Source of the DNA: Candidatus Shapirobacteria bacterium
GTDB lineage: Bacteria > Patescibacteriota > Microgenomatia > UBA12405
Length of the DNA: 64,000 nt
Assembly: GCA_041674845.1 (NCBI GenBank)
Contig: JBAYUY010000001.1
Coordinates: 33,962 to 97,961, forward strand
Direction: 5' to 3'
Part shown: piece after piece, positions 1 to 64,000 of the stretch
Layout: each line of letters starts with the position of its first letter
How positions within the stretch are numbered: the first letter of the stretch is position 1
The notes under the pieces: model-generated
The model's input: only the letters and a program-made list of their open reading frames with translations
What the model was told of the DNA's origin: nothing
Databases searched by the model: none
Made by a program: the position numbers and the translations under genes

Positions 1-44
1 ATTTAAAATTTTTAATTTTTAATCAATTTTAAATTTTTAATTTT
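1..44 (+). repeat. AT-rich intergenic repeat, copy 1 (cut by window edge)
   Basis: ATTTAAAATTTTTAATTTTTAATCAATTTTAAATT matches the cores at 10945-10981 and 46363-46400 and, inverted, 47570-47600. Confidence 0.8.
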
Positions 45-162
45 AAAACTAAAAGTGCCTCCGATATGGAGGCGACAAAAAAGAAAAACTATTTTGTTCC
101 TCGGCGGGACTTAGTTGTTTGCCTGCTGTCTTCGGTAGGACAAGGGTGATTATAATATATAA

Positions 163-1119
163 TTGGTTATGAGTAAATGGGTAGGATTAATACTGGTGAT
201 TGTGGCTTTGGGGATAGCAGGTTATTTTTTTTGGCCACGAAAGGTGATTTCGCCATTGGCAAACGTACAATTTACAGAAAAGAGTTTGGAAAAATATGAT
301 TTTGATAATTTGGCCAAAAGGCAAGGGAAAGCCTCGGAAATAAAAATAGAGGGAAAAAATATTAGTTTTATAAGTGATGGTAAAAAAATATCGGGGATGA
401 TGAATATGCCAAAAGGTGTAGGAACACGCCGCGGCGTGTTCGTACCTGTAATAATCATGATTCGAGGTTATGCAGAAAAGGAAGGATATTATCCTGGTTT
501 TGGGACATATAAGGTAGCTGATGAATTATTTAAAGCAGGGTATGCCACGATTAGTTTGGATTTTTTGGGGTACGGAAATAGTGATAGTGATTCGAGTGAT
601 GTGCTGGAAGCACGTTTCCATAAAGTTATAGAAGTACTTGATTTGATACAGTCTGTAAAACAATTACCATGGGTAGATAAAGATCGAATTGGAATTTGGG
701 CACATAGCAACGGTGGACAAATTGCCTTGTCGGTATTAGAAATTACAGGAGAAAAATATCCGACTGTGCTATGGGCACCAATGACTTTGTCGTTTCCTCA
801 AAGTTTGATTGACACATCTGACCCAGGTGAAGATACACAAAAGGCGATTAAATTTGTAAATTTATTTGAAAAATATTACGACTCCCGTCGTTATGCATTT
901 GAAAACTATTATGAATGGATTAATGCTCCTATATTAATTCAACAGGGGACTTCGGATACTCAGGTTAAGGTACAATGGCAACAGAATGTGGTAAGTAAAT
1001 TAAAATTGCTAAATAAAGATGTTGAATTACAAATATATGATGGGGCTGATCACAATTTGAAAGGTTTGTGGCAAGAGGCGGTAAAGAGGGATGTTAAGTG
1101 GTTTGATGATCAAATTTAG
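163..1119 (+). CDS. membrane-anchored alpha/beta hydrolase (S9 / dienelactone-hydrolase-like)
   Basis: 318-aa ORF; N-terminal TM helix; nucleophile elbow GIWAHSNGG; C-terminal DGADHNL His motif. Confidence 0.75.
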   Translation: MVMSKWVGLILVIVALGIAGYFFWPRKVISPLANVQFTEKSLEKYDFDNLAKRQGKASEIKIEGKNISFISDGKKISGMMNMPKGVGTRRGVFVPVIIMIRGYAEKEGYYPGFGTYKVADELFKAGYATISLDFLGYGNSDSDSSDVLEARFHKVIEVLDLIQSVKQLPWVDKDRIGIWAHSNGGQIALSVLEITGEKYPTVLWAPMTLSFPQSLIDTSDPGEDTQKAIKFVNLFEKYYDSRRYAFENYYEWINAPILIQQGTSDTQVKVQWQQNVVSKLKLLNKDVELQIYDGADHNLKGLWQEAVKRDVKWFDDQI

Positions 1120-2114
1120 TGAGTGATTGTTTTGTAATACAAACACAAAGGAATTAATTTTGATTCGGTGGCAAATAATTTCTGAACTTCATGAACGGGA
1201 CATGACAAATGAGCGTATTTTCTGGCAAAAGCAATTTCTTTGGCGGTGTTCATAGTTACTTTGGTGTCGGTAACCTTGCCAGCGGTGATATCATCAATGC
1301 CGACAACAAAACAACAATGGTAAATGTTTCCATTAGGATATATCTCAGTTTTGACCGGTTCTAACAATCGACAAAAATAATCAGTATTTTTTTTGATTTC
1401 AACAAATTCCTTTTGAGTGACAAATAAAATTGGATATCGGAGGGATATTTTTGTGTTTACTGAGGCTTTTTCAATAATTTTTCGAGCAGCTACCCATTTT
1501 TCTGGTGGGAGTAACAGATCTTGGTTGAGTATTGCAGTTCCTCGATTATTGATAAAATTAAAACTAAGTCTTTTGACACCGATTTTGTCAAGTAGTTTTA
1601 TTACCTTTGAAATCTCATGATAATTTAGTTTGTGAACTGTAAATATGGCTTCGACATAAAAACCCATATTTATGGCTTTTTTAATATTGTTGATACATAA
1701 ATTAAAAACACTTTTTCCTCGGAGAAAATCGTTGGTTTTGGCTGTCGCACCATCAAGGCTAAAGGTTATTTTGTCGACAATAGATGGACTAATTTGTTCT
1801 AGTAAGTGGGTGTTGGTACCATTAGTGCTGACTCCGGTATCGTAGTTAAATTTTTTGGCCATTAATAAAGAATCAATTAAAAATGGTGATATGCATGCTT
1901 CACCACCAGTAAATTCAACTTTTGAATAATTGTTTTTGGCAAAATATTGAAGGGCGGTATTGATTTGTTCTTGGCTTAAAAAATTTGTATTTTCTGGACT
2001 ACCTTCGATAAAACAGTGTTTACATTTAAGGTTGCACTTGTTTGTTAGATATATGGCAATTTTTTTTGTTTCTGCTTGGACAGGAGAGTTAGATTGCGGT
2101 ATAATAGGTCTCAT
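1116..2114 (-). CDS. radical SAM protein with SPASM/twitch-like C-terminal Cys cluster
   Basis: CNLKCKHC (CxxxCxxC) near N-terminus; C-terminal NGNIYHCCFVVG and CPVHE cysteines. Confidence 0.8.
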   Translation of the reverse strand: MRPIIPQSNSPVQAETKKIAIYLTNKCNLKCKHCFIEGSPENTNFLSQEQINTALQYFAKNNYSKVEFTGGEACISPFLIDSLLMAKKFNYDTGVSTNGTNTHLLEQISPSIVDKITFSLDGATAKTNDFLRGKSVFNLCINNIKKAINMGFYVEAIFTVHKLNYHEISKVIKLLDKIGVKRLSFNFINNRGTAILNQDLLLPPEKWVAARKIIEKASVNTKISLRYPILFVTQKEFVEIKKNTDYFCRLLEPVKTEIYPNGNIYHCCFVVGIDDITAGKVTDTKVTMNTAKEIAFARKYAHLSCPVHEVQKLFATESKLIPLCLYYKTITH

Positions 2115-2679
2115 GAAGATATATTTTACCGCATCTCTGCGTGGAAAGAAAGATTTTGGTGAAAATTATGTGTTGATTGTAAAAGAGCTGGTGAGGTTAG
2201 GACACAAAGTTTCGTCAGACCAGGTCTTAAATAGTGATTTTATTGAAGTGGTTAAACAAACCAAAATTGAGGCTCAAAAGGAATACTATAAATTAATTTC
2301 TGAAATTAAAAAAGCTGATGTGGTGGTAGCAGAGGTGTCGGCACAGAGTTTGTCAGTTGGTCATGAATTGACTGAAGCAATGACCTTAAATAAACCTTTG
2401 ATTGTTCTGTACACTGAAGACCATAGGCCTGGATTGTTGTTTGGTTCGATGTATGACAAGATGCAAATTGTTCAATATAATTTGGATAACTTAAAAGATA
2501 TTTTGATGAAATCTCTTGATGAAGCGATGAAACATGCTGATGTTCGTTTTAATTTTTTTGTTTCACCAAAGATTTTGAACTATTTAGATTGGGTGGCCCA
2601 AAAAAGAATGATTCCTCGATCGGTTTTTTTGAGAAATTTGATAGAACACGAGATGAAAAAGGAAAAGGATTTCAAATAA
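2113..2679 (+). CDS. nucleoside 2-deoxyribosyltransferase / DNPH1(Rcl)-like N-glycosidase domain fused to a C-terminal ribbon-helix-helix-like tail
   Basis: Start trimmed to ATG 2113 (MKIYFTASLRGKKD...); ADVVVAEVSAQSLSVGHELTEA resembles the DNPH1/NDT active-site region; the last ~45 aa (FNFFVSPKILNYLDWVAQKRMIPRSVFLRNLIEHEM) look like a CopG/RHH fold. Confidence 0.55.
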   Translation: MKIYFTASLRGKKDFGENYVLIVKELVRLGHKVSSDQVLNSDFIEVVKQTKIEAQKEYYKLISEIKKADVVVAEVSAQSLSVGHELTEAMTLNKPLIVLYTEDHRPGLLFGSMYDKMQIVQYNLDNLKDILMKSLDEAMKHADVRFNFFVSPKILNYLDWVAQKRMIPRSVFLRNLIEHEMKKEKDFK

Positions 2680-3850
2680 TATTTTTTGTTTTCATCCAAT
2701 AGGGACTTTGACGGCAGAGTTTGCTAGAATCGGCTGGATTTTGTAAAATTGATTTGACTAATTCTTCAAGAAAAATAGTATTTTGAGAACCTTTTACTAG
2801 AATAGTTGAATTTTTTGGTAAATTTTCTTTTAAGTAATTTGTTGCATCAACGTAGTTTAAAAACTTTATAGCTTTGTCACCAAAGTATTGAGAGGTTTCT
2901 TTGCCAATAGAGATGATAGTATCACATGATTTTAAGGCTTGATTGTAAATTTGTTGGTGAGCTGATTTGGATATAATTCCTAATTCTCGCATGTCACCTA
3001 AAATAGCAATACGAGGAGAAAGAGAATTTTTTAAAACAGCTAACATTTCAGAACAAGCAAGGGGAGAAGAGTTGTATGAACTGTCAATGATAGTGGAATT
3101 ATTAATTCCAGAGAGAAGAGACGATCGGCCAGGAGGGAGTACTAAATAATTTTTTATATTATCAATCGCATTGTTTCTATTAATATCAAATATTTCAGCT
3201 AAATTAATTGCGGCTGAAATTGAAATATCAAAACTAGCGGGTGGGGCAAACTTTTCAAAATTAATATGTATTGGTTTTAGATATATTTTTTTAGCTAGGG
3301 TGTTTTGAGTGGTCTTGGCTACAATCGGATCATTTGTATTTATAAGAGCATAACCTGTTGAGGGAAGTGTCGCTATTAGTTTTGATTTTTCTAAGCCAAT
3401 ACTATATATGTCTTTAAAAAATTCACCATGAACTAAATTGACGTTGAGAAAAATACCGATTTTTGGTTTGACGATTGATAGTAAATAGACCATATTTTTG
3501 GGAATATCAGGTCCATCTATACCCATTTCACAAAGATAAATATCGTATTTTTGCCAATTTGTAAACAGCTTAATAGGTGCAATTAAGCAGTATTTTAGCC
3601 AATCTGTCGTTGAATAACCGCTAACCTTTATGCCAAGAATGGATAACGGTATACCTGATTCAGAATTGGTACCGTTATTTGTTTTTATTTTGTATTTAGA
3701 TGAGAGAGCCGCTTCACATACTGAAACGGTTGAACTTTTGCCAGCTGATCCGGTGATACCAACAATGACCATTTTTTTATTTTTAAGCAGCTGGAGTTTG
3801 GCAAAAAAGCGGAGGTAGTAAAGTATAAAAAGAGATAAATATTTTTTCAC
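2672..3850 (-). CDS. murF: Mur ligase family protein, MurF-like (short)
   Basis: GITGSAGKSST P-loop typical of Mur ligases; divergent from ddl. Confidence 0.65.
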   Translation of the reverse strand: MKKYLSLFILYYLRFFAKLQLLKNKKMVIVGITGSAGKSSTVSVCEAALSSKYKIKTNNGTNSESGIPLSILGIKVSGYSTTDWLKYCLIAPIKLFTNWQKYDIYLCEMGIDGPDIPKNMVYLLSIVKPKIGIFLNVNLVHGEFFKDIYSIGLEKSKLIATLPSTGYALINTNDPIVAKTTQNTLAKKIYLKPIHINFEKFAPPASFDISISAAINLAEIFDINRNNAIDNIKNYLVLPPGRSSLLSGINNSTIIDSSYNSSPLACSEMLAVLKNSLSPRIAILGDMRELGIISKSAHQQIYNQALKSCDTIISIGKETSQYFGDKAIKFLNYVDATNYLKENLPKNSTILVKGSQNTIFLEELVKSILQNPADSSKLCRQSPYWMKTKNII

Positions 3851-3870
3851 TGACTATATTATAATAGATA

Positions 3871-4731
3871 ATGAACAAAAAACTAAAAGTGGCCGTTTTA
3901 ATGGGTGGGGAAAGTAGTGAAAGAGAGGTTTCTTTGTCTTCTGGAAAAACAGTATTGCACAATTTAGATAAAAATAAATATGATGTTTTGGTTGTTGATG
4001 TACCGAGCGAATTGAATAAAATGTTGGAATGGAAACCCGATGTGGCATTGATAATTTTGCATGGAAAAGGGGGAGAGGATGGGGTAATCCAGGGGTATTT
4101 GGAAACAAATAAAATAAAATATAGTGGTTGTGGAGTGTTATCGTCAGCCATTGGAATGGATAAAATGATTTTTCGAAAGTTGATGGAGAGCGAAAATGTA
4201 TTGATGCCCAAGATAGTTAATGTGGCACCATGTGTGGTTAAACCGCTAAATGGAGGGTCGAGTATTGGGATATCAATTGTGACACAACAGGAAGATCTGA
4301 ATAAAGCAATAATAGAAGCAAAAAAGTTTGATGAAAATATTATTGTTGAAGAATTAATAAAAGGAGTAGAAGTTACCTGTGGTGTTTTGGGTAATGAAGC
4401 GTTGCCTGTAGTGGAAATTATTCCCAAAAATGATTTTTTTGATTATGAATCAAAATATATGGAAGGAATGTCACAAGAAATTTGTCCAGCGCGAATTGAT
4501 GATGAAATGACAAAAAAAGTTCAAAATTTGGCGTTGAAAGTTTTTAATATTATTGGTGGAAGAGGATATTCACGAATAGATATGATTATTAAAGATGATT
4601 TAATTCATGTTTTGGAAATTAATACTTTGCCGGGGATGACGCCAAATTCACTGTTACCTCGCGAAGCAAAAGCGACAGGAATGAGTTACCCTCAATTGTT
4701 GGATAGAATAATTGAATTAGCTCTGGAATAA
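3871..4731 (+). CDS. ddl: D-alanine--D-alanine ligase
   Basis: KVAVLMGGESSEREVSLSSG N-terminus and ATP-grasp C-terminal motifs (LEINTLPGMT). Confidence 0.85.
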   Translation: MNKKLKVAVLMGGESSEREVSLSSGKTVLHNLDKNKYDVLVVDVPSELNKMLEWKPDVALIILHGKGGEDGVIQGYLETNKIKYSGCGVLSSAIGMDKMIFRKLMESENVLMPKIVNVAPCVVKPLNGGSSIGISIVTQQEDLNKAIIEAKKFDENIIVEELIKGVEVTCGVLGNEALPVVEIIPKNDFFDYESKYMEGMSQEICPARIDDEMTKKVQNLALKVFNIIGGRGYSRIDMIIKDDLIHVLEINTLPGMTPNSLLPREAKATGMSYPQLLDRIIELALE

Positions 4732-6072
4732 TTGTTCTGCCCGGACAGCGAGGCCGGAGGCGACGGAGGTGAAATGGTTTGAAGTAATTATTTTGTCAGC
4801 TCCAAAAATATTTTTGATTTGAGATATAAAAATTGGAACTTGAGATGATCCACCGGTTAAAATAATATTGTCAATTTGACTGGGTTTTAAATTTGCCAAA
4901 TTTAGGGCTTCGTCGATACATTCTTGTGAGGTTTGTAAATCAGGTCCGATAGCTGTTTCAAAATCTAATTTAGTGATTTGTTCATGAACGTATAAACTTT
5001 GTCTTTTAAACAAAAAGTCGGTAATGGTTTTTGTTGATAAATCAATTTTTGTAGAATCTAAAGTCTGGAAAAATTCAAAACCATAGTCGTTAAATATTAA
5101 AGAAATTAAGTTTTTTACTAATTCAGGTTGATTCGATTTTACAGCTAATTCTTCCAATGTATCATGGTTTTTGACGGTTTTTTGAAGAGTGGCTAGATAC
5201 CAACTTTGAAAAGTGGAAAATAGATAACGAGGGAAAGGCATTTTGCCATTAATAACAGAATTTAACCCAAAATGAGGAGCTATTTTTGATAGGGCTAAAT
5301 GGGAATCGAGCATATCTCCACCTAAACCACGACCAGAAACAGAAAGAATTTTTTTACTTGGTAGTTCCATTATGCAAATGTCGAGAGTTCCACCACCAAA
5401 ATCGTATACCAAAATTTTTTGCGAAGAGGTGGAATTTATTCCGTAATCAAGAGCGGCGCCGACGGGCTCGTATTCAAATTCGACTTGCTCAAATCCGGCA
5501 TTTTTGGCAATGGTTTGCATGCGATCGAGGGCAATTTTGTTTTCACTTGTCCCTACATATTTGACGGGGCGACCAATGACTGCGTGGGTGAGTGGGTGCC
5601 CAATTTCTGTTTCTGCATTAGATTTTATTTGTTTTAATAATAAAGTTAACAAGTCTTCGAGACTATAAAATTTGCCAAAAATGTTGGTACCGGTAAAAGT
5701 TGAACTAGTTAGGACTGATTTTAATGATTGTAACAATCGTCCTCGACCACTGTCGTCGACTTCGACAATTTCAGGAACCCAGTCGGCTTTCATGGGACCA
5801 CTACCAGTGGGAACCATAACTTTTATCATTCTTCCGGTTGATTCAATACGAAGGGGGACTGAGGGGAAGTTTTTTAAATCGTTTAAATAATTATTTATGG
5901 CATTGTGACCAATGGCAATTTCTTGTTTTGGGTTTAAATAAACTAACGATTTTAAGACTTTATTATTGGGATTTAGCCTATCTATGGGTATTACTACTGG
6001 TTTTTCATTTTGACAAATACTTAGGGATGAATTTGTGGTACCAAAATCAATACCGCAATGAGTGGGTGACAT
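4717..6072 (-). CDS. Hsp70/actin-fold ATPase, short (451 aa, no obvious substrate-binding domain)
   Basis: GIDFGTTNS phosphate-1 motif; DFGGGTLD phosphate-2 motif; LTGGSSQVP adenosine motif. Confidence 0.75.
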   Translation of the reverse strand: MSPTHCGIDFGTTNSSLSICQNEKPVVIPIDRLNPNNKVLKSLVYLNPKQEIAIGHNAINNYLNDLKNFPSVPLRIESTGRMIKVMVPTGSGPMKADWVPEIVEVDDSGRGRLLQSLKSVLTSSTFTGTNIFGKFYSLEDLLTLLLKQIKSNAETEIGHPLTHAVIGRPVKYVGTSENKIALDRMQTIAKNAGFEQVEFEYEPVGAALDYGINSTSSQKILVYDFGGGTLDICIMELPSKKILSVSGRGLGGDMLDSHLALSKIAPHFGLNSVINGKMPFPRYLFSTFQSWYLATLQKTVKNHDTLEELAVKSNQPELVKNLISLIFNDYGFEFFQTLDSTKIDLSTKTITDFLFKRQSLYVHEQITKLDFETAIGPDLQTSQECIDEALNLANLKPSQIDNIILTGGSSQVPIFISQIKNIFGADKIITSNHFTSVASGLAVRAEQLFQS

Positions 6073-6087
6073 GAGATTTTGATTATA

Positions 6088-6813
6088 TCACTTCATTTCG
6101 TTTTCAAGAAATAGAATTGTTTCTGACTTTAATATTTTTCTCACTTTATTAAATTGATTGATTGATAAAAGGGTGTTTAAATCTTGATCAATTAACTGTT
6201 GGGTAATTTTGGTATTAATAAAATTAATTAAATATTCAAAATATTTTTGTGGGGTTAAATTGGTTCGCTCGATGATGATTTCACTTCGATATGACAATCC
6301 AATCATAAAAAAATGATGAATGTCATACAAATCACGGCAGGCGATTGATTTGTGTTTATCAAATCTATCTTTGACAGCAACGAGTTTGTTGGCAAAAATG
6401 GTTTCTTTAGTTTGGCAATTAACTGTTTTGCCAATTTCGGGAAGAAAAATGGGGGCATACAAATTGGATTTGACTTGAAAATTGAGGGCGTCAATTTTGA
6501 GAGTATTGCGTTGATTTGGATCACTTTTATATTTAAGAAAAAATTCGAGAGCATTTTGACTTTCCTGAGATAAGGTATAATCCAGTTTTTTAAATATTTT
6601 GTGAAACTCATCTCGTAATATTTTCTCATCTGATTTTGGATTAATATCAAAATCTAAATCGACGGAGAAACGATCTAAAATATTTTGCATTGAAGCACAA
6701 GTACCACCTATGAAATAGAGCGATTGGGATAAAATTGGGTTTTCAATAATTTCGCTTAAAATTCTTAATAAATGAACTTTGTGAATGATATCTTCCTGGC
6801 GATTAGTGATCAT
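6088..6813 (-). CDS. AbiEii/AbiGii-family nucleotidyltransferase toxin (type IV TA)
   Basis: 241 aa; FIGGTCASM...DLDFD motif; 4-nt overlap with the upstream AbiEi-like gene. Confidence 0.75.
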   Translation of the reverse strand: MITNRQEDIIHKVHLLRILSEIIENPILSQSLYFIGGTCASMQNILDRFSVDLDFDINPKSDEKILRDEFHKIFKKLDYTLSQESQNALEFFLKYKSDPNQRNTLKIDALNFQVKSNLYAPIFLPEIGKTVNCQTKETIFANKLVAVKDRFDKHKSIACRDLYDIHHFFMIGLSYRSEIIIERTNLTPQKYFEYLINFINTKITQQLIDQDLNTLLSINQFNKVRKILKSETILFLENEMK

Positions 6814-7304
6814 AATTTTTTGTCAAAATAATAGTTGGGTTGAAAGTAAAGCATGTCTGATTTGGCGCGGTCAGCTGATGCGACTAAAACTCCGTTTGAC
6901 TGTGAACTAATACCACTGCTGTCGAATAAAAGTTTATCAGTCATTTGTCGATATAAATAAATATTGTTGCCAATAGTAATTTTTTTAGAAATATTGGAGA
7001 CGAAAGTAATTTTATTGGGGGATTGGTTGATAACTCCATTTTGAGCAAGGACTGTCTCGGTGGTGAGATAGCAAAAACGATTGATTAATCGTGACCCTAG
7101 CTCGATGGGATCAAGCTCGGAGAGAGGTATGGTACTGTAAAGACCTCTGTAGATTTTTATTAAAATACCTTTTTTGATTAGTCGTGAAATGGTTTGGTGG
7201 AGGGTATTTGGGTTGATTATAGACCACAAAATCCGCAAGTCATCGGTATGATAGATTTTTTGAGGTTGTTTTAATAAGACATTTAGTTTATTTATCATAT
7301 ACAA
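6810..7304 (-). CDS. AbiEi-family antitoxin / transcriptional regulator
   Basis: 164 aa; winged-helix-like TLHQTISRLIKKGILIKIYRGLY; coupled to the AbiEii gene. Confidence 0.7.
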   Translation of the reverse strand: MYMINKLNVLLKQPQKIYHTDDLRILWSIINPNTLHQTISRLIKKGILIKIYRGLYSTIPLSELDPIELGSRLINRFCYLTTETVLAQNGVINQSPNKITFVSNISKKITIGNNIYLYRQMTDKLLFDSSGISSQSNGVLVASADRAKSDMLYFQPNYYFDKKL

Positions 7305-7342
7305 TTATGTATAGGATAACATAACTGTGTGGCGTTGTCAAT

Positions 7343-9118
7343 TTATTTTAATTTTGTTTTCTTTTGAATTTGCCAAAGTTGGTAGAAGTATCCTTTGAGA
7401 GTTACCAATTGTTTGAAACTGCCGGTTTCGACGATTTTACCTTGATCGAACAGAACTATTTCATCGGTAAATCGCAAGGTTGATAGTCGATGGGCAATCC
7501 AAATAATTGTTTTTGATTCAAAATACTTTTCTAGATTGATTAGAATTTTGGCTTCTGTTTTGGAATCGAGTGCAGAGGTGCTTTCGTCAAAAATGATTAT
7601 TGGAGTATTTTTGTAAATAGCCCTAGCGATTCCCAATCGTTGTCTTTCACCGCCAGAAAGTTTGATGCCTTTTTCACCAAGATGTGTTTGATGATTATTT
7701 TTAATTTTGTCCAAAATGGTTTGACACTCGGCGGTTTTGATGGCGAGATTGTATAAGTCGAGATTAAATTTTTGGGAGGGGGAGCTGATGGTAATATTTT
7801 CTTTAAATGATAAATTAAATACTTCATTGTCTTGAGGGGCGACGCCAATATTTTGATGAAGTGAGTGGGTATTTATTTTTGAGATATCGGTGTGATTGTA
7901 GTAAATATGTCCTTTTGTACATGGATAAAGTTTTAGTAGAAGCTTGCTAAGTGTTGATTTGCCGGAACCGGATGATCCAACAAATCCGTATTTTTTTCCT
8001 TGATATAAAGTAATTGAAATATTATTTAAAACAGGTCTGTTGATTTGATATCCAAATGTAAGTTCTTCAATATTAATCATGTTAAGTTGGTTGGGAAAAG
8101 GTTTGACGCCATTTTCGGTAATACTGGTGCCTGATTGAAGTAATTGACGAACGCGAAAAAGCCCCAAATATTTTTCAATTAAATCGTTAACCCAATCAGC
8201 AACATCACTCAAACCGTCTTGAAGTCGATTAATGTAGCCCGTATATACAAAAAATGAGCCGAGTGAAATTTTATTATTAATAATATCGTTGACGATTAAA
8301 ATTATTCCAATGGTGTTACAGATTTGAGAAATAGTGTTGATATATATCCATTTATTGAATTCTTTGGTGGTGTATTTAATTGATTTTTCGGTGAGTTTTG
8401 ATTCTTTTTGAAATAATACTTTATTTATGTTTTGGCCAATACCAAGACTTTTTATAAGTGACATGTTGGAGAAATAGTCAAAATTTTTACCCATGACTTG
8501 GTCTGAGGTTCGATTGATTTGATGTCGTTGTTGATTTAGTTTTTTTGTTTGTTGAATTAAAATGACAGAATATAAAATTATGTTGATAAGACAAAGAAGG
8601 GCGTATTTTTGATTTAAAAACATAAGGGTAATCAATACTCCAAATACATTGACAAAAATATCGACACCTCCACCACCTTTGGTGACAAACTGAATCAGAT
8701 TTTTTAGCTGCTCTGAACCTCGAGCCAAAACAGAGATTTTTTTGCCCGAGTTTTGTTTTTCATGCCATTTTAGATCATACTTGAGTATGGTTGAAATCCA
8801 CAATTGACGACTGGAGAGACGACAAGCTTCGGCAAGTTTGTAGACTTGGAGTTTGATACGATTTCGTCCTACTATGCGACTATAACCGATTATAAAAATT
8901 GCTGATATGAGAAAAGGAATATTGTTGGTATTTCCTAGGGTAATGTTGTCAATTATTTTGGCGAGTAATAAGGGTATCGCGAGATTGGCGAGTGCAGAAA
9001 TAATATGGAGGAAGTACCAAAAGATTAGCCGACGATGAAATTTGTGGGTGTATTGCCAAAGGTCATGAAAAAATAACCCAATTGGGTAATTTATTTTTTT
9101 ATTTTGATCGAGAGACAT
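7343..9118 (-). CDS. ABC exporter, fused permease + ATPase (MsbA-like)
   Basis: N-terminal multi-TM domain; Walker A GSSGSGKST; signature LSGGERQR; Walker B IIIFDEST. Confidence 0.9.
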   Translation of the reverse strand: MSLDQNKKINYPIGLFFHDLWQYTHKFHRRLIFWYFLHIISALANLAIPLLLAKIIDNITLGNTNNIPFLISAIFIIGYSRIVGRNRIKLQVYKLAEACRLSSRQLWISTILKYDLKWHEKQNSGKKISVLARGSEQLKNLIQFVTKGGGGVDIFVNVFGVLITLMFLNQKYALLCLINIILYSVILIQQTKKLNQQRHQINRTSDQVMGKNFDYFSNMSLIKSLGIGQNINKVLFQKESKLTEKSIKYTTKEFNKWIYINTISQICNTIGIILIVNDIINNKISLGSFFVYTGYINRLQDGLSDVADWVNDLIEKYLGLFRVRQLLQSGTSITENGVKPFPNQLNMINIEELTFGYQINRPVLNNISITLYQGKKYGFVGSSGSGKSTLSKLLLKLYPCTKGHIYYNHTDISKINTHSLHQNIGVAPQDNEVFNLSFKENITISSPSQKFNLDLYNLAIKTAECQTILDKIKNNHQTHLGEKGIKLSGGERQRLGIARAIYKNTPIIIFDESTSALDSKTEAKILINLEKYFESKTIIWIAHRLSTLRFTDEIVLFDQGKIVETGSFKQLVTLKGYFYQLWQIQKKTKLK

Positions 9119-9134
9119 GGTTTAATTTATCACA

Positions 9135-9156
9135 AAACCCGGCAGTAGCCGGGTTT
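9135..9156 (-). terminator. Rho-independent terminator after rplA
   Basis: Perfect 9-bp stem AAACCCGGC/GCCGGGTTT with a 4-nt loop; followed by TTTTGTG on the minus strand. Confidence 0.7.
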
Positions 9157-9177
9157 AATATTATGTAAATTATTTAT

Positions 9178-9891
9178 TTACTTTATGATCTCGCATTTTA
9201 TTCCTGGACCCATGGTGGCACAGAGAACTAATTTTTTCATTTTGACAGTTTTAACAACCTTGATCAATTCATTGATGTTGGCAACAACTTCCTCAGTTTT
9301 TTGAGAGATGGTTCCAACAATTTGATGAATAACAGGGGCTTTTTTCTCGGATTTGATCATAGTTTTTGCTATGGACAATTTTTTGACAGATTCTTCGGGT
9401 TTGTCGGTTAATGTTCCATTTTTTGGATTTGGCATTAATCCACGAGGACCCAAAAGTTTGGCAAAAGGTAACAATTTTGGCATAGTGATGGGAGTAGCGA
9501 TAAGAATATCAAAATTTACTTTACCGTCTTTGATTTCGGCCAATATTTTGTCATCTAAAATGACGATTTTTTTGGCACCAAGTTCTAGGTGGGGGAAAGC
9601 AATTTCGCCAATATTACCCATATCCATACCTAAAATGTGGGCTTCGATTTTGCCATCAAATTTAGTGAGAGAAGTGGTTTTAACCAATTCTACGGCTTCT
9701 TTGATTGAGTAAAGCTTGTTGATGTCGTATTTTTTACGAGCAGCAACGTATCGTTTACCTCGGACGCGAGTAGGTTTTTTTATAATTTCAGTTGTTTCTT
9801 CAACTGGGGCGTTTTGTCCTTCGGTTTCACTCAGGACTTCCACTGCAACTTTGGCTTTTTTGGCCTTGTTTTCTTGAGTAGTTTTGCTCAT
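9178..9891 (-). CDS. rplA: 50S ribosomal protein L1
   Basis: 237 aa; canonical position after rplK; GPRGLMPNPK motif. Confidence 0.95.
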   Translation of the reverse strand: MSKTTQENKAKKAKVAVEVLSETEGQNAPVEETTEIIKKPTRVRGKRYVAARKKYDINKLYSIKEAVELVKTTSLTKFDGKIEAHILGMDMGNIGEIAFPHLELGAKKIVILDDKILAEIKDGKVNFDILIATPITMPKLLPFAKLLGPRGLMPNPKNGTLTDKPEESVKKLSIAKTMIKSEKKAPVIHQIVGTISQKTEEVVANINELIKVVKTVKMKKLVLCATMGPGIKCEIIK

Positions 9892-9900
9892 TTGAATATT

Positions 9901-10326
9901 TTAATTAATAATTTCAAAACCCATGGATTTGGCGGTGCCGGCAATCATACGTTTGGCAGCTTCAAGATCTTTGGTATTTAAATCAACGATTTTGTTTTGG
10001 GCAACCTGGGTAATTTGGGCGTCAGTAATTTTGCCAATTTTTTCACGACCAGTAGTACCACTACCTTTAGTTATACCGGTGATTTTTTTGATCATATCGG
10101 AAACAGGAGGTTTTTTGATAATGAATTCAAAAGTACGATCTTCAAAAATTGTGATGATTGCAGGAATTAATGAGCCTTTCATGTCGGCAGTTTTGGTATT
10201 AAATTCGTTGCAGAAATCCATGATTTTGATACCATGAGGACCCAAGGCTGTACCTACTGGAGGTGCTGGATTTGCCATTCCGGCTTGGAGAGCTAATTTG
10301 ACGACTATCTTAATTTTTTTTGCCAT
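9901..10326 (-). CDS. rplK: 50S ribosomal protein L11
   Basis: 141 aa; ANPAPPVGTALGPHGI motif. Confidence 0.95.
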   Translation of the reverse strand: MAKKIKIVVKLALQAGMANPAPPVGTALGPHGIKIMDFCNEFNTKTADMKGSLIPAIITIFEDRTFEFIIKKPPVSDMIKKITGITKGSGTTGREKIGKITDAQITQVAQNKIVDLNTKDLEAAKRMIAGTAKSMGFEIIN

Positions 10327-10338
10327 ATATTTTTATAT

Positions 10339-10935
10339 TTATAATTCTTTTGTTACTTGTAAAAAGTCGACTTCGACAGGAGTTTCACGTTCAAAAAAGG
10401 AAACTAGGCAACGAAGCTTGCCTTTGGCCTGATCGATTGAGTCAATTGTGCCAATAAAGTCGGCAAAAGGTCCACTGGTGATTTTCACAACGTCACCAAT
10501 GCCAAATGGAGCTTGATATTTTGGCTTGTCTTCTTCAACTGTTTTAATAATGTTGTCAACTTCAGCTTGGGAAATAGGGGTAGGTTTGGCACCGATACCA
10601 ACAAATCCAGTGACACCGGTAGTAGTACGAACGGTAACCCATGAATCATCGGTGACGATCATTTGGATAAAAACGTAACCAGGTAGGGTTTTTTCCATGG
10701 TTTTGATTTTGGCACCACGACGAATGACCATTTTACTTTGAATTGGGACAATGGCTTGAAAAATATAGTCTTGTAAACCCATAGTTTTGATACGGATTTT
10801 GAGAGCTTCGATAACTTTGTATTCGTGACCAGAGTAGGTATTGATAACGTACCAAGCAGCATCGATGGGAGGAGTGGTGGGTGATAAAGAGAAAATAAAC
10901 TCTTTATTATTGGTTTTGGTCGAATTGTTTGGCAT
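10339..10935 (-). CDS. nusG: transcription termination/antitermination factor NusG
   Basis: WYVINTYSGHE NGN start; KOW motif GDVVKITSGPFADFIG; secE-nusG-rplK-rplA order. Confidence 0.9.
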   Translation of the reverse strand: MPNNSTKTNNKEFIFSLSPTTPPIDAAWYVINTYSGHEYKVIEALKIRIKTMGLQDYIFQAIVPIQSKMVIRRGAKIKTMEKTLPGYVFIQMIVTDDSWVTVRTTTGVTGFVGIGAKPTPISQAEVDNIIKTVEEDKPKYQAPFGIGDVVKITSGPFADFIGTIDSIDQAKGKLRCLVSFFERETPVEVDFLQVTKEL

Positions 10936-10944
10936 ATTCAGGGA

Positions 10945-10981
10945 AATTTTTAATTTAAAATTTTTAATTTTTAATCAATTT
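10945..10981 (+). repeat. AT-rich intergenic repeat, copy 2 (core)
   Basis: AATTTTTAATTTAAAATTTTTAATTTTTAATCAATTT between the secE stop and the nusG start; identical to the core at 46363-46399. Confidence 0.85.
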
Positions 10982-11005
10982 ATAATTTTTAATTTTTAAA
11001 ATATT

Positions 11006-11278
11006 TTACTTTTTCTTAATTATTGTTGGAACAGCTGTTATTGCTGGTGTTGGAGCTTCAGTTGGTAATATATTTGTATTTGTTTGAGGTACTGGTTTGG
11101 TACCAATATAATTTAAACCGGTTGTAAAAATATAGTCAAATCCGCCTAAAATGAGGGAGATTATGACTGAGATTGATATTACCACAATTGTCAGCTGAAT
11201 TAAAGTATCCTTTTTGGGCCAAGTGATGTTTTTAAATTCAGCCCTGACTTCACGAAAAAAACTCATGACTTTGTTCAT
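11006..11278 (-). CDS. secE: preprotein translocase subunit SecE
   Basis: Start trimmed to the internal Met (MNKVMSFFREVRAEFKNITWP...); single TM; position upstream of nusG. Confidence 0.75.
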   Translation of the reverse strand: MNKVMSFFREVRAEFKNITWPKKDTLIQLTIVVISISVIISLILGGFDYIFTTGLNYIGTKPVPQTNTNILPTEAPTPAITAVPTIIKKK

Positions 11279-11435
11279 GAAGATATTATACCTGATAATT
11301 TTTCTTTTATAATTATTAGTTTTAAAGTTATTGAACATAAAAATTGTTCATGTAGCTTGAGGGATATTGATATATTTTTGCCCTATTAAATGATAGTTGA
11401 CTAACACTGGGGGTGGTATGTATGATGATGAACAT

Positions 11436-11451
11436 ACGCTATACATAGCGT
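11436..11451 (+). promoter_or_regulatory. candidate NrdR box
   Basis: 16-bp palindrome ACGCTATACATAGCGT 27 nt upstream of the nrdR ATG; matches about 13/16 positions of the recalled consensus acaCwAtATaTwGtgt. Confidence 0.5.
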
Positions 11452-11477
11452 TTTTATTAATTATTAAAAATTACCGT

Positions 11478-11930
11478 ATGTTATGTCCTTATTGTAATTT
11501 TGATGAAAGCAATGTGCTTGAGTCAAGAGAAGCCATGGATGGCAAAGCGACTCGTAGGCGTAGGGAGTGTTTGAAATGTAATAAGCGATTTACGACATAT
11601 GAAAAGGTTTCAAATATTGAACTGAAGGTAATAAAAAAAGATGGTCGAGTAGAAGATTATTCGAGGGAGAAATTACAAAAATGTTTTGAGAGAGCTTTGT
11701 GGCGAGTTGATGATGAAAAAAGATCAAAGATGATTGACGAAATTGAAATGAAATTGTTAAATTGGGAATCGGTAGAAATACCGAGTAAAGAGATTGGAGA
11801 AATTGTAATGGAAGTTTTGAAAAATACTGATCCGGTGGCGTACATAAGATTTGCCACTATATATAGAAATATTAAAAGTGTTGATGAATTTGAATTATTA
11901 ATTAAGGATTACAAAAAAAATGATGAATAA
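11478..11930 (+). CDS. nrdR: transcriptional repressor NrdR
   Basis: Start trimmed to MLCPYCNFDES...; zinc ribbon CPYC...CLKC followed by an ATP-cone. Confidence 0.9.
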   Translation: MLCPYCNFDESNVLESREAMDGKATRRRRECLKCNKRFTTYEKVSNIELKVIKKDGRVEDYSREKLQKCFERALWRVDDEKRSKMIDEIEMKLLNWESVEIPSKEIGEIVMEVLKNTDPVAYIRFATIYRNIKSVDEFELLIKDYKKNDE

Positions 11931-14367
11931 TCTAATGGAACCGGTATTATCAGAAAATGCCAAATATATTACTGAGAGTAGGTATGGAATAAAAGGACCG
12001 GATGGGAAATTAACAGAGTCGGTAAAAGATATTTTTTGGAGAGTGGCTATAAATATTGGTTTGCAAAATGAGGAAAAAGCCAAGATTTTTTATGAAATGA
12101 TGGCTGAACAAAAATTTTTGCCAAATACACCTTGTTTGGTTAATGCAGGCAAAAAAATGCAACAATTATCAGCTTGTTTTGTCCTCCCCGTCGATGATTC
12201 GATGGAATCGATTTTGACGACGATGAAAGATATGGCGATGATTCACAAAAGTGGTGGTGGAACAGGTTTTTCGTTTTCGCGTTTGCGACCAAGTGGGGAT
12301 TATATTGCGTCGTCTGGAGGAACTACAGTTGGTCCAGTGAGTTTTATGCAAGCATATAACGATGTGACAGGTCAAATAAAACAAGGAGGGGTACGGCGGG
12401 GAGCTAATATGGGAATGTTGTCAGTCGAACATCCTGATGTATTGCGGTTTGCGGTAGTAAAGCTTGATGAATATTCTTTGACAAATTTTAATATTTCTTT
12501 GGCCATAACAAATAAGTTTATGGACAAAATAGAATCGGACAAAAAATTTGTAAGTGATGATTCGATTCCTGAAGAAACGGTAGAAAAAATTCGAAAGGCT
12601 GAAGGAAATCGAGATGTTGATGCAAAATTGAAGGAAGTTGAAACTGAAGTTTTGAAATTGTATGAATGGGCAAAAGCTACGAATGATGGTGAAGGCTATG
12701 AATTGATTAATCCAAAAAATGGATTGGCAACAATGAAGTTAAATGCATATAAAGTATTTAATTTGGTCACTCGTCTGGCATGGCAATTTGGTGATCCTGG
12801 ATTGGTATTCATCGACCGAATGAATGATAGTAATAGTAATCCAGTACCAAAATTAGGCAGAATAGAGGCAACAAACCCTTGTGGTGAACAACCACTTTTG
12901 CCTTATGATGCGTGTAATTTGGGAAGTATAAATTTATCGCGATTTGTCCTTCGGCAAGCTCAGGATAAATTTGATTTAAATTGGGCTGATTTGGGAAGAG
13001 TGGTTCATGAGGCGATAGAATTTTTGGATAACGTGGTCGAAGTTAACCAATTTCCAGTACAACAAATTAGGGATATGGTGTCCAAAACTCGTCGTATTGG
13101 GTTGGGAGTGATGGGTTTTGCCGATATGTTGTTTAAATTAGGTATTCGATATAATTCCCCCGAAGGAATATTGTGGGCGGAAAAGGTAATGAAATTTATT
13201 AATGATGAATCAAAAAAAGCAACCGTTGATTTGGCCATGACTCGGGGAGTATTTCCAGCTTGGGAAGATAGTGTATTTGTAGGTACTGCTTATCGACCTC
13301 GTAATATGGCATTGACTACGATTGCGCCTACAGGAACCATATCAATGGTGGCCGATACCTCATCGGGGGTTGAACCAATTTTTTCCCTGGGATATCAAAA
13401 AAATACTGTTGAAGGAAAAACATTATATATAATGAATCCTGTTTTTGTGGAAGAATTAAAAAAGAGAAATATATATAGTGAGGAGTTGTTGGATAAAGTA
13501 GTTAAAAATGGAGGAAAACTAAATGGAATTGTTCAGATACCTGAAGATATAAAAAATATTTTTATAACGGCATTAGAAATTGATCCTGAATGGCATATTA
13601 AGATTCAGGCTGCTTTTCAAAAATATACTGATAATGCGGTATCAAAAACAATAAATTTTCCAAAAGAGGCATTGGTGGATGATGTAAGAAAGGCATATTT
13701 GCTGGCATATAGTTTAGGTACAAAGGGAATTACTATTTATCGATCGGGGAGTCGGGAAAAAGAAGTAATACAAACAGTTAAGGTTGAAGAAAAAATTAAT
13801 AGTAATTTAATAATTGAGCAAAAAAGTAAAAAGAGGACACCAGAAGCGGCTCGAGGGGTGAGATTGCGCAAAACTTGTGATGCAGGTAAAGTCTTTACCT
13901 CGGTCTTTTTTGAAGAAGGGGACGGACCAGTCGAAGTGTTTGTTAATTTGGGTAAATCGGGAGGTTACATGGCTGGATCGGCCGAGGTTACCGGTCGATT
14001 GGCGTCATTGGCACTAAAATATGGAGCAAATTTAGAAGAAGTGGCTGATGAATTGGTAGGAATATCTTGCGGCCAAAAGATCGGATTTGGAAATAGCATG
14101 ACATTGAGTATGTTTGATGCTGTTGGTAAAGCATTATTGGAAATTTCTAAAGGAGAACAATTAGAAATGTTTGAGGATGAAAAAGAAAAAATAGATTTGC
14201 CAAAAAATGATGAAATTAAAATTGATATTTTACAAGCAGTGCGGACCAAACATGCTGACACAGAAAGTAAATTTAGTTCGTGTCCCGATTGTGGTTCGCC
14301 TCTGTATGCGGAAGAGGGGTGTTTTAAATGTAGTAATAGTTACTGCGGGTATAGCAAGTGTTCATGA
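11920..14367 (+). CDS. nrdJ: adenosylcobalamin-dependent ribonucleotide reductase (class II)
   Basis: 815 aa; NPCGEQPLLPYDACNLGSINL active-site region; C-terminal CPDCG...CFKC zinc finger; 11-nt overlap with nrdR. Confidence 0.9.
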   Translation: MMNNLMEPVLSENAKYITESRYGIKGPDGKLTESVKDIFWRVAINIGLQNEEKAKIFYEMMAEQKFLPNTPCLVNAGKKMQQLSACFVLPVDDSMESILTTMKDMAMIHKSGGGTGFSFSRLRPSGDYIASSGGTTVGPVSFMQAYNDVTGQIKQGGVRRGANMGMLSVEHPDVLRFAVVKLDEYSLTNFNISLAITNKFMDKIESDKKFVSDDSIPEETVEKIRKAEGNRDVDAKLKEVETEVLKLYEWAKATNDGEGYELINPKNGLATMKLNAYKVFNLVTRLAWQFGDPGLVFIDRMNDSNSNPVPKLGRIEATNPCGEQPLLPYDACNLGSINLSRFVLRQAQDKFDLNWADLGRVVHEAIEFLDNVVEVNQFPVQQIRDMVSKTRRIGLGVMGFADMLFKLGIRYNSPEGILWAEKVMKFINDESKKATVDLAMTRGVFPAWEDSVFVGTAYRPRNMALTTIAPTGTISMVADTSSGVEPIFSLGYQKNTVEGKTLYIMNPVFVEELKKRNIYSEELLDKVVKNGGKLNGIVQIPEDIKNIFITALEIDPEWHIKIQAAFQKYTDNAVSKTINFPKEALVDDVRKAYLLAYSLGTKGITIYRSGSREKEVIQTVKVEEKINSNLIIEQKSKKRTPEAARGVRLRKTCDAGKVFTSVFFEEGDGPVEVFVNLGKSGGYMAGSAEVTGRLASLALKYGANLEEVADELVGISCGQKIGFGNSMTLSMFDAVGKALLEISKGEQLEMFEDEKEKIDLPKNDEIKIDILQAVRTKHADTESKFSSCPDCGSPLYAEEGCFKCSNSYCGYSKCS

Positions 14368-14804
14368 GTATAACCACAAAAACCGGCGACAATGGATATT
14401 CATCAGTCGCCGGTAAAAGATTAAAGAAAAATGATAAAATTTTTGAAGCAATTGGGACATTAGATGAACTCCAATCGATAATTGAGGATGAGGAAATACA
14501 AAAAGATTTATATGAGATTATGGGAAATATTGCATGTGAAACTAGTAACAAGAAACTGGTAACTAGAATAAAAATTTTAGAAGAAGAAATTGAAAAAATT
14601 GAAAAAAAATTAAAACCTTTAACAAAGTTTTTGATTTTTAAAAAAGAGAAGGCGAGGAAATTTAATTGGATTAGAACCGTAACTAGACGCGCAGAAAGGA
14701 GAGTAGTTTTTTTGAAAAATGAGAACATTTTAATTTATTTAAATAGATTGTCAGATTATTTTTATTTGAAGGCACGTGAAGCAGAGAATAACAACCAAAA
14801 ATAA
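14364..14804 (+). CDS. PduO-type ATP:cob(I)alamin adenosyltransferase (short)
   Basis: TKTGDNGYSS...AIGTLDELQS and YLNRLSDYFY motifs; ATG overlaps the nrdJ TGA (ATGA). Confidence 0.8.
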   Translation: MSITTKTGDNGYSSVAGKRLKKNDKIFEAIGTLDELQSIIEDEEIQKDLYEIMGNIACETSNKKLVTRIKILEEEIEKIEKKLKPLTKFLIFKKEKARKFNWIRTVTRRAERRVVFLKNENILIYLNRLSDYFYLKAREAENNNQK

Positions 14805-15246
14805 CTGAGGTGAAGATTAAGTCGCCTGCGAGGGTATTTTTGAAAAAAGGAATGGCTGCGATATAACAGTTGATTAATCCGGTAGTGGTGTGTGGGTATA
14901 AACCGGCAGACATCCAAACTCCGAAATTGGTGATGATATAAAATAATACCGAAGAGAAAATCGAGGTTTTGATTGTGTTTAGAGCGGTATTTTTATTTTT
15001 CAAAATTAATCCCAATATTGCAATGAGGGTAAAACTGCCATAAACATAGGGCATGGTCGAATGAAAACCAAGGAAATAGTCAGAAATAATCATGATAGAA
15101 AAAGGGAGGATTAGGGAATATTTGAAGGGTAAATAGACAGCACTAAATAATATGATGGCACTAATGGGGGAGAAGTTTGGTGGATGAGGGAAAAAACGAA
15201 GTAAAGATACAGATAAAATTATTAAAATTGGGTAAAGTTTTTTCAT
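14683..15246 (-). CDS. polytopic membrane protein, DUF6580-like putative vitamin transporter
   Basis: FFPHPPNFSPISA motif plus about 5 TM helices; last ~40 codons overlap the convergent adenosyltransferase gene and may be read-through. Confidence 0.5.
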   Translation of the reverse strand: MKKLYPILIILSVSLLRFFPHPPNFSPISAIILFSAVYLPFKYSLILPFSIMIISDYFLGFHSTMPYVYGSFTLIAILGLILKNKNTALNTIKTSIFSSVLFYIITNFGVWMSAGLYPHTTTGLINCYIAAIPFFKNTLAGDLIFTSVIFGCYSLLHVPSNKNNLTIYLNKLKCSHFSKKLLSFLRV

Positions 15247-15248
15247 AT

Positions 15249-15650
15249 TTATTTTAGGGCTTCAAAGCTCCAAACTATTTTATCATTGGATTTTAATATA
15301 TATTTATCGGCGGCAATTGTAGCGGATTGGTCGTTGACAGAATAAACCCAATATTTGCTATCAGTGCCACTTTTGACACCATTGATGCTGTTAATCATCA
15401 TGCCAAAATCGTATTGCTTGGACTCAATGTTTTTGATTGTTTTAGTTAAAACGTCAAAAACTGTTTCGTTGCTAGTTGTCTGTTGTGTAAAAGTTTCAGT
15501 TTTGTCGGTGGAATATTTTATCGTTTCTGTTATGTTGAAAGTTGAAGGAGTAGTGGGGATGATTTGTTTTGGTTTAGAAAAGTACTGATAACCGAGGGCA
15601 GAAATTAATATAAAAAATATAAATAGTATTATTTTTTTTACTGGAGACAT
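15249..15650 (-). CDS. secreted DUF4430-like (transcobalamin-like) binding protein
   Basis: Signal anchor, then INSINGVKSGTDSKYWVYSVNDQSATIAADKYILKSNDKIVWSFE, the typical DUF4430 C-terminal pattern. Confidence 0.65.
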   Translation of the reverse strand: MSPVKKIILFIFFILISALGYQYFSKPKQIIPTTPSTFNITETIKYSTDKTETFTQQTTSNETVFDVLTKTIKNIESKQYDFGMMINSINGVKSGTDSKYWVYSVNDQSATIAADKYILKSNDKIVWSFEALK

Positions 15651-15681
15651 ATGTTTATTTTACAGGATTTTTTGGCTTAGA

Positions 15682-16908
15682 GTGAGGTATAATTGGATGT
15701 ATAAATATATGATGGAAGTAATCTTGAGACCACCAGAAAATGTTATCGTGAATGATTTACGTGTTATTGGTGAAAGAATTGGTAAGACTGTCAATAAAAT
15801 TGTTGAAAATTTTTCAAAACCAGCAATAGTCGATGAACAGGCAGTGTTACTACATCAACAAAATGAACAATTGATTGAAGGTGTTCATTCATATCTTGCA
15901 CCACATCATGAAGTGTTAAGTAACGCCATTGATTTGGCTCGTAAGCCTGACGATTTTGATTCAATATTAGCTGTAGAAAAAGTAATTGAAGTAACTCATG
16001 GTTTGACTGAGACAATGGGTTTAAAAAATGTTGAACCAGTTGAAGAACTAAATTTAGCGGCTGCAATTATTGATGTTATGGAAGTAGTGAGTGGTAATAA
16101 GGAGTGGGTACCACGTTTAGCTGGTAATATGGCTAAGTGTTTTGGACAAGAAGTTGATGTTACGGGATATCTTACAAAACTCAGTGAACAAAAAATTGAT
16201 GAAGATACAAAAATGAGTATGGTTGATGAGTTAATAACTCAGTGGGCTATGACAAAAGCCATGATTGGTGGAGGAAGTCAGGGGAGGGGTGACTATAAAT
16301 TTGGAATACAAAAAGTTGGATCTGGTGGAGGTGGGAACAAAAGCGGACCAGATATTGATCCAAAAGTAGTGTTGATGACAACTGCGTCGATGTTTGCGGT
16401 AATGGGTGCACATGAATTATTGCATGCCCTACCATACTGGATATCACATATGGCATTAGTGGGTGAATTTAACTTTTATGGATTAGCTGCTTCGTATACA
16501 CCCCCGGCAAATTCGGGAATATTGGAAAATTGGTTTGGAGGTGCTTTACCATACTTGGTTTTAGGGTTACCCAGTATGTTGAAGTCAAATAAAATAGATT
16601 TGAAGAAAATATTTAATAGTGGTGGTTTATTTCAAATGTTAAATACGACCGTGGAGCAGATTTATGGAGGTGGTTTTGGACAAGCAATGGCAACTGCAAC
16701 TACGGTGACACATATTTTTGGTGGAATACCAGACTTGATAAACGGAGCTATGCAAGGGAATATATTAATGGCAGCTGCTTGGGGAATTATGACCGCTGGT
16801 GCTTTGGGTGTCGAATTTCCAAAAATTGGTGGTGGGGGTAGTAAAAAGAAAGATAATTCTCGACATACATTGCCACCAAAGTATATTCGTTCACCACCTA
16901 GAAGATAA
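15682..16908 (+). CDS. hypothetical Gly-rich membrane protein containing an HExxH motif
   Basis: 408-aa ORF (true start uncertain; ATG at 15697 possible); soluble N-terminal half; GGGSQGRG/GSGGGGNK linkers; TM segments; GAHELLHAL. Confidence 0.5.
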   Translation: MRYNWMYKYMMEVILRPPENVIVNDLRVIGERIGKTVNKIVENFSKPAIVDEQAVLLHQQNEQLIEGVHSYLAPHHEVLSNAIDLARKPDDFDSILAVEKVIEVTHGLTETMGLKNVEPVEELNLAAAIIDVMEVVSGNKEWVPRLAGNMAKCFGQEVDVTGYLTKLSEQKIDEDTKMSMVDELITQWAMTKAMIGGGSQGRGDYKFGIQKVGSGGGGNKSGPDIDPKVVLMTTASMFAVMGAHELLHALPYWISHMALVGEFNFYGLAASYTPPANSGILENWFGGALPYLVLGLPSMLKSNKIDLKKIFNSGGLFQMLNTTVEQIYGGGFGQAMATATTVTHIFGGIPDLINGAMQGNILMAAAWGIMTAGALGVEFPKIGGGGSKKKDNSRHTLPPKYIRSPPRR

Positions 16909-16912
16909 AATA

Positions 16913-16972
16913 TTTTTTTTTCGTCAATTTTTCAATTGTATTTAACACCTCGGTGGGGAGGGCGAAGATGAT
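16913..16972 (-). pseudogene. degenerate duplicate of the 3' end of the SPFH gene (direct repeat A)
   Basis: About 56-60 nt at roughly 90% identity to 18187-18246 (TCGTCA..AATTGTATTTAA..TCGGTGGGGAGGGCGAAGATGA). Confidence 0.8.
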
Positions 16973-17027
16973 GAGTTATTGTGAGTTGTTAGTTGACAAA
17001 GATGGGTGGTGTATGTAAGATACAGAT

Positions 17028-18185
17028 ATGATATACAAGAGAGAAATATGTACTAGGTTAGAAAAAGAAATTGAAACAAAAGAAATATTAATAATAACGG
17101 GAATGAGGCGGGTGGGAAAAACGACTGTTTTGCAATATCTGTTTGATAAAATTGAATCGAAAAATAAGGTGATGTTGGATTTGGAAAACCCGATGCACCG
17201 AAAATTGTTTGAAGAAGAAAATTATGATTTGGTGTGGAATAATTTGGCTCAATATGGAGTAGAGAATAAAACGAAATCGTACGTATTGATTGATGAAGTA
17301 CAAAATTTACCTGAAATTAGTAGAGTTATAAAGTATTTGTATGACCATTGGAATGTGAAATTTGTATTAACTGGATCGAGTAGTTATTATTTGCGTAATT
17401 TATTTCCCGAATCATTGTCGGGAAGAAAAGTAATTTTTGAAATGTTTCCTTTGGACTTTGAAGAGTTTTTAAAGTTTAAAGATGTAAATAGAAAAACTGG
17501 AGATAAAAACAAAATAAGGTACCAAAAGCTAATTGGATTTTATGACGAATATATGGAATATGGAGGATTTCCTGGAGTAGTTTTGGAACAAAACAGAGAA
17601 CGAAAGAAATTATTGTTGCAGGATATTTTTACTTCATATTTTGAGAAGGATGCAAAGAATTTAGCTGATTTTAAAGACATGTCGAGGTTAAGGGATTTGA
17701 TAATACTTTTGGTGTCTCGTATTGGGTCTCAGCTTGATATACAAAAACTTGCTTTAAGTTTGGCTGTTTCACGAGAGACTGTTTACAATTATTTATCATT
17801 TTTAGAACAGACATATTTTATAAGTTTGTTACCCAGATTTTCTGGTAGTCCTGATCGACAGGCAGCTGGAAGTAAAAAAATATTTTTTTGTGATTCAGGG
17901 GTGGCTAATGTTATTGGGAAACTATCTGAGGGACAGCTGTTTGAACAAAGTGTGTATCAAAACTTAAGAGGTAAAAACGAGTTGGCATTTTATAATAAAA
18001 CTGGAGGAGGGGAAATTGATTTTATTGTTAATAGTAAAAGTGCGGTCGAAGTTAAAATGACTGCCTCACGACAGGATGTGTCAAATCTCAGAAAAAGATG
18101 TGAAAGTTTAAAAATAAAAAATATTTCAATTGTTACTCATGAATACTCGGACTTAGAAGAAACAAAACCATCGGTTGATTTGTGA
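17028..18185 (+). CDS. AAA-family ATPase, COG1373 / DUF4143-type
   Basis: Walker A GMRRVGKTT; Walker B VLIDEVQ; C-terminal region resembling DUF4143. Confidence 0.75.
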   Translation: MIYKREICTRLEKEIETKEILIITGMRRVGKTTVLQYLFDKIESKNKVMLDLENPMHRKLFEEENYDLVWNNLAQYGVENKTKSYVLIDEVQNLPEISRVIKYLYDHWNVKFVLTGSSSYYLRNLFPESLSGRKVIFEMFPLDFEEFLKFKDVNRKTGDKNKIRYQKLIGFYDEYMEYGGFPGVVLEQNRERKKLLLQDIFTSYFEKDAKNLADFKDMSRLRDLIILLVSRIGSQLDIQKLALSLAVSRETVYNYLSFLEQTYFISLLPRFSGSPDRQAAGSKKIFFCDSGVANVIGKLSEGQLFEQSVYQNLRGKNELAFYNKTGGGEIDFIVNSKSAVEVKMTASRQDVSNLRKRCESLKIKNISIVTHEYSDLEETKPSVDL

Positions 18186-18186
18186 T

Positions 18187-18927
18187 TTATTTTTTCGTCA
18201 GCTTTTGAATTGTATTTAAAACTTCGGTGGGGAGGGCGAAGATGACGGTATTGTTGGGACCGTTGGTGGCATTTTCGATAGTTTGAAGAGTGCGAAGGGA
18301 AATGGCTCCAGATTCGGCTAAACTTTTCATAGCTTTGTTTAAGTTCTCGGAAGCGGTTAACTCACCTTGGGCGCGAATAATGGTGGCACGACGTTCACGT
18401 TCGGCCTCGGCTTGTTTGGCCATGACTCGTTTCATATTGTCGGGAACGGCAATATCTTGGAGACGGATACCGGTAACATCGACACCCCATTCAATAGTTT
18501 CGGCATCGACAATAGCTTTGATTTCGTCACTAATTTTTTGACGATCAGTTAATAGTTGATCAAGTTCAACACCTCCGATGACGTCGCGTAGAGCAGTTTG
18601 AGCATATTGGGATACTGCGTAACCAAAATCTTTAACTTTTAAAATTGCATCTTCGGCCTTGGTGACTTGAAAATAGACTACGGCATTAATTGAAACGGCA
18701 ACATTGTCTCGAGTTATTATTTCTTGTTTGGGAATGTCGATAGTATTAATACGAATGTCAACTTTGATTACTCGTTGAACAAGAGGGAATACTAATTTTA
18801 ATCCTGGACTAAGGGTATATGAATATGTACCTAAAGTTAGGACTATTCCTCGTTCATATTGGTTGACAATAACAATTGATTTGAAAAGTAGAATTAAGCC
18901 GATGATGATTAAGTAAGGTGTAAACAT
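18187..18927 (-). CDS. SPFH / band-7 (stomatin-prohibitin) family protein
   Basis: N-terminal TM; SPFH core; coiled region AKQAEAERERRATIIRAQGE. Confidence 0.85.
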   Translation of the reverse strand: MFTPYLIIIGLILLFKSIVIVNQYERGIVLTLGTYSYTLSPGLKLVFPLVQRVIKVDIRINTIDIPKQEIITRDNVAVSINAVVYFQVTKAEDAILKVKDFGYAVSQYAQTALRDVIGGVELDQLLTDRQKISDEIKAIVDAETIEWGVDVTGIRLQDIAVPDNMKRVMAKQAEAERERRATIIRAQGELTASENLNKAMKSLAESGAISLRTLQTIENATNGPNNTVIFALPTEVLNTIQKLTKK

Positions 18928-18955
18928 AATTTGATTATACTACAATATATAGATA

Positions 18956-18984
18956 TTGATTTTTTGTAAAAAATATTACATAAT
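18956..18984 (+). promoter_or_regulatory. candidate sigma70-type promoter of the higBA-like operon
   Basis: TTGATT - 17 nt - CATAAT; the -10 ends 5 nt before the ATG at 18990, implying a leaderless or near-leaderless mRNA. Confidence 0.3.
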
Positions 18985-18989
18985 TTTTT

Positions 18990-19304
18990 ATGGATTATGA
19001 ATTATTTGTTTTAGATAAAAGAGAATTTGAAAAATTTTTGGGTAAGTTGGATAAAGAGTCTCAAATAAGGATTTCTCGAGATATTAGTTTTTTGAAGGAA
19101 TATGGATCAATGTTAAAAATGCCTTTTGCTAAGAAAATCCATAATAAATTGTATGAATTAAGAACCTCAGGAAAACAAAAGATTAGGTTGATTTATACGA
19201 TAAATGGATTACAAATATATTTGATTCATTGGTTTGTTAAAAAAACAAAAAAGTTACCAATTCAGGATTTAAAAACAGCGTTAAAGCGCTTGACATTAAT
19301 ATAG
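18990..19304 (+). CDS. RelE/HigB (Gp49-like) toxin
   Basis: 104 aa; KLYELRTSGKQKIRLIYT pattern; followed by an XRE antitoxin. Confidence 0.65.
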   Translation: MDYELFVLDKREFEKFLGKLDKESQIRISRDISFLKEYGSMLKMPFAKKIHNKLYELRTSGKQKIRLIYTINGLQIYLIHWFVKKTKKLPIQDLKTALKRLTLI

Positions 19305-19325
19305 CGTTGGTGCTATATTTATTTT

Positions 19326-19616
19326 ATGGATAACTGGGAAGATATAAAAAAAGAACTGTTAAAAGACCCTGAAGTGAAAAAAGGGTATGATGATTTGGAA
19401 GTGGAGTATCAAATATTGAGCAGTCTGATTGATATCAGAAATAAGAAAAAAATGACTCAAAAACGGTTGGCATTTAAAATGGGGACAACACAATCAGCTT
19501 TGTCTCGATTTGAAATGGGTGGAACAAACCCAAGTTTGAATTTTTTAAAAAAGATAGCGGCAGCCTTGGATACCAAGTTAAGTGTAAAATTTGTTGGATT
19601 AGAAAAAACGGTGTAA
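19326..19616 (+). CDS. XRE-family HTH antitoxin (HigA-like)
   Basis: MTQKRLAFKMGTTQSALSRFE HTH_3 pattern. Confidence 0.7.
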   Translation: MDNWEDIKKELLKDPEVKKGYDDLEVEYQILSSLIDIRNKKKMTQKRLAFKMGTTQSALSRFEMGGTNPSLNFLKKIAAALDTKLSVKFVGLEKTV

Positions 19617-19624
19617 TATTGTTT

Positions 19625-20341
19625 ATGAAAAAAATAATATTGATTGTGTTGGTGGTAGCGGGGGCAATTTATTTTGTACCAAAAATGGATTGGGGAAAAA
19701 TACGATGGATACCAGCAGAGACAGTTACTGTTACTGGTGAAGCAAAATCACAACAAAAAAATCAAATAGCTAGTTTTTCAGCGGGGATAGATGCTGTTAA
19801 TGATAGTAAGGAAAATGCAGTCAAAGAAGTAAATACAAAAATGGAATCGTTAATTAAAGCAGCGAAAGATTTTGGAGTTTCTGAAGGAGATATCAAAACT
19901 CAAAGCTTAAACTATTATCAAAGCGAAGAAGTTTATTATGATAATGGAATTCAAAAATCAAGAAAAGGTCAATGGCGAGTAAGTAATTCGGTAACCATAA
20001 CTTTACGAGAAATAGACAAATCGGGTGCCTTGGCTGATATGTTGGCTTCGTCAGGGGCAAATAATGTTTATGGGCCTAATTTCCAGTTTGATGATACGTC
20101 TGAATTTGAAAATTCTCTTTTTGACCTTGCTATTAAAAATGCCAAAATCAAAGCAGAAACAATTGCAATGGCTTCGGGACGAAAACTAGGAAAGGTAATT
20201 TCAGTAAATGAAGGTTTTGGTGGAGGAAACATATATCCAATGATGGCATCAAAGGGTGCTGAAGGTGGTGGTGGTGCACCAATCGAAGTAGGGACAGGGA
20301 CAGTCTCGAAAAGTGTCACTGTCGTTTTTGAGTTGAAGTAA
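19625..20341 (+). CDS. SIMPL-domain (DUF541) secreted protein
   Basis: Signal anchor; overall SIMPL pattern (ITVTGEA..., C-terminal VSVTVVFEL). Confidence 0.65.
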   Translation: MKKIILIVLVVAGAIYFVPKMDWGKIRWIPAETVTVTGEAKSQQKNQIASFSAGIDAVNDSKENAVKEVNTKMESLIKAAKDFGVSEGDIKTQSLNYYQSEEVYYDNGIQKSRKGQWRVSNSVTITLREIDKSGALADMLASSGANNVYGPNFQFDDTSEFENSLFDLAIKNAKIKAETIAMASGRKLGKVISVNEGFGGGNIYPMMASKGAEGGGGAPIEVGTGTVSKSVTVVFELK

Positions 20342-20343
20342 TT

Positions 20344-21072
20344 ATGTTTATTTCTGATGATGAAAGTTTAAATAAAAGTGAATTTGTTGTTTCTACTACA
20401 ATTGAAAATGGACTAAATTATTCAAGAAGTATTGTGGAAATTAATCATTCAGAATTGGGTTTCCATAATTTGGATCATAATAATGATACTCGAGTTTTTG
20501 CGTTAAAGATGATATATCAAGCGATGTCGAGTGGAAATATTAATAATGAAGATGGACAACTGCTACTTTTGGCTGTGGGGTTTCATGATGTTGTTCAGGG
20601 CAACGGTCCGATTGTTAATGAAAGAATGAGTGCTGATATTGCCAGAAAGTGGATGGAAGAAAATAAGGAATATACTGAAGAAAATATTGCACTTGTTGAA
20701 AAAATAATTATGGGGACGGCGATTGAACGTGGAGATGATGGAAAAATGCATCAATTGGCTGAACATGTTGCTACAGGTAATCCAAATACAGATTTGTTGA
20801 TAAAAATGATGGCAGATATTGATTTATTTAATATTGGTGCAACAGAAGATATTTTTGAAAACCGTTCGTTAGGTTTATGGAATGAAATGTCGGGTACTGC
20901 TTATATTAAAGTCGATGACATGGATATTGATGAGCAACGTAAATTTTGGACTTTTGAACATGATTTTTTGGAAGGACGTAATTATTTGACAAATAATGCG
21001 CGACAATTGTCTCCAAATATAGAGAACAACCAAATTTTGGTAAATCAAAAGATTGCAAATTTAACTGTCTAA
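20344..21072 (+). CDS. hypothetical protein, possible HD-domain phosphohydrolase
   Basis: HNLDH ... VGFHDVV His/Asp pattern only. Confidence 0.35.
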   Translation: MFISDDESLNKSEFVVSTTIENGLNYSRSIVEINHSELGFHNLDHNNDTRVFALKMIYQAMSSGNINNEDGQLLLLAVGFHDVVQGNGPIVNERMSADIARKWMEENKEYTEENIALVEKIIMGTAIERGDDGKMHQLAEHVATGNPNTDLLIKMMADIDLFNIGATEDIFENRSLGLWNEMSGTAYIKVDDMDIDEQRKFWTFEHDFLEGRNYLTNNARQLSPNIENNQILVNQKIANLTV

Positions 21073-21100
21073 CAAAACAAGTTGTGAGGTAAAATAGGTG

Positions 21101-22228
21101 ATGAATAAAATATTTGAGTTGATTGAAAAAGAAGCGCAACAACAAAAAGATTTGGTTTATTTAATTCCCAGTGAAAATTTTATATCGGAAAATGTAAAAA
21201 AAGCGCTTGGGAGTGTTTTGTCTAATAAATATGCGGAGGGTTATGTTGGAAAACGTTATTATCAAGGTAATGAAATTATTGATGAAATAGAACAACTGGC
21301 GATTGATAGAGGTAAAAAACTGTTTGGGGTAGAGTATTTAAATGTTCAGCCATATTCGGGAAGCCCGGCAAATATGGCCGTGCTGATGGCTTTACTAAAT
21401 CCGGGTGACAAAATTTGTGGACTAAAGTTATCGTCTGGTGGTCATTTGACTCATGGTCATCCAAATATTACATTTTCGGGAAAGTTTTTTGACAGCCTAC
21501 AATACGATGTTAATGAAGATGGACGGATTGATTATAACAAACTGTATCAATTAGTAGATCAAAATAGACCAAAATTAATTTTTGCAGGAACTACAGCTTA
21601 TCCATGGATTTTGGATTGGAAAAAATTTAAGGAAATTGCGGATAGTGTGGGGGCATATTTGGTGGCTGATATTTCTCATATTGCGGGATTAATTGTTGGC
21701 GGGGTGCACCCTGATCCAGTGCCCTATGTTGATGTTATAACCTCAACAACTCACAAAACATTACGTGGTCCACGGGGTGCAATAATTGGAACAAATAATA
21801 TTGAGCTGTCAAAGAAGATTGATAAAGCTGTGTTTCCAGGAATACAAGGTGGTCCGCATATGGCAACGATTGCGGCCATGGCGGTTGCTTTTGAAGAGGA
21901 TTTACAACCAGAGTTTAAAACATACGCGAAACAAGTGATTGATAATGCCCAGGCATTGAAAAAAGGACTAGGGGATTTGAAAATTTTTGGAACGGAAAAT
22001 CATTTGATGGTAGTGGATGTGGGTGTGGATAGAGGAAAAGAAGTTGCAATAAAATTAGAGAAAAATGGAATTATTGTTAATGCAAATACTATTCCTCATG
22101 ACAAAGGTAGTCCTTTTAAACCTTCGGGAATTCGAATTGGGACTCCAGCAATGACAACTCTAGGATGGAAAGAAAATGATTTTTTTGAATTAGGAAAGAG
22201 AATTAATGTGATTGTCGGGATCAGATAA
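21101..22228 (+). CDS. glyA: serine hydroxymethyltransferase (short C-terminus)
   Basis: SENF..., TTHKTLRGPRG PLP-lysine motif; 39-nt convergent overlap with the next gene. Confidence 0.9.
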   Translation: MNKIFELIEKEAQQQKDLVYLIPSENFISENVKKALGSVLSNKYAEGYVGKRYYQGNEIIDEIEQLAIDRGKKLFGVEYLNVQPYSGSPANMAVLMALLNPGDKICGLKLSSGGHLTHGHPNITFSGKFFDSLQYDVNEDGRIDYNKLYQLVDQNRPKLIFAGTTAYPWILDWKKFKEIADSVGAYLVADISHIAGLIVGGVHPDPVPYVDVITSTTHKTLRGPRGAIIGTNNIELSKKIDKAVFPGIQGGPHMATIAAMAVAFEEDLQPEFKTYAKQVIDNAQALKKGLGDLKIFGTENHLMVVDVGVDRGKEVAIKLEKNGIIVNANTIPHDKGSPFKPSGIRIGTPAMTTLGWKENDFFELGKRINVIVGIR

Positions 22229-23194
22229 GGTGTTGATAATTAGTTTTTGTAAAATATCTTCGAAAGATAAATCATAAAGGCCTAAAACTTTACTAATAGA
22301 GCAATCATCAGGACCAAGGGCGGGATTGGCACTTACATCGATTATGTAATGACGTCCAGAAGCGTCAACTCGAAGATCAAATTTGGCAAAATCTTCAAGT
22401 TTTAAGACCTCAAAGGCTAATTTTAAACTATCTTTTATTCGTTCAGGTAATTCATATTTTTGATATGTAAAAATATCTTCTTCTCCCCAATTGCCATCAA
22501 AAGTGGCGAGATTATATTTACTATTGGTTTGTGTTTTAAATATTTTTTCTCCAGAATATACTTTGGTATTAATACCTTCAATAATATGAACTGAAATTTC
22601 ACGTCCGGCAATATATTCCTCGATTAATATTGGTTGTTTGTAAATATCATGTAAATATTTAAAACGAGTTCTTAACTCTTTTTCATTTTGACAAACTGAT
22701 GCGTCGCAGATTTCTATTGAACCATGGTAATCATTTAATTTGGTAATGAGAGGAAAATCCATTATGACATTTAATTCATCAACAGACTCTTTTAATAACT
22801 GACATTTTGGAGTGGTTATTCCCCATTGTTCCAAAATATTTTTGGTAAAAAATTTGTTTGTATTGATAGTCATACCCATTACTCCAGTTCCGGTGTAGGG
22901 GATTTGAAGTAGCTCTAATGTTGCTGGAATTGTGGCACATAAATATTCTTGACCATAAACCGAATCAACGCAATTAATAACAAAATCAGGTTTATATTTT
23001 TTTAAATTTTCAGTTAATTGATTATCACCAGGGAAGGTAGTGGCATTAATACCCATTTTTATTAATCTGTTGGCGATAATCGCAGTTCTGTCTTTGGCCT
23101 CAACTTCGGATAAATATATTTGTTCACTGGGAAAATATTCGCGCCTTGCATCGGCATATAGAATCGCAATACGTTTTGGGAGAAAATTGTTCAT
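22190..23194 (-). CDS. ATP-grasp enzyme, D-Ala-D-Ala-ligase-family paralog
   Basis: 334 aa; Ddl-like N-terminal Rossmann region and ATP-grasp core (ILIEEYIAGREISV); differs from ddl at 3871. Confidence 0.6.
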   Translation of the reverse strand: MNNFLPKRIAILYADARREYFPSEQIYLSEVEAKDRTAIIANRLIKMGINATTFPGDNQLTENLKKYKPDFVINCVDSVYGQEYLCATIPATLELLQIPYTGTGVMGMTINTNKFFTKNILEQWGITTPKCQLLKESVDELNVIMDFPLITKLNDYHGSIEICDASVCQNEKELRTRFKYLHDIYKQPILIEEYIAGREISVHIIEGINTKVYSGEKIFKTQTNSKYNLATFDGNWGEEDIFTYQKYELPERIKDSLKLAFEVLKLEDFAKFDLRVDASGRHYIIDVSANPALGPDDCSISKVLGLYDLSFEDILQKLIINTLSDPDNHINSLS

Positions 23195-24069
23195 TATATG
23201 CCCTTGATAAAATCTTTTATTTTTGGCCCAATCTCGGGATCTTTTAGTGCCATAAGAATGTTAACTTTAATCCAGTTTAAAGGGTCGCCAGTGGTGGTCC
23301 ACTTGGAATTGGGTGAATCGATTTCAGTTAATACCACTTTTGATTTGTCAGAGGCAAGGTTATTAACCGCGTCAGTTAACCACAATTCTCCTCGTGCTGT
23401 AGCGGTTTTGTTTAAAATATCAATAATATATGGTTCAAAAGCAAAGCGGCCGATCATGGCGTGATTCGAGGGAGCATTTTCTGGTAGCGGTTTTTCGACA
23501 ACAGAATCCATTTGGTTGTTTTTCAAATATTTGACTGAACTTAGTTTACTAATTTCTGAAGGTAAAGCTATTGTAACACCACAAACTGCAGCAGCCTTTG
23601 ATATCTCAAAAGTTTTGAGAATGTTTTTTAAATAATTGCCAGTTTCTTTTTCGAGAATAAAATCGTCACCATAAAAATAGGCAAAAGGATCATTGCCAAT
23701 AAAATTTTTTGCGGCCAGTATGGGAGAACCGTTACCATAAGGGAAGTCATTGGTCTGAGGTATAAAAATCAGATTGGTTATTTGGCCGACAATTCGGTTA
23801 TATTCGGACATATATATTTCTTTGTTGTTGGAAGAAAGATAAGTATCAAGCTCGGTGTTCTTTTCAAAAAATTGATTTAAAGTTGTCTCGTGGTCACGAT
23901 GAACAATACAAATTTCGGTAATACCAGCGGATACACATTCGTCGAGGGCATATAAAATTTGTGGTTTACTAAGTACGGGGAGTAACTGTTTGGCATAACT
24001 TTTGGTGGTGGGCAAAAACCTGGTGGACCACCCACCACAAGCGAGTACGGCTTTGGTTATTTTTGACAT
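23194..24069 (-). CDS. galU: UTP--glucose-1-phosphate uridylyltransferase-like nucleotidyltransferase
   Basis: AVLACGGWSTRFLPTTKSYAKQLLPV N-terminal sugar-nucleotidyltransferase motif. Confidence 0.75.
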   Translation of the reverse strand: MSKITKAVLACGGWSTRFLPTTKSYAKQLLPVLSKPQILYALDECVSAGITEICIVHRDHETTLNQFFEKNTELDTYLSSNNKEIYMSEYNRIVGQITNLIFIPQTNDFPYGNGSPILAAKNFIGNDPFAYFYGDDFILEKETGNYLKNILKTFEISKAAAVCGVTIALPSEISKLSSVKYLKNNQMDSVVEKPLPENAPSNHAMIGRFAFEPYIIDILNKTATARGELWLTDAVNNLASDKSKVVLTEIDSPNSKWTTTGDPLNWIKVNILMALKDPEIGPKIKDFIKGI

Positions 24070-24083
24070 ATTAAATCATTGTA

Positions 24084-24944
24084 TCAATTTTTGAAGATTG
24101 TTATTAGAATTCCTATCGATACCAGTATCATGGCAACTATTTTATTTGTTATATTTTTATTTTCTTTTTGAACAAATATACCAATTAATACGTTAATTAT
24201 TACGGCTAAAGCATTTACAATTATGACGGAAATTATACTACCTATTTGGTAAGCATAAAGTATTGCAACAATGTATGTCCCCCAGCTAAATCCAGTTATA
24301 TAAAATGAAGGTTTGTGAGAGTTTTTGTACTCTAATTTGAGATCATTTAAACTAATTTTTTCTGATATTCCAATAATTATTGAGGGAATAAGAAGGGTTA
24401 GTGCAACATAGAAAGGTAAATTGATTTGTTCTGAAATTCCGATATCAATAGAGAGAGCGATAGCAAAAACTAAATTAGTAAGTAGAGCAAATATAAAATA
24501 TTTGTTAATTTGAAATTTACCTTTTTTGTTATAAGTTAAGGCTATTTGTCCTATTATTGTGATTATGGCACTGACTATTTTCCAAAATCCAGGAACTTGT
24601 TTAAAAATAATTACACTGATTACAATCAAAAATACATCTGATGTTCTATTGAGGATGGAAAAAACTGATACATCTAAATTCTTTTTTACATCAGCGCCAA
24701 GTCGGTCATTTAGAGCATAAAAAACACAAGCAATTATTAATAATAACCAATAATTTGTTGACATACTTAAATCTATTGAAAATAGTGGGGTCCAAAGTAG
24801 AGCACAAACACCTCCGCAAACTTGGGCTATGATTGTTGAAGCACCAATATTTTTTGAATCACGAAAATATATTCTGGAGTATTGATTAAAAAATACTCCA
24901 AATATAATTACTAATGCCATTACTAGTAGAAAAGAAATACTCAT
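24084..24944 (-). CDS. EamA/DMT-family membrane transporter
   Basis: 286 aa; about 10 TM helices in two similar halves. Confidence 0.6.
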   Translation of the reverse strand: MSISFLLVMALVIIFGVFFNQYSRIYFRDSKNIGASTIIAQVCGGVCALLWTPLFSIDLSMSTNYWLLLIIACVFYALNDRLGADVKKNLDVSVFSILNRTSDVFLIVISVIIFKQVPGFWKIVSAIITIIGQIALTYNKKGKFQINKYFIFALLTNLVFAIALSIDIGISEQINLPFYVALTLLIPSIIIGISEKISLNDLKLEYKNSHKPSFYITGFSWGTYIVAILYAYQIGSIISVIIVNALAVIINVLIGIFVQKENKNITNKIVAMILVSIGILITIFKN

Positions 24945-24948
24945 CTAG

Positions 24949-25021
24949 TGGACCCAAGGGGACTCGAACCCCTGACCTTTCCCATGCCATGGGAACGCGC
25001 TACCAACTACGCTATGGGCCC
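24949..25021 (-). tRNA. tRNA-Ala (GGC)
   Basis: Manual cloverleaf fold: GGGCCCA acceptor with G3:U70; anticodon loop ATGGCAT; T-loop TTCGAGT; CCA not encoded. Confidence 0.85.
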
Positions 25022-25063
25022 AAATTGTTAAAACTGTATGGATATTTTAACACAAAGTGTTTG

Positions 25064-25135
25064 CAGGCCCATGAGGATTCGAACCTCAAATGGAGATTTT
25101 GGAGATCCCAGTGATAACCATTTCACTATGGGCCT
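25064..25135 (-). tRNA. tRNA-Trp (CCA)
   Basis: Manual fold: AGGCCCA/TGGGCCT acceptor; anticodon loop CTCCAAA; T-loop TTCGAAT. Confidence 0.85.
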
Positions 25136-25206
25136 AAAGATTGTTAATATACAACACTGATTTTACCAAAAATAACCTAAAAATGAGTTATTGGGTATAA
25201 TCGGTT

Positions 25207-25752
25207 ATGGCAAACGTTGATATTAAAGTTTTTGAAAATATTTATCCAAAAGAAAAAATAATATTTGATAAATTTATTAGTGATAATTGGGATGAACCGT
25301 TAGATGTTAATAATCAAGATAATTTTGATATTCCGCGGTTGTGGATTGTAGGGTATCGGAATAATCGAATTGTGGGTTTGTTTTTGATATATGATCGTGA
25401 AATTATATTTGAAAACCAAAAAATAAAAATGGCAGGTTTGGGAGGAGTGGTGACAAGGGTTGATTGTCGACGAACTGGAGTAATGAGTCAAATACTGCAA
25501 AAATTTTTTACACAATTTTTACCAAAATATAAATTTGATATTGGATTGTTGTGTACTGATATAAAAAAGATTGGAAAATTGTTTGGTCGAGTAGGGTTTG
25601 TACCATTAAATAGGTCATATTTTTTTATTGATAAAAATGGAGTGGAGAAGGAAGAAACAGGGGGGATGATAATGAATTTGAATACTAAAAAATTGGGATC
25701 AAAAATACTAGGATCAAAGGCAAAGCTGTTTGTGGGAAAGAGTAATTTTTAG
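25207..25752 (+). CDS. GNAT-family N-acetyltransferase
   Basis: GLGGVVTRVDCRRTGVMSQIL acetyl-CoA-binding motif (R-x-x-G-x-G/A-like). Confidence 0.7.
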   Translation: MANVDIKVFENIYPKEKIIFDKFISDNWDEPLDVNNQDNFDIPRLWIVGYRNNRIVGLFLIYDREIIFENQKIKMAGLGGVVTRVDCRRTGVMSQILQKFFTQFLPKYKFDIGLLCTDIKKIGKLFGRVGFVPLNRSYFFIDKNGVEKEETGGMIMNLNTKKLGSKILGSKAKLFVGKSNF

Positions 25753-25757
25753 TTTGA

Positions 25758-25934
25758 TTATTTTCCACCACGACTTTGGGTGCGAAAGCGTTGAAGAAAG
25801 GATGGCCCATTTTTACTCATCATGTTTTTGTTGAGAAAATTGTTGGTGGGTTGAAATTTGGGTGGTATTTTGACAATTAGAGGTTTGGTTGATTGTTCGT
25901 TTTGAAGGGTGTTTTTGACTTGTGTTTTACTCAT
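25758..25934 (-). CDS. 58-aa basic peptide, unlisted ORF coupled to the EpmA-like gene
   Basis: Hand-translated MSKTQVKNTLQNEQSTKPLIVKIPPKFQPTNNFLNKNMMSKNGPSFLQRFRTQSRGGK; its ATG overlaps the upstream stop (ATGAGTAA). Confidence 0.4.
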   Translation of the reverse strand: MSKTQVKNTLQNEQSTKPLIVKIPPKFQPTNNFLNKNMMSKNGPSFLQRFRTQSRGGK

Positions 25935-26679
25935 ATGATTCTATTATACTCAATAATCGGTCAATGCCAAGTCCGATTCCAGAACAAGGTGGTAATTTGC
26001 TGCAATTGTTGATAAATTCGGAAGAATAGGGGTGAGTAGGCAGATTGTTGTCTTGACGATATTTTTGTTCATTTTTAAACGCTGTTTTTATTGATTTTGA
26101 ATTAGTATTTTCTTCACATCCGTTGGCAATTTCTATGCCATTTATGTATAGTTCGAAACGTTGATTGGGAACGGCCAATGGTGATAAAAAAGATGGATAA
26201 CCGGTGATAAAAATGCCTATATCTTTTGGTAAATTGGGTTCAATTTCGTTTAAAAAAAATTGATTAAAATCGGGTTCATTGTCAAAATTTGTATTATTTA
26301 ATTTAAATTCATCAAATTTTAGATTGGGTAAAAAATGGTTAATTAGGTTTTGGGTAGATAACTTTAAATCATCGAGATTTTTGTTAATCTCGTACCATTC
26401 GAGCATGAGAAATTCGTTGGAATGTAAAGGGCCAGTGTTTTCTAAATTACGAAAACAATGAGCAATAGAAAAACAATTTTGTTTGTTTTTGGCCAAAAAT
26501 TCTTTTAAAGCAAATTCAGGGGAGGTGGGGAGATACCAATTGTTTATTTTAAATGTATAAAGATTAGGTTCGAGGGGTAGAGATTCGTTTAGATAAGGGA
26601 TTTCAACTTCGGTAAAATTTTTGCCCCACAAATATTGACGAATTGATTTAAGAAAGTTGGCAGTGGTAGTCTGGGTCAT
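25927..26679 (-). CDS. epmA: EpmA/PoxA-like class II aaRS-core ligase (EF-P lysyl-transferase family), short
   Basis: CFRNLENTGPLHSNEFLMLEWY (motif 2); FELYINGIEIANGCEE; PPCSGIGLGIDRLL (motif 3). These closely parallel E. coli EpmA. Confidence 0.7.
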   Translation of the reverse strand: MTQTTTANFLKSIRQYLWGKNFTEVEIPYLNESLPLEPNLYTFKINNWYLPTSPEFALKEFLAKNKQNCFSIAHCFRNLENTGPLHSNEFLMLEWYEINKNLDDLKLSTQNLINHFLPNLKFDEFKLNNTNFDNEPDFNQFFLNEIEPNLPKDIGIFITGYPSFLSPLAVPNQRFELYINGIEIANGCEENTNSKSIKTAFKNEQKYRQDNNLPTHPYSSEFINNCSKLPPCSGIGLGIDRLLSIIESYE

Positions 26680-27397
26680 AGCAAAGAGGGTATTTTTTTG
26701 TAACTGATAAATATTTATCGATAACGTGGTCTAACGGATCTTTAAGTGATCCAATAGAAATGGTTGATTCACAACAACCATAAAATTTTCCATTAGATTG
26801 TAGTGAAAATATATTACATCCAAAATCTTTGGGAGGATAGCAGGGATAATTGTGGCGAATTTCTTTGACTTGATCTCGTGTTAGTGAACCGAGACGGTCG
26901 GTCAAATAAGTTTTGTGTAAATTAAATATATTTAATTTATCTTTATAGGGATATGAATCTTTGGTAATTAAATAAAAAATTTCAATTGGAAAACCTAAGC
27001 TTAAAGCCTTTTTAACAAATCTTTTGGATTTAGAAAAATTGCCTTTTCCTCGGTTGTAGTCATGAATGTTTTTTGGTCCATCAAAAGAGACGATTAGTTG
27101 GCAGTTTTGGGGTGATTTAATTTCGTCCAATTTGTCAATCGTACCATTGGTAATAATTGTAATAAATATGTTTTGATCGATTAAGTTATTGACTAGGCTA
27201 GGAAAGTCGGGGAGGGTAAAAACTTCGCCACCACAAAAAATGATTGATTTTAGTTTGGTAATTTTTTGGTAATTGTCGACAAAATCTAAAATTTGTTCAT
27301 TACTGAGAATTGTTTTGGGTTTTTTGGTATAACAATATAGACAGGACAAATTGCACAATTCTAATGGAGAAATGTAGATATTTTCCAACAAAGACAT
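26648..27397 (-). CDS. radical SAM protein with C-terminal Cys-rich (SPASM/twitch-like) region
   Basis: CNLSCLYC CxxxCxxC motif; C-terminal GCNIF...NGKFYGCCES...PLCYDPDYHC; 32-nt overlap with the EpmA-like gene. Confidence 0.8.
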   Translation of the reverse strand: MSLLENIYISPLELCNLSCLYCYTKKPKTILSNEQILDFVDNYQKITKLKSIIFCGGEVFTLPDFPSLVNNLIDQNIFITIITNGTIDKLDEIKSPQNCQLIVSFDGPKNIHDYNRGKGNFSKSKRFVKKALSLGFPIEIFYLITKDSYPYKDKLNIFNLHKTYLTDRLGSLTRDQVKEIRHNYPCYPPKDFGCNIFSLQSNGKFYGCCESTISIGSLKDPLDHVIDKYLSVTKKYPLCYDPDYHCQLS

Positions 27398-27577
27398 TTA
27401 TTTTAGTTTGGTTGATTCTTTGTGCTCGGATTTTTTCTTGCACCAACGACAGTACTTGGTGAATTTGAGCTTGTCGGGAGTATTCATCTTGTTCTTTTCA
27501 GAAAGATAGTTTTGAGCGCCACATATGCCACACAAAAGGGCGATAAGTATGCGAGGTGTTTTTTTTGCTTTTGCCAT
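27398..27577 (-). CDS. rpmG: 50S ribosomal protein L33 (unlisted, 59 aa)
   Basis: Hand-translated MAKAKKTPRILIALLCGICGAQNYLSEKNKMNTPDKLKFTKYCRWCKKKSEHKESTKLK; its stop abuts the radical SAM start. Confidence 0.85.
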   Translation of the reverse strand: MAKAKKTPRILIALLCGICGAQNYLSEKNKMNTPDKLKFTKYCRWCKKKSEHKESTKLK

Positions 27578-27592
27578 AGAGGGTATTATAGC

Positions 27593-27889
27593 TTAGTTGT
27601 CTTTTAATTTCTTGATTTGTTTTTCAACGGCCTCAATTAGGTCAACAAGAGCTGATTCAAAAATAATATGTGAAGTTTCGGCATATATATTTTCTTTGCC
27701 AGGTAGGTTCATATCAAAATTAATAGTGTATTTCTCATATTTGTCTTTTTCGACTTTGACGGAAGCTATTTTTTGTTCTGGGGAATAATGAGATAGAAGT
27801 TTTTCAAGATGAAGATTAATTTTTTCGTCGATTAATAAGCGATTACCAGCAGAAAGTATAAGATTGTCGGCAATGATTTGGATATTCAT
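27593..27889 (-). CDS. hpf: ribosome hibernation factor (HPF/RaiA family, short form)
   Basis: 98 aa; MNIQI...NRLLIDEKINLHLEKL...VKVEKDK... S30AE pattern. Confidence 0.7.
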   Translation of the reverse strand: MNIQIIADNLILSAGNRLLIDEKINLHLEKLLSHYSPEQKIASVKVEKDKYEKYTINFDMNLPGKENIYAETSHIIFESALVDLIEAVEKQIKKLKDN

Positions 27890-27972
27890 TATTTTATTTT
27901 TTAAATAAATAAATTTTGCCTATATTTAAGCTAATAGTATGTCTACTGGCAGATACCAGTAACGAGTGATAG

Positions 27973-28356
27973 CTATTTGTTAAAGCTAGGAAAGAGAATA
28001 TTTTCTTCGACGATAATACGATTTTTTATTTTGTCACGAATTTTTTGGTATTGAGATAAAATTTCGGGAGTAATTGTGTCGGTGTTTAAAATAGTCGCTG
28101 TGACTTTTGTAAAATCGGCAACGTATTCAGGCATAGTATTGGAAAAAACCGTACCGATTTGTTTTGTTTCTTGGCTTTTGGACTGGGCGAAAGAGGGGTA
28201 CAGACTGTCATCCTCTTCTTGTAAATGTTTGGATGTAATTATTTCTAATTGTTTTACTAATTGGTGAATAACGTTGATATCTGTTGTTTGGTCGATTTGG
28301 TCGAAGAGGGAAAGTATTTGTTGATGTTCGGATTTGAGACTGTCAATTAGATCCAT
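27973..28356 (-). CDS. hemerythrin-like (HHE cation-binding) domain protein
   Basis: LKSEHQQI... and KHLQEEDDSLYP... helix pairs. Confidence 0.6.
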   Translation of the reverse strand: MDLIDSLKSEHQQILSLFDQIDQTTDINVIHQLVKQLEIITSKHLQEEDDSLYPSFAQSKSQETKQIGTVFSNTMPEYVADFTKVTATILNTDTITPEILSQYQKIRDKIKNRIIVEENILFPSFNK

Positions 28357-28660
28357 TGATTAATTTTATACCTTTTAGTCCTAATAATAAAAGGGTAAAA
28401 ATAAATATTTTTAAAATATAATAACCATTTGGATCTAAAAAGTTTTGAGTCATTTTGGTGTAGTTACCAACTGCCACATGAATTAAAATACTCATATGTA
28501 AGGTTAAATACATCCACGATGAGGTGGGAATATTTATATTTATTTTAAAAAATAATTTGGTTAAAAGCGATGAGAGCAAATATATTCCCAAAAATGAGAC
28601 AGCTAGGTCAAATATTGCATATTCAAATATTCGAAACGAACGAAGATATTCTATTGTCAT
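28343..28660 (-). CDS. small membrane protein, hypothetical
   Basis: 105 aa; 3 predicted TM helices; the ATG shares one nt with the tRNA-Ser CCA end. Confidence 0.45.
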   Translation of the reverse strand: MTIEYLRSFRIFEYAIFDLAVSFLGIYLLSSLLTKLFFKININIPTSSWMYLTLHMSILIHVAVGNYTKMTQNFLDPNGYYILKIFIFTLLLLGLKGIKLINGSN

Positions 28661-28744
28661 GGCGGAGAGTACAGGGGTCGAACCTGTTAGTGATTGCTCA
28701 CACGAGTTTTCAAGACTCGCGCATTACCGTCCTGCCCACTCTCC
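28660..28744 (-). tRNA. tRNA-Ser (TGA)
   Basis: Manual fold: GGAGAGT acceptor; anticodon loop CTTGAAA; long variable arm; CCA encoded. Confidence 0.85.
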
Positions 28745-28761
28745 ATAATGTTAATAAAATG

Positions 28762-28834
28762 AGCCTGGAATGGAATTCGAATCCATGACCTTCCCCTTAC
28801 CAAGGGGATGCTCTACCAACTGAGCTATCCAGGC
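28762..28834 (-). tRNA. tRNA-Thr (GGT)
   Basis: Manual fold: GCCTGGA acceptor; anticodon loop TTGGTAA; T-loop TTCGAAT. Confidence 0.85.
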
Positions 28835-28870
28835 ATATGTTTGTAACATAGGTATTTTATCAAGAAATAT

Positions 28871-29542
28871 CTATTTCCAACAAAGTAAAGAGCCGATGAA
28901 GGTGGATTCGTGAATCGAATCGTTGGGGGAGAAGAAGACGGAGGCAGAACCACCATCGAGAGTTAAAACATCTGTAAAATTGGCAATTTTTTTGATTTCA
29001 GGTTTTTGGAAAAATTGAGGAATTTCACTTAGGCTTGGGCCTGAAGAAAATGATTCTGGGGTAAAAATAGAGAATATGTAAAAATTATTTGCCGAATCTT
29101 TGGCTATAACGTGACGACGGGCAGTTTTTTCGTTGTAATCAATTGGAATTGAATTTAAGTTAAAAAATGGACCTGATTGCATAATAAATTTTGAGTTTTC
29201 AATCGATGATTTGCCAATGTCCAAAACTCCCTGGATATTTTGACTTAAAAATCCATTAAAGGTTGCGCTTTGGCTTTTGTGATTTAAAGTTGTTCCGTTT
29301 AAATAAAATTGTCCTAAAGGTTGATTGTTCTCCAAATATAATCCGCCATTGATCGCGTATTTGCAATTATTTTCTTTGATTATATCGGTCGAATCCCTGG
29401 AATTTTCAAAATTTGGAATGACAACTAACTCGTCTTGCTGACTAATTGGGTAATAATAGTAATACTGATGAGTGACGGGATTGACAGCTGGGGTTGGACT
29501 AAAAAATATAGATAATAAAAAAGCGATTAATTGTTGCGTTCT
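28871..29542 (-). CDS. phosphodiester glycosidase (DUF2233)-like secreted protein, N-terminus interrupted
   Basis: The listed ORF starts at TTG 29335, but the frame stays open to 29542 and encodes a signal anchor (RTQQLIAFLLSIFFSPTP). It has no ATG/GTG/TTG and is preceded by TTG-ATA-AAA-TAG. C-terminal LDGGSASVFF motif. Confidence 0.55.
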   Translation of the reverse strand, partial: RTQQLIAFLLSIFFSPTPAVNPVTHQYYYYYPISQQDELVVIPNFENSRDSTDIIKENNCKYAINGGLYLENNQPLGQFYLNGTTLNHKSQSATFNGFLSQNIQGVLDIGKSSIENSKFIMQSGPFFNLNSIPIDYNEKTARRHVIAKDSANNFYIFSIFTPESFSSGPSLSEIPQFFQKPEIKKIANFTDVLTLDGGSASVFFSPNDSIHESTFIGSLLCWK

Positions 29543-29600
29543 CTATTTTATCAAATATATACTTGCTTTAAAGCCTAACTCCTACTAAAATACTGTGAGT

Positions 29601-30323
29601 ATGATTGAAATAAAAAACTTGGTGGTAAAAGTTGAAGAAAAAACTATTTTAAATGGAATTGATTTAAATGTAAATTCGGGGGAAGTTGTGGCCATTATGG
29701 GACCTAATGGATCGGGAAAGTCGACATTGGCTTTTGCCCTGGCTGGTCATCCAAAATATGAGGTTACCGGAAATATCAAATTAGATAATGAAAGATTGGA
29801 CGATAAGAGTCCAGATTTGAGGGCAAAGATGGGTTTGTTTCTTGCCAATCAATACCCGGTGTCTATACCCGGACTAGGAGTAAATAGTTTTTTGTGGCAA
29901 GTATATAAAAAAAATAATAAAAATGTTATGACGTTAGTGGAATTTAGGAAGTATGTGGTTAAATTAGCAGAATCACTTAATCTAAATTTGGATTTACTAA
30001 AAAGGTCACTTAATGATGGTTTTTCTGGTGGTGAAAAAAAGAAGCTTGAAATACTTCAGTTGTTGGTTGCTGACCCAAAATATGTTGTTTTGGATGAAAT
30101 TGATTCTGGTTTAGATGTTGATGCCCTGAAGGTTATTGCTCAAACGGTAGCAAAAGTTGCCAAAGAAAAAAATATTGGAGTACTGGTAATTACTCATTAC
30201 AACAGGATCTTGAAATACTTACCTGCAGATAGAGTTGTTATTTTGGAAAAAGGTAACATTATTAAAACTGGAGGAGGAAAGTTGGCTGAAGAGATTGAGG
30301 AGGGTGGATATGGCGAAATATAA
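29601..30323 (+). CDS. sufC: Fe-S cluster assembly ATPase SufC
   Basis: Walker [10 protein letters not shown]; FSGGEKKK signature; Walker [11 protein letters not shown]. Confidence 0.9.
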
Positions 30324-31686
30324 ATACGGTTTTTCTATGCCTGAGGATAATGTTTTTAAAGCGGAACGTGGTTTAAATGAAGAGGTGGTACGTATAATTT
30401 CAAAAATTAAAGAAGAACCAGAATGGATGTTAAAAGATAGATTGTTGGCATATGAAAAATTTATATCGATGCCAATGCCAAATTGGGGGGCAGACTTGTC
30501 AGGAATTGATTTTGCAAATATTTTTTACTATGTCAAAGCTAGTCAAAAAATGGAAAAAAGTTGGGATGATGTGCCAAAAGATATTAAAACAACATACGAT
30601 AGGTTGGGTATTCCTGAGGCTGAAAAAGAATATTTGGGTGGAGTTAAGGCTCAATATGAGTCGGAAGTAGTATATGGGTCATTGATGAAAAGATTTTCGG
30701 ATCTAGGAATTATATTTTGTGGTATGGATGAAGCGTTACAAAAATATCCTGATTTGGTAAAAGAATACTTTGGTACTTTGATTCCCAAAGGTGATAATAA
30801 ATTTGCAGCTTTAAATACCGCAGTATGGTCAGGTGGATCATTTATATATGTGCCAAAAAATGTCAAAGTTGATTTGCCTTTACAGGCCTATTTTAGAATA
30901 AATAGTGCCAATATGGGCCAGTTTGAGCGGACATTGATGATTATTGACGAGGGGGCATTTGTGCATTACGTGGAAGGGTGTACTGCTCCAATATATTCGA
31001 CAGATTCATTGCACTCGGCTGTGGTAGAAATTTTTGTAAAAAAAGGAGCTCGATGTCGTTATACTACGATTCAAAATTGGTCGACAAATGTTTACAATTT
31101 GGTGACCAAGCGAGCCAAGGTAGAGGAGGATGGAGTAATGGAGTGGATTGATGGGAATTTGGGAAGTAAGGTAACAATGAAATATCCATCAGTAGTTTTA
31201 GTGGGAAAACGAGCTCATGGAGAAATACTATCGGTGGCAGTGGCAGGTAAAGGTCAACATCAAGATGCTGGAGGAAAATGTATCCATTTGGCATCAGACA
31301 CGACTTCGCGAATTATTTCAAAATCAATATCATTAAAAGGTGGTAGGGCTAGTTATCGCGGTTTAATTCAAATTACTCCTGGATCAAAAAATGCCCGAAG
31401 TAAGGTTGTTTGTGATGCTTTAATTTTGGATAAAAATTCACGAAGTGATACCTATCCAGTCAACAAAATAAATGAACCACAAGTAACATTGGAACATGAA
31501 GCAACAGTTTCAAAAATTGGTGAGGAACAAATATTTTATTTAATGTCGCGAGGGTTTACCGACCATGAAGCTGAAGCAATGATTATAAATGGTTTTATTG
31601 AACCAATAGTAAAAGAATTGCCTATGGAATACAGTGTTGAATTAAATCGATTAATTAATTTGCAAATGGAAGGATCAGTAGGATGA
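30310..31686 (+). CDS. sufB: Fe-S cluster assembly protein SufB
   Basis: Start trimmed to MAKYKYGF...; conserved SufB C-terminal core ([20 protein letters not shown]). Confidence 0.9.
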
Positions 31687-32069
31687 AAAATATAATAAAA
31701 TATTTGGTGAAAAAAGGGGAGAGTGTTGTCTGGGATGAGGTAATGATTTATGACAAAAATAATTTAGAAGGCGAAACTGAAATAAGAGCAGTGGTGGAAG
31801 ATGGAGGAAATTTAATTTTAAAAGGAAAAATATTGATACAAAAAGATGCTGTTGGTGCCAATGCTTTTTTACGTTTTAAAGTACTATTGTTGGGGTTAAC
31901 TTCTCGAGCTGAAGTTGATCCTGAATTGGAAATATTGACAAATGATGTTAAGGCTTCACATGCAGCGTCAGTAGGTCAGGTGGATTCGGAACAATTGTTT
32001 TATTTAATGTCGCGAGGTTTTAATAAACAAAAAGCGATAGAATTAATTGTTGAGTCGTTTTTAAATTGA
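31683..32069 (+). CDS. sufD: short SufD/SufB-family protein (C-terminal beta-helix fragment only)
   Basis: 128 aa; [23 protein letters not shown] parallels the SufB/D C-terminus. Confidence 0.6.
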
Positions 32070-32170
32070 TGTAAATTTATTATTTTTTTACTTCAGTTAA
32101 TGCTGCGCGTTCCCTCCAAAGGCGGGCAGGGAAATTCCGTAAAAAAACAATATATTTACATAATAAAAAT

Positions 32171-33355
32171 ATGACTGACTATAAAAAATTATTTCCAATT
32201 TTTAAGAAAAACCCAGATTTACATTATTTGGATAGCGGAGCGACGGCTTTAAAACCACAGATGGTGATTGATAAAATGGTGGATTATTATGAAAATTATA
32301 GTGCCAACATTCATAGAGGACTGTATCCAATATCAGAACGAGCAACGGATGAGTATGAAAAAACGAGGGAAAAAGTGGCAAAATTTATTGGAATAGAAAA
32401 TGTGAATGAGATTATTTTTACGTCAGGGACAACTGCAAGCATTAATTTAATTGCTCAAGGGTGGGGAGAATTTAATTTGAATGAGGGTGATGAAATTATG
32501 GTTCCGGTCGTCGAACATCATAGTAATTTTGTGCCGTGGCAAGAATTGGCAAAAAGAAAAAAAATTAAATTTATTGTTGATGGTGAAATTACAAAAAATA
32601 CTAAGTTGTTAGCTATAAATCATGTCAGTAATGTTTTGGGAAGTGTAAATGATATAAAAAGTATTATTAAAAAAGCAAGAGCAATTAATCCTGATATTTG
32701 CGTGGTGGTGGATGGTGCTCAAGCTGTGGCTCATATGTCGGTTGATGTATTTGATTTGGATTGTGATTTTTATGTTTTTTCGGGACATAAATTATATGGT
32801 CCGACAGGGGTTGGGGTGTTGTATAGTAAATCTGAAAGACTGGCACAAATGAATCCAATAAATTTTGGAGGAGGGATGATAAAAGAGGTTATGGAAAAGA
32901 GTTCGACTTGGGCTGATAGTCCCGAAAAATTTGAGGCAGGGACTCCTCCCATTGCTGAAGTTGTGGGTTTGGGAGCGGCAATTGACTTCGTTTTATCAGT
33001 TGGTTTTGAAAAAATTGTTAAACATGAGAATCAATTAACTGATTATTTGTTATGTGAATTGAAAAAAATTGAATGGATAAATGTTTTAGAACGAGAAGGA
33101 GATAGAATTGGAGTGGTGTCAATGTATAGTAACGATAAAAGGGTTGGTACTTCGCATGACATGGCTGATATATTGGGGAGAAAATATAATGTATGTGTGC
33201 GAGCTGGTCATCATTGTGCTATGCCATTACATATTAAATTTGGAATTGAAACGGGGACCACGAGAGCAAGTTTGGGTATTTATAATGATAAAAATGATAT
33301 TGATCAGCTGATTAAAGGTTTGAATGACGTATGGACGACCTTTATAAAGAATTAA
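32171..33355 (+). CDS. sufS: cysteine desulfurase SufS
   Basis: Class V aminotransferase; FSGHKLYGPTGVG PLP-lysine motif; RAGHHCA active-site Cys. Confidence 0.9.
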   Translation: MTDYKKLFPIFKKNPDLHYLDSGATALKPQMVIDKMVDYYENYSANIHRGLYPISERATDEYEKTREKVAKFIGIENVNEIIFTSGTTASINLIAQGWGEFNLNEGDEIMVPVVEHHSNFVPWQELAKRKKIKFIVDGEITKNTKLLAINHVSNVLGSVNDIKSIIKKARAINPDICVVVDGAQAVAHMSVDVFDLDCDFYVFSGHKLYGPTGVGVLYSKSERLAQMNPINFGGGMIKEVMEKSSTWADSPEKFEAGTPPIAEVVGLGAAIDFVLSVGFEKIVKHENQLTDYLLCELKKIEWINVLEREGDRIGVVSMYSNDKRVGTSHDMADILGRKYNVCVRAGHHCAMPLHIKFGIETGTTRASLGIYNDKNDIDQLIKGLNDVWTTFIKN

Positions 33356-33690
33356 TTTTGGAACATTATCAAAATCCCAATCATGCTGGGAAAATTGTTG
33401 ATGGAATTGAAGCTGGTGAGGTAAATATGTCTTGTGGTGATAAATTAAAAATATCAGTAAAGATAAAAGACGGTGTGATTTTGGATGCAAAATTTGAGGG
33501 TGGGGGATGCGCTGTTTCGATGGCGGCAGTTGATATGTTGCTTGATTTTGTAATTGGAAAAAAGTTAAGTGAGGTAAAAAAGATGTCGGGAAGCGAAATT
33601 GAAAAAATGATGGGGATTGAATTAACCCCCAGTCGCAAAAAATGTGCTTATTTGGGATTGGAGGTGTTGAAGAAGATAATAAATGATTAG
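33331..33690 (+). CDS. sufU: SufU/IscU-type Fe-S scaffold
   Basis: ELILEHYQNPNH; SCGDKL; GGGCAVS motifs. Confidence 0.85.
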   Translation: MDDLYKELILEHYQNPNHAGKIVDGIEAGEVNMSCGDKLKISVKIKDGVILDAKFEGGGCAVSMAAVDMLLDFVIGKKLSEVKKMSGSEIEKMMGIELTPSRKKCAYLGLEVLKKIIND

Positions 33691-33707
33691 TTTCTTGGCA
33701 AATAGTG

Positions 33708-33780
33708 AGCCTGAGGCGGGACTCGAACTCGCGACAGCATCTTTACAAAAGATGTGCTCTACCAACTGAGCTACTCAGGC
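33708..33780 (-). tRNA. tRNA-Thr (TGT)
   Basis: Manual fold: GCCTGAG acceptor; anticodon loop TTTGTAA; T-loop TTCGAGT; one T-stem mismatch. Confidence 0.8.
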
Positions 33781-33839
33781 AATGTTTGATTATACCAAAG
33801 ATATTTGGTAGAGCGGTATTGTATACTTATATCAGTTTT

Positions 33840-34256
33840 ATGAGTAAACGTAAAGTTGTTTCTGTTTGTAAAAATTGTAAAAAAGAATTTCATTGTCATT
33901 ATTCTAGCTTTGGTATTTATTGTTCTTTGAAGTGTCAAAATGATTTTCAAACTAATTCTAAAATTCATAAATGGTTAAATGGTGAGGATAATCCTATAAA
34001 TACCAATGGTTTACTTAGGCCTTGGGCTAGAAAGTATATTTTTGGAATAAATAATAATAAGTGCTCAATGTGTGGATGGTCAAAAATTAATTTAAGTACA
34101 GGTAGAATTCCACTCGAAATTGATCATGTTGATGGGAATTATAAAAATAACGATTTGTCAAATTTAAGGTTACTGTGTCCAAATTGTCATAGTTTAACTT
34201 CGACTTATAAAAATTCTAATAAGGGAAAAGGAAGATTGAATCGGAAAGTGATGTAA
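33840..34256 (+). CDS. HNH endonuclease
   Basis: Start trimmed off the tRNA overlap to MSKRKVV...; N-terminal Cys knuckles; EIDHVDGNYKNNDLSNLRLLCPNCH HNH motif. Confidence 0.8.
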   Translation: MSKRKVVSVCKNCKKEFHCHYSSFGIYCSLKCQNDFQTNSKIHKWLNGEDNPINTNGLLRPWARKYIFGINNNKCSMCGWSKINLSTGRIPLEIDHVDGNYKNNDLSNLRLLCPNCHSLTSTYKNSNKGKGRLNRKVM

Positions 34257-34266
34257 AATATAAATT

Positions 34267-35394
34267 ATGAAAAAGAAACGGATATTGGTCTTGACTGACG
34301 ACATGCCTTGGGGACACAGATCAATAGCCAAGGCAATATATGGTTTTTTGAAGAAAAAAGAAGAAAAAAGTAATATTGAAATTGATTATGCGGAAGTAAA
34401 AATGCCTTATTCTTCGATGAATGAGTTGTATACCTTTATGTATCGGTACATGCCTTCATCAAACCGAATTACTAATAAAATTGTTGAAAATGAAAAACTA
34501 AAAGATTTGTTTTTGGAGGTGACAAATGTTAATGAAATAGCGTTAAAGGGTGTTGTCAAAAAATATAAACCTGATCTGATAATTTGTAGTTATTGTTTTC
34601 ATAGTCATTCGTTGGTAAAACTTAAATCGGATTCAAAAACTAATTTTAAATTGTGGACGATTGTGGCTGACCCTAGAACTCCAAGTAGATTATCGTTCGT
34701 AAGTGATGCTGATTTGAACTTGGTTTATGATGATGTTGCCTATCAACAGGCAATTAGATATGGAATATCAAAAGAAAATATATTTAAAACTGGATGGTGG
34801 ACGAGACAAGAAATGTTTCAAAAACAAAAAAATATTAAAAATGATTTAGGTATTGAGGAAGGGGAACCAGTGGTTTTTATTGGAGGGGGAAGTCTGGGGA
34901 CAAACGCTATTACTAAATTTTTGCCTGTGTTGTTGTTAATTTCACAAAAATGTACGATTATTTTTAATACAGGTACTGATAAAGTGGCCTTTAAAATGGT
35001 GGAACAGTATAAAAAGATTTTTGAAAAAATTAAGATAAAAAATCATGTCAAAATAGTAAATTTGGGGTGGATTGAAAATATGGCTGAGGTGTTGTCGGCT
35101 TGTGATATTGTTTTTGGTAAGGCGGGACCAAATTTTTTGTTTGATGTGGTGGCAGTCCAAAAGCCGTTTGTGGCAATCACCCATATTGGAGGGCAAGAGG
35201 ATGGAAATATTGATTTGATATTGGAAAAGAAACTGGGTTGGGTAAAAGAAGGTTTGGGTGAAGCCGAAGATTTTTTGATGGCTTATTTGAAAAATCCTAA
35301 AAAATTTAATACAAAATTTGCTAAAACTATTGAAATAGAGGCAAAAAACAATGAGAAAACGATGAGTAAGATTTGGGAAATGGTTGAAAAATAA
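34267..35394 (+). CDS. glycosyltransferase, MGDG-synthase / GT28-like
   Basis: 375 aa; N-terminal ILVLTDDMPWGHRSIAKAI and C-terminal GKAGPNF... GT-B pattern. Confidence 0.65.
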   Translation: MKKKRILVLTDDMPWGHRSIAKAIYGFLKKKEEKSNIEIDYAEVKMPYSSMNELYTFMYRYMPSSNRITNKIVENEKLKDLFLEVTNVNEIALKGVVKKYKPDLIICSYCFHSHSLVKLKSDSKTNFKLWTIVADPRTPSRLSFVSDADLNLVYDDVAYQQAIRYGISKENIFKTGWWTRQEMFQKQKNIKNDLGIEEGEPVVFIGGGSLGTNAITKFLPVLLLISQKCTIIFNTGTDKVAFKMVEQYKKIFEKIKIKNHVKIVNLGWIENMAEVLSACDIVFGKAGPNFLFDVVAVQKPFVAITHIGGQEDGNIDLILEKKLGWVKEGLGEAEDFLMAYLKNPKKFNTKFAKTIEIEAKNNEKTMSKIWEMVEK

Positions 35395-35580
35395 AAATGT
35401 CCCACAAAAAGTTAGCTTCAATAGTGGCTTCTCCACGCTAAAAATACGTGGTGGAAAGATGACTGGTAAAGACAAAGTCGATACCAGTACGGTTCCTCCC
35501 ATTAAGAAAGGTTAGCTAGAAAAAACACCTTCTTAAAGTTCGCTTCTTGCGAGACATTATAATTATAACACCTTTCTGTT

Positions 35581-35604
35581 ATACTACTGTTATAGTAGTA
35601 GTAT
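35581..35604 (+). promoter_or_regulatory. palindrome overlapping the Rrf2 regulator start (candidate auto-operator)
   Basis: ATACTACT-N8-AGTAGTAT (alternative register TACTACT-N5-AGTAGTA) ending at the ATG 35603. Confidence 0.35.
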
Positions 35605-35995
35605 GATTACAATATCAAAAAAAGTAGAATATTCGATTGAGTTAATGTCATTTTTGACCAAAAAACACGGTAAAATAGTGTCTTTAATGGAAGCGTCAAA
35701 AATACTTCATTTGCCATATCGATTTTTGGGTCAAGTTGCAATTGATTTGCGAAAAGGTGGAATAATCGAGGGAAAAGAAGGGAAATCGGGTGGTTATTTA
35801 TTGATGAAAGATTGGAAAGACAAATCACTTTATGACTTGCTTGAAGCGCTAGGAGAAAATAAGGGAATGGTTAAATGTCTTGGTGGTGGTGAAAAATGTA
35901 TCAGAGAAAATGGTTGCAAAATGCGTAATATTTGGCAAAAATTAGAAGAGAATTTTTTAAATGATTTAAAAAAAATAAAATTATGCGAAATTTAA
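35603..35995 (+). CDS. Rrf2-family transcriptional regulator (IscR/NsrR-like)
   Basis: MITISKKVEYSIELMSFL... wHTH; C-terminal Cys triad (C..C.....C). Confidence 0.8.
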   Translation: MITISKKVEYSIELMSFLTKKHGKIVSLMEASKILHLPYRFLGQVAIDLRKGGIIEGKEGKSGGYLLMKDWKDKSLYDLLEALGENKGMVKCLGGGEKCIRENGCKMRNIWQKLEENFLNDLKKIKLCEI

Positions 35996-36198
35996 TAACC
36001 AAGGATATGTTAATTGCCCAGCTAGCAGAAGAATATCCTGCATTGGTTGATGTGTTGATTGAAGATTATGGATTCCACTGTATTGGTTGTGGGATGTCAG
36101 GAGTAGAAAGTTTGGAACAAGGAGCCGGTGTTCATGGAATGACTAATAAGGAAATAAAAGAAATGATAAAAAATCTAAATGAATTGGCAAATGCCTAG
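35983..36198 (+). CDS. DUF1858 / hybrid-cluster-associated redox disulfide protein
   Basis: 71 aa; GFHCIGCGMS CxxC motif; overlaps the Rrf2 gene end. Confidence 0.65.
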   Translation: MRNLITKDMLIAQLAEEYPALVDVLIEDYGFHCIGCGMSGVESLEQGAGVHGMTNKEIKEMIKNLNELANA

Positions 36199-36776
36199 AA
36201 AAATATATTACTAAGTGCGAAAACTACGGGGGACACAATGAGATTGACAATATTTGAACCACCTATAGGTAAAAAAAGACAGGCAGCGACAATAAAAAAA
36301 CCATATCGATCAAATGCTTTTTGCCATTCGTAGGCTTTTTCAACTGACATTAAATTTAAAAATATTTTTGATCCATCTAGAGGGGGAACGGGAATTAAGT
36401 TAAATATGGCTAGCGAAAAATTAATTATTGCAAGTGTATACAATATTTCGTTGGTATATCCGGTGACAGAATATATGCCACCAATAATGCTTCCAAGAAT
36501 TAAATTGCTGGCTGGACCGGCGAGTGAAACGATAATTTCATCACGACGAGGATTACGAAAATTATAAGGATCAATGGGAACTGGTTTGCCCCAACCAAAA
36601 TGGACAATAAAAATCATGAGAGTCCCAAGTGGATCAAGGTGGGCAAGGGGATTGAGAGTAAGCCTCCCTGCTGCGGCTGGAGTGGGGTCACCTAATCGAT
36701 CTGCGGCAAAGGCATGAGAAAACTCGTGAATAGTGACGGCGATGAGTAATCCGATTGCGGAAATTATAATGTCCAT
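36195..36776 (-). CDS. site-2 protease family (M50) membrane metalloprotease, short
   Basis: HEFSHAFAA HExxH in TM1; NLIPVPPLDGS second motif. Confidence 0.8.
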   Translation of the reverse strand: MDIIISAIGLLIAVTIHEFSHAFAADRLGDPTPAAAGRLTLNPLAHLDPLGTLMIFIVHFGWGKPVPIDPYNFRNPRRDEIIVSLAGPASNLILGSIIGGIYSVTGYTNEILYTLAIINFSLAIFNLIPVPPLDGSKIFLNLMSVEKAYEWQKAFDRYGFFIVAACLFLPIGGSNIVNLIVSPVVFALSNIFF

Positions 36777-36793
36777 ATGATATAGTATAGCCT

Positions 36794-36997
36794 ATGAGAA
36801 AATGTAATCTATGTGGTAAAGGAACTGAGATTGGTCGCAATCGTTCCCATGCCCAAAATCGAACACCACGAACCTTTATGGCTAATATTCAAAAGATTAC
36901 TTTAAAATCAGGTGAATCGGAAATTAAGGGTGCTTTTTGTACCAAGTGTATCAAAAAGATGAGAGTAGAGATTAAAAAAACGGCACTTACAAAGTAA
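36794..36997 (+). CDS. rpmB: 50S ribosomal protein L28
   Basis: MRKCNLCGKGTEIGRNRSHAQNRTPRTFMANIQ pattern. Confidence 0.85.
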   Translation: MRKCNLCGKGTEIGRNRSHAQNRTPRTFMANIQKITLKSGESEIKGAFCTKCIKKMRVEIKKTALTK

Positions 36998-37010
36998 ATA
37001 CCGTTTTTTT
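36974..37010. terminator. candidate bidirectional hairpin between rpmB and the Lys-rich peptide gene
   Basis: AAAAAAACGG - 17 nt - CCGTTTTTTT; A/T runs on both sides. Confidence 0.35.
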
Positions 37011-37022
37011 ATTTAAAGTTAC

Positions 37023-37112
37023 TTATTTTTTCTTAGCAACTTTTTTTGCAGTTTTCTTTTTGGCGACTTTCTTAACGACTTTCTTGACTACTTTTTTCTT
37101 TTTTACTGGCAT
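37023..37112 (-). CDS. 29-aa lysine-rich peptide (unlisted ORF)
   Basis: Hand-translated MPVKKKKVVKKVVKKVAKKKTAKKVAKKK; perfect GGAGG (37122-37126) 9 nt upstream of the ATG. Confidence 0.55.
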   Translation of the reverse strand: MPVKKKKVVKKVVKKVAKKKTAKKVAKKK

Positions 37113-37135
37113 AGTTTTTTTACCTCCTTTGAATA

Positions 37136-37164
37136 ATTAAAGAGTTTTTTGACATAATTGTCAA
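37136..37164 (-). promoter_or_regulatory. candidate promoter of the Lys-rich peptide gene
   Basis: Minus strand TTGACA (37164-37159) - 17 nt - TTTAAT (37141-37136). Confidence 0.45.
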
Positions 37165-37233
37165 TATTTATTTTGCCTGTCTTTGCTTTATAATTTGCTA
37201 TTTTGAGAATAAAATAATAGATAAAAAAATTTA

Positions 37234-37257
37234 AAACTTCAAACTTCAAACTTCAAA
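37234..37257 (+). repeat. short tandem repeat (AAACTTC)x3
   Basis: aaacttcaaacttcaaacttcaaa read directly. Confidence 0.9.
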
Positions 37258-37295
37258 TAAATCGAAAAGTTAGGGGAAATATGAATATCAAATAA

Positions 37296-38120
37296 TTATA
37301 ATGTTAGCGTGTAGTGCTGAGAAATTTCGGACCATTTTGTAGGTTTTTTGCCTTCGATTAGGACGATTTCGGGTTGATTGTTTTTGTTTATAGTTATTAT
37401 TTTTAATATTAATTTTTTGTTACTTTTGTCAGTAACGTAAGTCCAAACTCCTGGCCAAGGATTGAGGGCGCGGGTAAGTTTGTCTAAATTCTCAAAGTTG
37501 GTGACAAAACCGTCTTGTTTTGTTAATTGTCTTGCATAAAAACCAGTACCAGTTTGAGGGATGGGAATAATTTTATCTATTTGTAAAACTGTATCAATAA
37601 ATAATTTGGCACTTAAATCGTATAATTTTGTATATAAAGAGTCATTAGTGTCATTTGATGTGATGCCTATTTTTGATTGGACAAGAATATCACCTTTGTC
37701 AAATTTACCTGACATTTTAATCAAAGTGACTCCAGTTTCTGATTCACTATTTAGTAATGCCCATTGAACTGGAAAACGACCGGCGTAGTTGGGAAGTAAA
37801 GATTGGTGGGCATTAATTGACATAATTTTGGGGAAATTTAGCCAATTATCGGGGATGATTTTGCCGTATCCGGAGACGAGAATAAAATCGGGTTGTTTTA
37901 TGTTGGATGGAATTGAATTTAGGTTTTCGAGAGGATAAACAGGGATATTGTTTTGTTCGCAAAATGTGTGGGTGTGGGTTTTGGTAATGACTCCATGGTT
38001 GCCGGGACGGGGTGGAGTGGTAATAACTGCTGTAATTATAAAAAGTTTGGAATCGATAATTTTTTGGAGTGTTAACGTCGAATAATTTTGAAACGAACCA
38101 AAAAATACCAATGAAATCAT
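37296..38120 (-). CDS. fmt: methionyl-tRNA formyltransferase (short)
   Basis: FFGSF...; NAHQSLLPNYAG (HxSLLPxxRG-like) motif; divergent from def. Confidence 0.8.
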   Translation of the reverse strand: MISLVFFGSFQNYSTLTLQKIIDSKLFIITAVITTPPRPGNHGVITKTHTHTFCEQNNIPVYPLENLNSIPSNIKQPDFILVSGYGKIIPDNWLNFPKIMSINAHQSLLPNYAGRFPVQWALLNSESETGVTLIKMSGKFDKGDILVQSKIGITSNDTNDSLYTKLYDLSAKLFIDTVLQIDKIIPIPQTGTGFYARQLTKQDGFVTNFENLDKLTRALNPWPGVWTYVTDKSNKKLILKIITINKNNQPEIVLIEGKKPTKWSEISQHYTLTL

Positions 38121-38139
38121 AAATCGATTATAATATAGT

Positions 38140-38700
38140 ATGCGACAGATTGTAATGTACCCTAATTTGGTTCTAAGAAAAAAAGTACCTGAAGTAAAAT
38201 CGGTGGCTGAGGTAATTAGTGATATGGCGGATTTAAAAGAGGTCTTGGAGGCTTCGGAAAATGGGGCAGGACTGGCTTCGACTCAATTGGGAATTGAAAA
38301 AAGATTTTTTGGAATAAAAAATAACAAAAAAGTTGAAGTGTTGATTAACCCAAAAATATTTGGTGTTTATGGGCAAAAAGTATATCCAGTAATGGTTGAC
38401 GATGACGAAAAGGATGAAGATTTTCTTGAAGGATGCTTGTCATTTCCTGATTTATATGGGACTGTAAAAAGATATTTGAAAATTGAAGCTGTATGGCAAG
38501 AAATTGAAAAAGGTAAATTGGTGGATAAAAAGAAAACCTTAAATGGATTTGAAGCAATTGTGTTTCAACATGAATTGGATCATTTGGACGGAATCTTGTT
38601 TATCGACCATATAAAACGTGATGGCGGTAAGTTTTGTAAATTTGTAAAAGACAGAAAGATGGAGTGGAGTATTGATAAAGTGGTGGGAGAAGAAAAATAA
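38140..38700 (+). CDS. def: peptide deformylase
   Basis: GAGLASTQLG; EGCLSFP; HELDHL motifs. Confidence 0.9.
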   Translation: MRQIVMYPNLVLRKKVPEVKSVAEVISDMADLKEVLEASENGAGLASTQLGIEKRFFGIKNNKKVEVLINPKIFGVYGQKVYPVMVDDDEKDEDFLEGCLSFPDLYGTVKRYLKIEAVWQEIEKGKLVDKKKTLNGFEAIVFQHELDHLDGILFIDHIKRDGGKFCKFVKDRKMEWSIDKVVGEEK

Positions 38701-38715
38701 AAAGCTGAGATTTAA

Positions 38716-40551
38716 TTATTTTTTTGCACTCATTGTTGCTATCTTGGCCAAATAATCGGGGGCGTTGGGATTGGTGGGGGCGTATTTTAACGTTGATTCA
38801 AACATTGGTTTTGCAAGGTCATATTTTTTTTGATCAAAATACAATTTGGCCAAATCAAAATAGGCGTAGTCATAGTTTGGTTTTAATTCTATGGCTTTGA
38901 GAAAGTTTTTTTCGGTATTTACAGTATCGGAACTGGCATCATAAAATTTAGCCAACAAATAGAATGTTTTGGCATCGGTAGGAGCCAAAATAGCCGTACT
39001 ATTGAGTGCCTTGATGGCGTCAGTATAGTATTTTGTATCAATGTAGGTTAGATAGACTAACATTTGAGTTCTTTCTTTCCATAAATTTACATCATAGGGA
39101 GAAATACTAATGGCAAGACTAGAAGCAGCTAGAGCGTTTTCGGTTTGTTTGGTTTTGGCAAAAATTACCGAGGCTTTGCTTAAAATAGTTGGCTCGTTTG
39201 ATCGCAGTTTGTAAGCTTTGACAATTTCTTGATACGCTTGGGGGTATATATTTTTATTGTCAAATTTGGTGGCTTTGGCATAAGCGATATCAGAAAAATA
39301 ATAATTAATAATTTTTTGGGTTGAAAATAGACAAAAGATAAGGATCAAAATTAGTATTGGTAAACGCATTTTGTGTTTTGTGGTGGCGGGGATGATTGGT
39401 GTTGATAGTAGTGGTAATAAAAATAAAAAAAGTGAGGTGGTGACGATATTAAAACCAATAGATGAAGTAAATAAAATAGAAATATAGGCGGCCAATATTT
39501 CATATTGTTTGTTTTGAATGATAAATCGAATACAAGAAATAATAAAATATGTATAGGCAAATAATCCAATAAATCCACTGGTGGCAAAATAATTTAAATA
39601 TTCATTATGAACTTTGTTATATAAGTATTCCCATTCAGAAGTGAGGTTGTGGCTGGCTGGTCGTACCCAATAGTAACTATTTGCAAAAGTTTCGGGTCCT
39701 GTGCCAAAAAGAGGATACTTGAGTCCGACATTTACTGCACCCATCCATACTATTTTGCGAATGTCAGTACTTGAAGTGATATTGAGATTGGGGTTAACTT
39801 TTTGAGGTTTGAGTGCAAAAAAAATGATAAGTAATGTAAAACTAGTAATAATAAATATGATTTTTTTTGATATTTTATATTTTAGAATAAAGTAAATTGC
39901 GAGACTGATACTGGCAGCAATAAGTCCTGATTTTGATTTGGTAAAAAATAGAGAAGTTAAAAAAATAATTAATAATGGGTATCTATTAATTGGGTTGAGG
40001 AAAAAAGTAAGGGGAATAAGTATGCATAAATAGGCTGCAAGCCAGTTTGGTTGTCCTAATGTTGAAAAAACACGGGTCATAACATCATCATGAGGCCATA
40101 AATTTTTATCAATTCCAAAATGTTGTAATATGCCGTATATCGCTATGATCACGCCAGAACTTAAACTAAAAATAATAATTTTTTTAATAAATTGTGTATC
40201 GAGATAGTTTTGAATGATAAAAAAAAGCGTTGAAAAAGTAATTAGTGAAAGTAAACCCCCGTTTAGTCGTGAATAATAACCCCAAAATGAGTTGTGTTGG
40301 TCGATAGAAAAAATAGTGGCAAAAATTTGGGAGACAACAAAAACAGTAACAGGTAGATTTAGTGGATGTTTAGTTATCAAACTTGTTTGATTTTTATAAT
40401 AGTTTAATGAATGTAAAATTATTATTAATAGCGTAACAATGTAGACAAAATACATTTTTGGGATTTCGAATGATTCTGAGTTATAAAATGACAATATTAG
40501 AGGAGTTGCAAAAAAAAGAATTAAAAATAATGATTTGATAAGCCGGCGCAT
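38716..40551 (-). CDS. O-antigen-ligase-like (Wzy_C) polytopic membrane protein with C-terminal TPR repeats
   Basis: About 12 TM helices followed by TPR-like repeats (AIELKPNYDYAYFDLAKLYFDQKKYDLA). Confidence 0.65.
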   Translation of the reverse strand: MRRLIKSLFLILFFATPLILSFYNSESFEIPKMYFVYIVTLLIIILHSLNYYKNQTSLITKHPLNLPVTVFVVSQIFATIFSIDQHNSFWGYYSRLNGGLLSLITFSTLFFIIQNYLDTQFIKKIIIFSLSSGVIIAIYGILQHFGIDKNLWPHDDVMTRVFSTLGQPNWLAAYLCILIPLTFFLNPINRYPLLIIFLTSLFFTKSKSGLIAASISLAIYFILKYKISKKIIFIITSFTLLIIFFALKPQKVNPNLNITSSTDIRKIVWMGAVNVGLKYPLFGTGPETFANSYYWVRPASHNLTSEWEYLYNKVHNEYLNYFATSGFIGLFAYTYFIISCIRFIIQNKQYEILAAYISILFTSSIGFNIVTTSLFLFLLPLLSTPIIPATTKHKMRLPILILILIFCLFSTQKIINYYFSDIAYAKATKFDNKNIYPQAYQEIVKAYKLRSNEPTILSKASVIFAKTKQTENALAASSLAISISPYDVNLWKERTQMLVYLTYIDTKYYTDAIKALNSTAILAPTDAKTFYLLAKFYDASSDTVNTEKNFLKAIELKPNYDYAYFDLAKLYFDQKKYDLAKPMFESTLKYAPTNPNAPDYLAKIATMSAKK

Positions 40552-40570
40552 AATTGTATTATACTTGAGT

Positions 40571-41599
40571 GTGAATAAAATACAGGATTTTTTGTCAAAA
40601 TTTTATTGGCAATTGGGAATTGATTTGGGTAGCCGCCAAAGTCGTTTTTTATTAAAAGAAAAAGGAATAGTACTAAGTGAGGCTACGGCGGTTGCTAGAC
40701 TAAAAAAGAAGGTTGATGGTCGAATAAAATATTTGTTTTTTGGACAAAAAGCATTTGAAGTAATTAATCGTGAACCGGTGCAAATTGAAGTAGTTTTGCC
40801 AATTTTACGAGGAATAGTGGCGGATTTACAATCGTTGGAGGAATTGGTGGTTAATTTTTTGGGGCAAATACAACAAACTTCGGGTAAATATCCAAAGATT
40901 TTTAAACCACGAGTGGTGTTGGCTGTGGGGAGTTTGATTTCCGAAGTGCAACGTCGGGCTTATGTTTCGGTGTTTCGTCAGGCTGGGGTATCCCAAGTTG
41001 ATTTGGTATTAAGCCCAATTGCCGGTGCATATGGGGCAGGTTTTGATATTGAAAAAGGTGGTGGTGTGATTGTGGTTGATATTGGTTATGGAAAAACTGA
41101 AGTAAGCTTGGTTTCGTTGGGTGGAGTGGTAGTGTCCCGAGGGATTGATATAGGCGGCGATGATTACGATGAAGCGTTGGTGACATATTTAAAAATGAGG
41201 TATGGTTTTTTGATAGGAAAAAATAGTGCTGAAAAAGTCAAAATTGAAGGAGGTGGGGTGGCTCGAGGACGTGATTTGGAGTCGTCTTTGCCAAAAAGTC
41301 TACGAATTACTCCTGATGAAATTTTTGAGTCTGGAGCTTTGTTGTCAAATAAAATAGTTAGATTGGTTAAAGGCGTTCTTGATGAAATGCCAACGGAAAT
41401 GTCGGATGAAGTGGTAAGAAGAGGGATTTTGATGATTGGTGGCGGATGTAAGTGTGGAAATTTGGTTAAAATGATAGAAGAAGAAAGTAAAATAAATGCA
41501 ATTGTAGCTGACGAGCCAGAGAATGTGGTGGTTTTGGGATGTGGCAAATTAATAAATAATCGAAAATTATTAGACATAATTAAAATAATTAATCGATGA
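40571..41599 (+). CDS. mreB: MreB-like rod-shape protein
   Basis: GIDLGSRQSRFLLKEKGIVLSEATAVA; DIGYGKTEVS; start uncertain (GTG 40571 or TTG 40535). Confidence 0.8.
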   Translation: MNKIQDFLSKFYWQLGIDLGSRQSRFLLKEKGIVLSEATAVARLKKKVDGRIKYLFFGQKAFEVINREPVQIEVVLPILRGIVADLQSLEELVVNFLGQIQQTSGKYPKIFKPRVVLAVGSLISEVQRRAYVSVFRQAGVSQVDLVLSPIAGAYGAGFDIEKGGGVIVVDIGYGKTEVSLVSLGGVVVSRGIDIGGDDYDEALVTYLKMRYGFLIGKNSAEKVKIEGGGVARGRDLESSLPKSLRITPDEIFESGALLSNKIVRLVKGVLDEMPTEMSDEVVRRGILMIGGGCKCGNLVKMIEEESKINAIVADEPENVVVLGCGKLINNRKLLDIIKIINR

Positions 41600-43137
41600 G
41601 GACATATTGGTTAATTAAATTTGGGCTGGTAATTTCTTTTTTATTGTTATTTGTAACAATAATGAAGTTAAATTTTGTAAAAGGTGAATATTACCGTAAA
41701 CAGGCTCGAGATAATAAATTGACCGAAACGTTAGTTTTGGCCAAAAGAGGAAAAATCGTTGATGTAAAAGGACGAATAGTGGCAGAATCGATTGATGAAA
41801 ATGGAAACTTGCGTCGTAAATATAATTATGGTGAGTCTTTGGGGGTAGTGACAGGATATGTGGGTAAAGCCAATGAACAAGAAATGAGCTTGGGAAAATG
41901 TGGAAAAAAAATACACAATAAATCTTTAGTAGGTCGAGGTGGAATCGAAGAAGTAATGAATTGTGATTTAACCGGAACTGATGGTAAGAAATTAACAGAA
42001 ATTGATGCTTTAGGAGCAGAAAATAGAGAATTGGGTGTATATGATCCGGTTTTGGGAAAGGATGTGGAATTAAGTATTGATGCTTATTGGCAGCAAAAAA
42101 TGTATGAGCTGTTGGCTGGTCGTAAGGCAGCGGCAATTGTTTCAGAAGTGGGTACGGGAAAAATAATTGTATTGGCGAGTAGCCCTAGTTTTGATCCAAA
42201 CATTTTTAGTAATGAAATAGATAATGACAAAATAAGACAATATTTAAATGATGGTGAAGGACTGCCAATGTTAAATCGGGCCATAGGGGCAAAATATCAT
42301 CCTGGAAGTGTGTTCAAGATTTCGATGGCAGCTGCAGGGCTCGAAGAGGGGGTGATTACTTCTACTAGTACTTATAACGATACTGGAGAAATAAAAGTGG
42401 GTGATTATAGTTTTAAAAACTGGTTGTGGACTAAATCTGGTCAAGCCGAAGGAAGTATTAATATAGTTCATGCTTTAAAACGGTCAAATGATGTTTATTT
42501 TTATCGATTGGGTGAAAATTTGGGGTCAGATAAAATACGATCGTGGGCAAACAAATTTGGCATGGGAATAAAAAGTGGAATTGATTTACCATCGGAAGTT
42601 TCCGGTCTAATGCCAAACGCAAGTTGGAAAGAATCTATAAAAAATGAAAAATGGTTTTTGGGAGACACTTATCATATGTCGATTGGTCAGGGTGATGTAT
42701 CGGTGTCGCCATTGCAAATAAATATTGAAACATCAATTATTGCCAACGATGGGAAGAAATGTCAATTTAGTGTACTAAAAAATAGTGCTATTGATTGTAA
42801 AAATATTGGAATTGATAATAGTACTATTGAAACAATTAAACAGGGTATGGTTGCTGCCTGCCACACAGGTGGGACAGCGTGGCCATTATTTAATTTTAAA
42901 ACTGAATTGGCCTGCAAAACGGGGACGGCAGAGGTGGGGGATGGAAGCAATGATACTCATGCCTGGTTGACGGCTTTTGCTCCGGCAAATAATCCTCAAA
43001 TTGTAATTACTGTATTGGTTGAACGTGGAGGTGAAGGATCGGATGTAGCAGCGCCAATTGTAGGTGATTTTTTGAAAGAATATTTTGATGAACCAAATAC
43101 ATTGGTACCTCGTTACACGACCGAAATAAGCGAATGA
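41596..43137 (+). CDS. mrdA: penicillin-binding protein 2 (transpeptidase)
   Basis: SVFK (SxxK), SND (SxN) and KTGTA motifs; 4-nt overlap with mreB. Confidence 0.85.
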   Translation: MRTYWLIKFGLVISFLLLFVTIMKLNFVKGEYYRKQARDNKLTETLVLAKRGKIVDVKGRIVAESIDENGNLRRKYNYGESLGVVTGYVGKANEQEMSLGKCGKKIHNKSLVGRGGIEEVMNCDLTGTDGKKLTEIDALGAENRELGVYDPVLGKDVELSIDAYWQQKMYELLAGRKAAAIVSEVGTGKIIVLASSPSFDPNIFSNEIDNDKIRQYLNDGEGLPMLNRAIGAKYHPGSVFKISMAAAGLEEGVITSTSTYNDTGEIKVGDYSFKNWLWTKSGQAEGSINIVHALKRSNDVYFYRLGENLGSDKIRSWANKFGMGIKSGIDLPSEVSGLMPNASWKESIKNEKWFLGDTYHMSIGQGDVSVSPLQINIETSIIANDGKKCQFSVLKNSAIDCKNIGIDNSTIETIKQGMVAACHTGGTAWPLFNFKTELACKTGTAEVGDGSNDTHAWLTAFAPANNPQIVITVLVERGGEGSDVAAPIVGDFLKEYFDEPNTLVPRYTTEISE

Positions 43138-43148
43138 AAAAAATTAAT

Positions 43149-43355
43149 TTACAAAGGCAGAAGTGAATATCGATGCTTGTGGTCTGTCGCTTTTTCACCT
43201 GGACATGGCTGTTTACCTTTTTCTGTTATTGTTCGTTCGCCTAAGCCAACACCAATACCACCTTCTACTATTATCTCTATCCTCATAACTACTTCATGGC
43301 AGTGAATACATATAATATCCATCGGAGGGGTTTTGGGTATATCTTTGGTTGACAT
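43149..43355 (-). CDS. hypothetical 68-aa ORF
   Basis: ORF only; CIHC pair; no other support. Confidence 0.2.
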   Translation of the reverse strand: MSTKDIPKTPPMDIICIHCHEVVMRIEIIVEGGIGVGLGERTITEKGKQPCPGEKATDHKHRYSLLPL

Positions 43356-43393
43356 ATTGATGGATTATAACATCGTTTAATGTAGAATTATTT

Positions 43394-43786
43394 GTGGTAA
43401 AAATTGCAATAGTAGGAAGTCGAAACATGAGTCGATATGGAAAAGAAGCAATTGGTTTGTTGTTAGACCAATTAAAAAATAAGGTTGAAGTTGTAACTAT
43501 TAATGTATCTGGATGTAACAGAGAAGTGATGAAATATAAATGTAGAGTTTTTAGTGGAGATAATTTTGAAAAATTAAACGAGGATGTAGCTAATTATGCT
43601 GATATTTTGGTTATAATTGAGGGTGGTAAGAATAGCGGAACGTTGTTGCTGGCGGATAAATTTGTAGAAAAAAATAAGTTGGTGTATTGCGTACCAGGGA
43701 GGATTACCGATGATAATTCTTATGCATGTAATTGGTTGATATCGCAAGGTGCAATGTCGTTAGTTGATTTTTGTATTACATTGTAA
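43394..43786 (+). CDS. dprA: DprA/Smf-like Rossmann domain protein (truncated, 130 aa)
   Basis: IAIVGSRNMSRYG...; IIEGGKNSGTLLLAD motifs. Confidence 0.6.
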   Translation: MVKIAIVGSRNMSRYGKEAIGLLLDQLKNKVEVVTINVSGCNREVMKYKCRVFSGDNFEKLNEDVANYADILVIIEGGKNSGTLLLADKFVEKNKLVYCVPGRITDDNSYACNWLISQGAMSLVDFCITL

Positions 43787-43811
43787 TACAATATATTTGT
43801 ATACTAAATTT

Positions 43812-44090
43812 ATGATTGTTATAAATGAACTGATTTGGGATGAGTTTAACCTAAATCATATTCAAAAACATAACGTAACTCAGTTAGAAATAGTTGAAGC
43901 CAGTCAAAAAATTATATTAATATTAGAAAGTAAATTTAAAAGATTGGCAATAATTGGTAAAACGAAAAACAATCGTTTAATTACTTTTATTTTAGATAAA
44001 AAAAATAACGATAATTATTACTTAGTTACCGCTCGTGATACGAGTCGAATGGAAAGGAGAACAATAAATGAAAAAAATAATAAAAAGTAA
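43812..44090 (+). CDS. brnT: BrnT (DUF497) toxin
   Basis: Start trimmed to MIVINELIWDEFNLNHIQKH...; C-terminal TARDTSRMERR. Confidence 0.7.
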   Translation: MIVINELIWDEFNLNHIQKHNVTQLEIVEASQKIILILESKFKRLAIIGKTKNNRLITFILDKKNNDNYYLVTARDTSRMERRTINEKNNKK

Positions 44091-44343
44091 AATCCCAGAT
44101 TTTAAAAATTATGAAGAAGAGGCTAATTTTTGGGATACTCATGATATTACCGATTTTATGAGTGAAATGAAGCATGTTAAAGTTAAATTTAACATAAAAG
44201 TTCCTAAAGAAGAGACAATAATAGTACGTTTGCAAAGACCAATGAAGAAGAAAATGCAGGCAATAGCTGATGATATGGGTTTAAATTTGTCAGCTATGAT
44301 GAGAATGTGGATGATTGAAAAAATGAAGACATTGTCTGCTTAA
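44068..44343 (+). CDS. brnA: BrnA-type antitoxin (RHH)
   Basis: FKNYEEEANFWDTHD N-terminus and C-terminal RHH (VRLQRPMKKKMQAIADDMGL); overlaps brnT. Confidence 0.7.
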   Translation: MKKIIKSKIPDFKNYEEEANFWDTHDITDFMSEMKHVKVKFNIKVPKEETIIVRLQRPMKKKMQAIADDMGLNLSAMMRMWMIEKMKTLSA

Positions 44344-44384
44344 AAAAGTTAGACAGTTGACAGAGCATGTTATGATAGTCGACA

Positions 44385-46364
44385 ATGGCTAATATGAAAA
44401 AAGCATTAATGGTGGTGGAATCGCCAACCAAGGCTAGAACAATTGGAAAATACTTAAAAGACAGTTTTGAGGTGGTGGCGACTGTGGGTCATTTTCGTGA
44501 TTTGCCTAAAAGTAAAATGGGAGTTGATCCAAAAAATGGATTTGCTATTGATTATGTAATTGATCCTCGAAAACGTGATGTTGTGGCTCAGCTAACGGCA
44601 TTATCGGCCAAGGCGGATACTATATATTTGGCCTCGGATCCTGATCGAGAAGGGGAGGCAATAAGTTGGCATGTAAAGTGGCTTTTGGAGAGCAAGAACA
44701 AAAAACCAAAAGATATTAAGAGAATTTCGTTTCATGAGATTACTAAGGAGGCGATTGAAGAGGCTATTACAAAAGCTGGTGATATTGATATTAATATGGT
44801 CAACGCTCAACAGGGTAGACGAGTATTAGATCGATTGGTTGGTTATTCGTTATCACCAATTTTATGGCGAAAGGTAAGACGTGGCTTATCGGCTGGCCGA
44901 GTACAGTCTGTAGCTGTCAGATTAATTGTAGAGCGAGAAACGGAAATTGAAAAATTTGTCAAAGAAAATTACTGGAAGGTGATGGCTGATTTTGGTTTTG
45001 TGGCAGATCTTTATAAAATTGATAGTAAACAATTTTTGACTTCGCAAAAAATCAAATTATTTGACGGTGAATATTCTTTTTCAAAATCATTATTTTTGTC
45101 GGAAACTCAGGCAAAAGAATTTGTAAATAAATTGGATAAAGAGTTTGAGGTTGCATTTGTAGAATCTCGAGAAAACACTAAATCACCACTGCCTCCTTTT
45201 ACAACATCAAAATTGCAGCAAATGGCCGCTCGTCGTTTTGGATGGTCGGGAAAACAAACAATGAGTTTGGCTCAACGATTATATGAACAAGGATTGATAA
45301 CGTATCATAGGACTGATAGTGTAAATTTGTCGACAAAAGCTGTTGAGGAATTTAGACAATATATAGGAAAGACATATGGTCAAGATTATGTAGCCGAATC
45401 ACCACGAGTGTATAAAAATAGTTCAAAAAATGCTCAAGAAGCTCACGAAGCAATTCGTCCGACAAAGGTGGAGGTACTTTTGGTTGATGGGGCCGATGTC
45501 AAAGAAAATAAATTGTACGAAATGATCTGGCGTAGAGCAGTAGCGACTCAGGCTAGAGGTGCAAAATTAAGCAACTCAACTATTGTTTTTAAAAATGGTA
45601 GTGGTGAATTTAAATCTTCCGGCGTAAAAGTAAATTTTGATGGGTTTTTAAAAATTTCTGGAGACAAACATGAAGATCAACTGTTACCTGAGCTAAAAGT
45701 AGGTGACAAATTGACTGCAAAACAGGTAAAATGTGAGGAAGTTTCCACCAATCCACCACCTCGTTATACCGATGCTTCATTGGTGGGTAGTTTGGAAAAA
45801 CAGGGGATTGGTCGACCGTCGACTTACGCTCCTATTATCTCGACAATTATATTAAGGCAATATGTGACTCGTGATGAAGGAAAATTGATTCCTAGTGCAT
45901 TAGGTAAAGCCACTAATGAATTTTTGGCGAAAAATTTTGAAAATATTTTATCATTACCATTTACAGCCAAAATGGAAGAGGATTTGGACAAAGTTGCTTT
46001 GGGTAAATTGGATTGGAAAAAAATGATGGGTACTTTTTGGGATAAATTTGAGAAAGAAATGAAAATGGTGGAAAAAACGGCAGAAAGGGTCAAGGTAGCA
46101 ACTGAATCAATAGGGGAGAAGTGTCCTGATTGTAAAGAGGGTGATTTGGTAATTCGGGAAGGAAAATTTGGGAAATTTATATCGTGTAATCGGTTCCCTG
46201 ATTGTAAATTTACCCGTGCATACCGTGAATTGGCTGGTTTTAATTGTCCGTTGTGTGGTAAAGAGGGGGTCGTCAAGAAGACGAGTAAAGGTAAAAAGTT
46301 TTTTGGTTGTAGTGACTATCCTAACTGCAAATGGGCAGCTTGGAAGCGTCCAGAGACAAAATAA
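44385..46364 (+). CDS. topA: DNA topoisomerase I
   Basis: Toprim VVESPTKA...DPDREGE; active-site region ITYHRTDS; C-terminal CxxC zinc fingers. Confidence 0.95.
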   Translation: MANMKKALMVVESPTKARTIGKYLKDSFEVVATVGHFRDLPKSKMGVDPKNGFAIDYVIDPRKRDVVAQLTALSAKADTIYLASDPDREGEAISWHVKWLLESKNKKPKDIKRISFHEITKEAIEEAITKAGDIDINMVNAQQGRRVLDRLVGYSLSPILWRKVRRGLSAGRVQSVAVRLIVERETEIEKFVKENYWKVMADFGFVADLYKIDSKQFLTSQKIKLFDGEYSFSKSLFLSETQAKEFVNKLDKEFEVAFVESRENTKSPLPPFTTSKLQQMAARRFGWSGKQTMSLAQRLYEQGLITYHRTDSVNLSTKAVEEFRQYIGKTYGQDYVAESPRVYKNSSKNAQEAHEAIRPTKVEVLLVDGADVKENKLYEMIWRRAVATQARGAKLSNSTIVFKNGSGEFKSSGVKVNFDGFLKISGDKHEDQLLPELKVGDKLTAKQVKCEEVSTNPPPRYTDASLVGSLEKQGIGRPSTYAPIISTIILRQYVTRDEGKLIPSALGKATNEFLAKNFENILSLPFTAKMEEDLDKVALGKLDWKKMMGTFWDKFEKEMKMVEKTAERVKVATESIGEKCPDCKEGDLVIREGKFGKFISCNRFPDCKFTRAYRELAGFNCPLCGKEGVVKKTSKGKKFFGCSDYPNCKWAAWKRPETK

Positions 46365-46414
46365 TTTTTAATTTAAAATTTTTAATTTTTAATCAATTTT
46401 AAATTATTTAATTC
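46363..46414 (+). repeat. AT-rich intergenic repeat, copy 3
   Basis: Begins at the topA stop; 38-nt core identical to copy 2; inverted partner at 47570-47600. Confidence 0.85.
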
Positions 46415-46854
46415 TTAAATCAGGCATTTTGGCGTATTTAATGGCAAATTTACCAGTTAAGTATTCAACTTTTTTAGTAATTTGGTTTGTAGTTTGGAAA
46501 ACAATTCCGTTTAGAGATTCCATATTATTTTTATAGGTGTATTAAATTGATAATTTTTTTATAACTTTGGTGCAGATTCGGTATTGAAGTTCAACGGGAA
46601 GTGAGTCTAAATGGATGGCTAAATAGTCAAAATTAGATTTAGATTTTGAATATTGACCTATAGTTTTTGACATAATTTGTTTAAATAAATAATTGATAGA
46701 TAATATAAATATAGGACTATCCTATAGGTGTGTCAAGAGGTAAATTATTTATAATATGTATGACTTATGTAATATAATTAACATGTGTTTTTTAAAAATC
46801 GTGGTATATTACGTCAATTATTTATAAAATGAGAATAAAAATTAATAAAATAAT

Positions 46855-47058
46855 ATGGTTTTTTCAAAAAGTATAGTCTGTCCAGAAAATTGTAGTGGTT
46901 GTGATTTATTGAGAAAATTCACTACTGCTTATGGATGTGAGGGTGAGACTGATCCAACTGCTTTAGATTGTAATAAAAATAAAGGTAAGGAAGTACCTGT
47001 AGTTTCATATGCTGTTAGTTCAGAAACTGGTTTGACCGAGATGGTTAAACATAGATAA
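46855..47058 (+). CDS. hypothetical 67-aa Cys-rich peptide
   Basis: ORF with 6 Cys (CPENCSGC ... GCEG ... DC); no recognisable family. Confidence 0.3.
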   Translation: MVFSKSIVCPENCSGCDLLRKFTTAYGCEGETDPTALDCNKNKGKEVPVVSYAVSSETGLTEMVKHR

Positions 47059-47100
47059 CTTTTTTGTTGCTTTTAGTTTAGATTGGAACTATGATGGGGG

Positions 47101-47478
47101 ATGAGTGGTGGAAGGTGGACACAAGAATGAATTGAAAAATTAGCGACTAAAAGGGCGAAAAATAAAGAAAAAAAGAATGAAGCTAGAGTAAAATCTAATT
47201 TGAGACTGAGTTTTGGATTTAATGATGATCAAACAGATAAAGAATGTGAAATGTGTCATGAATTAACATCAGATGTTTATAGATTTTTAGTGGCTTTGCC
47301 TGAGTTGGTAACTAGATTTAATATGGATGGTGGTGAGATGGGGTTGTGTTAAGGATGCTTAACAGAAATTAGTGATCAAGGTGTACGAGTAAGATCACTT
47401 CCAGAATTGACTGCTGCGGATATAAGCCCAACTAGAAATATTTATGATCAAAGTAAATCTAGGAAAAAGATATTTTAA
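47101..47478 (+). pseudogene. decayed zinc-ribbon gene with two in-frame stops
   Basis: A single frame reads MSGGRWTQE[TGA]IEKLATKRAK...CEMCHE...GLC[TAA]GCLTEISDQ...KIF; stops at 47128 and 47350. Confidence 0.55.
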
Positions 47479-47569
47479 TTAATATAAATTGTGGTTTTTA
47501 TATTGGTTTTGCCTTATAATCACACTTGTTCTTCGCACCTTTACAAATTAAATTTTTTATTTGATTTTT

Positions 47570-47600
47570 AATAAAAATTAAAAATTTTAAATTAAAAATT
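47570..47600 (-). repeat. AT-rich intergenic repeat, copy 4 (inverted)
   Basis: Its reverse complement AATTTTTAATTTAAAATTTTTAATTTTTA matches the first 29 nt of the core exactly. Confidence 0.85.
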
Positions 47601-47608
47601 TATAATAT

Positions 47609-47683
47609 TCCCCTGTAGCTCAATGGTAGAGCGCCCGCCTGTTAAGCGGATGGTTTGTGGTCCGAATCCACACGGGGGAGCCA
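47609..47683 (+). tRNA. tRNA-Asn (GTT)
   Basis: Manual fold: TCCCCTG/CGGGGGA acceptor; anticodon loop CTGTTAA; CCA encoded; C27:A43 mismatch. Confidence 0.85.
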
Positions 47684-49255
47684 ACTTGGATTTGCAGGTC
47701 GCAAATCATCATATTTAGCCATGATTTCCGTATACTTTTGAGGTTCCAGCCAACCTTTATATTTACTGTCCCAGTTTTGTTTATTGGCCAGTACTCCATA
47801 TTCAGGTTTTAGGTCAACTTCCAGCATTTTGTCAGGTTTAAGTAATAGGTTCTCGCCAACAGTTAGAAGTATCATTTGTCTGTCTTCTCTAGTACCTATT
47901 TTAAACTTATTCTGACACGCCTTAGCAAAATCAATAGTCTTTTCTACTTTTACTCTCCAGTCCTCCAAATCTTCATCTGTATTTGCTAATTTTGACTTAA
48001 TTTCATTTTTTTCCTTCTCAAGATTTTGTTTCTTTTCCTTGTAAGTCGCATCGTCTATACTTTCATCCAACTTCATGTCCAAAAGCCTATTTAATCGGAT
48101 TTCTACCTTGGATAATTGGGATTGTTGATTTTTTAGTTTTTCCTCCTTAAAACCAGACTCATCCTTGTGAACAGCAGATAACCATTTATTTGACCAGTCA
48201 ACAAAATCTTGGTCGGGAGCTAAACTGGCTAAAATTTTATCAATTTGATTTAAAATGTCATTCTCGGTCAGTGGTTTTGAATGGCATTGTATATTTTTAT
48301 TTTTTCTAGTGCAGTAATAATAAACATAGGTAGCTGTTCTGCCAGTACCCTTGTAATACTTTATTTTTTGCGTTGCCGTCATTGCAGAGCCACACTCAGT
48401 ACAGCGAAATAGACCAGTCAAATCAAAAGTATGTTTTCTGGCAATCGGTTTTCCAAACTTGCCCAAAGCTCTTTGAACTACATCAAACTCTTCCCTGGTA
48501 ATCATTGGTGTGTGGGATCCTTTAAACCAGTTTCCAGAGTTCTTAGGCCATTCATACTCGCCATAATAAAATGGTTTTGTTAATAAATTGTAAAATGTTG
48601 ATTGAGAAATGACTCTTCCTTGCTGACTGGTTAATTTCCATTCTTCTGAAACTTCACGGTAAACTTCGCATGGCTGTTTCCCTGAAATTACTTCAGCAAA
48701 CATTCTTTTTACTAAAGGAAACCTTTCCTCATCAATAACTATTTCCTTAAACCCCTTTTTGCCAGTTGGTGTATTTTTGTATCCTAGTGTGGCAGGAGCA
48801 GGATACCAACCCATCTCCGCCTTAGTTTTCATACCTCTCTGACTATTTTTACCAAGATCGTCTATGAATTTTTGTGCCATACCAAATTCTAAGGACATCA
48901 ACAGACTGTCTTCGTTTATTTGAGAATACGTTTTACTAGGGGTAATGATTTCCACCTTCAAGTCTTTCATTGCCCAACTGATAGCACCACCATCAACGGG
49001 ATTTCTTGATAGTCTGTCTAATTTCCAGCATAAAATACCTTCGGCATCACCCTTTGCTAGTCCAGACATCATTTCTGCGAATAGTGGTCTGCCTGGAGCT
49101 TTTGCAGACATTGACTCCTCAAAAGTTTCAATAATTGTTAATTCAGCCTTATTGGCGAACTGTCTAAGTTCTTTAACCTGAGAAGGAAGAGATAACATTT
49201 GTTTATCCTCACCTTCTGACGATCTCCTGCAATACATGTATACTCTTTTTTTCAT
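47642..49255 (-). CDS. large serine recombinase
   Basis: YCRRSSEGE nucleophile motif; recombinase domain; zinc ribbon CTECGS...YYCTRKNKNIQC; coiled-coil. The last 14 codons are encoded by the tRNA-Asn 3' half. Confidence 0.85.
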   Translation of the reverse strand: MKKRVYMYCRRSSEGEDKQMLSLPSQVKELRQFANKAELTIIETFEESMSAKAPGRPLFAEMMSGLAKGDAEGILCWKLDRLSRNPVDGGAISWAMKDLKVEIITPSKTYSQINEDSLLMSLEFGMAQKFIDDLGKNSQRGMKTKAEMGWYPAPATLGYKNTPTGKKGFKEIVIDEERFPLVKRMFAEVISGKQPCEVYREVSEEWKLTSQQGRVISQSTFYNLLTKPFYYGEYEWPKNSGNWFKGSHTPMITREEFDVVQRALGKFGKPIARKHTFDLTGLFRCTECGSAMTATQKIKYYKGTGRTATYVYYYCTRKNKNIQCHSKPLTENDILNQIDKILASLAPDQDFVDWSNKWLSAVHKDESGFKEEKLKNQQSQLSKVEIRLNRLLDMKLDESIDDATYKEKKQNLEKEKNEIKSKLANTDEDLEDWRVKVEKTIDFAKACQNKFKIGTREDRQMILLTVGENLLLKPDKMLEVDLKPEYGVLANKQNWDSKYKGWLEPQKYTEIMAKYDDLRPANPSWLPRVDSDHKPSA

Positions 49256-49274
49256 AGTTCACTTTTTAAAAAAT

Positions 49275-49356
49275 AATGCCCCCACTAGTGCAACCAGAAC
49301 CGTAAAGTCCTGTCTAGTGAGGGCATTAAAAAACTCTACGGATTTTCTGGTTGCAC
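49275..49356 (-). promoter_or_regulatory. interleaved inverted repeats upstream of the recombinase gene
   Basis: A=AATGCCCCCACTAG (49275-88), B=TGCAACCAGAACCGTA (49289-304), A'=CTAGTGAGGGCATT (49314-27), B'=TACGG-att-TTCTGGTTGCA (49337-55). The order A-B-A'-B' is followed by a T-run on the minus strand after A. Confidence 0.5.
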
Positions 49357-49473
49357 TTATATTTTATATCTTTTTGTAATCCAATTCATCTTATTGGAAG
49401 TAGGCACTATAACCATAATTAAATATTTTTTAATTATTACTTTATAGTCATATAACTATATAATTAATAGTTA

Positions 49474-49773
49474 CTATCTATTAACCCCTTCGCCTTTATC
49501 TAATTTATCTTTATAGGCGTCGTAAATTTGTGATTCTAATGCTTCCCAACACATTGAGTCCTCAAAATAGACTTTTGGGAAATACCTCACTCCTTTGAAC
49601 AAAGTTGGTGGTTCAATATTGATATGCTCACCTAACCTCTCATTAAGATAAGCACTTTTCCAAATGGCAAAATCCTTAATTATTATCATCCCGTATTCAC
49701 TGGTATGCATTTCTACGTTTGCATTTGCTAATAAATTACCTTTGTTCTTAATTTTTATTTTTATGTCAGACAT
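49474..49773 (-). CDS. hypothetical protein, weakly SpoVG-like
   Basis: 99 aa; IKIKNKGNLLANANVEM...IIIKDFAIW pattern resembles the SpoVG N-terminus. Confidence 0.3.
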   Translation of the reverse strand: MSDIKIKIKNKGNLLANANVEMHTSEYGMIIIKDFAIWKSAYLNERLGEHINIEPPTLFKGVRYFPKVYFEDSMCWEALESQIYDAYKDKLDKGEGVNR

Positions 49774-49788
49774 TCTTTTATAAAATAA

Positions 49789-50016
49789 TTAACAGTCAAT
49801 ATCCAAAAAAGCGTCCAATGCCTCAAACAAGTCTTTCTCGCTAAAGTACACCCCCTCATTACCCCCGGACCGATAAGTAACACGTAAGTCAAAAGAGCAA
49901 TTTTGAAATTTATTTACCTTAAGAAAATGGAATATTTTACGTGATTTCCTACTGCTTAAACTTTTAACTACTTTTGAGTCCAAGACAACTTTTACTGAGA
50001 TCTTAGGTTTGATCAT
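49789..50016 (-). CDS. hypothetical 75-aa protein
   Basis: ORF in a co-directional tight gene string. Confidence 0.4.
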   Translation of the reverse strand: MIKPKISVKVVLDSKVVKSLSSRKSRKIFHFLKVNKFQNCSFDLRVTYRSGGNEGVYFSEKDLFEALDAFLDIDC

Positions 50017-50158
50017 TTTTTGTTTTTGATGAAATTAATAACCTTAGACTTAAAAATTGTTTTGCCTTGATTTCGGACTCGTTATAATCCAAAAGAACCC
50101 CAAACTTTTGCTGATAAATTTTTTGGAAATCAACCACCGCTTCTTTAGGCAAGTTCAT
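50003..50158 (-). CDS. hypothetical 51-aa protein (unlisted)
   Basis: Hand-translated MNLPKEAVVDFQKIYQQKFGVLLDYNESEIKAKQFLSLRLLISSKTKNDQT; ATGA overlap with the upstream gene stop. Confidence 0.35.
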   Translation of the reverse strand: MNLPKEAVVDFQKIYQQKFGVLLDYNESEIKAKQFLSLRLLISSKTKNDQT

Positions 50159-50403
50159 AAGATTTCATACATTCTTGCCTTTAAATCTTTAATTTGGGTA
50201 AAATGCTCGCAGGCATCAACAGAAAGCCTTTTATTCCAGTAATCGGAAACTAATTTATGGAGTTGTGGGGTATTTTCAAAACAGAACACACAGTTTTTGT
50301 CGGTTGGAGATTTTTCAATCTCAAGAACAGGACAGAACAGAGATAGGGCACTAGCCAAGGCTAACGAGTTGGTTTTATAGTAATATGTATTTTTATCTTT
50401 CAC
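50155..50403 (-). CDS. DUF5659-like small protein
   Basis: YKTNSLALASALSLF...EIEKSPTDKNCVFCFE pattern; paralog at 60543-60779. Confidence 0.5.
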   Translation of the reverse strand: MKDKNTYYYKTNSLALASALSLFCPVLEIEKSPTDKNCVFCFENTPQLHKLVSDYWNKRLSVDACEHFTQIKDLKARMYEIL

Positions 50404-50478
50404 TCAGCAATTTTCCGCCAAGGACGTTCTCTTTTTTATGAGGGTCTTTGTCGGAAAAAGTTCGGAAATTAATTATTC

Positions 50479-51165
50479 TTATTTTGCGTATCTTAAGGAA
50501 ATTTTGTATCCAACACCTCTAATATTTCTCACAAATTGTTTAGCAGTTTTAATAGTCAATCCAACGGAGTTGGTTAGATAATTTAATAAGTCATCCCTGG
50601 TTTCATAAATTTGCTGTTCGGCAATCCTAGGATCTGTCTTTCTCATTTTGTCTAAGCCGAACTCTCTATCAATTTCCTTAAACGATACATATCCTGGGTA
50701 TTTATAAAGTAACAACTTTAATAATTTAATACCATTTTTACCCAATGGTAGATCAAATTTAGTTGTTTTGTAGGTAATTGTGCTTTCTTTTAAATCTATT
50801 GAAATCCTAAATTTAAAGTTAAACAGATTTTTATTGTCATTTCCTACGCGTGCTTTAAGCAGTCGCAAGTAATTTTCTAATGCTTCTTCATCAAGACTAA
50901 ATATAAATAATGGGGCGTTTGTTTGAGGTTTGTTATTTAGCCATCCATCCATGTCTCCTGTAAGTGTGTATCTTGTGTTGCCAGAATTCTCGCAGACATT
51001 TTCAATTACAGCCATTATTTGTTCGTCCGTAGCTAAAGATAAGTTTTGTTGGATATGGTCATACTCAACGTCAATACACTGTGACGTTGCAGCGAACTGG
51101 CTATAAGAGATTAATAAGTCAATCAATTTAATTTGAAGACGATTGAACGGTGTATCAATTTTCAT
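50479..51165 (-). CDS. DNA-binding protein with C-terminal OmpR/PhoB-type winged helix
   Basis: LLKLLLYKYPGYVSFKEI...VRNIRGVGYKISL. Confidence 0.55.
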   Translation of the reverse strand: MKIDTPFNRLQIKLIDLLISYSQFAATSQCIDVEYDHIQQNLSLATDEQIMAVIENVCENSGNTRYTLTGDMDGWLNNKPQTNAPLFIFSLDEEALENYLRLLKARVGNDNKNLFNFKFRISIDLKESTITYKTTKFDLPLGKNGIKLLKLLLYKYPGYVSFKEIDREFGLDKMRKTDPRIAEQQIYETRDDLLNYLTNSVGLTIKTAKQFVRNIRGVGYKISLRYAK

Positions 51166-51232
51166 ACTTATATATATTTGAATCTACCGTATTATCTCCT
51201 ATTTACACTGAAAAATGTCTGGAATATGTGGA

Positions 51233-51472
51233 TCAGAGAAGTGGACGAACAACGTAGTACATGAACATTAGGAATAAGCCAGGCAGTAAGGATATAATTG
51301 CAGCCACCTTAACCTCTTTGTTTTTATGTATTGAAAACAGTAAGGGAATTATGAAAAGTGAAACGATATTTATCGGGCTCTTGTCCCAAAAGTAACCAGT
51401 TAATTGATTAAAGGCATACGAAGAAAGTAAAAATAGTCCAATCCATAAAAACACAATCTTTTTAATTTCCAT
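51233..51472 (-). CDS. small membrane protein (79 aa, 3 TM)
   Basis: Hydrophobic segments only. Confidence 0.4.
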   Translation of the reverse strand: MEIKKIVFLWIGLFLLSSYAFNQLTGYFWDKSPINIVSLFIIPLLFSIHKNKEVKVAAIISLLPGLFLMFMYYVVRPLL

Positions 51473-51502
51473 TTATATTCTTTAATGATTAATATATAAA
51501 CT

Positions 51503-51964
51503 CTAGCGATTTATAAATAACACAACTGCTGAAATTAGCAAAGCTAAAACACATATTGCTACTACATTCTTTTGGGAAGTTGACCAGCTATTAATTTCTG
51601 CCGACTCCTTTGGATATAAACTAGCCAATACTTCTGGGTGCTTAAATAATAGGGGAGCCGTTCCGACTAGCGAGTACAAAGCGTAATTAAAAATTGGTAG
51701 TGAGTCAGAAATATACTTCAGAATCTGAAGAGACGAGCCAATCAGAAAAATACCTACAAAGCTTAAACCCGATATATATGCCAGTTTTTTAGTCCAATCA
51801 CCTGACTTAAAACGCTCTTGTTTTAATAGTGAATAAAATGCAATTGGAAACAAAATTGCAAAAATGACAACAACTATTGGAGCTACTGTGTCCAAAAGCA
51901 TACACATTGGTAAATCTGGGTTAGTACTACAAGCTTGGTTTATTTGATAGCTTAATACGCTCAT
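51503..51964 (-). CDS. membrane protein (153 aa, 4 TM)
   Basis: Hydrophobic segments only. Confidence 0.4.
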   Translation of the reverse strand: MSVLSYQINQACSTNPDLPMCMLLDTVAPIVVVIFAILFPIAFYSLLKQERFKSGDWTKKLAYISGLSFVGIFLIGSSLQILKYISDSLPIFNYALYSLVGTAPLLFKHPEVLASLYPKESAEINSWSTSQKNVVAICVLALLISAVVLFINR

Positions 51965-51991
51965 ATTGATGTTTATGCCACCGATTTAACT

Positions 51992-52008
51992 ATTAACCTG
52001 TGGTTAAT
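51992..52008. promoter_or_regulatory. operator palindrome O1
   Basis: ATTAACC-TGT-GGTTAAT perfect 7-bp arms in the divergent region between 51964 and 52087. Confidence 0.55.
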
Positions 52009-52036
52009 GAAAATATACCATATTTGTGCCCAAAAC

Positions 52037-52052
52037 ATAACCAGTGGTTAAT
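52037..52052. promoter_or_regulatory. operator palindrome O2
   Basis: TAACC-AGT-GGTTA core; centre is 44 bp from the O1 centre. Confidence 0.5.
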
Positions 52053-52086
52053 AAACTTATTCTGGATAGATTGGTAACTTTGTTTG

Positions 52087-52305
52087 ATGGAAGACAGGAA
52101 AATTACCCAAAAGGATATACAATTCGGGAGAAAACTTCAAAGAGTCAGGAAAAAAGCTGGTTTAACTCAAGAAAAGCTTGCGGATGAGACACGACTTAGC
52201 ACCACATTTATCGGATTGATTGAAACTGGTAGGAGAAGACCAAGTATGAAGACGCTTCAAAAAATAGCCTCCTCATTGGATATAAACATCAAAGATTTGT
52301 TTTAA
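52087..52305 (+). CDS. XRE-family HTH regulator
   Basis: GRKLQRVRKKAGLTQEKLADETRLSTTFIGLIETGRRRPS. Confidence 0.8.
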   Translation: MEDRKITQKDIQFGRKLQRVRKKAGLTQEKLADETRLSTTFIGLIETGRRRPSMKTLQKIASSLDINIKDLF

Positions 52306-52722
52306 GTCACGCCAGTTAATTATTTTATTTAGGCATGACAGCCTGAGTATATGATTAATTTTGTAGTCAAAACTCAATCACTGTAGTACAGCAAATAATT
52401 GTGTGTTTAGGCCAAAAAAGGATATGAATCTCCGCTTTTCGCTATTATCTTAACCAAATGTAAAACCGTTGTTAATAATCAGTTGGTGTTCTCAAAAGTA
52501 ATTTAATTTGTTAATAGATAAATAAAATGAACGACTTTCGCACATTACTATGAACTTGTTTCACGAGGTAACCATTTCCTCAAAAACAAGTAAACAGCGT
52601 AAACAAGAGACACATTTTACATATAAAGTTTATATATACGAAAAAAAGTAAAAAAAAATCGCCGTATTTATCGCAAAAATAGATAGTAGAAATAGGTAAA
52701 ACAAACTGTTACGATAATGTAG

Positions 52723-53826
52723 GTGAATATAAAATCCGTAGAAAACATAGTTGAGTCGTTCGTTTTTAATGATAATACAAAAGTACTCAGTATTTTATAT
52801 GAAGAACTAAAAAAGGCGAAAGATAGTAAAAAAACTAATTTAGCAAGGAGAATCCAACTATTAATTAGAAAAATACCCAAAAGCCGAATTATTAGCTCTC
52901 AAGGTACTAACTATTTTTCTGGTAATGAGGGAAGCATTCCTAATCCACTTTACGAAAGATTTATTTCCACGACCCCACTGGAAGAAGTAATACTTAACGA
53001 AGATGCAAAAACACTAATCCACCAGTTCATAGAAGAGTGGAATAATATTGATAGGCTAACTGAATTTGGTGTCAGACCAGCGAATAAGTTGCTGTTTTTT
53101 GGCCCTCCAGGTACCGGAAAAACAAAACTAGCATATGCTATTGCAAGTAGCTTAAATATTCCACTTATATTAATTAGACTAGATGAAGTTATATCGTCAT
53201 ATTTAGGTAAAACTGGGAAAAATATCAGAGAAATATTTGATTTAGCAGGTAAAGAAAAGTCTTTAATATTTTTAGACGAAATTGATACCCTTGCTAAACA
53301 TCGTGATGACGAAACTGAATTGGGAGAGCTAAAAAGGGTGGTGACTGTTCTATTGCAAAATATAGATAGTTTTCCAGAAGAATCAATTTTAATAGGTGCA
53401 ACTAATCACGAAAATTTACTTGACAATGCAATATGGCGTAGATTTCCGGTAAAAGTAAACTTTAATTTACCAAATAATAACAGTAGATTAAAACTTTTTG
53501 AACTGTATCTACATCCTTTCAAGTTAGATGTAGATATAAACTTATTGGCGAAAACAACTAAAGGGTTCAGTGGGTCCATGATTAACGATGCGTGTGAAAT
53601 GATGAAAAAGTATACGATCATGTCTCACTCAACAAAATTAAATGTAATAAATGCTTTTAAAGGAATCTTGTACATCTTAGGCTCTCGCAATAATGGAACC
53701 GATATTAAAACTAAAAAAACAGTATATAACATTTTAAGTTTTTTATATAAAAACGGATTTACTCTTAAAGACCTTAGTAAAATATCTTCCATTCCATATA
53801 CAACATTGGTGGATAATATTAAATAA
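52723..53826 (+). CDS. classical AAA+ ATPase (IetA-like)
   Basis: GTG start; Walker A GPPGTGKT; Walker B LIFLDEID; sensor-1 GATNHENLLD; Arg-finger region AIWRRF. Confidence 0.8.
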   Translation: MNIKSVENIVESFVFNDNTKVLSILYEELKKAKDSKKTNLARRIQLLIRKIPKSRIISSQGTNYFSGNEGSIPNPLYERFISTTPLEEVILNEDAKTLIHQFIEEWNNIDRLTEFGVRPANKLLFFGPPGTGKTKLAYAIASSLNIPLILIRLDEVISSYLGKTGKNIREIFDLAGKEKSLIFLDEIDTLAKHRDDETELGELKRVVTVLLQNIDSFPEESILIGATNHENLLDNAIWRRFPVKVNFNLPNNNSRLKLFELYLHPFKLDVDINLLAKTTKGFSGSMINDACEMMKKYTIMSHSTKLNVINAFKGILYILGSRNNGTDIKTKKTVYNILSFLYKNGFTLKDLSKISSIPYTTLVDNIK

Positions 53827-56240
53827 TGTTAAGTAAAATACTAGTACCTAGAAATACAGCAAAAAGAAGTGTGCCTTTTGGTCGGGATGATTTTATGGAA
53901 AAGTTTTGGCTCGGCTTTAATGAGCCGGAGAAATACGAGTCAAAGAAAAAGCTAATCTCTGAGAAGATTCAATCATTAACCTCAAAAGTAAAAGATGACC
54001 ATTGGCTATATGCAGAGATAAAACTAAACGATGACTCAAATACTAAATCTAAACAGCCATCCCTAGTTTGGTCGCAAAGTGGTTTGGACATTGTTTCTGC
54101 TGTTGATTCCCAAAATTACATTATCGGTGGTAAAAAAAATGATTTTGAAAGACTAGATAAAATTATAAGTTCAAGTAAATTTTCTATTGCAAAAACCGGA
54201 GACGGAGTAAGTAAAAAAACAAAGAATTTATATAGAGAAATATACACAATATCAGACTTTACTGATAAGAATACTTCGTATACAGGTAGAGTTGACGCAC
54301 AAATAGAAGAGCTAATCTCAAAGAAAGAATTTGAAACAGATCTGCTCTGTATATTGGAAATCAACTCAAACATTAATAGATCGGAATATGAAGATATCTA
54401 TTTGCAGATCAACTCATTTGTTGGTGACAAAAAAATCAAAAAGCTACCAATAGAGTTATTTATACATAATATGCAATATCAGGGAGCATTCAAGGTCAAA
54501 GAAATTTTTGGCCTGCTTACAGATATCAGATATTCCTATATTTCCCGTATTAAAATTATGCCTTCATACTCATGTCAAAACTGCATACCTAACTATGATC
54601 TTGGAGAAATAAAAATACTTCCTCCAGAGACCAATGAAATTATTGGAATAATTGATAGCGGCATTGATGATAAAAGCAAAATTTTTAACTCCTTAAAATT
54701 CCTTCATTTGAATCGTACGCCAGATGATAAGAAATGCAACAAAAACCACGGAACTTTTGTTGCTAGCCGTATATTATTTGGAGATAAGATATTTAATTCG
54801 GTCCATAACGGTTATTTAGCTCCTTCTGCAAAGTTTCTTGATATTCAAGTCTTGTATGACAACAATCAAGGTGACGGCGATACTGATGTGGACACAGTCC
54901 AACTGAAAACAGTAATTGACGAAGTGATAAACAAGTATGAGGATATACATATTTACAACCTTTCAATTAATGACAAAGAAGGCATACGATATGACATAAT
55001 GCCAGTTGATGATTTATCTGAGTTTATTGATGAACGAGTCCGAGAGAAGGATATTATTTTTGTTGTAAGTAGCGGAAATCATAAATTTTATCCTTCAGGT
55101 GACTACAAAAAGAATCCAGATGACTATTACAAAATATTTTCCGATAATACCACTGATACTCACATTGCGTCACCTGGAGATGCGCTAAATGTAATTACAG
55201 TAGGTTCAAATTCTTTAAATGCGGACAATAATTGTATCTGTAAAGTACAAGGATATCCGTCTCCTTTTACAAGAAAAGGTGGGTTGCGAGGCGGCTGGAA
55301 AAAACCCGAATTGGTAATGGACGGAGGAAACATCTTAGCTCCAAATAATCCTGCTGACTTCAGTGATGATGCCTTTTCGGAGGTTAGTAACAATAAATGT
55401 GGTGTTGAAGGAATAACTTTGGGTGGCAAGTTGTCAAAACAGTGTGGAAGCAGTTTTAGTACCCCACTAGTAACAAGACAGTGTGCATATTTGCTAGATA
55501 ATATTAAGAAGACAAACGCATCAAGTTTGTTAAAGCTTAACGGGAATAGAATAAATCTTGTTAAAGCGTTAATGATTCATTCAACAAATAAAATCCCTCA
55601 AGCTAAGATTGATGACAAAGATTTAAAACTGGCATACGGTTTTGGTGTCCCTGACATAGGAACTCTATTGCGGGATGATGAAAATCAAGTATCTATTGTC
55701 TATAGTGATATCTTGGAATATGATAAAAAAATTCACAAGTTACAAATAAAAATACCAGACGAGTTAGTAGGTGGTTCGGCTGAATTCATTTTCACATTGG
55801 TTTACAATCCTCCTGTAAATAAGAATTATCCAAGTGAATATAACATGACTTCAATTAATTCAAATTTGAGGTTTGTTTTGCCACCAAAGCTAAATACAAA
55901 GACAAATAAATTTGTACAAAACTATAGTCCCCTGATAAACAAATGGAGTTGGGAAAATTATCGTAAAAAATTCTTTAACGTAATTAACTTCAAGAACATT
56001 AAACAAAAAATCCCTTCCACTCTAATTGAAGTTTACGCTCAATTGTCTGTATCACCCTTCTATTTACAGGAAAAACTGGGTCATGAAAAAGAAATACTAC
56101 AACCATACACCTTTGTTCTGACCATAAGAGATGTTTTAAAAAGGAATATTTTACGCAACGAACTACTGTTAAGTAATCAGTTTAATAAGATTGAAATCTC
56201 GCAACAAGTTAAAATAAAAACAGAAATCAATACAAAATAA
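53826..56240 (+). CDS. S8 subtilisin-like serine protease with large N- and C-terminal extensions (IetS-like)
   Basis: Triad motifs IIDSGID (Asp), NHGTFVAS (His), GSSFSTP (Ser); TAATG overlap with the ATPase gene. Confidence 0.8.
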   Translation: MLSKILVPRNTAKRSVPFGRDDFMEKFWLGFNEPEKYESKKKLISEKIQSLTSKVKDDHWLYAEIKLNDDSNTKSKQPSLVWSQSGLDIVSAVDSQNYIIGGKKNDFERLDKIISSSKFSIAKTGDGVSKKTKNLYREIYTISDFTDKNTSYTGRVDAQIEELISKKEFETDLLCILEINSNINRSEYEDIYLQINSFVGDKKIKKLPIELFIHNMQYQGAFKVKEIFGLLTDIRYSYISRIKIMPSYSCQNCIPNYDLGEIKILPPETNEIIGIIDSGIDDKSKIFNSLKFLHLNRTPDDKKCNKNHGTFVASRILFGDKIFNSVHNGYLAPSAKFLDIQVLYDNNQGDGDTDVDTVQLKTVIDEVINKYEDIHIYNLSINDKEGIRYDIMPVDDLSEFIDERVREKDIIFVVSSGNHKFYPSGDYKKNPDDYYKIFSDNTTDTHIASPGDALNVITVGSNSLNADNNCICKVQGYPSPFTRKGGLRGGWKKPELVMDGGNILAPNNPADFSDDAFSEVSNNKCGVEGITLGGKLSKQCGSSFSTPLVTRQCAYLLDNIKKTNASSLLKLNGNRINLVKALMIHSTNKIPQAKIDDKDLKLAYGFGVPDIGTLLRDDENQVSIVYSDILEYDKKIHKLQIKIPDELVGGSAEFIFTLVYNPPVNKNYPSEYNMTSINSNLRFVLPPKLNTKTNKFVQNYSPLINKWSWENYRKKFFNVINFKNIKQKIPSTLIEVYAQLSVSPFYLQEKLGHEKEILQPYTFVLTIRDVLKRNILRNELLLSNQFNKIEISQQVKIKTEINTK

Positions 56241-56432
56241 TCTCTTTATTCCTGACTTTGTCGTCTCCAATAATAAAGTATTAAGAAACAGTCTAGCTTT
56301 CATGTCCACAGCATCTGTTGCAAATTTTTCATCAATCAAAGTTTCTTTTAATCCTTATATTTTTACTTACAAACCGCTTTACTAGACATACATTCAAAAG
56401 TGAGGGGTGGGTGGGGTGTTATACAATAACTT

Positions 56433-57689
56433 ATGGGTCCAATAATAATATTTGATAAGTCAGCACTTCAATCAATTAGCTTGGATGAATCAGTTTTTCT
56501 TCAAAACTTTTTTCTAACGAATATGACACCTATTTTTTTAATTGAAACTCTTGCTGACTTGGAGAAGGAACCAAATAAAGGGAAAAGCCCAGAGCAAATA
56601 GTAGGCGAGTTGGCAAATAAGACACCGGAAATGGGGATTATGCCTAATATATATCATCATAATTTAGTTATTGGAGATTTGTTGGGGCGTACCGTTGAGA
56701 TGAGCAGGCGTCCAATTATTGACGGTGGAACACCAAAAATTACACCAGATGGAAAGATAGGTTTTTACTTTGACGAGCCTCCAGAAAAAAAGGCGCTAAA
56801 AAGATGGCAAGACAGGAAGTTTTTAGAAGTAGAAAGAGATTATGCAAGAGAATGGAGACAATCATTGTCCAATCTCAGTTTTGAAACTCAAATGGGAATG
56901 GTAAAAAATATTGTCCCTCCAGAAGTACATTTTAGTAACCTTTCCGACATAAAGGCATTTATTGATAAATTTATTGCAACTAAAGATAAGTCTGTTCTTG
57001 ACTTAGCTTTTGAAATTCTGGAAGTACCAAGTAAATTACGCACTTTTGTTTACGAAAGGTGGAATAAGGATGGGCAACCACCTATTAATATTTTTTCGCC
57101 TTATGCATCTTTTGTCTTATCGGTTGATTTAGTTTTTTACTTGGGCTTAAATTCAAGCTTTATCTCTAAGGACAGGCCGAGTAATAAAATTGACCTTTCC
57201 TATCTTTATTACCTACCTTTTTGTATGGTATTCGTTTCAAAAGACAAACTTCACCAAAGAACAGTACCTCTATTCTTAAAAGAAGGACAGGTCTTTGTTT
57301 GGGGAGATGATTTTAAGGAGGGGATGAAAGAACTAGATAATTATTTTTCCCAGTATCAGGAAGAAATTAGTAAGCACGGACTTATCAGATTTGCCCCCTA
57401 CCCACCACAAAACTCTTTTATATCAAAGCTTTGGGACACAATGGGGTCAAAATGGAGAGGTGATGCAAGCAAAGCGCCGTTAGCAAAATCTTTTCCAACA
57501 CTACCCAATGACAGTTCATTAGTAAAACGTTTAAATAAGATGAGGGATGAAGCAAAACCGCTTGCTAATCCAGAGTTATATTCACCAGATGATGCCGACC
57601 ATGTAACTATTTCTCATATGGTTCACCTTAATAAGGGTAAATGGCGAATCCTTCCTGAAGGGATTGAAAATAACGGTGATAAAGATTAA
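56433..57689 (+). CDS. hypothetical 418-aa protein, possible split PIN-like nuclease
   Basis: N-terminal IIIFDKSALQSISL...LIETLADL and distal YYLPFCMVFVSKDK resemble PIN acidic motifs; weak. Confidence 0.3.
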   Translation: MGPIIIFDKSALQSISLDESVFLQNFFLTNMTPIFLIETLADLEKEPNKGKSPEQIVGELANKTPEMGIMPNIYHHNLVIGDLLGRTVEMSRRPIIDGGTPKITPDGKIGFYFDEPPEKKALKRWQDRKFLEVERDYAREWRQSLSNLSFETQMGMVKNIVPPEVHFSNLSDIKAFIDKFIATKDKSVLDLAFEILEVPSKLRTFVYERWNKDGQPPINIFSPYASFVLSVDLVFYLGLNSSFISKDRPSNKIDLSYLYYLPFCMVFVSKDKLHQRTVPLFLKEGQVFVWGDDFKEGMKELDNYFSQYQEEISKHGLIRFAPYPPQNSFISKLWDTMGSKWRGDASKAPLAKSFPTLPNDSSLVKRLNKMRDEAKPLANPELYSPDDADHVTISHMVHLNKGKWRILPEGIENNGDKD

Positions 57690-57750
57690 CTTTAAACCAT
57701 CTAATTATTGGTGTTATTATTTATTTAATATAGTCGTTTATTAAGAAAAT

Positions 57751-58053
57751 ATGGCATTAATCAATTGTCCTGAATGTAAACAACAAATTTCTGACACTGC
57801 TCCAACCTGTCCACATTGTGGTTTTATCCAACATGCTACACCCGTTGAAGGTTCTGGAAACTTAAATCAAAAAACAATTACAATTGAATCAACAAATAAG
57901 ACATGGAAATTGGTCATGATAGTGGCTATTTTAGTGTTTATTATTGGTGGTATGGTGGGTGCTTCTGATAGAGAATTCGGTTTTTCTTTAGTCGGATTGA
58001 GTGTATTAATTTTTATCGTAGCAAAAATTGGTGCTTGGTGGAGCAATAAATAA
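57751..58053 (+). CDS. zinc-ribbon protein with two C-terminal TM helices
   Basis: CPECKQQISDTAPTCPHCG, then two hydrophobic helices. Confidence 0.6.
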   Translation: MALINCPECKQQISDTAPTCPHCGFIQHATPVEGSGNLNQKTITIESTNKTWKLVMIVAILVFIIGGMVGASDREFGFSLVGLSVLIFIVAKIGAWWSNK

Positions 58054-58077
58054 AGGTATTTACCGCCTAAGTTATCT

Positions 58078-59616
58078 TTAATACCCACACACAGCAGTCC
58101 TAATTGACTCCAAGGCGGGGAGCAGAGACTTACTTAATATAACCTTATTATTTTCCGCTAAGATAGAGATAATTGGTGTGTAGACTACTCTCGATATTTG
58201 ACGATCCTTGACATAAATCTTCTCAAAAAAGAATCTGAGGTAATGTCGTTTCAAAAACTCGGGAGCGTCAATGTAAGTTTGATGAATGTTTTGTGTAAAA
58301 GATAGAACTTCCTCAACTAAATTGATTTCTAAGTTTCCACCCTTTTCGATCTTATTGATTTCATTGCTAATGTTTTCGATCCTATCTTGAATCTCGGTGT
58401 GTTTGCGTTTAAAGACGGTTCTATCAATAGTCCCGTCGAGTAAGTTGTCCTCTAATCGATTTCTTTTGGTCTCAAGGCCGGTCTTTTGGTTGACATAGGC
58501 CTGTATTCTTGAAGCCGTGTTTTTTCTGCCATCGGCGATATGTTCTTTACACTTTTCGATCACCATATCGATAAATGTTTGTGAGAATTGAACTGTTTTC
58601 ATTAGTTCTTCAACTTGTGTTTCCAAATTTACCATTTCAATATAAACAGCTGGACAATTATTTCGGTCCCTTTTAGGACAGTGATAATAAGCTATTTTAC
58701 CTCCTCGAGCCTTTAAACTCACTTCGTCCTTGTGCCATTCGGCGGTGAATCTTTGCCCACAATGGTCACAATAAATAAAGCCTCTTAATAAAAAATTGTG
58801 TACTCGTTTGCGGATTAAAAAACTTCGGTGCTTGGCTGCCACATATTGGCAAATGTCGTACAGTTCTTTGGTAATTATTGGTATCTGATTACCCATTTTT
58901 GATTCACCATGCCATCGTATAAGGCCGTAATAGAAGGGATTTCGCAAAATATTATTTAATGTACTCCTGCCAAATATTGTGCCATTTTTAGAGACCATAT
59001 TTCGGTCCTCTAACCAATCTTGTAAATATATGAGTGAATAGTTGCCGGTTGAATAAAGTTCATATAGTTCCTTAACGATTGGAGCAACCACTGGATCAGG
59101 GATACAAGTTTTTCGTTCTCTGTCTCCACCGATTGATTTATAACCAATCGGTGGGGGAGTTGGTTGCCAACCCTCAAAATACTTTTGACTTAGGGCGTCT
59201 CTTGTCCTTTGCCCATTAACCTCACTTTCCCATTGAGCCACACTGGCAAAAATGTTTGGAATCAGACTATTTCCTCCTTCCATTAAATCACCCTCATTGA
59301 TTGACAGCAATTTAATATTCTTATCTTTTAGGGTTGCGTACATTCGGGTGAAGTCGTTAACATTTCGAGCAAACCGATCAATTTTATAAATAATCACTGC
59401 GTCTACCGGTTCTTCTTCAATCAACTTAAACATTCTTTGTAACTCTGGCCTGTCGGCTGTTTTACCACTTTTTCCACTATCATCAAAAATTTCCTTTATG
59501 CGATATTCACGATCCTTAGCGTATTGCCGACATTGTCTAATCTGATTGTCAGTTGAGAATCCCTCATTCTTTTGTTCGTCAGATGAAACACGGATATATA
59601 GATAACAGTTTTTCAT
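58078..59616 (-). CDS. large serine recombinase
   Basis: YIRVSSDEQ nucleophile motif; DRFARN; recombinase domain; zinc ribbon CDHCGQ...YYHCPKRDRNNC; coiled-coil. Confidence 0.85.
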   Translation of the reverse strand: MKNCYLYIRVSSDEQKNEGFSTDNQIRQCRQYAKDREYRIKEIFDDSGKSGKTADRPELQRMFKLIEEEPVDAVIIYKIDRFARNVNDFTRMYATLKDKNIKLLSINEGDLMEGGNSLIPNIFASVAQWESEVNGQRTRDALSQKYFEGWQPTPPPIGYKSIGGDRERKTCIPDPVVAPIVKELYELYSTGNYSLIYLQDWLEDRNMVSKNGTIFGRSTLNNILRNPFYYGLIRWHGESKMGNQIPIITKELYDICQYVAAKHRSFLIRKRVHNFLLRGFIYCDHCGQRFTAEWHKDEVSLKARGGKIAYYHCPKRDRNNCPAVYIEMVNLETQVEELMKTVQFSQTFIDMVIEKCKEHIADGRKNTASRIQAYVNQKTGLETKRNRLEDNLLDGTIDRTVFKRKHTEIQDRIENISNEINKIEKGGNLEINLVEEVLSFTQNIHQTYIDAPEFLKRHYLRFFFEKIYVKDRQISRVVYTPIISILAENNKVILSKSLLPALESIRTAVCGY

Positions 59617-59618
59617 AT

Positions 59619-60011
59619 TTATTTTATGGATAAATTTGTAAAGTCTAAATACGTGTCGGGTCTCTCGGGACCAAGGTCAACAGCAACAACAGTTATTCCT
59701 GGGCTGGCAAATTCAATCATTTTTCTTACGATTGAATTACTTTTTCTTCCTAATCTTGTGAAATCTGCAACAATAAGGTATTCGACGTTATAAAGTCGCT
59801 CTAAGCACTTAACCAATAAAAATAGTCCTCTTCTTGTAATTTGATTTCCACTAATCCCTCTGTCGTGAATTACTCTTCTTACGATAACGCCTTTTTCTCT
59901 GGCATATTTTCGACATTTTCTTTCTTGTTGAGCGAGCGAGATAATTCCAGCATATTTTTCTGTTTTCGCTTTTCGAACATATATTAAACACGATCTTTTA
60001 TTTCTATACAT
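59619..60011 (-). CDS. resolvase-domain-only paralog lacking the canonical nucleophile Ser
   Basis: 130 aa; IYVRKAKTEK in place of Y-x-R-V-S-S/T; retains DRGISG and ADFTRLGR motifs; 2-nt gap to the recombinase gene. Confidence 0.6.
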   Translation of the reverse strand: MYRNKRSCLIYVRKAKTEKYAGIISLAQQERKCRKYAREKGVIVRRVIHDRGISGNQITRRGLFLLVKCLERLYNVEYLIVADFTRLGRKSNSIVRKMIEFASPGITVVAVDLGPERPDTYLDFTNLSIK

Positions 60012-60085
60012 ATATTTTTTAATCTATAAATCTAACTTAATAACTTATACTAACTTATACATTATATACCTCCTAACAAACATAT

Positions 60086-60508
60086 TTACTTGCTCATATT
60101 TAATACCTCCTTCATACTAGATAAACCTTTAACACTCCTTTTTCCTTTTCCTTTTAGATAAGTATTAATAGTCGGAAGTGTGGAACCGTTATGGAGGGGA
60201 ACAATGCTTCTTATCTGATCGGAACTGCCGTTCCTATATATCTCTAAATGTTTTGATACTTTGTAAGTGTTAGATTGATTAAATCCGTGACGAGTTTTGT
60301 ATACTAGGCCAGCATTAATTAGCTCATCGGTTAAATCACGAATATACCGAGTGGAGACTCGTACTCGTTTTGCTAATAATTCTTGTCCGGGAAAACACCA
60401 GTCATCCTTACCACAGTGTTTAATTAATACGCAATAAAGTAGCACAGCAGGAGCAGATAGTTGAGAAGGTTCAAAGATTTCGTTGGGTATCATGGAGAAG
60501 TTTTTCAT
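60086..60508 (-). CDS. helix-turn-helix protein (replication-initiator / regulator-like)
   Basis: IPNEIFEPSQLSAPAVLLYCVLIKHCGKD..CFPGQELLAKRVRVSTRYIRDLTDELINAGLV. Confidence 0.55.
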   Translation of the reverse strand: MKNFSMIPNEIFEPSQLSAPAVLLYCVLIKHCGKDDWCFPGQELLAKRVRVSTRYIRDLTDELINAGLVYKTRHGFNQSNTYKVSKHLEIYRNGSSDQIRSIVPLHNGSTLPTINTYLKGKGKRSVKGLSSMKEVLNMSK

Positions 60509-60542
60509 TTTTATTTTTATATTTATTTTTAACTTCTCCTAA

Positions 60543-60779
60543 CTAATCGCTATAAATTAACTGTTTTAAGTCCTTTTGGGCACTAAAAAATCGGTGGGGT
60601 TCTATTAGCGCCTCATAGCGCAAGAATTTATCGGTGGCTGACTTTCGTAATTCGTTTTCTTCAAAGTTAAATATCACCCGCCTTGGGTCACTTTTATCAA
60701 CAGATTTCAATGAACACCCTTCGCAGAGTAATAGGCTAGCTAATTGAAAATTATCGGTTGGGAAATATTTATCGGGCAT
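60543..60779 (-). CDS. DUF5659-like small protein
   Basis: FQLASLLLCEGCSLKSVDKSDPRRVIFNFEE; paralog of 50155-50403. Confidence 0.5.
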   Translation of the reverse strand: MPDKYFPTDNFQLASLLLCEGCSLKSVDKSDPRRVIFNFEENELRKSATDKFLRYEALIEPHRFFSAQKDLKQLIYSD

Positions 60780-60945
60780 TTGAGAGTTCTAAATTTTTAT
60801 TTTTATCTTTATTGGCCACGTTAAAGGCCGGATATAATTCAGGATTTCTTTTATAGCTGATATTTGCCAAGACAATCTCAAACCATTGCTGAGCGGCTTG
60901 TTCTACAACTTTTTTATTTATAACTGTCGTGTTCATTAGGTCCAT
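60769..60945 (-). CDS. hypothetical 58-aa protein (unlisted)
   Basis: Hand-translated MDLMNTTVINKKVVEQAAQQWFEIVLANISYKRNPELYPAFNVANKDKNKNLELSNAR; overlaps the downstream start. Confidence 0.25.
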   Translation of the reverse strand: MDLMNTTVINKKVVEQAAQQWFEIVLANISYKRNPELYPAFNVANKDKNKNLELSNAR

Positions 60946-61005
60946 TTTGACCTAACAATAGGACCATTAAAAAATACAAAGTGGTACCACTTTTCCTCAC
61001 ATTTA

Positions 61006-61818
61006 TTACCTTATGTCTTTTATTCTTTTCTTAAAATCGACAACTATTTGTCTTACTGCGGTATTTTCGATATTATAGAAGTTTTTTGGATCTTCATCAT
61101 CAGACACATAATTCAGTTTTTCGAGTATTTCCTTTACCTTATATCCAAGTTTGTAATAGATATAAACCAAAAGATCTCTCCTAAAGTATTTGTATTTTTT
61201 TGAAAGTGGATATGAGCAAAGTGATTTTTTAATATTACTGATGTCCTTCCAATTTTCCTTAATAAAGTTGATCAATTTTGTTTTAGTGGTATCTTTATAA
61301 ATTCTCAAAGATAATTTAATTGGAACTTCTGAGTCAACAAACTTTTCCCTAGCCTCACCATAATCCAACTCTATTTTTGTTTTATATCGGTATTCTTCGG
61401 GGGTAAAATGATATTCAAACCATTCATAGTCTGGCGGAACAGAAACCCCAACAGTACCATAATACAGAAAGTCTAGAATCATATCGCCATATAGTTTCCA
61501 TTCGACATTGTATTCATTACAAAGTTCGACGATAGGTTTATCATATGAATTTACTGGTGTGTTTGGTGTTTTATTTACATAATCTAGATATGAATCATAT
61601 CCCTTTTTTTCTTTATCCTGTCCATAAAATTCATTTGGTATTTTAAAACTATGTCTCATTTTTATTATTCTGTTTAAAAATTGTTTATCAGAAATTAACG
61701 AAACTATCGTCATATATTGTTCTTGGTATTTTTCAACTTTTTCTTCTTCATTCTTACTTACTTGATCTAACAAGCACTCAAAGTTTTTCCGTTCAAAATC
61801 TGACAGAGTATTTTTCAT
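61006..61818 (-). CDS. hypothetical 270-aa protein
   Basis: Long ORF, no recognised motif; C-terminal 50 aa may be an HTH. Confidence 0.45.
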   Translation of the reverse strand: MKNTLSDFERKNFECLLDQVSKNEEEKVEKYQEQYMTIVSLISDKQFLNRIIKMRHSFKIPNEFYGQDKEKKGYDSYLDYVNKTPNTPVNSYDKPIVELCNEYNVEWKLYGDMILDFLYYGTVGVSVPPDYEWFEYHFTPEEYRYKTKIELDYGEAREKFVDSEVPIKLSLRIYKDTTKTKLINFIKENWKDISNIKKSLCSYPLSKKYKYFRRDLLVYIYYKLGYKVKEILEKLNYVSDDEDPKNFYNIENTAVRQIVVDFKKRIKDIR

Positions 61819-61985
61819 TTTTATATTTATGTTTATGTTTGTACTTAGGCATATTATACGTCGTTCAAAATTAAAAATAATCGGTATTTTTCAGCTACTA
61901 TTGTCAATAGGGCTAAATCGACATATAATTACCTCAACAATCAGTTTGCCTAAACTCTACAGCAATGTGGGGCATGGTAATAAAT

Positions 61986-62030
61986 CCGAGTTAAGGGGCG
62001 CAAGCTCTCTGTTAGCTTTCCTTAACTCGG
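61986..62030 (+). other. strong hairpin within a relatively GC-rich non-coding stretch
   Basis: Perfect 11-bp stem CCGAGTTAAGG / CCTTAACTCGG with a 23-nt loop; further stems (GATTC-GAAA-GAGTC, CTCTC...GAGAG) up to about 62110. Confidence 0.5.
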
Positions 62031-62150
62031 TAATATGTCGAAAGATATATTGGATTGATTCGAAAGAGTCTCTCCGGTTAGCAGAGAGCTTTTGCCTTTC
62101 TGCTGGCATACCACTGATCAATTTATTATTTGAGAGCTAATAAATTGACT

Positions 62151-62651
62151 ATGAAGAAAGCCATTATCATCGGGGTCGTTGTTATATTAATTCTCATTTC
62201 CATATCCACTAGAACCGCTTACAATTCGTCGACTAACACGGCGAACAATACGGTCTCACCAGTGACGCCACAATCAACGATTATCCCTACGCCTAGGTAT
62301 GAATACAAAATATTAAATAAAGCTCAAAATAAGCTCTTCGACATGATTTCGGTCTTAGTAAATACCGATGAGGCCAATGGCGAGGCAATTGCCATTGAGG
62401 TTAAAAAGTCATGTTCGAAAAAATGTACCGTTGATATCTACGATGATCAAAAAGCGTTTGACCTTCAAAATGAATATACTGCTTTACTTGGACAGTCCGG
62501 AACTCAATCGAGTGACCTTACAAATTGGAAAAAGAAAAACACCGTATATCTAGCTGATCATTTTATTGGCTCGATTGATTCCGACTCTGAAAGTTATCAA
62601 CCATTTCCATTCAAAGATTGGTATTACAAAGAGTTGAAAGGGCAGAAGTAA
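62151..62651 (+). CDS. membrane-anchored/secreted hypothetical protein
   Basis: Start trimmed to MKKAIIIGVVVILILISIS signal anchor. Confidence 0.5.
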   Translation: MKKAIIIGVVVILILISISTRTAYNSSTNTANNTVSPVTPQSTIIPTPRYEYKILNKAQNKLFDMISVLVNTDEANGEAIAIEVKKSCSKKCTVDIYDDQKAFDLQNEYTALLGQSGTQSSDLTNWKKKNTVYLADHFIGSIDSDSESYQPFPFKDWYYKELKGQK

Positions 62652-62731
62652 CTCTGTCCGATTGGTCGAGGTCTAGCTAAATAAGTTGTTTTGGACTACA
62701 ATCCATTTATTAAGTAAGTGGAACTAATTGT

Positions 62732-62926
62732 ATGTCCAAAAATAAAACAACAAAATTACTCAGAATAAGCGAAGCCGCCAATATGTTGGGTGTAAACCCT
62801 GAGACTCTTCGTCGTTGGGACGGAGTTGAAGGTAAACCCAAACCTATCATTATCAGTGTTCGTGGCGACCGTAGATATAAAAAAGAGGACTTAGAAAAGT
62901 TTATTGAGAAAAATAAAAATAAATAA
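62732..62926 (+). CDS. excisionase/MerR-type HTH protein
   Basis: LLRISEAANMLGVNPETLRRWD. Confidence 0.7.
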   Translation: MSKNKTTKLLRISEAANMLGVNPETLRRWDGVEGKPKPIIISVRGDRRYKKEDLEKFIEKNKNK

Positions 62927-64000
62927 ATGTCTCGAAAAATAGGAAAACAAAATAATAATTTAATAACTCCTGGGATACATCCAATATCGAGTAATATTGA
63001 TGTTGCAGCAATTAGTTTGGTAAATAGTATACTTGCTTCAAATGGCGGATGTTCGCCTGATTTGAAGTCTCGAGATACTTGGCCAAATACTGATGGAAAC
63101 ATCGAACTACTTACTGCTACTGGTGAACCCGATGGACTGTTGACAACTCAAGTTAAACAAGTAAAGGTAGGAAAGAAATCTATCTCATATACTTTCAAAA
63201 ACAATAAGTTTGTCAACTATTGCAAAAGAGAAAGAGGGCTACCGGTAATATTTATCGGAGTTGACTTAAACAATCAAAAAGCATATTGGCTAGAAATGTC
63301 ACTGAGTTATGCCAATTCTGTTAAATCAAAAACAATACATATTCTAAAGGAAAATGTAATCGAACAAGGAAATGTGAGTTATTTACCTGTTTGGAAATAC
63401 ATTTGTGATAATCGGAAGAGACTTATCGAATCAGGTTTAGGGTATGATTTTTCGAATAATAAGCTAAATCTGCAAAAGTCTGCGATTACTCAACTATATA
63501 CAGTTTTACCGCAATCCGAGTTACTTCAAAAAAATGTTGATGCTGTTAACTCCATCATAAATGATATTAAGGAAAAAATACTTTCGTATGAGGGGATATT
63601 ATTTCTTGTATCTCCAACATATATAAATAATGCAAAAACACGGGGAATAATTCGAAAGATATTGAGTATCACGGTTCAACAGGAAGATTTGTTCATTGAT
63701 GAGTTGGGTAAAAAAGGCATACTCGTTAAAACAGGAGATATTGTTTCTTTTCAAGAAGATTCTTTAGGTCGAGAGAAAGTGTCATTTTTATTTACAAACA
63801 GTTTGCTGGATATAACAAAGATATATATATCATTCGATGACATTAAAATAAGAAAGACAATATTAAATAAAATTGCTGGTATTCATGGAATCAAACAGAT
63901 CGATGATTTTTTTGGAAAAATCAGTAAGGAATTTCTTGACAAATTGATAAAAATAAAGAGTAATGATGACATAAAAACAAATTTAGAGTTACTTGAAGAG
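62927..64000 (+). CDS. large protein with N-terminal DUF4365-like PD-(D/E)xK domain (partial, runs off the window)
   Basis: Not in the ORF track because it has no stop; the ATG directly follows the TAA of the HTH gene. Open for 358 codons. TDGNIELL...TTQVKQVK resembles the D...E-x-K / QVK motif of DUF4365. Confidence 0.5.
   Translation, partial: MSRKIGKQNNNLITPGIHPISSNIDVAAISLVNSILASNGGCSPDLKSRDTWPNTDGNIELLTATGEPDGLLTTQVKQVKVGKKSISYTFKNNKFVNYCKRERGLPVIFIGVDLNNQKAYWLEMSLSYANSVKSKTIHILKENVIEQGNVSYLPVWKYICDNRKRLIESGLGYDFSNNKLNLQKSAITQLYTVLPQSELLQKNVDAVNSIINDIKEKILSYEGILFLVSPTYINNAKTRGIIRKILSITVQQEDLFIDELGKKGILVKTGDIVSFQEDSLGREKVSFLFTNSLLDITKIYISFDDIKIRKTILNKIAGIHGIKQIDDFFGKISKEFLDKLIKIKSNDDIKTNLELLEE

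Follow-up and report, generated by a model that had tools for sequence, protein, structure and literature searches.

In a genome of Candidatus Shapirobacteria, the 3' end of an intact SPFH gene is present twice, and the two copies enclose a compact cassette of ~1.2 kb that contains one predicted promoter and a single ATPase-nuclease gene. Same-genus relatives that lack the ATPase gene have one copy of the gene end, an independent metagenome contig shares the insertion by descent, the same cassette stands at an unrelated site elsewhere, no mobility gene accompanies it, and similar scars recur around related genes. Among published categories, insertion with long target duplication appears to fit best, and we put the chances at about even that the locus arose in this way through the break-repair or replication machinery of the host, without a dedicated recombinase. 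In the window, by which we mean the whole stretch of 64 kb that was analysed, the locus comprises the following features:

14683..16908, no strand assigned: genome-specific left flank with a 187-aa membrane protein, a 133-aa secreted protein and a 408-aa ORFan (context, outside the cassette)
16913..16982, minus strand: R1, the orphan (dead) SPFH 3' end, about the last 22 codons, with the stop changed from TTA to TTT and an in-frame TAA upstream
16983..17027, plus strand: 5' end of the cassette, a degenerate operator-like half-palindrome and a predicted promoter
17028..18185, plus strand: AAA_14 + DUF4143 ATPase / PD-(D/E)XK nuclease gene, 385 aa, the sole cargo (Pfam; PADLOC PDC-S01)
18187..18255, minus strand: R2, the live duplicated segment, the SPFH stop codon and about the last 22 codons, 1 nt past the ATPase stop codon
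18187..18927, minus strand: the target gene, intact, encoding an SPFH/Band_7 protein of 246 aa (Pfam Band_7, 1.9e-40)

The repeat search returned a direct repeat of 59 nt (16913-16971 versus 18187-18245, spacing 1274 nt) with 53/59 identical positions (90%), in agreement with the ~58 bp and ~90% given by a sequence-only reading of this DNA, and with gaps the local alignment grows to ~70 nt (16912-16982 versus 18185-18254; 63 matches in 70-71 nt, two indels). Its 23-nt core, TTCGGTGGGGAGGGCGAAGATGA, occurs at two places only in the 64 kb, compared with 0.00 expected from 100 shuffles, and the alignment of the upstream with the downstream flank of the ATPase gene scores 30 SD above shuffles. The downstream copy holds the SPFH stop codon (TTA on the plus strand, 18187-18189) and the last 19-22 codons, where ~19 had been proposed. 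On translation in frame, the orphan copy reads IIFALPTEVLNTIEKLTKKK and the SPFH C-terminus VIFALPTEVLNTIQKLTKK*; in tblastn, SPFH residues 218-246 match the orphan copy with one stop inside. We rejected the extension of the orphan to 17002 that this search gave: positions 16983-17027 are the promoter block of the cassette itself, conserved at unrelated sites, and only ~70 nt are target-derived. The ATPase gene is the only gene between the copies, as had been noted, and the suggestion that integration had duplicated or restored the target 3' end is borne out by one complete end, one orphan and a whole SPFH gene.

The SPFH gene is a housekeeping membrane-protein gene. Orthologues with 77-95% identity are present in 7 genomes of the same genus or family, set in the conserved backbone RNR-CobAT-[variable]-SPFH-SIMPL. 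Two same-genus genomes, G013 and G007, are empty sites: SPFH is 95% identical at the amino-acid level, the gene end is present in a single copy only, and the ATPase gene is absent. Their left neighbour is a 345/348-aa gene whose stop and that of SPFH are 1-3 nt apart, and in the genome under study (G000) the left flank listed above stands in its place. Single-copy relatives without the ATPase exist, as the sequence-only reading had anticipated, but the particular empty site that it predicted, a 408-aa gene directly followed by SPFH, is absent; the 408-aa gene was found only in this genome, and neither 41 related genomes nor a collection of 5.8 billion proteins contain a homologue of its product.

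The metagenome contig L056, which comes from ERR14373514 and is the closest SPFH relative, has the layout CobAT-p348-orphan-ATPase-SPFH, in which the orphan occupies the position of the live SPFH stop of the empty-site genomes. Because the order orphan-cassette-SPFH is common to this genome and L056, the insertion is older than their split. Nucleotide identity between the two is 86.4% for SPFH, higher than the 84.3% and 82.7% to the empty-site genomes, and 85.8% for the ATPase gene; these similar divergences are consistent with co-inheritance since a single event. In addition, the synonymous states CTC CCC ACC are found in the orphans of both and in the live copies of that clade, but not in G013 and G007, and R1 matches its own R2 at 53/59 positions but the G013 and G007 gene ends at 49/59 and 43/59. 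As the orphans carry the clade's own synonymous states, the duplication was made from the clade's own gene.

The cassette has a GC content of 31%, compared with 32-42% for neighbouring genes, a difference that carries little weight. Its predicted sigma-70 promoter comprises TTGACA (16993-16998), 17 nt, TAAGAT (17016-17021) and 6 nt to the ATG, with a scan score of 10/12. The block GTAAGTTAyTAcTTGACA-N17-TGTAAGAT is also found upstream of homologous ATPase genes at unrelated sites, where similarity ends just 5' of the block; a comparison of ~70 homologues places the start of similarity ~5-20 nt 5' of the -35 box and its end at the stop codon. L060-62 carry the same promoter-plus-ORF unit, with 83% nucleotide identity, at a site unrelated to this one. 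The ATPase gene occurs once in this genome. Its product matches Pfam AAA_14 (1.7e-32, 112.6 bits, cut-off 27) and DUF4143 (1.8e-22, 80.2 bits, cut-off 28.1), a pair equivalent to COG1373 and PDC-S01, and in PADLOC it matches all PDC-S01 models (best 4.9e-68, 227.9 bits). Walker A (GxRxxGKT; G25-K31-T32), Walker B (DE; D89-E90), ExD (E329-x-D331) and ExK (E341-x-K343) motifs are all present, and 64-73 of the 73 homologues conserve them. By these matches, the cargo belongs to the candidate phage-defence family PDC-S01. In one survey this family was the fourth most common candidate defence in prokaryotes, with ~39,000 copies and multiple cross-domain transfers, its experimental validation being pending (PMC12988326). 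The literature that we found on the family contains nothing on mobility of the gene or on flanking target duplications. Viral contigs searched for a vector yielded no close relatives of the cargo subfamily; phage records hold only distant (<30%) members of the ATPase family, and distant members are common on plasmids.

The scar is a recurrent property of the family. Flanking duplications of 21-137 nt were found at 16 of 43 paralogous loci in the order and at 12 of 56 loci of the close subfamily (21-37%), compared with 17 of 497 ordinary ORFs in this genome (~3%). Several high-scoring 'flanked' ORFs on its small contigs C5, C9 and C33 were not counted as cassettes; they resemble tandem paralogues, in DNA that seems to be Bacteroidota-like contamination. 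At L160 the duplication is perfect (67/67). In about two thirds of the independent cases (~9/14), the stop codon of the intact gene lies within 6 nt of the cassette. Across the family the cassette ends are ragged, with boundaries that vary by ~20-45 nt, no conserved sequence was found at the cassette 3' end, and the duplication length varies more than six-fold; the same scar also surrounds other cargo, including an EamA gene in this genome and acyltransferase, RhuM-like and AbiEi-like genes. The varying duplication length, the ragged ends and the non-ATPase cargo argue against a dedicated site-specific enzyme, and the analogy with integration at tRNA or tmRNA sites, raised when the repeat was first noticed, fails on the same three grounds.

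Mobility functions were searched for at several levels. Neither the ORFs nor the Pfam domains within the insert or next to it include an integrase or transposase, as previously reported; the nearest serine recombinase lies 31 kb away, and no recombinase adjoins SPFH in nine related loci. The repeat search found no terminal inverted repeats at the insert, and no tRNA, tmRNA or Rfam family was found to be associated with it. The insert is thus distinct from integron cassettes, having no attC-like inverted repeat, Rfam match or adjacent integrase, and because the ORF stop codon lies 1 nt from the repeat there is no room for an attC. It also differs from insertion sequences and transposons (no terminal inverted repeats, no transposase domain, a duplication of varying length) and from integrative elements, with no recombinase in or adjacent to it and no fixed ends or att core among related cassettes. 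The genome does encode recombinases of the tyrosine type and several of the large serine type, two of the latter within the window, as well as ComEC, DprA and RecA; Ku was looked for in this genome and not found.

Nobusato and co-workers reportedly described, in Gene in 2000, how restriction-modification genes insert with long target duplication. Such insertions were documented, at both restriction-modification and Type IV nuclease genes, by a screen (Furuta, Abe & Kobayashi, NAR 2010; PMC2853133). The published footprint consists of direct repeats of >30 bp and variable length, which correspond to a single copy in a relative with the empty site and frequently overlap the 3' end of a gene, with no integrase or transposase and mostly in competent organisms; flanking repeats were significantly more frequent at such genes than at average genes (PMC2853133). 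That screen admitted repeats of >30 bp aligning to a single copy around inserts of <20 kb without a mobility gene such as an integrase, transposase or phage gene (PMC2853133). Here, the repeat measures 59-70 nt, the gene end is single in G013 and G007, and the insert is a 1.2-kb unit with one ORF and no mobility gene. The cargo departs from the restriction-modification genes of the screen, being a lone AAA_14 + DUF4143 ATPase-nuclease; because a lone mcrA (Type IV) gene is listed among such insertions (PMC2853133), restriction-modification cargo is a criterion of the screen and not of the phenomenon.

We therefore propose, as the reading to which we give an even chance, that a common ancestor shared with the L056 lineage acquired the ~1.2-kb promoter-plus-ORF cassette at the very 3' end of SPFH. 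The process might start with a break at the gene end, or with a fork stalling there; the foreign cassette, probably taken up as DNA, would be copied or ligated in at this point, so that its ATPase-stop end and the SPFH stop codon came to lie 1 nt apart. Synthesis could then resume ~70 nt behind the break, at the microhomology TTGT/TGT of the promoter-side junction, re-copying the gene end. The promoter-side end of the cassette would thereby be joined ~70 nt inside the SPFH gene and those ~70 nt would come to lie on both sides of the insert, the gene-body copy keeping SPFH intact and the other being the orphan, which is now decaying. The agent is likely to be the cell's own break-repair or replication machinery rather than a dedicated recombinase, and the break and template switch are the steps that we infer; the cargo nuclease may have played some part in provoking the break, if any. 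Three points count against this scheme. A random break-and-copy process does not predict abutment to the stop codon, unless gene ends are assumed to be preferred sites of breakage or stalling. The ~ten-fold enrichment of the scar at the ATPase family could mean that the cargo protein takes an active part. The junction microhomologies, only 3-6 nt in AT-rich DNA, could be due to chance.

Stop-codon abutment is better accommodated by an import anchored in homology, which we nevertheless regard as rather unlikely. A donor relative would already have carried the cassette beside its own SPFH stop, and the DNA would have entered either by one homologous crossover inside SPFH combined with an illegitimate join to the gene end of the recipient, ~70 nt inside it, or as a circle of cassette plus gene end by a single, Campbell-type crossover; in both forms the resident gene end would be displaced and left as the orphan. 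This would explain why the repeat similarity goes no further than the stop codon and why, in so many independent cases, the cassette lies directly beside the stop of the live gene. The left flank of the locus is hypervariable among relatives, so that a second homologous arm would often be lacking; RecA, ComEC and DprA are encoded, and the flanking repeats would permit excision and re-entry by homologous recombination. However, such import requires an earlier clean insertion somewhere and leaves that primary event unexplained. Sliding-window identity along the 3' part of SPFH gave no signal of a mosaic tract from a donor, and both copies have the clade's own synonymous states. At L160, moreover, the target genes overlap, so a duplication-free donor arrangement is impossible there, yet the repeat is perfect.

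The cargo might instead be an autonomous single-gene element, its ATPase/nuclease cutting the target in a staggered manner at variable distance and promoting insertion of its own gene; we consider this unlikely. The scar is about ten times commoner at the ATPase family than at ordinary genes, the nuclease and ATPase motifs are intact and conserved, and the cassette always consists of the minimal promoter-plus-ORF unit, with the operator-like palindrome at the 5' end. Furuta et al. (PMC2853133) also proposed that the common property behind long-target-duplication insertions is a cargo that makes double-strand breaks. Against this stand the absence of a conserved 3'-end sequence and of terminal repeats, the variable boundaries and duplication lengths, and the unrelated cargo genes, one of them in this genome, that bear the same scar; the enrichment is equally explicable by recent and frequent acquisition. 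It is accordingly doubtful that AAA_14/DUF4143 (PDC-S01) genes are very abundant, unrecognised, autonomous single-gene mobile elements whose ATPase-nuclease opens the chromosome beside a stop codon and, with no classical recombinase, drives the insertion of its own promoter-plus-ORF unit with a long and variable target duplication.

A recombinase acting in trans, with the repeats as attL and attR of an integrase-less, cis-mobilisable element, is very unlikely. Direct repeats with an identical block of 22 nt, located at the 3' end of a gene, would suit it, as would the tyrosine and large serine recombinases of the genome, but none lies within 30 kb or beside SPFH in the nine related loci, the repeat is the clade's own gene end and not an element-borne mimic, and targets, repeat lengths and cassette ends all differ across the family. 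Large serine recombinases use minimal 2-nt cores, and to our knowledge they do not make repeats of 60-130 nt. Chance similarity, low complexity or an assembly artefact has a negligible probability: it can draw on nothing more than an AT-rich T-run at one repeat end, the similarity stands at z = 30 against shuffles, with 0.00 chance matches, and it is already refuted by the same structure in the independent assembly L056 and by the translation of the orphan copy into the SPFH C-terminus.

These results give the natural history of one locus, with an empty site, a filled site in two lineages, the same unit elsewhere and no recombinase. The scar, present at between one fifth and one third of the related genes, ties the PDC-S01 family to the restriction-modification insertions with long target duplication, and suggests a general, recombinase-free entry of nuclease-type defence genes into compact genomes that leaves their neighbours unbroken. 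The abutment of the cassette to the stop codon of an intact gene provides a concrete handle on the mechanism.

Among known systems, integrase-mediated integration into gene or tRNA 3' ends resembles the locus in that a repeat of the target 3' end surrounds foreign DNA and the target stays functional; in contrast to such systems and their integrase-less derivatives, an integrase is absent both from this locus and from the same site in relatives, the resident gene is the source of the repeat, and neither repeat length nor cassette ends are fixed across the family. The C-terminal displacement arrays of rhs, cdiA and T6SS effector loci likewise leave orphaned gene ends beside new DNA. Those arrays recombine through the conserved gene body as homology and swap a functional C-terminus for a new toxin tip, whereas at this locus the SPFH end is simply restored and the newcomer forms a cistron of its own, in the opposite orientation to SPFH. 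The insertions with long target duplication share with this locus a small defence-type nuclease unit, variable repeats and the lack of an integrase. They involve restriction-modification genes, whereas the present case is a single PDC-S01 gene without a methyltransferase in a host of the Patescibacteria (CPR), and stop-codon abutment, which is not stated in that work, is usual here and in related loci. The scar had previously been described for restriction-modification and Type IV nuclease genes only; here it surrounds a single ATPase-nuclease gene.

The ATPase gene in the window lies between two copies of the end of its neighbouring SPFH gene, arranged as follows.

15682-16908: 408-aa Gly-rich membrane protein, an ORFan, left of the first repeat copy
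16913-16982: first repeat copy (the orphan)
17028-18185, plus strand: ATPase gene, 385 aa, with AAA_14 and DUF4143 matches exceeding the Pfam cut-offs
18187-18255: second repeat copy, the stop codon and final ~22 codons of the minus-strand Band_7/SPFH gene (246 aa)

A repeat search of the window gave 53/59 identity between 16913-16971 and 18187-18245, and gapped alignment allowing two indels carried the similarity to 16982 and 18255, with 63 matches per 70-71 nt. The sequence-only reading was therefore right to describe a direct repeat of about 90% identity, to place the SPFH stop and last codons in the second copy, and to see a single gene, 17028-18185(+), between the copies. Coincidental similarity, which it had kept in view, does not explain the repeat: a 23-nt core occurs at two sites in the window and at no others, with 0.00 expected by chance, and the two flanks of the cassette (promoter plus ATPase gene) align to each other with a score 30 SD over shuffles. 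Translated in the SPFH frame, the first copy reads IIFALPTEVLNTIEKLTKKK versus VIFALPTEVLNTIQKLTKK followed by the stop in the live gene. Because mutation has removed its stop codon (TTA to TTT on the plus strand), with an in-frame TAA a short way upstream of the mutated stop, the first copy is a dead duplicate of the SPFH gene end.

The cargo protein matches all PADLOC models of PDC-S01, a candidate phage-defence family (best E = 4.9e-68). Its Walker A (G25..G30-K31-T32), Walker B (D89-E90) and PD-(D/E)XK residues (E329-x-D331, E341-x-K343) are kept in 64-73 of 73 aligned homologues. A promoter scan found a sigma-70 promoter, TTGACA-17-TAAGAT, ending 6 nt 5' of the ATG, and the 1.22-Mb genome holds one copy of the gene. 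PDC-S01 is reported to rank fourth in abundance among prokaryotic candidate defences, and multiple transfers across domains have been reported (PMC12988326); DUF4143 has been catalogued as a PD-(D/E)XK family, with function unassigned there (PMC3424549). In the papers found on DUF4143 or PDC-S01, flanking target duplications are not described for the family.

In genomes of the same genus and family, which are MAGs of varying completeness, the backbone of the locus runs class II RNR, PduO-type adenosyltransferase, a variable gene, the convergent SPFH gene, in some a Gp49/HTH pair, and SIMPL. Two of these relatives, G013 and G007, encode SPFH proteins with 95% identity to that of the window and no close ATPase homologue; the SPFH gene end is present once, and its stop codon lies 1-3 nt from the end of the variable left neighbour. 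By this comparison both loci are empty sites, and the repeat without the ATPase, an arrangement that would have counted against the sequence-only reading, was not seen in them. The empty site predicted by that reading, with the 408-aa gene directly beside SPFH, does not exist in that form because the left neighbour has been replaced by genome-specific genes, including the 408-aa ORFan, for which searches of 41 related genomes and of a 5.8-billion-protein collection gave no homologue. Its place is now taken by the ORFan together with a membrane protein of 187 aa and a secreted protein of 133 aa; 15682-16908 and 14683-15650 stand where relatives have a 345/348-aa Zn-ribbon gene. The right breakpoint of this replacement, which is later than the cassette insertion, is no more than ~4 nt from where the orphan once had its stop codon. 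At 14683-14804, the 3' ends of the 187-aa ORF and the adenosyltransferase gene overlap by ~120 nt on opposite strands. Between SPFH and SIMPL, 18990-19616 holds a toxin-antitoxin pair (Gp49/HigB-like and HTH). G007 and G023 share the pair, and G013, G018, G002, G005 and G009 lack it; this position is a second variable slot of the locus.

A filled site is found in the metagenome contig L056 (Logan ERR14373514), whose ATPase is 88% identical to that of the window. Its order is adenosyltransferase, a 348-aa gene orthologous to the 345-aa gene of G013 (78% aa identity), orphan SPFH end, the same promoter as in the window, ATPase and SPFH, and the orphan starts 1 nt past the stop of the 348-aa gene, the position of the live SPFH stop in the empty sites. 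At the nucleotide level, the SPFH gene of the window's genome is 86.4% identical to that of L056, versus 84.3% with G013 and 82.7% with G007, and the ATPase genes of the first pair are 85.8% identical. The simplest history is a single insertion in the ancestor of this pair, once it had split from G013 and G007, with co-inheritance since then. In both orphans the synonymous states are CTC CCC ACC, as in the live copies of their clade, against CTG CCA ACT and CTA CCT ACA in G013 and G007, and the window's orphan is closest to its own live copy (53/59, versus 49/59 for G013 and 43/59 for G007). The duplicate was therefore copied from the clade's own SPFH gene and did not come from a distant donor. 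In L056, at 2886-2932, the ATPase stop is directly followed by a mini-copy of 16 nt, TTACTTTTTTGTCAAT, taken from the SPFH end. Next come the GC hairpin CCGCCATAGGCGG and an SPFH C-terminus that has been remodelled (..QKLSTKSK and stop); a second rearrangement has taken place at this gene end.

Repeat-flanked copies of related ATPase genes, which the sequence-only reading had proposed to look for, do exist. When the 400-500 nt upstream of each gene were aligned to the 400-500 nt downstream, a flanking repeat was found at 16/43 distinct paralogous loci of the same order (above the 99th percentile of mismatched-pair controls), at 12/56 distinct loci of the close 393-aa subfamily (score at least 16) and, at that same score, at 17/497 of all ORFs of 250-600 aa in the window's genome, where the top scorers lie mostly on small contaminant-like contigs; these fractions are descriptive because kin are not independent. 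Contigs C5, C9 and C33 of this genome encode Bacteroidota-like proteins that carry T9SS-type C-terminal sorting domains and form tandem paralogue arrays, and are likely bin contamination, in agreement with a 6% contamination estimate. The flanking repeats range from 21 to 137 nt in length and from 60 to 100% in identity. In the clearest young case, L160, the duplication is perfect (67/67) and spans the ends of two convergent genes that overlap there; the final codon and stop of the ATPase come from the repeat. Typically, 40-70 nt separate the end of the upstream copy from the ATG, which puts that end at the promoter, and the downstream copy starts -28 to +30 nt from the stop codon. Among independent cases in which the repeat and a neighbour's 3' end overlap, about 9/14 have the stop of the intact gene no more than 6 nt from the cassette.

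The ATPase family is not alone in carrying the scar. It also occurs at genes neighbouring ATPase loci (acyltransferase, RhuM-like, AbiEi-like), and two further genes on contig C1 of the same genome, outside the window, are flanked by repeats.

C1:658100-658969, minus strand: EamA-type transporter gene, 289 aa, an unrelated cargo with the scar seen at the ATPase
C1:681948-683342: gene for a 464-aa protein of no known family, with a flanking repeat that resembles a promoter/intergenic segment

Copies of the 3' end of an adjoining 188-aa gene, duplicated over 96 nt at ~80% identity, bracket the transporter gene (C1:657988-659067), with the repeat edge at the stop codon of the 188-aa gene. The repeat around the second gene (C1:681897-683412) is direct and 44 nt long (42/44).

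Thousands of 393-aa homologues, ~60-68% identical to the ATPase, occur in Patescibacteria, and others in bins labelled Woesearchaeota, Anaerolineales and more; same-genus genomes hold nothing closer than paralogues of 25-36% identity. On contigs L060-62, a copy 83% identical in nucleotides has a nearly identical promoter and unrelated flanks. Across ~70 loci, shared similarity runs from 5-20 nt 5' of the -35 box to the stop codon, so the moving unit is promoter plus ORF, about 1.2 kb (~16983-18186 in the window). At its upstream end an operator-like palindrome is common, TTGTCAAGT..ACTTGACAA, and in the window this palindrome is degenerate. Many ATPase genes, including those on L073, L075 and L060-L062, lie tens to a few hundred bases from a contig end, which points to assemblies breaking where the flanks are repeated or vary between strains.

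The best reading, to which we give an even chance, is that host machinery captured the cassette at the SPFH gene end, where a break had arisen or a fork had stalled, and that synthesis then restarted ~70 nt further back, at a short microhomology. The microhomologies at the junctions are short and lie within AT-rich DNA; on the promoter side, with the junction marked by a slash, the sequences are GGTATTGT/TGG in the target, aTGT/AAGTTA in the cassette consensus and TATTGT/GAGTT in the window. The genome encodes ComEC, DprA and RecA, and Ku was not detected in it. The weak point of host-mediated capture is the stop-codon regularity. Homology-anchored import from a relative already carrying the cassette beside SPFH, which we consider unlikely, would account for that regularity equally well, but it leaves the primary events unexplained and no donor tract was found in the window's SPFH gene. 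An active role of the cargo nuclease in insertion is quite improbable: the ten-fold enrichment of the scar would favour it, and the ragged cassette ends and mixed cargo tell against it. A site-specific recombinase or classical transposase is disfavoured, as variable duplication length, ragged ends, mixed cargo and missing mobility genes speak against it: the sequence-only reading had noted the lack of a recombinase, and indeed the insert and its immediate surroundings are free of integrase and transposase genes, tRNAs, Rfam elements and terminal inverted repeats. The tyrosine recombinases of the genome lie far from the cassette, and the closest large serine recombinase is 31 kb away. Large serine recombinase genes (48809-49243 and 59176-59987, in frames of 450-550 aa) are unlinked to the cassette, and the genome has six Resolvase-domain matches.

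The variable duplications, ragged ends, mixed cargo and missing mobility genes fit a published event type, insertion with long target duplication, which is known for Type I-IV restriction-modification genes, a lone mcrA included, is found mostly in competent species, and for which the authors suggested double-strand breakage by the cargo as the common factor (PMC2853133). The insertion in the window is an unusually well-resolved further case of this event type and not its first discovery; what is new to the type is the cargo family.

Follow-up and report, generated by a model that had tools for sequence, protein, structure and literature searches.

An EpmA-like ligase paired with a compact, probably twitch/SPASM-type radical SAM enzyme in Microgenomates-type bacteria of the Candidate Phyla Radiation

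The closest described counterpart of the locus examined here is the EpmA/EpmB(/EpmC) pathway, which is responsible for the (R)-beta-lysylation of EF-P at Lys34 in E. coli and Salmonella. EF-P and eIF5A need modification of one loop residue in order to rescue polyproline-stalled ribosomes, and to our knowledge only a few modification chemistries exist for these proteins, namely beta-lysylation, rhamnosylation, 5-aminopentanolylation, and hypusination. The known amino-acid 2,3-aminomutases (acting upon lysine, glutamate, or arginine) are PLP-dependent members of the KamA family. Truncated aaRS paralogues such as GluQRS can also modify RNA, while radical SAM enzymes including RimO, RlmN, and MiaB modify ribosomal proteins and RNA. 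[quoted passage not shown] For approximately half of all bacterial EF-Ps, no modification is known (PMC11388002).

Our analysis concerned a 64-kb stretch of Candidatus Shapirobacteria DNA (hereafter, the window). Both the ORF listing and the minus-strand sequence place five consecutive minus-strand genes in it, encoding a hibernation factor (HPF), the ribosomal protein L33, a radical SAM enzyme (rSAM), an EpmA-like ligase, and a 58-aa protein:

27593..27889, minus strand: HPF/YfiA-like short ribosome hibernation factor, 98 aa (PF02482, E=1.7e-5, 25.9 bits against a cut-off of 23.7)
27398..27577, minus strand: ribosomal protein bL33, 59 aa, four-Cys zinc-ribbon type (PF00471, E=4.8e-16; TIGR01023, 51 bits against a 24-bit cut-off)
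26648..27397, minus strand: rSAM, 249 aa, compact twitch/partial-SPASM type (PF04055, E=4.9e-19)
27332..27355, minus strand: CxxxCxxC motif CNLSCLYC of the rSAM (C15, C19, C22), predicted to hold the SAM-cleaving [4Fe-4S] cluster (invariant in the alignments)
26660..26818, minus strand: C-terminal Cys-rich region of the rSAM (C194, C208, C209, C239, C246; conserved family-wide)
25927..26679, minus strand: EpmA-like class II LysRS-derived ligase, 250 aa (PF00152, E=4.6e-27)
25972..25974, minus strand: ligase Gly236 codon, at the gate position of E. coli EpmA Ala298 (CSGIGLGIDR against CSGVALGVDR)
25758..25934, minus strand: small basic Pro-rich protein, 58 aa, C-terminus FRTQSRGGK (profile HMM from alignment A2)

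The last four genes had been described in the original prediction as abutting or overlapping, and the ORF listing together with the minus-strand sequence bears out every junction: the TAA stop of L33 directly abuts the rSAM ATG, the end of the rSAM gene shares 32 nt with the ligase gene (26648-26679), and the ligase stop overlaps the start of the small ORF as ATGAGTAA (25927-25934). HPF is the first gene of the run, located 15 nt 5' of L33, and it also precedes L33 in the majority of related loci; it scored only 17.6 bits against NCBIfam TIGR00741. Scans for promoters and terminators returned counts no higher than chance. The prediction had also called for a check of gene order in related genomes, and the order L33, rSAM, ligase was indeed repeated in 64 species-representative genomes and 56 metagenome contigs, a recurrence which argues that the arrangement is not due to chance. 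Neither a housekeeping LysRS nor a KamA-like gene is present within the 64-kb window, which represents part of a 949-kb contig, and only two of its ORFs contain a CxxxCxxC motif, both of them non-KamA. A 537-aa ORF adjoining tRNA-Asn elsewhere in the window encodes a serine recombinase.

The rSAM had been proposed to be of the twitch/SPASM type rather than a KamA-type enzyme like EpmB, and its classification agreed with this by three separate routes, as NCBIfam, a PDB sequence search, and Foldseek all rejected a KamA/EpmB identity. Among the best 25 of 68 NCBIfam matches, all are SPASM/twitch, MoaA, or QueE types and none is a KamA/EpmB family, even though the scores for SPASM/twitch families (30-50 bits) fall far under their cut-offs and no curated model was passed. 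KamA is similarly absent from the PDB sequence matches and from the 50 Foldseek matches listed. The AF2 model (pLDDT 83) found its best Foldseek matches in SkfB, anSME, MoaA, SuiB, BlsE, viperin, and EpeE, and the predicted structure is closest to those of SkfB, anSME, and MoaA. At 249 aa, the protein is also much shorter than the PLP-dependent KamA/EpmB enzymes (~340 aa). Pfam matched PF04055 only, the SPASM model giving no match, and detected no RRE/PqqD domain in the rSAM, nor does such a domain recur among the neighboring genes. The CxxxCxxC motif is invariant in alignments A1 and A4, and the tail follows the pattern C194-x8-G-x4-CC ... C239-x6-C246, of which five Cys are kept throughout the family including its remote members. 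Judged from this pattern, the Cys-rich tail is a candidate site for one auxiliary Fe-S cluster. Some relatives, such as the one at locus L066, carry an additional CxxCx4CxxCC, which yields a fuller SPASM-like motif. The family as a whole is uncharacterized, tiny, and found in CPR only, with no more than 20 clusters reaching E<=1e-30 in a set of 1.84 billion representatives. Two remote relatives (P0260 and P0265, E ~1e-27 to 1e-32) reside in phage-like or unrelated contexts with no ligase and were placed outside the family.

As the original prediction had it, the second enzyme is EpmA-like: its best NCBIfam match is TIGR00462 (genX), and its best structural matches are the E. coli GenX/EpmA entries 3A5Y/3A5Z, including the complex with EF-P (3A5Z). 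The PDB sequence search returned 3g1z/3a5z at ~1e-23, and Foldseek with the AF2 model (pLDDT 86.6) returned 3a5y/3a5z as the best matches with a TMq of 0.85. The scores are nevertheless below both family cut-offs, with 189.4 bits on TIGR00462 (cut-off 286.9) and 165.8 bits on NF006828 (cut-off 264). Five other rSAM-linked ligases scored 178-282 bits, all under the EpmA cut-off of 286.9 as well, and EpmA was the best family, ahead of LysRS, for 6/6 rSAM-linked ligases tested. PF00152 spans residues 7-246 of 250 and no N-terminal OB domain is present, such that the protein consists of a class II LysRS-type catalytic core devoid of an anticodon-binding domain. In an alignment of 64 ligases, S76, E78, R100, E102, H108, F112, E116, Y118, E244, E251, G296, G300, and R303 are invariant or nearly so (E. 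coli numbering; the EpmA reference is consistent with the PDB alignment fragments). The active site for adenylate formation is intact, with all lysine-binding residues present. The position equivalent to the Ala298 gate is Gly in 61 of the 64 rSAM-linked ligases (G236 in the window) and Ala only in those of L066, L067, and L068. In E. coli EpmA, an A298G substitution changes the substrate from (R)-beta-lysine to alpha-lysine (bioRxiv 10.64898/2026.07.07.736966). Consequently, an alpha-lysine-type substrate is predicted for the Gly-gated ligases from an effect measured in E. coli EpmA only, and the prediction is not uniform across the family because of the three ligases with Ala. In the ligase of the window, ~55 residues are also missing from the region that spans E. 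coli positions 125-180, which together with the EpmA scores below cut-off suggests that it may have a different acceptor.

The ligase adjoins the rSAM in 149 of 151 informative loci, which in combination with at least five different gene arrangements indicates that they form a functional pair. In 140 loci, the ligase is located 3' of the rSAM on the same strand, with a median gap of 47 nt and frequent overlap, while in the other nine it is divergently oriented (L063, L066, L068, L070, L092-L094, L107, and L108). The arrangements through which the pair is kept include L33-rSAM-ligase, a run of A2M, rSAM, ligase, and DHH (L080), a locus in which L33 and a lipase gene are both oriented away from rSAM-ligase (L087), and an rSAM-ligase pair with PseudoU_synth_2 in its vicinity (L091). 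The rSAM-ligase core is a two-gene, translationally coupled module. One member of the rSAM family, that of L086, lacks a ligase in the surrounding 8 kb. No outcome that would have counted against the original prediction was obtained, be it a confident classification of the rSAM as an unrelated housekeeping enzyme, a gene order that is not conserved, or a small ORF that is not conserved. The module is confined to Microgenomates-type CPR bacteria. L33 is found directly 5' of the rSAM in 120 loci, whereas at least 17 loci of other lineages carry the pair without L33, and apart from the ligase itself no recurring third partner gene was found in loci lacking L33. Only in the Shapirobacteria lineage is the pair joined by L33 and the small ORF. 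The majority of the loci come from one order-level lineage. Our literature searches on EpmA or EF-P together with radical SAM, SPASM, CPR, or Patescibacteria returned nothing on such a pairing, and a paper on CPR ribosomes (PMC9297842) does not mention it; as far as could be found, this would be the first pairing of an aaRS-derived protein ligase with a twitch/SPASM-type radical SAM enzyme. The constant presence of this rSAM in place of the usual partner points to a protein modification of the translation machinery that has yet to be described.

The explanation that we favor, and to which we would give an even chance of being correct, is that an EpmA-type ligase lacking an anticodon-binding domain attaches alpha-lysine to a translation protein, with a twitch/SPASM-type rSAM replacing EpmB and performing a second step. 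The ligase would activate alpha-lysine, or a close alpha-amino analogue, with ATP and then pass it to an amino group on some protein that belongs to the translation apparatus. The rSAM would supply an obligatory second step, which could either be a radical tailoring of the protein-bound lysyl-lysine or of a neighboring residue, in the manner of anSME and SkfB, or a modification of the amino acid prior to its ligation; the chemistry that we ascribe to this enzyme is one that we infer in its entirety. In the Shapirobacteria lineage, HPF, L33, and a small basic protein specific to that lineage share an operon with the pair. EF-P is the most likely candidate acceptor, with its loop lysine as the probable attachment site given the homology of the ligase to EpmA. 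No efp gene was found by tblastn in the window, in 78 genome loci, or in 93 further loci (queries were E. coli and B. subtilis EF-P), but this result is uninformative because each locus spans ~1% of its genome and only ~1.5 matches would be expected. A more specific version, in which a Gly-gated EpmA-type ligase and its dedicated rSAM modify EF-P or another translation protein by an undescribed chemistry that remodels the bound alpha-lysine, is tentative and somewhat more apt to be wrong than right. The original prediction stands in part: the EpmA-like ligase, its twitch/SPASM partner, and the conservation of the gene order and of the small ORF held up, while the EpmA cut-off is not reached and the Ala298 gate is not retained.

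A different acceptor or substrate could be the small basic protein rather than EF-P, which we regard as unlikely. The ligase might lysylate this protein and the rSAM then tailor it, its Gly-Gly-Lys tail (resembling an N-acyl-lysine) might be adenylated and conjugated elsewhere in a Pup- or ubiquitin-like manner, or it might be a RiPP-like precursor matured by the rSAM. The small ORF had been called unannotated, which is not the case, as NCBI lists it as hypothetical protein WC069_00365 (MFA7300754.1). Its conservation in relatives, the other check that had been called for, was evident: an HMM built from alignment A2 detected it 3' of the ligase and on the same strand in 54 of the 61 genome loci that were informative, and likewise in 39 loci from metagenomes. 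The ORF encodes a genuine, conserved protein. Its translation is coupled to that of the ligase in the window as well as in L021, L024, and L171, and the peptide maturases SkfB, SuiB, and EpeE are among the structural neighbors of the rSAM, both of which favor a role as substrate. The C-terminal motif F-x-T-x-N-R-G is conserved as well; the flexible tail behind it ends in K or RR, which separates two subfamilies (...FRTQNRG(G)nK or ...INRGRR). However, only F50, R55, and G56 are near-invariant and no Lys is, and the terminal residue alternates between K and R by subfamily even though the lysine pocket of the ligase is unchanged. The ORF also often lies 0.5-3 kb from the ligase due to inserted DNA, and it was detected in the L33-linked lineage only, with no copy in the +/-4-10 kb around the pair in any other arrangement (loci without it include L063, L066, L068, L074, L080, L087, L091, L098, L105, and L107). 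A RiPP precursor would be expected always to occur with its maturase, whereas the small protein is restricted to L33-type loci. This restriction, the variable C-terminal residue, the lack of Cys and Trp, and the lack of an RRE/PqqD domain in the rSAM or the locus all weaken the RiPP reading. The 101 database relatives of the protein are all stand-alone (47-73 aa), "hypothetical" where named, with no Rosetta-stone fusions among them, and a Pfam scan of 24 members at E<=10 gave scattered single-member noise only (E>=0.02). A relationship to bL34 was rejected, as the FQPxN/FRxRMxTxN likeness exists by eye only, L34 did not appear in the Pfam scan of the 24 members, and hhalign of A2 against a five-sequence L34 alignment gave a probability of 0.3% (E=0.23, 8 columns). 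The protein is probably disordered and may be ribosome-associated or an alternative acceptor.

The ribosome itself offers another potential target, with the module serving as a ribosome-modification system for L33 or for another component such as rRNA or tRNA, comparable to RimO and RimK on ribosomal proteins or to QueE and GluQRS on tRNA. The known activities of GluQRS-type paralogues and of RimO, RlmN, and MiaB on RNA and ribosomal proteins support the idea, as does the abutment of L33 and rSAM in so many loci, the location of L33 on the opposite strand, at a distance of ~1 kb, in L087 and L089, and the presence of HPF in the same gene run. Yet, the pair does without a nearby L33 in other lineages, and its linkage to L33 may be explained by inherited synteny in one lineage. 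The ligase is also nearer to the protein ligase EpmA than to any tRNA-charging enzyme, and the rSAM matched neither the RimO/MiaB nor the QueE models (QueE-type scores being far below cut-offs), leaving a ribosomal target quite improbable. Comparably poor prospects, if anything slightly poorer, attach to the rSAM as a non-homologous replacement of EpmB, one that would produce a rearranged, beta-lysine-like lysine from free lysine for subsequent ligation to EF-P. The position of the rSAM before the ligase and their strict co-occurrence do recall epmB/epmA, three ligases keep the beta-lysine gate Ala, and several twitch enzymes with small-molecule substrates (MoaA, BlsE, and viperin) are found among the structural neighbors of the rSAM. 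Nonetheless, the rSAM has no KamA similarity and is ~90 residues shorter than EpmB/KamA, while the Gly of the other 61 ligases favors alpha-lysine in E. coli EpmA. Lastly, it is highly unlikely that the adjacency is simply an inherited order of unrelated housekeeping genes with no special system behind it, since the pair survives inversions and moves to unrelated neighborhoods with overlapping reading frames, and the rSAM family is essentially restricted to pairing with the ligase, although CPR genomes are compact and syntenic and most loci come from a single order-level lineage.

In the CPR, the module stands as a concrete candidate for a new pathway, and one that can be tested. If the more specific version, with a Gly-gated EpmA-type ligase and a dedicated twitch/SPASM-type rSAM, were true, it would add a fourth enzymatic route by which the tip of EF-P is made functional, one that evolved in genome-reduced bacteria poor in oxygen supply; in a still more unusual variant, the small protein would become a protein tag, with its Gly-Gly-Lys tail serving the ligase as the "amino acid". 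Confirmation would broaden what is known of the acceptors and reactions of both enzyme families. The small basic protein would be a further unrecognized component, one which may be associated with the CPR ribosome. Naturally Gly-gated EpmA relatives should also be of interest for the engineering of EpmA toward genetic code expansion (bioRxiv 10.64898/2026.07.07.736966).

Several known systems resemble parts of this locus. Like Pup and LysW, the small protein has ~50-60 aa, is probably disordered, and carries a conserved Gly-rich C-terminal tail, but it has no sequence relation to either, its tail ends in K or RR rather than E or Q, it is linked in one lineage only, and the enzymes beside it differ from PafA/Dop and the ATP-grasp LysX. 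The GluQRS/YadB-queuosine and PylS/PylB systems similarly combine an aaRS-derived enzyme and a radical SAM enzyme in a translation-related modification, although the likeness is one of logic only, as the aaRS class or lineage is another and the rSAM is neither QueE nor PylB. With anSME, SkfB, SuiB, EpeE, MoaA, BtrN, and BlsE, the rSAM shares a CxxxCxxC core plus a C-terminal Cys-rich extension; these enzymes are its best Foldseek matches, and its size is near that of the smallest twitch enzymes. It differs from them in passing no curated model, in having no Pfam SPASM match and ~4-5 conserved auxiliary Cys, in the absence of an RRE domain, and in an aaRS-like ligase partner, which was undescribed in the literature searched. 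The greatest likeness is to EpmA, as both ligases consist of a LysRS-derived class II core without an anticodon-binding domain (EpmA being the best match by HMM and structure), have a complete set of ATP-, lysine-, and motif 2/3 residues, and are partnered with a radical SAM enzyme. Unlike in the EpmA/EpmB system, this partner is a 249-aa twitch/SPASM-type enzyme instead of a PLP-dependent KamA-family enzyme of ~340 aa, efp is unlinked at every locus searched and the acceptor is putative, and the ligase has Gly in place of the gate Ala298, falls short of the trusted cut-offs, and is shorter in the window copy. Overall, we regard the locus as a new variant of the EpmA system.

The window belongs to a MAG of Candidatus Shapirobacteria (CPR/Microgenomates), where it lies on a 949,187-bp contig with 34% G+C. 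The original prediction of a compact minus-strand operon was matched in its gene set and at every junction: the ATG of the radical SAM (rSAM) gene directly follows the L33 stop codon TAA, the rSAM gene shares 32 nt with the ligase gene, and the ligase gene and small ORF overlap as ATGAGTAA. The gene run is as follows:

27593-27889, same gene run, short HPF gene, 15 nt upstream of L33
27398-27577, minus strand, L33
26648-27397, minus strand, radical SAM protein (rSAM)
25927-26679, minus strand, class II aaRS-like protein (ligase)
25758-25934, minus strand, 58-aa small ORF

The flanks are unrelated to the operon, with a convergent GNAT gene and two tRNAs downstream and hemerythrin, more tRNAs, and the suf genes upstream. 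A near-consensus sigma-70-like sequence (TTGGCA-16 nt-TATAAT, 11/12 matches; 25943-25970, minus strand) sits in the ligase gene's 3' end, 8 nt ahead of the small ORF ATG, and could drive a separate, nearly leaderless transcript of the small ORF, with promoter-like sites in this region occurring at chance level. Elsewhere in the window, a LOOT RNA (RF03000; 61947-62061, plus strand) matches at full length (74 bits vs. a gathering score of 46.4, E=4.7e-12) and is inside or overlapping the ORF at 61829-62140. A 537-aa large serine recombinase with Resolvase, Recombinase, and Zn_ribbon_recom domains is encoded on the minus strand in the 47609-49255 region; its ORF (47642-49255) overlaps a tRNA-Asn (47609-47683, plus strand) by about 40 nt, and the site may mark the edge of an integrated element.

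Related loci were drawn from a one-genome-per-species scan (77 orthologous loci), a metagenome scan started from divergent members (80 further loci), and look-ups of remote representatives (13 further loci). Wherever sufficient flanking DNA was present, the ligase adjoined the rSAM in 149 of 151 loci, either downstream on the same strand (140 loci, median gap 47 nt) or divergently (9 loci); the two that deviate are L086 and L075, the contig of the latter stopping 1.9 kb downstream. L33 precedes the pair in 120 loci, and the gene order is conserved. Other settings of the pair are a divergent one without L33, one following an alpha-2-macroglobulin gene, one opposite a lipase-L33 pair, and one beside a pseudouridine synthase; no third gene recurring with the pair was found outside the L33 lineage. 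Because the two genes adjoin so consistently across varied contexts with no other recurring gene, we conclude that the functional unit is the rSAM plus the ligase, with L33 and HPF as lineage-specific context. The otherwise tight operon carries insertions of about 0.7-3 kb between rSAM and ligase in three loci (L004, L005, and L006) and between ligase and small ORF in four (L001, L002, L035, and L056). The same operon, at 60-70% protein identity and clearly Shapirobacteria-like, also appears in L007, L009, L014, L017, L020-L022, and many other records titled 'uncultured Gammaproteobacteria bacterium' or 'Candidatus Methanoperedens sp.', which are probably placeholder or wrong taxonomic labels on MAG contigs.

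The top NCBIfam family of the ligase is EpmA (TIGR00462, 189 bits), followed by LysRS (103 bits), and five more rSAM-linked ligases from different lineages show the same pattern (178-282 bits), all below the 286.9-bit cut-off. By sequence, the solved structures nearest to it are those of Salmonella and E. coli EpmA, with about 55 residues skipped in the alignment (E. coli positions 125-180), and the best structural matches of its AF2 model (pLDDT 86.6) are GenX/EpmA (3A5Y and 3A5Z, TMq 0.85), with LysRS catalytic domains next. The ATP-, lysine-, and motif 2/3 residues show little or no variation among 64 rSAM-linked ligases, of which 61 have Gly and 3 have Ala at the position of E. coli Ala298. 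A 2026 preprint (bioRxiv 10.64898/2026.07.07.736966) describes A298 as the EpmA backbone-selectivity gate and reports that with A298G the enzyme comes to prefer (S)-alpha-lysine over (R)-beta-lysine, the reverse of its normal choice. We infer that most rSAM-linked ligases activate alpha-lysine or a close analogue, which would fit the lack of an aminomutase partner. The ligases of L066 and L068, divergent to their rSAM genes, keep Ala at the gate, and that of L066 scores 281.8 bits, almost at the cut-off.

For the rSAM, Pfam reports PF04055 alone, and the NCBIfam matches (NirJ, ScmE, sactipeptide maturases, HpnH, MftC, the twitch N_Twi_rSAM, viperin, MoaA, and QueE) all score 30-50 bits against cut-offs of 170-650 bits. 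As originally proposed, this partner is not of the KamA type: no KamA or EpmB model is among the NCBIfam matches listed, and the 50 listed structural matches of the AF2 model (pLDDT 83) include no lysine aminomutase, the best of them being SkfB, anSME, MoaA, SuiB, BlsE, viperins, and EpeE, in agreement with a PDB profile search. C15/C19/C22 plus C55, C99, C194, C208, C209, C239, and C246 are invariant in a 17-sequence alignment; the auxiliary cysteines kept once remote members are included are C-x13-CC ... C-x6-C, and lineages such as L066 add CxxCx4CxxCC, giving a fuller SPASM-like motif. From this cysteine pattern, the window rSAM is predicted to be a pared-down, twitch-like representative of a SPASM-type family. 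The orthologues of other lineages (L066 5977-6894, L068, L070, L063, L074, L075, and L064) are about 305-366 aa long and carry a more complete SPASM-like C-terminus (CxxCx4CxxCC ... C). The family has very few members: just 20 clusters reach E<=1e-30 when 1.84 billion representatives are searched with a profile. Its next relatives, P0260 and P0265, have phage-like contexts without a ligase. The nearest sister family (E about 1e-27 to 1e-32; L079, L083, and L084) lies on phage-like contigs with many small ORFs and no aaRS-like gene. A second radical SAM gene in the window (1116-2114, minus strand; 332 aa, PF04055 plus Fer4_12) shares 25-30% identity with the focal family across the core.

The best explanation, held at about even confidence, is a two-enzyme translation-apparatus module for protein lysylation and tailoring. 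The EpmA-like ligase would adenylate an alpha-lysine-type substrate and pass it to a protein amine, and the twitch/SPASM rSAM would supply an obligatory radical step, for which the protein-bound residue is a likelier target than free lysine. EF-P is tentatively the prime candidate acceptor.

That the small protein is instead the substrate or a tag is unlikely. The small ORF is a genuine, conserved gene family: among 61 informative genome loci, 54 carry it downstream of the ligase on the same strand, as do 39 metagenome loci (tblastn, motif scan, and HMM). Its two subfamilies differ at the C-terminus, ...FRTQ(N/S)RG(G/S)nK vs. ...F(K/R)PxxR(F/M)x(T/S)INRGRR, and only F50, R55, and G56 are near-invariant. 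Its 101 relatives in the database all stand alone and measure 47-73 aa, those with a named source being Shapirobacteria or Patescibacteria proteins labelled 'hypothetical'; Pfam gave no significant match, and an apparent resemblance to L34 was not significant. These features fit a basic, disordered, lineage-specific protein, which may be ribosome-associated or an accessory acceptor. An obligatory RiPP precursor, as one form of the peptide-maturation alternative raised originally, does not fit: the ORF occurs only in loci that also have L33 linked, and inserted DNA often parts it from the ligase. A 56-73 aa Lys/Arg/Pro-rich ORF between a Nif3-like gene and the divergent ligase in L066 (4578-4799, plus strand) did not match the small-protein HMM.

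L33 or RNA as the target would suit the frequent L33 linkage and is quite unlikely, given the pairs that lack L33. The rSAM as a non-homologous EpmB analogue making the amino-acid substrate is distinctly unlikely, with Gly prevailing at the gate. Mere synteny is highly improbable across such varied contexts.

Returning to the lysylation-and-tailoring module, no efp gene was found in the window or in any related locus, an absence that is uninformative either way because each genome was sampled only in small fraction. Full-text literature searches turned up neither a pairing of an EpmA-type ligase with a SPASM/twitch rSAM nor EF-P modification in CPR. The rSAM-ligase pairing is real and conserved, the system is apparently undescribed so far, and its study may bring to light a new modification, either of a translation factor or of a ribosomal protein. 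Two features that define the canonical EpmA/EpmB pathway were tested for and found absent, and we therefore conclude that this system is a variant of the EpmA system that stands outside that pathway.

Follow-up and report, generated by a model that had tools for sequence, protein, structure and literature searches.

A probable tandem array of two large serine recombinase elements at the 3′ end of a tRNA-Asn gene, with attachment sites inside the recombinase genes

An integrase gene that crosses its own attachment site at a tRNA gene is a textbook design of tyrosine integrases. [quoted passage not shown] 1996, cited in PMC4383910). SSV-type archaeal integrases also carry the recombination site within the integrase ORF and target a tRNA gene (PMC7253208); these too are tyrosine recombinases, and integration splits and inactivates the gene. 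The tRNA islands found by Islander accrete in tandem at tRNA genes and bring defence cargo, with tyrosine integrases and a displaced tRNA fragment that forms a long repeat. The known serine integrases of phages and ICEs, in contrast, target protein genes or intergenic sites, and a survey of thousands of large serine recombinases (LSRs), in which the targets are sorted by protein gene, makes no mention of tRNA (PMC10083194). We found no published description of a serine integrase design with tRNA-derived tails.

Here we analyse a window, that is, the whole stretch of 64,000 nucleotides under study, from a Candidatus Shapirobacteria genome. In all probability it holds a tandem array of two LSR elements at the 3′ end of tRNA-Asn, each with attP in its own recombinase gene and a recombinase tail that is exchanged upon integration, element 1 having arrived last. 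A reading of the sequence alone had already recognised the two tandem elements and remarked that a serine recombinase overlapping a tRNA is unusual; both points hold, the second by the published standard. The recombinase of element 1, LSR1, resembles Mx8 Int in having attP inside its ORF and in acquiring a new 3′ end upon integration, and SSV-type integrases in combining a site inside the ORF with a tRNA target. It differs from both in being a serine recombinase; in place of gene inactivation only a tail of 13–48 residues is exchanged, and any tail-dependent activity of the LSRs is a proposal. As in Islander islands there is accretion at a tRNA gene and defence cargo, but here with serine recombinases, a repeat of 7 bp and nothing displaced.

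The LSR1 tail and the crossover site

ARAGORN places tRNA-Asn(GTT) at 47609-47683 on the plus strand, and this is the sole tRNA-Asn copy on the 949-kb main contig. The integrated form of LSR1 (537 aa, 47642-49255, minus strand) contains the Pfam domains Resolvase (PF00239, E 4e-20), Recombinase (PF07508) and Zn_ribbon_recom (PF13408), the three-domain architecture that SPbeta SprA, A118/LI Int, phiC31 and Bxb1 share with LSR1 and with LSR3, the recombinase of element 2. Among structures, LSR1 is distantly related to SPbeta SprA (9dxh, E 1e-11), a second match being 4kis (E 2e-4), and the LSR1 and LSR3 translations show the catalytic-serine motifs YCRRSS and YIRVSS. As the sequence-only reading had claimed, LSR1 ends at 47642 inside the tRNA-Asn anticodon and its last 14 codons are tRNA sequence in reverse complement, here bases 47642-47683: 13 sense codons (WLPRVDSDHKPSA) come before a TAA stop. 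That stop lies opposite TTA on the tRNA strand, formed by the last two anticodon bases and the base that follows. LSR1 is encoded by the element up to ...NPSWL, and the tail PRVDSDHKPSA before the stop comes from the antisense strand of the tRNA.

When the two ends of element 1 are joined, LSR1 becomes a 539-aa in-frame ORF that ends in PALESIRTAVCGY and a stop, encoded 10 kb away at the far end of the element. The same genome carries a paralogous element that splits ykuD, and its recombinase, LSR2, is 59% identical to LSR1. Its joined ends encode, in frame and at the same position, the tail PALEQIRMAVCGL followed by a stop. The DNA coding for the two tails differs at 14 positions, of which 2, 3 and 9 fall on codon positions 1, 2 and 3, and past the tail stop the similarity between the two elements drops to 14/42. 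Three elements have in-frame tails of this kind at their far ends, conserved and with third-position variation. These patterns place attP inside the recombinase ORF, and it is for this reason that the ORF runs into the tRNA. Because the ORF crosses attP, integration cuts the native tail off the recombinase and exchanges it for another.

The scheme that we propose is as follows. Each element would be moved by an LSR whose attP lies within the 3′ end of its own gene, with the acceptor and T-arm end of tRNA-Asn serving as attB. Integration would sever the native tail, whose coding sequence would remain at the far end, in the P arm, and the tRNA would supply the replacement, a peptide read from its antisense strand as far as the stop in the anticodon loop. 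The tRNA would be left intact, the element adding G73-CCA alone, and a 7-bp repeat would mark the ends. The predicted circle (attP) junction of element 1 is ...CTCCAAGGCGGGGAGCCAACTTGGATTTGC... / ...GACTCCAAGGCGGGGAGCCAACTTGGATTTGC..., the predicted junction free of element 1 is ...CACACGGGGGAGCAGAGACTTAC... / ...ATCCACACGGGGGAGCAGAGACTTACTTAAT... and the predicted island-free junction is ...CACACGGGGGAGTAAATGGAAC... / ...ATCCACACGGGGGAGTAAATGGAACTATT....

The homology between element 1 and the ykuD paralogue begins exactly at GGAGCCA, and relatives with other elements have no encoded CCA. The tRNA-Asn gene is thus host DNA up to about 47679, its last 4 nt (G73-CCA, 47680-47683) being contributed by the P′ arm of element 1. 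The 7-mer GGGGAGC, at 47675-47681 (attL core) and 58117-58123 (attR core, at the junction with element 2), is the only repeat that bounds element 1. The cores common to attL and attR are GGGGAGC in element 1, GGAG in the ykuD element and GAGCA in G012, with GAG as their intersection; as in the serine integrases of phages and ICEs, the att sites thus share few bases around the central dinucleotide. Strand exchange would accordingly have taken place within GAG, 4–6 nt from the CCA end of the tRNA. The exact crossover dinucleotide is most likely GA (47678-47679 in attL, 58120-58121 in attR), which is the centre of a dyad, CCAAG-N12-CTTGG, that can be read directly from the joined ends of element 1. 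The pattern of attP by attB recombination without a long repeat was found for the ykuD element (GGAG), element 1 (GGGGAGC) and the relative G016 (GGGGGAGC), the dinucleotide itself being deduced.

So close to the CCA end, the crossover would leave both halves of the tRNA in place, and this accounts for the lack of a long direct repeat; the sequence-only reading had seen no repeat of the tRNA 3′ end in the window because only 7 bp bound element 1. A displaced copy of the tRNA-Asn 3′ half was found neither in the window nor on the 949-kb contig, and downstream there is no second copy of any tRNA-Asn segment of at least 13 nt. These absences bear on a classical tRNA island, in which crossover in the anticodon region would have brought in a replacement tRNA 3′ half that forms the ORF end by chance. 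Such a design is usual for tyrosine-integrase islands (PMC4383910), and the LSR1 ORF does stop exactly in the anticodon loop. However, the displaced half is missing from the contig, homology to the paralogue starts no earlier than GGAGCCA, the ykuD empty site has GGAG alone in common, and in G016 the tRNA terminator directly follows GGGGGAGC at attR. We consider the classical island highly improbable and, as far as these comparisons reach, largely refuted. The hairpin at 47689-47707 was examined as a replacement tRNA terminator; it was terminator-like in the scan and was rejected, with a folding z-score of −1.1 and pairing that decays in diverged relatives without compensating changes.

Extent and gene content of element 1

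The ends of element 1 were set by its left and right homology to the ykuD paralogue, itself fixed by a rebuilt empty site. Joining the ykuD flanks restores one ORF (...GDFRISS running into GKWDRTPIGEY...) and delimits an element of 11,791 bp with the core GGAG. On this basis element 1 spans 47680-58121 (10,442 bp) and comprises the P′ arm, LSR1, a module of small genes, an XRE gene, IetAS cargo and the P arm. At its right end 22/31 terminal nucleotides match the paralogue, ending in GGGAG, with no better match on the 949 kb. The placement of this end at 58121 rests on 44 nt of homology and on coding logic, compared with a rebuilt empty site for the paralogue.

The conserved accessory module (49474-51964, minus strand) encodes 99-, 75- and 51-aa proteins, a DUF5659 protein (50155-50403, Pfam E 6e-12), a 228-aa protein and two membrane proteins (51233-51472 and 51503-51964). 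The ykuD paralogue has the same gene set and gene order, and no PHROGs match was found for the module. We also considered the DUF5659 protein as an excisionase-like fold; the model was confident (pLDDT 88) and had no PDB match below E 0.5, and the candidate was dropped. No recombination directionality factor was identified, a Pfam scan of 20 element ORFs gave no match to a tyrosine-recombinase family, and element 1 holds no internal inverted attP copy.

The last gene common to element 1 and the paralogue encodes an XRE-type HTH regulator (52084-52305, plus strand; Pfam HTH_3, E 3.5e-14), and homology stops about 25 nt past its stop codon. Beyond it, on the plus strand, lie genes for the AAA+ ATPase IetA (52723-53826; PADLOC E 1.2e-96, Pfam AAA) and the S8 subtilase IetS (53826-56240; PADLOC E 1.5e-67, Pfam Peptidase_S8), the two genes overlapping by a single base, which ends the IetA stop codon and begins the IetS start codon. 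The adjacent pair forms an IetAS defence cassette carried as cargo. It is followed on the same strand (56433-58053) by a 418-aa protein of no known family and a 100-aa zinc-ribbon membrane protein; in this pair Pfam matched zinc ribbons alone, PADLOC matched neither protein and PHROGs did not match the 418-aa protein. The P arm (58078-58121, minus strand) would give LSR1 its native tail PALESIRTAVCGY and stop in the excised circle.

The end of nucleotide homology with the paralogue at about 52330 also suits another division of this region, in which element 1 would end after the XRE gene and IetAS with the P arm (52331-58121) would be a separate, recombinase-less remnant. Against this, the paralogue follows the same plan (core module, unrelated cargo, homologous P arm) as one 11.8-kb unit between the ykuD halves, restriction or defence cargo occupies the equivalent position in related elements, and there is no att-like core near 52330. 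We therefore regard a separate remnant as quite improbable and retain a single element of 10,442 bp.

Element 2, LSR3 and the order of insertion

Element 2 extends over about 18,224 bp, from 58122 to about 76345, with its left 5.9 kb (58122-64000) inside the window and about 12 kb beyond. Its terminal site, 18 kb downstream, reads ...GATTGGGGA followed directly by GTAAATGG. This far end codes for an LSR tail of 48 aa, which over its full length shares 60% identity with the C-terminus of the homologue P0030 (E 7e-16). LSR3 (512 aa, 58078-59616, minus strand; PF00239 E 2e-36) has the same three Pfam domains as LSR1 at about 25% identity. It had been read as a second, different LSR that opens a parallel module at 58078; the difference and the parallel stand, while the boundary between the elements moves to 58121/58122. 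The coding part proper to LSR3 stops at ...KSLL (58122), and its last 14 codons are the right end of element 1. Before the arrival of element 1, our reconstruction suggests, LSR3 would have ended in LPRVDSDHKPSA and a stop read from the tRNA; tRNA-derived tails of the same kind occur in the LSR3 family of 544 homologues.

The module order is also repeated, as had been claimed, with a DUF5659 gene at 60543-60779 (Pfam E 1e-11). The accessory genes of element 2 (59619-61818, minus strand; Pfam) include those for 58-aa and 270-aa proteins, a resolvase-N-domain ORF (59619-60011) whose translation lacks the catalytic serine, and an HTH_36 replication-initiator-like protein (60086-60508; phrog_270, replication initiation, E 7e-12). 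Matches of the small genes to PHROGs were limited to the latter and the resolvase fragment. The cargo includes a 1081-aa DUF4365 protein (Pfam; 62927 to beyond 64000, plus strand) with a weak PADLOC match to an Aga REase-like model.

The site at 58117-58123 is a hybrid attP-like site, composed of the P arm of element 1 and the P′ arm of element 2. We infer that element 1 entered the junction of the tRNA and element 2, which would explain why LSR3 now reads into the P arm of element 1, and that it most likely inserted after element 2. In the reverse order, the native site would have received element 1, whose attR would later have taken up element 2; the P arm of element 1 does resemble the tRNA arm near the core (10/15 nt) and could be a pseudo-attB half-site. 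However, the relatives of LSR3 sit at tRNA-Asn itself, and in accretion at tRNA sites the newest element usually adjoins the tRNA. The reverse order is thus unlikely, and we keep element 1 as the later arrival. If it was second, its target was a tRNA/element 2 hybrid in place of a native attB, a point that counts against our explanation.

The tail exchange may also have a regulatory role. In a tentative extension of the scheme, which we hold to be possible though doubtful, it would act as a switch between an excised form with a conserved native tail of at most 48 residues, marked by the motif (D/E)x(V/I)RT, and an integrated form with the tRNA tail, the two differing in activity or direction; tandem hybrid attP sites would in addition swap P arms and tails between recombinase lineages that are 25% identical.

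Relatives and the spread of the design

LSR genes that stop inside a convergent tRNA account for 15 of the 30 LSR loci in this genome and 40 relatives, and for 36 of 80 in a one-genome-per-species collection (Asn 19, His 8, Gln 8, Gly 1); the overlap is therefore not due to chance. More than 1,300 homologues occur in Patescibacteria, the majority with tails derived from tRNA. Among the best 120 LSR1 homologues, about 56 tails run through the T-loop (DSN), 33 stop within at most 2 codons and about 17 are of the native type. An ORF across attP is a common design in Patescibacteria. G016 offers an independent clean case: its element is 7,313 bp long, the rebuilt tail shares 89% identity with the P0032 tail, and attR (GGGGGAGC) is directly followed by a hairpin and T-run that we read as the tRNA's own terminator.

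Relatives have the same genes as far as topA; synteny with them is lost exactly at the tRNA, and in G003 the tRNA is directly followed by genes that stand 30 kb downstream in the genome studied here. This break supports insertion and speaks against the conserved, non-mobile context that the sequence-only reading had raised as a refutation, along with an assembly artefact. A fixed region would fit a G+C content equal to that of the host, and G+C, tried as an island marker, was discarded for want of contrast. It would also fit the excised form not having been seen: a metagenome scan, scans of viral and genome collections and comparison with relatives found no empty site, circle junction or strain free of element 1. 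The exact empty site for the locus is not recoverable from genus-level relatives (65–80% nucleotide identity). In the metagenome scan a 24-mer of the tRNA T-arm and acceptor had one match, in another species that also has an LSR, and neither the P′-arm pattern nor the attP pattern had a match in the viral and genome collections. However, besides the synteny break, a second copy in the same genome has split a gene (ykuD), and the same overlap and reading frame recur in dozens of independent assemblies. A fixed region or an artefact is therefore barely conceivable, and the tandem elements may be active at present.

Serine integrases at tRNA ends contradict the rule of thumb that only tyrosine integrases target tRNA genes. 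They form a large, uncharacterised set with short, highly conserved natural targets and matter for how CPR bacteria trade defence genes. Because they act on conserved tRNA ends, the enzymes are also candidate tools for genome engineering. The tail exchange itself provides a simple, testable idea of how a serine integrase could sense its own integration state.

Two recombinases at a single tRNA-Asn

The stretch under study (G000:C1:33962-97961) lies on a 949-kb contig of 34.8% G+C within a 1.2-Mb assembly; judged by how its homologues are named, it belongs to Patescibacteria/CPR of the Microgenomates type. ARAGORN places a tRNA-Asn(GTT) at 47609-47683 (+), the sole Asn tRNA on this main contig, and the minus-strand ORF of a large serine recombinase with all three LSR domains (LSR1, 537 aa, 47642-49255) converges on it. 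As the sequence-only reading had claimed, LSR1 ends inside the tRNA; bases 47642-47683 of the tRNA, when reverse-complemented, give its last 13 codons and TAA stop. We also confirmed the second, different recombinase that it had placed at 58078 (LSR3, 512 aa, 58078-59616, minus strand); LSR3 is ~25% identical to LSR1 and heads a parallel module with the same gene order, DUF5659 gene included. Every statement of that reading was borne out, including the lack of a tRNA direct repeat: we found no other copy of the tRNA 3′ half in the window or on the contig, and the repeat of element 1 (the LSR1-headed element), GGGGAGC at 47675-47681 and 58117-58123, was missed because its 7 bp are too short for the eye.

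Several further features surround these genes. An A+T-only 30-mer, TAAAAATTAAAAATTTTAAATTAAAAATTT, is scattered genome-wide in many exact copies (more than 15 on the main contig besides those at 46363-46404 and 47559-47600), and the latter inverted pair encloses an ORF-poor 1.15 kb between topA and the tRNA-Asn. A 130-aa ORF (59619-60011, minus strand) that stops 3 nt ahead of the LSR3 start matches the resolvase N-terminal domain only (E 5e-12) and carries YVRKAKTE in place of the catalytic YIRVSSDE, and so is without the nucleophile serine; it may be either a relic or a paralogue with a regulatory role. Many small contigs of G000 (C4, C6-C8, C13, C17 and others), at 52-70% G+C versus 35% on the main contig, are probably bin contamination; C2 carries a second tRNA set, another tRNA-Asn included.

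Element 1 and an attachment site inside the recombinase ORF

The boundaries of element 1 were set by comparison with a paralogue. G000 has five LSR genes, of which LSR2 (C1:270110-271702) is 59% identical to LSR1 and heads the same module genes in the same order. The LSR2 element (11,791 bp, C1:270142-281932, outside the window) splits a ykuD L,D-transpeptidase gene into an N-terminal (C1:281912-282202) and a C-terminal (269824-270261) ORF. Joining the flanks at GGAG restores a single open frame (...TSVGDFRISS/GKWDRTPIGEYKI..., the slash marking the junction here and below), which fixes the size of the element, with attL CCCATTTGCCGGAG/CCATATTGGATTTGC and attR TTCCAAAGCAGGGAG/GAAATTC. The ykuD site resembles the tRNA-Asn 3′ end at 12 of 20 nt. 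DNA homology between the two elements begins exactly at GGAGCCA, and the last 31 nt of the LSR2 element match window 58092-58122 at 22 positions, both ending GGGAG, with no better match across the 949 kb. Element 1 thus runs from 47680 to 58121 (10,442 bp). A G+C-rich motif, CCTCCAAAGGCGGGCAGG, found at four intergenic sites (window 32116 and C1:111252, 219078 and 931956), resembles the inner part of the P arm, or right end, of element 1 (CTCCAAGGCGGGGAG); the copies may be leftovers of old att sites or a hairpin unrelated to them.

The cargo of element 1, lying between its XRE gene and its P arm, is an IetA/IetS pair (PADLOC 1.2e-96 and 1.5e-67) and two uncharacterised proteins; at the equivalent position, related elements have restriction-modification and other defence genes. 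Judged from ORF translations, the LSR2-element cargo looks like a cytosine methyltransferase beside a 362-aa protein, possibly a restriction pair. A PHROGs search of the element genes returned no phage-structural or conjugative genes, no directionality factor was identified in the elements, and the confident predicted fold of DUF5659 had no match among solved structures.

When the ends of element 1 are joined, right to left, LSR1 stays in frame and ends ...DDLRPANPSWL/PALESIRTAVCGY followed by a stop (539 aa); the joined ykuD element gives ...NPIWL/PALEQIRMAVCGL and a stop (534 aa). Between the two tail segments, each of 42 nt, there are 14 differences, nine of them at third codon positions, with seven codons changed synonymously only and three non-synonymously, and identity drops to 14/42 past the stop. 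On this comparison the pattern is the signature of translated sequence, though only the joining of the ends completes the frame. On the coding strand the sequence at the join is CCAAG-N12-CTTGG, centred on the GA of GGAG, in keeping with the imperfect dyad that serine-integrase attP sites have. The attL/attR common cores GGGGAGC (element 1), GGAG (ykuD element) and GAGCA (the relative G012) intersect in GAG, which puts the crossover 4-6 nt from the CCA end, and we infer that GA is the crossover dinucleotide. By sequence, the tRNA-Asn body is host DNA and G73-CCA comes from element 1; relatives bearing other elements at this site are without an encoded CCA. A search for an internal inverted attP copy in element 1 found none.

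G016, of the same genus, provides an independent case: a single 7,313-bp element at tRNA-Asn, with attL ...CTTAGAGGGGGA/GCCAACTTTG and attR ...TTTTAGGGGGA/GCAGTT. Directly after attR comes AAAAAATCCCCAAGAATGGGGATTTTTTT, a hairpin and T-run that looks like the tRNA's own terminator, displaced by 7 kb. The rebuilt recombinase ends PLKDLFCNHKLEFDISLSDLKIAFDEIGLKQPKLALATI and a stop, 89% identical to the tail of the database homologue P0032.

Element 2 and its borrowed tail

LSR3 now reads into the element 1 P arm and ends PALESIRTAVCGY and a stop. Before element 1 it would have ended ...KSLL/PRVDSDHKPSA and a stop, the same tRNA-derived tail, and element 1 appears to have arrived later than element 2. 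To find the far end of element 2 we read translations back from every GGAG over the next 18 kb. A candidate at C1:110304-110307 (~window 76343-76346; ...GATTGGGGA/GTAAATGG) extends LSR3 by a 48-aa tail, PNRSVNIIPNFQAIIDMLTEIKYFGEMKQRWLEIQKLTAGEKLNVATV and a stop, which over its full length aligns with the P0030 C-terminus (60% identity, E 7e-16) and also with that of P0227 (E 7e-5). These alignments make element 2 ~18.2 kb long, with its right end outside the window, and the whole island ~28.7 kb. Element 2 contains an HTH_36 replication-initiator-like protein, a 1081-aa DUF4365 protein and a dehydrogenase and epimerase gene set, and may include another decayed element.

In the relative G003, the genes of C1:111398-112686, just past the island in G000, come after tRNA-Asn within 0.8 kb; no strain free of the elements turned up among the relatives compared. 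G003 also has TCCCCTGTAGC/CCCGCCTG (contig C29, ~6608-6630, locus L053) some 80 nt upstream of its intact tRNA-Asn; this looks like the 5′ part of tRNA-Asn minus the D-arm, of the G000 sequence type.

tRNA-derived tails across the families

Among the candidates scored, 1,362 LSR1 homologues (E ≤ 1e-30) all share ...DLRPANPxWL and diverge after it. Tails like PRVDSNHEPSA, the T-loop GGTTCGAATCC read backwards, end ~56 of the best 120, while 33 stop within two codons and ~17 have non-tRNA tails; the LSR3 family (544 homologues) follows the same pattern. LSR ORFs end in a convergent tRNA at 15 of 30 loci in G000 and 40 relatives (Asn 8, Glu 2, Gln 2, Lys 1, Tyr 1, Val 1, Ser 1) and at 36 of 80 in a one-genome-per-species collection (Asn 19, His 8, Gln 8, Gly 1), where the ORF runs past the contig end at a further eight.

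Non-tRNA tails share the motif (D/E)x(V/I)RT(Y/F) across proteins 35-60% identical. Tail types cross lineages: the tails of P0036 and P0174, for one, are identical at 29 of 34 positions, with bodies 28% identical. This agrees with LSR3 bearing a tail from its neighbour's P arm, and some native-looking database tails may therefore be neighbours' P arms. Locus L064, which has a second DLRPANPVWL motif and whose second module closes with a 533-aa ORF where the contig stops, looks like the same arrangement, a recombinase with a neighbour-encoded tail.

At L067 and L068 the closest LSR1 homologue (76% identity) lies beside element 2-type accessory genes (280-aa protein, DUF5659, 58-aa protein and HTH_36; compare window 60086-61818), a mix showing that recombinase and accessory modules reshuffle between elements. 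The tRNA-Asn of G011 is broken after the anticodon by a group I intron (Rfam RF00028, 70 bits; C11:1210-1439, locus L044), and ARAGORN detects no intact copy there. G001:C4 and G020:C2 have a homologous split; in G020 the halves are ~265 bp apart and a recombinase lies just past the 3′ half. The third LSR of G000, outside the window, reads into tRNA-Glu(TTC) and has one copy of a perfect 34-bp inverted repeat on either side (C1:251935-251968 and 253528-253561); the right copy shares ~4 nt with the tRNA end, and a G+C-rich palindrome lies just inside.

Taken together, these comparisons establish, at the level of sequence, the tRNA-end site, short core, attP within the ORF, tail exchange and tandem structure; we infer that the elements are mobile at present. 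The LSR survey of Durrant et al. sorts targets according to protein gene, with no mention of tRNA (PMC10083194), and open-access full texts gave nothing relevant on serine recombinases that target tRNAs in Patescibacteria or Saccharibacteria, an absence that is not proof. An integrase ORF across attP is already known for the Mx8 and SSV tyrosine enzymes (PMC6070905, PMC7253208), whereas here the enzyme is a serine recombinase, and this serine version at tRNA ends appears to be new. Speculatively, displacement of the native terminator might let tRNA read-through transcription run antisense into the recombinase gene. Mx8 Int is reported to change activity with an altered tail (PMC6070905); by analogy, one may speculate that the tail swap alters the activity or direction of the recombinase.
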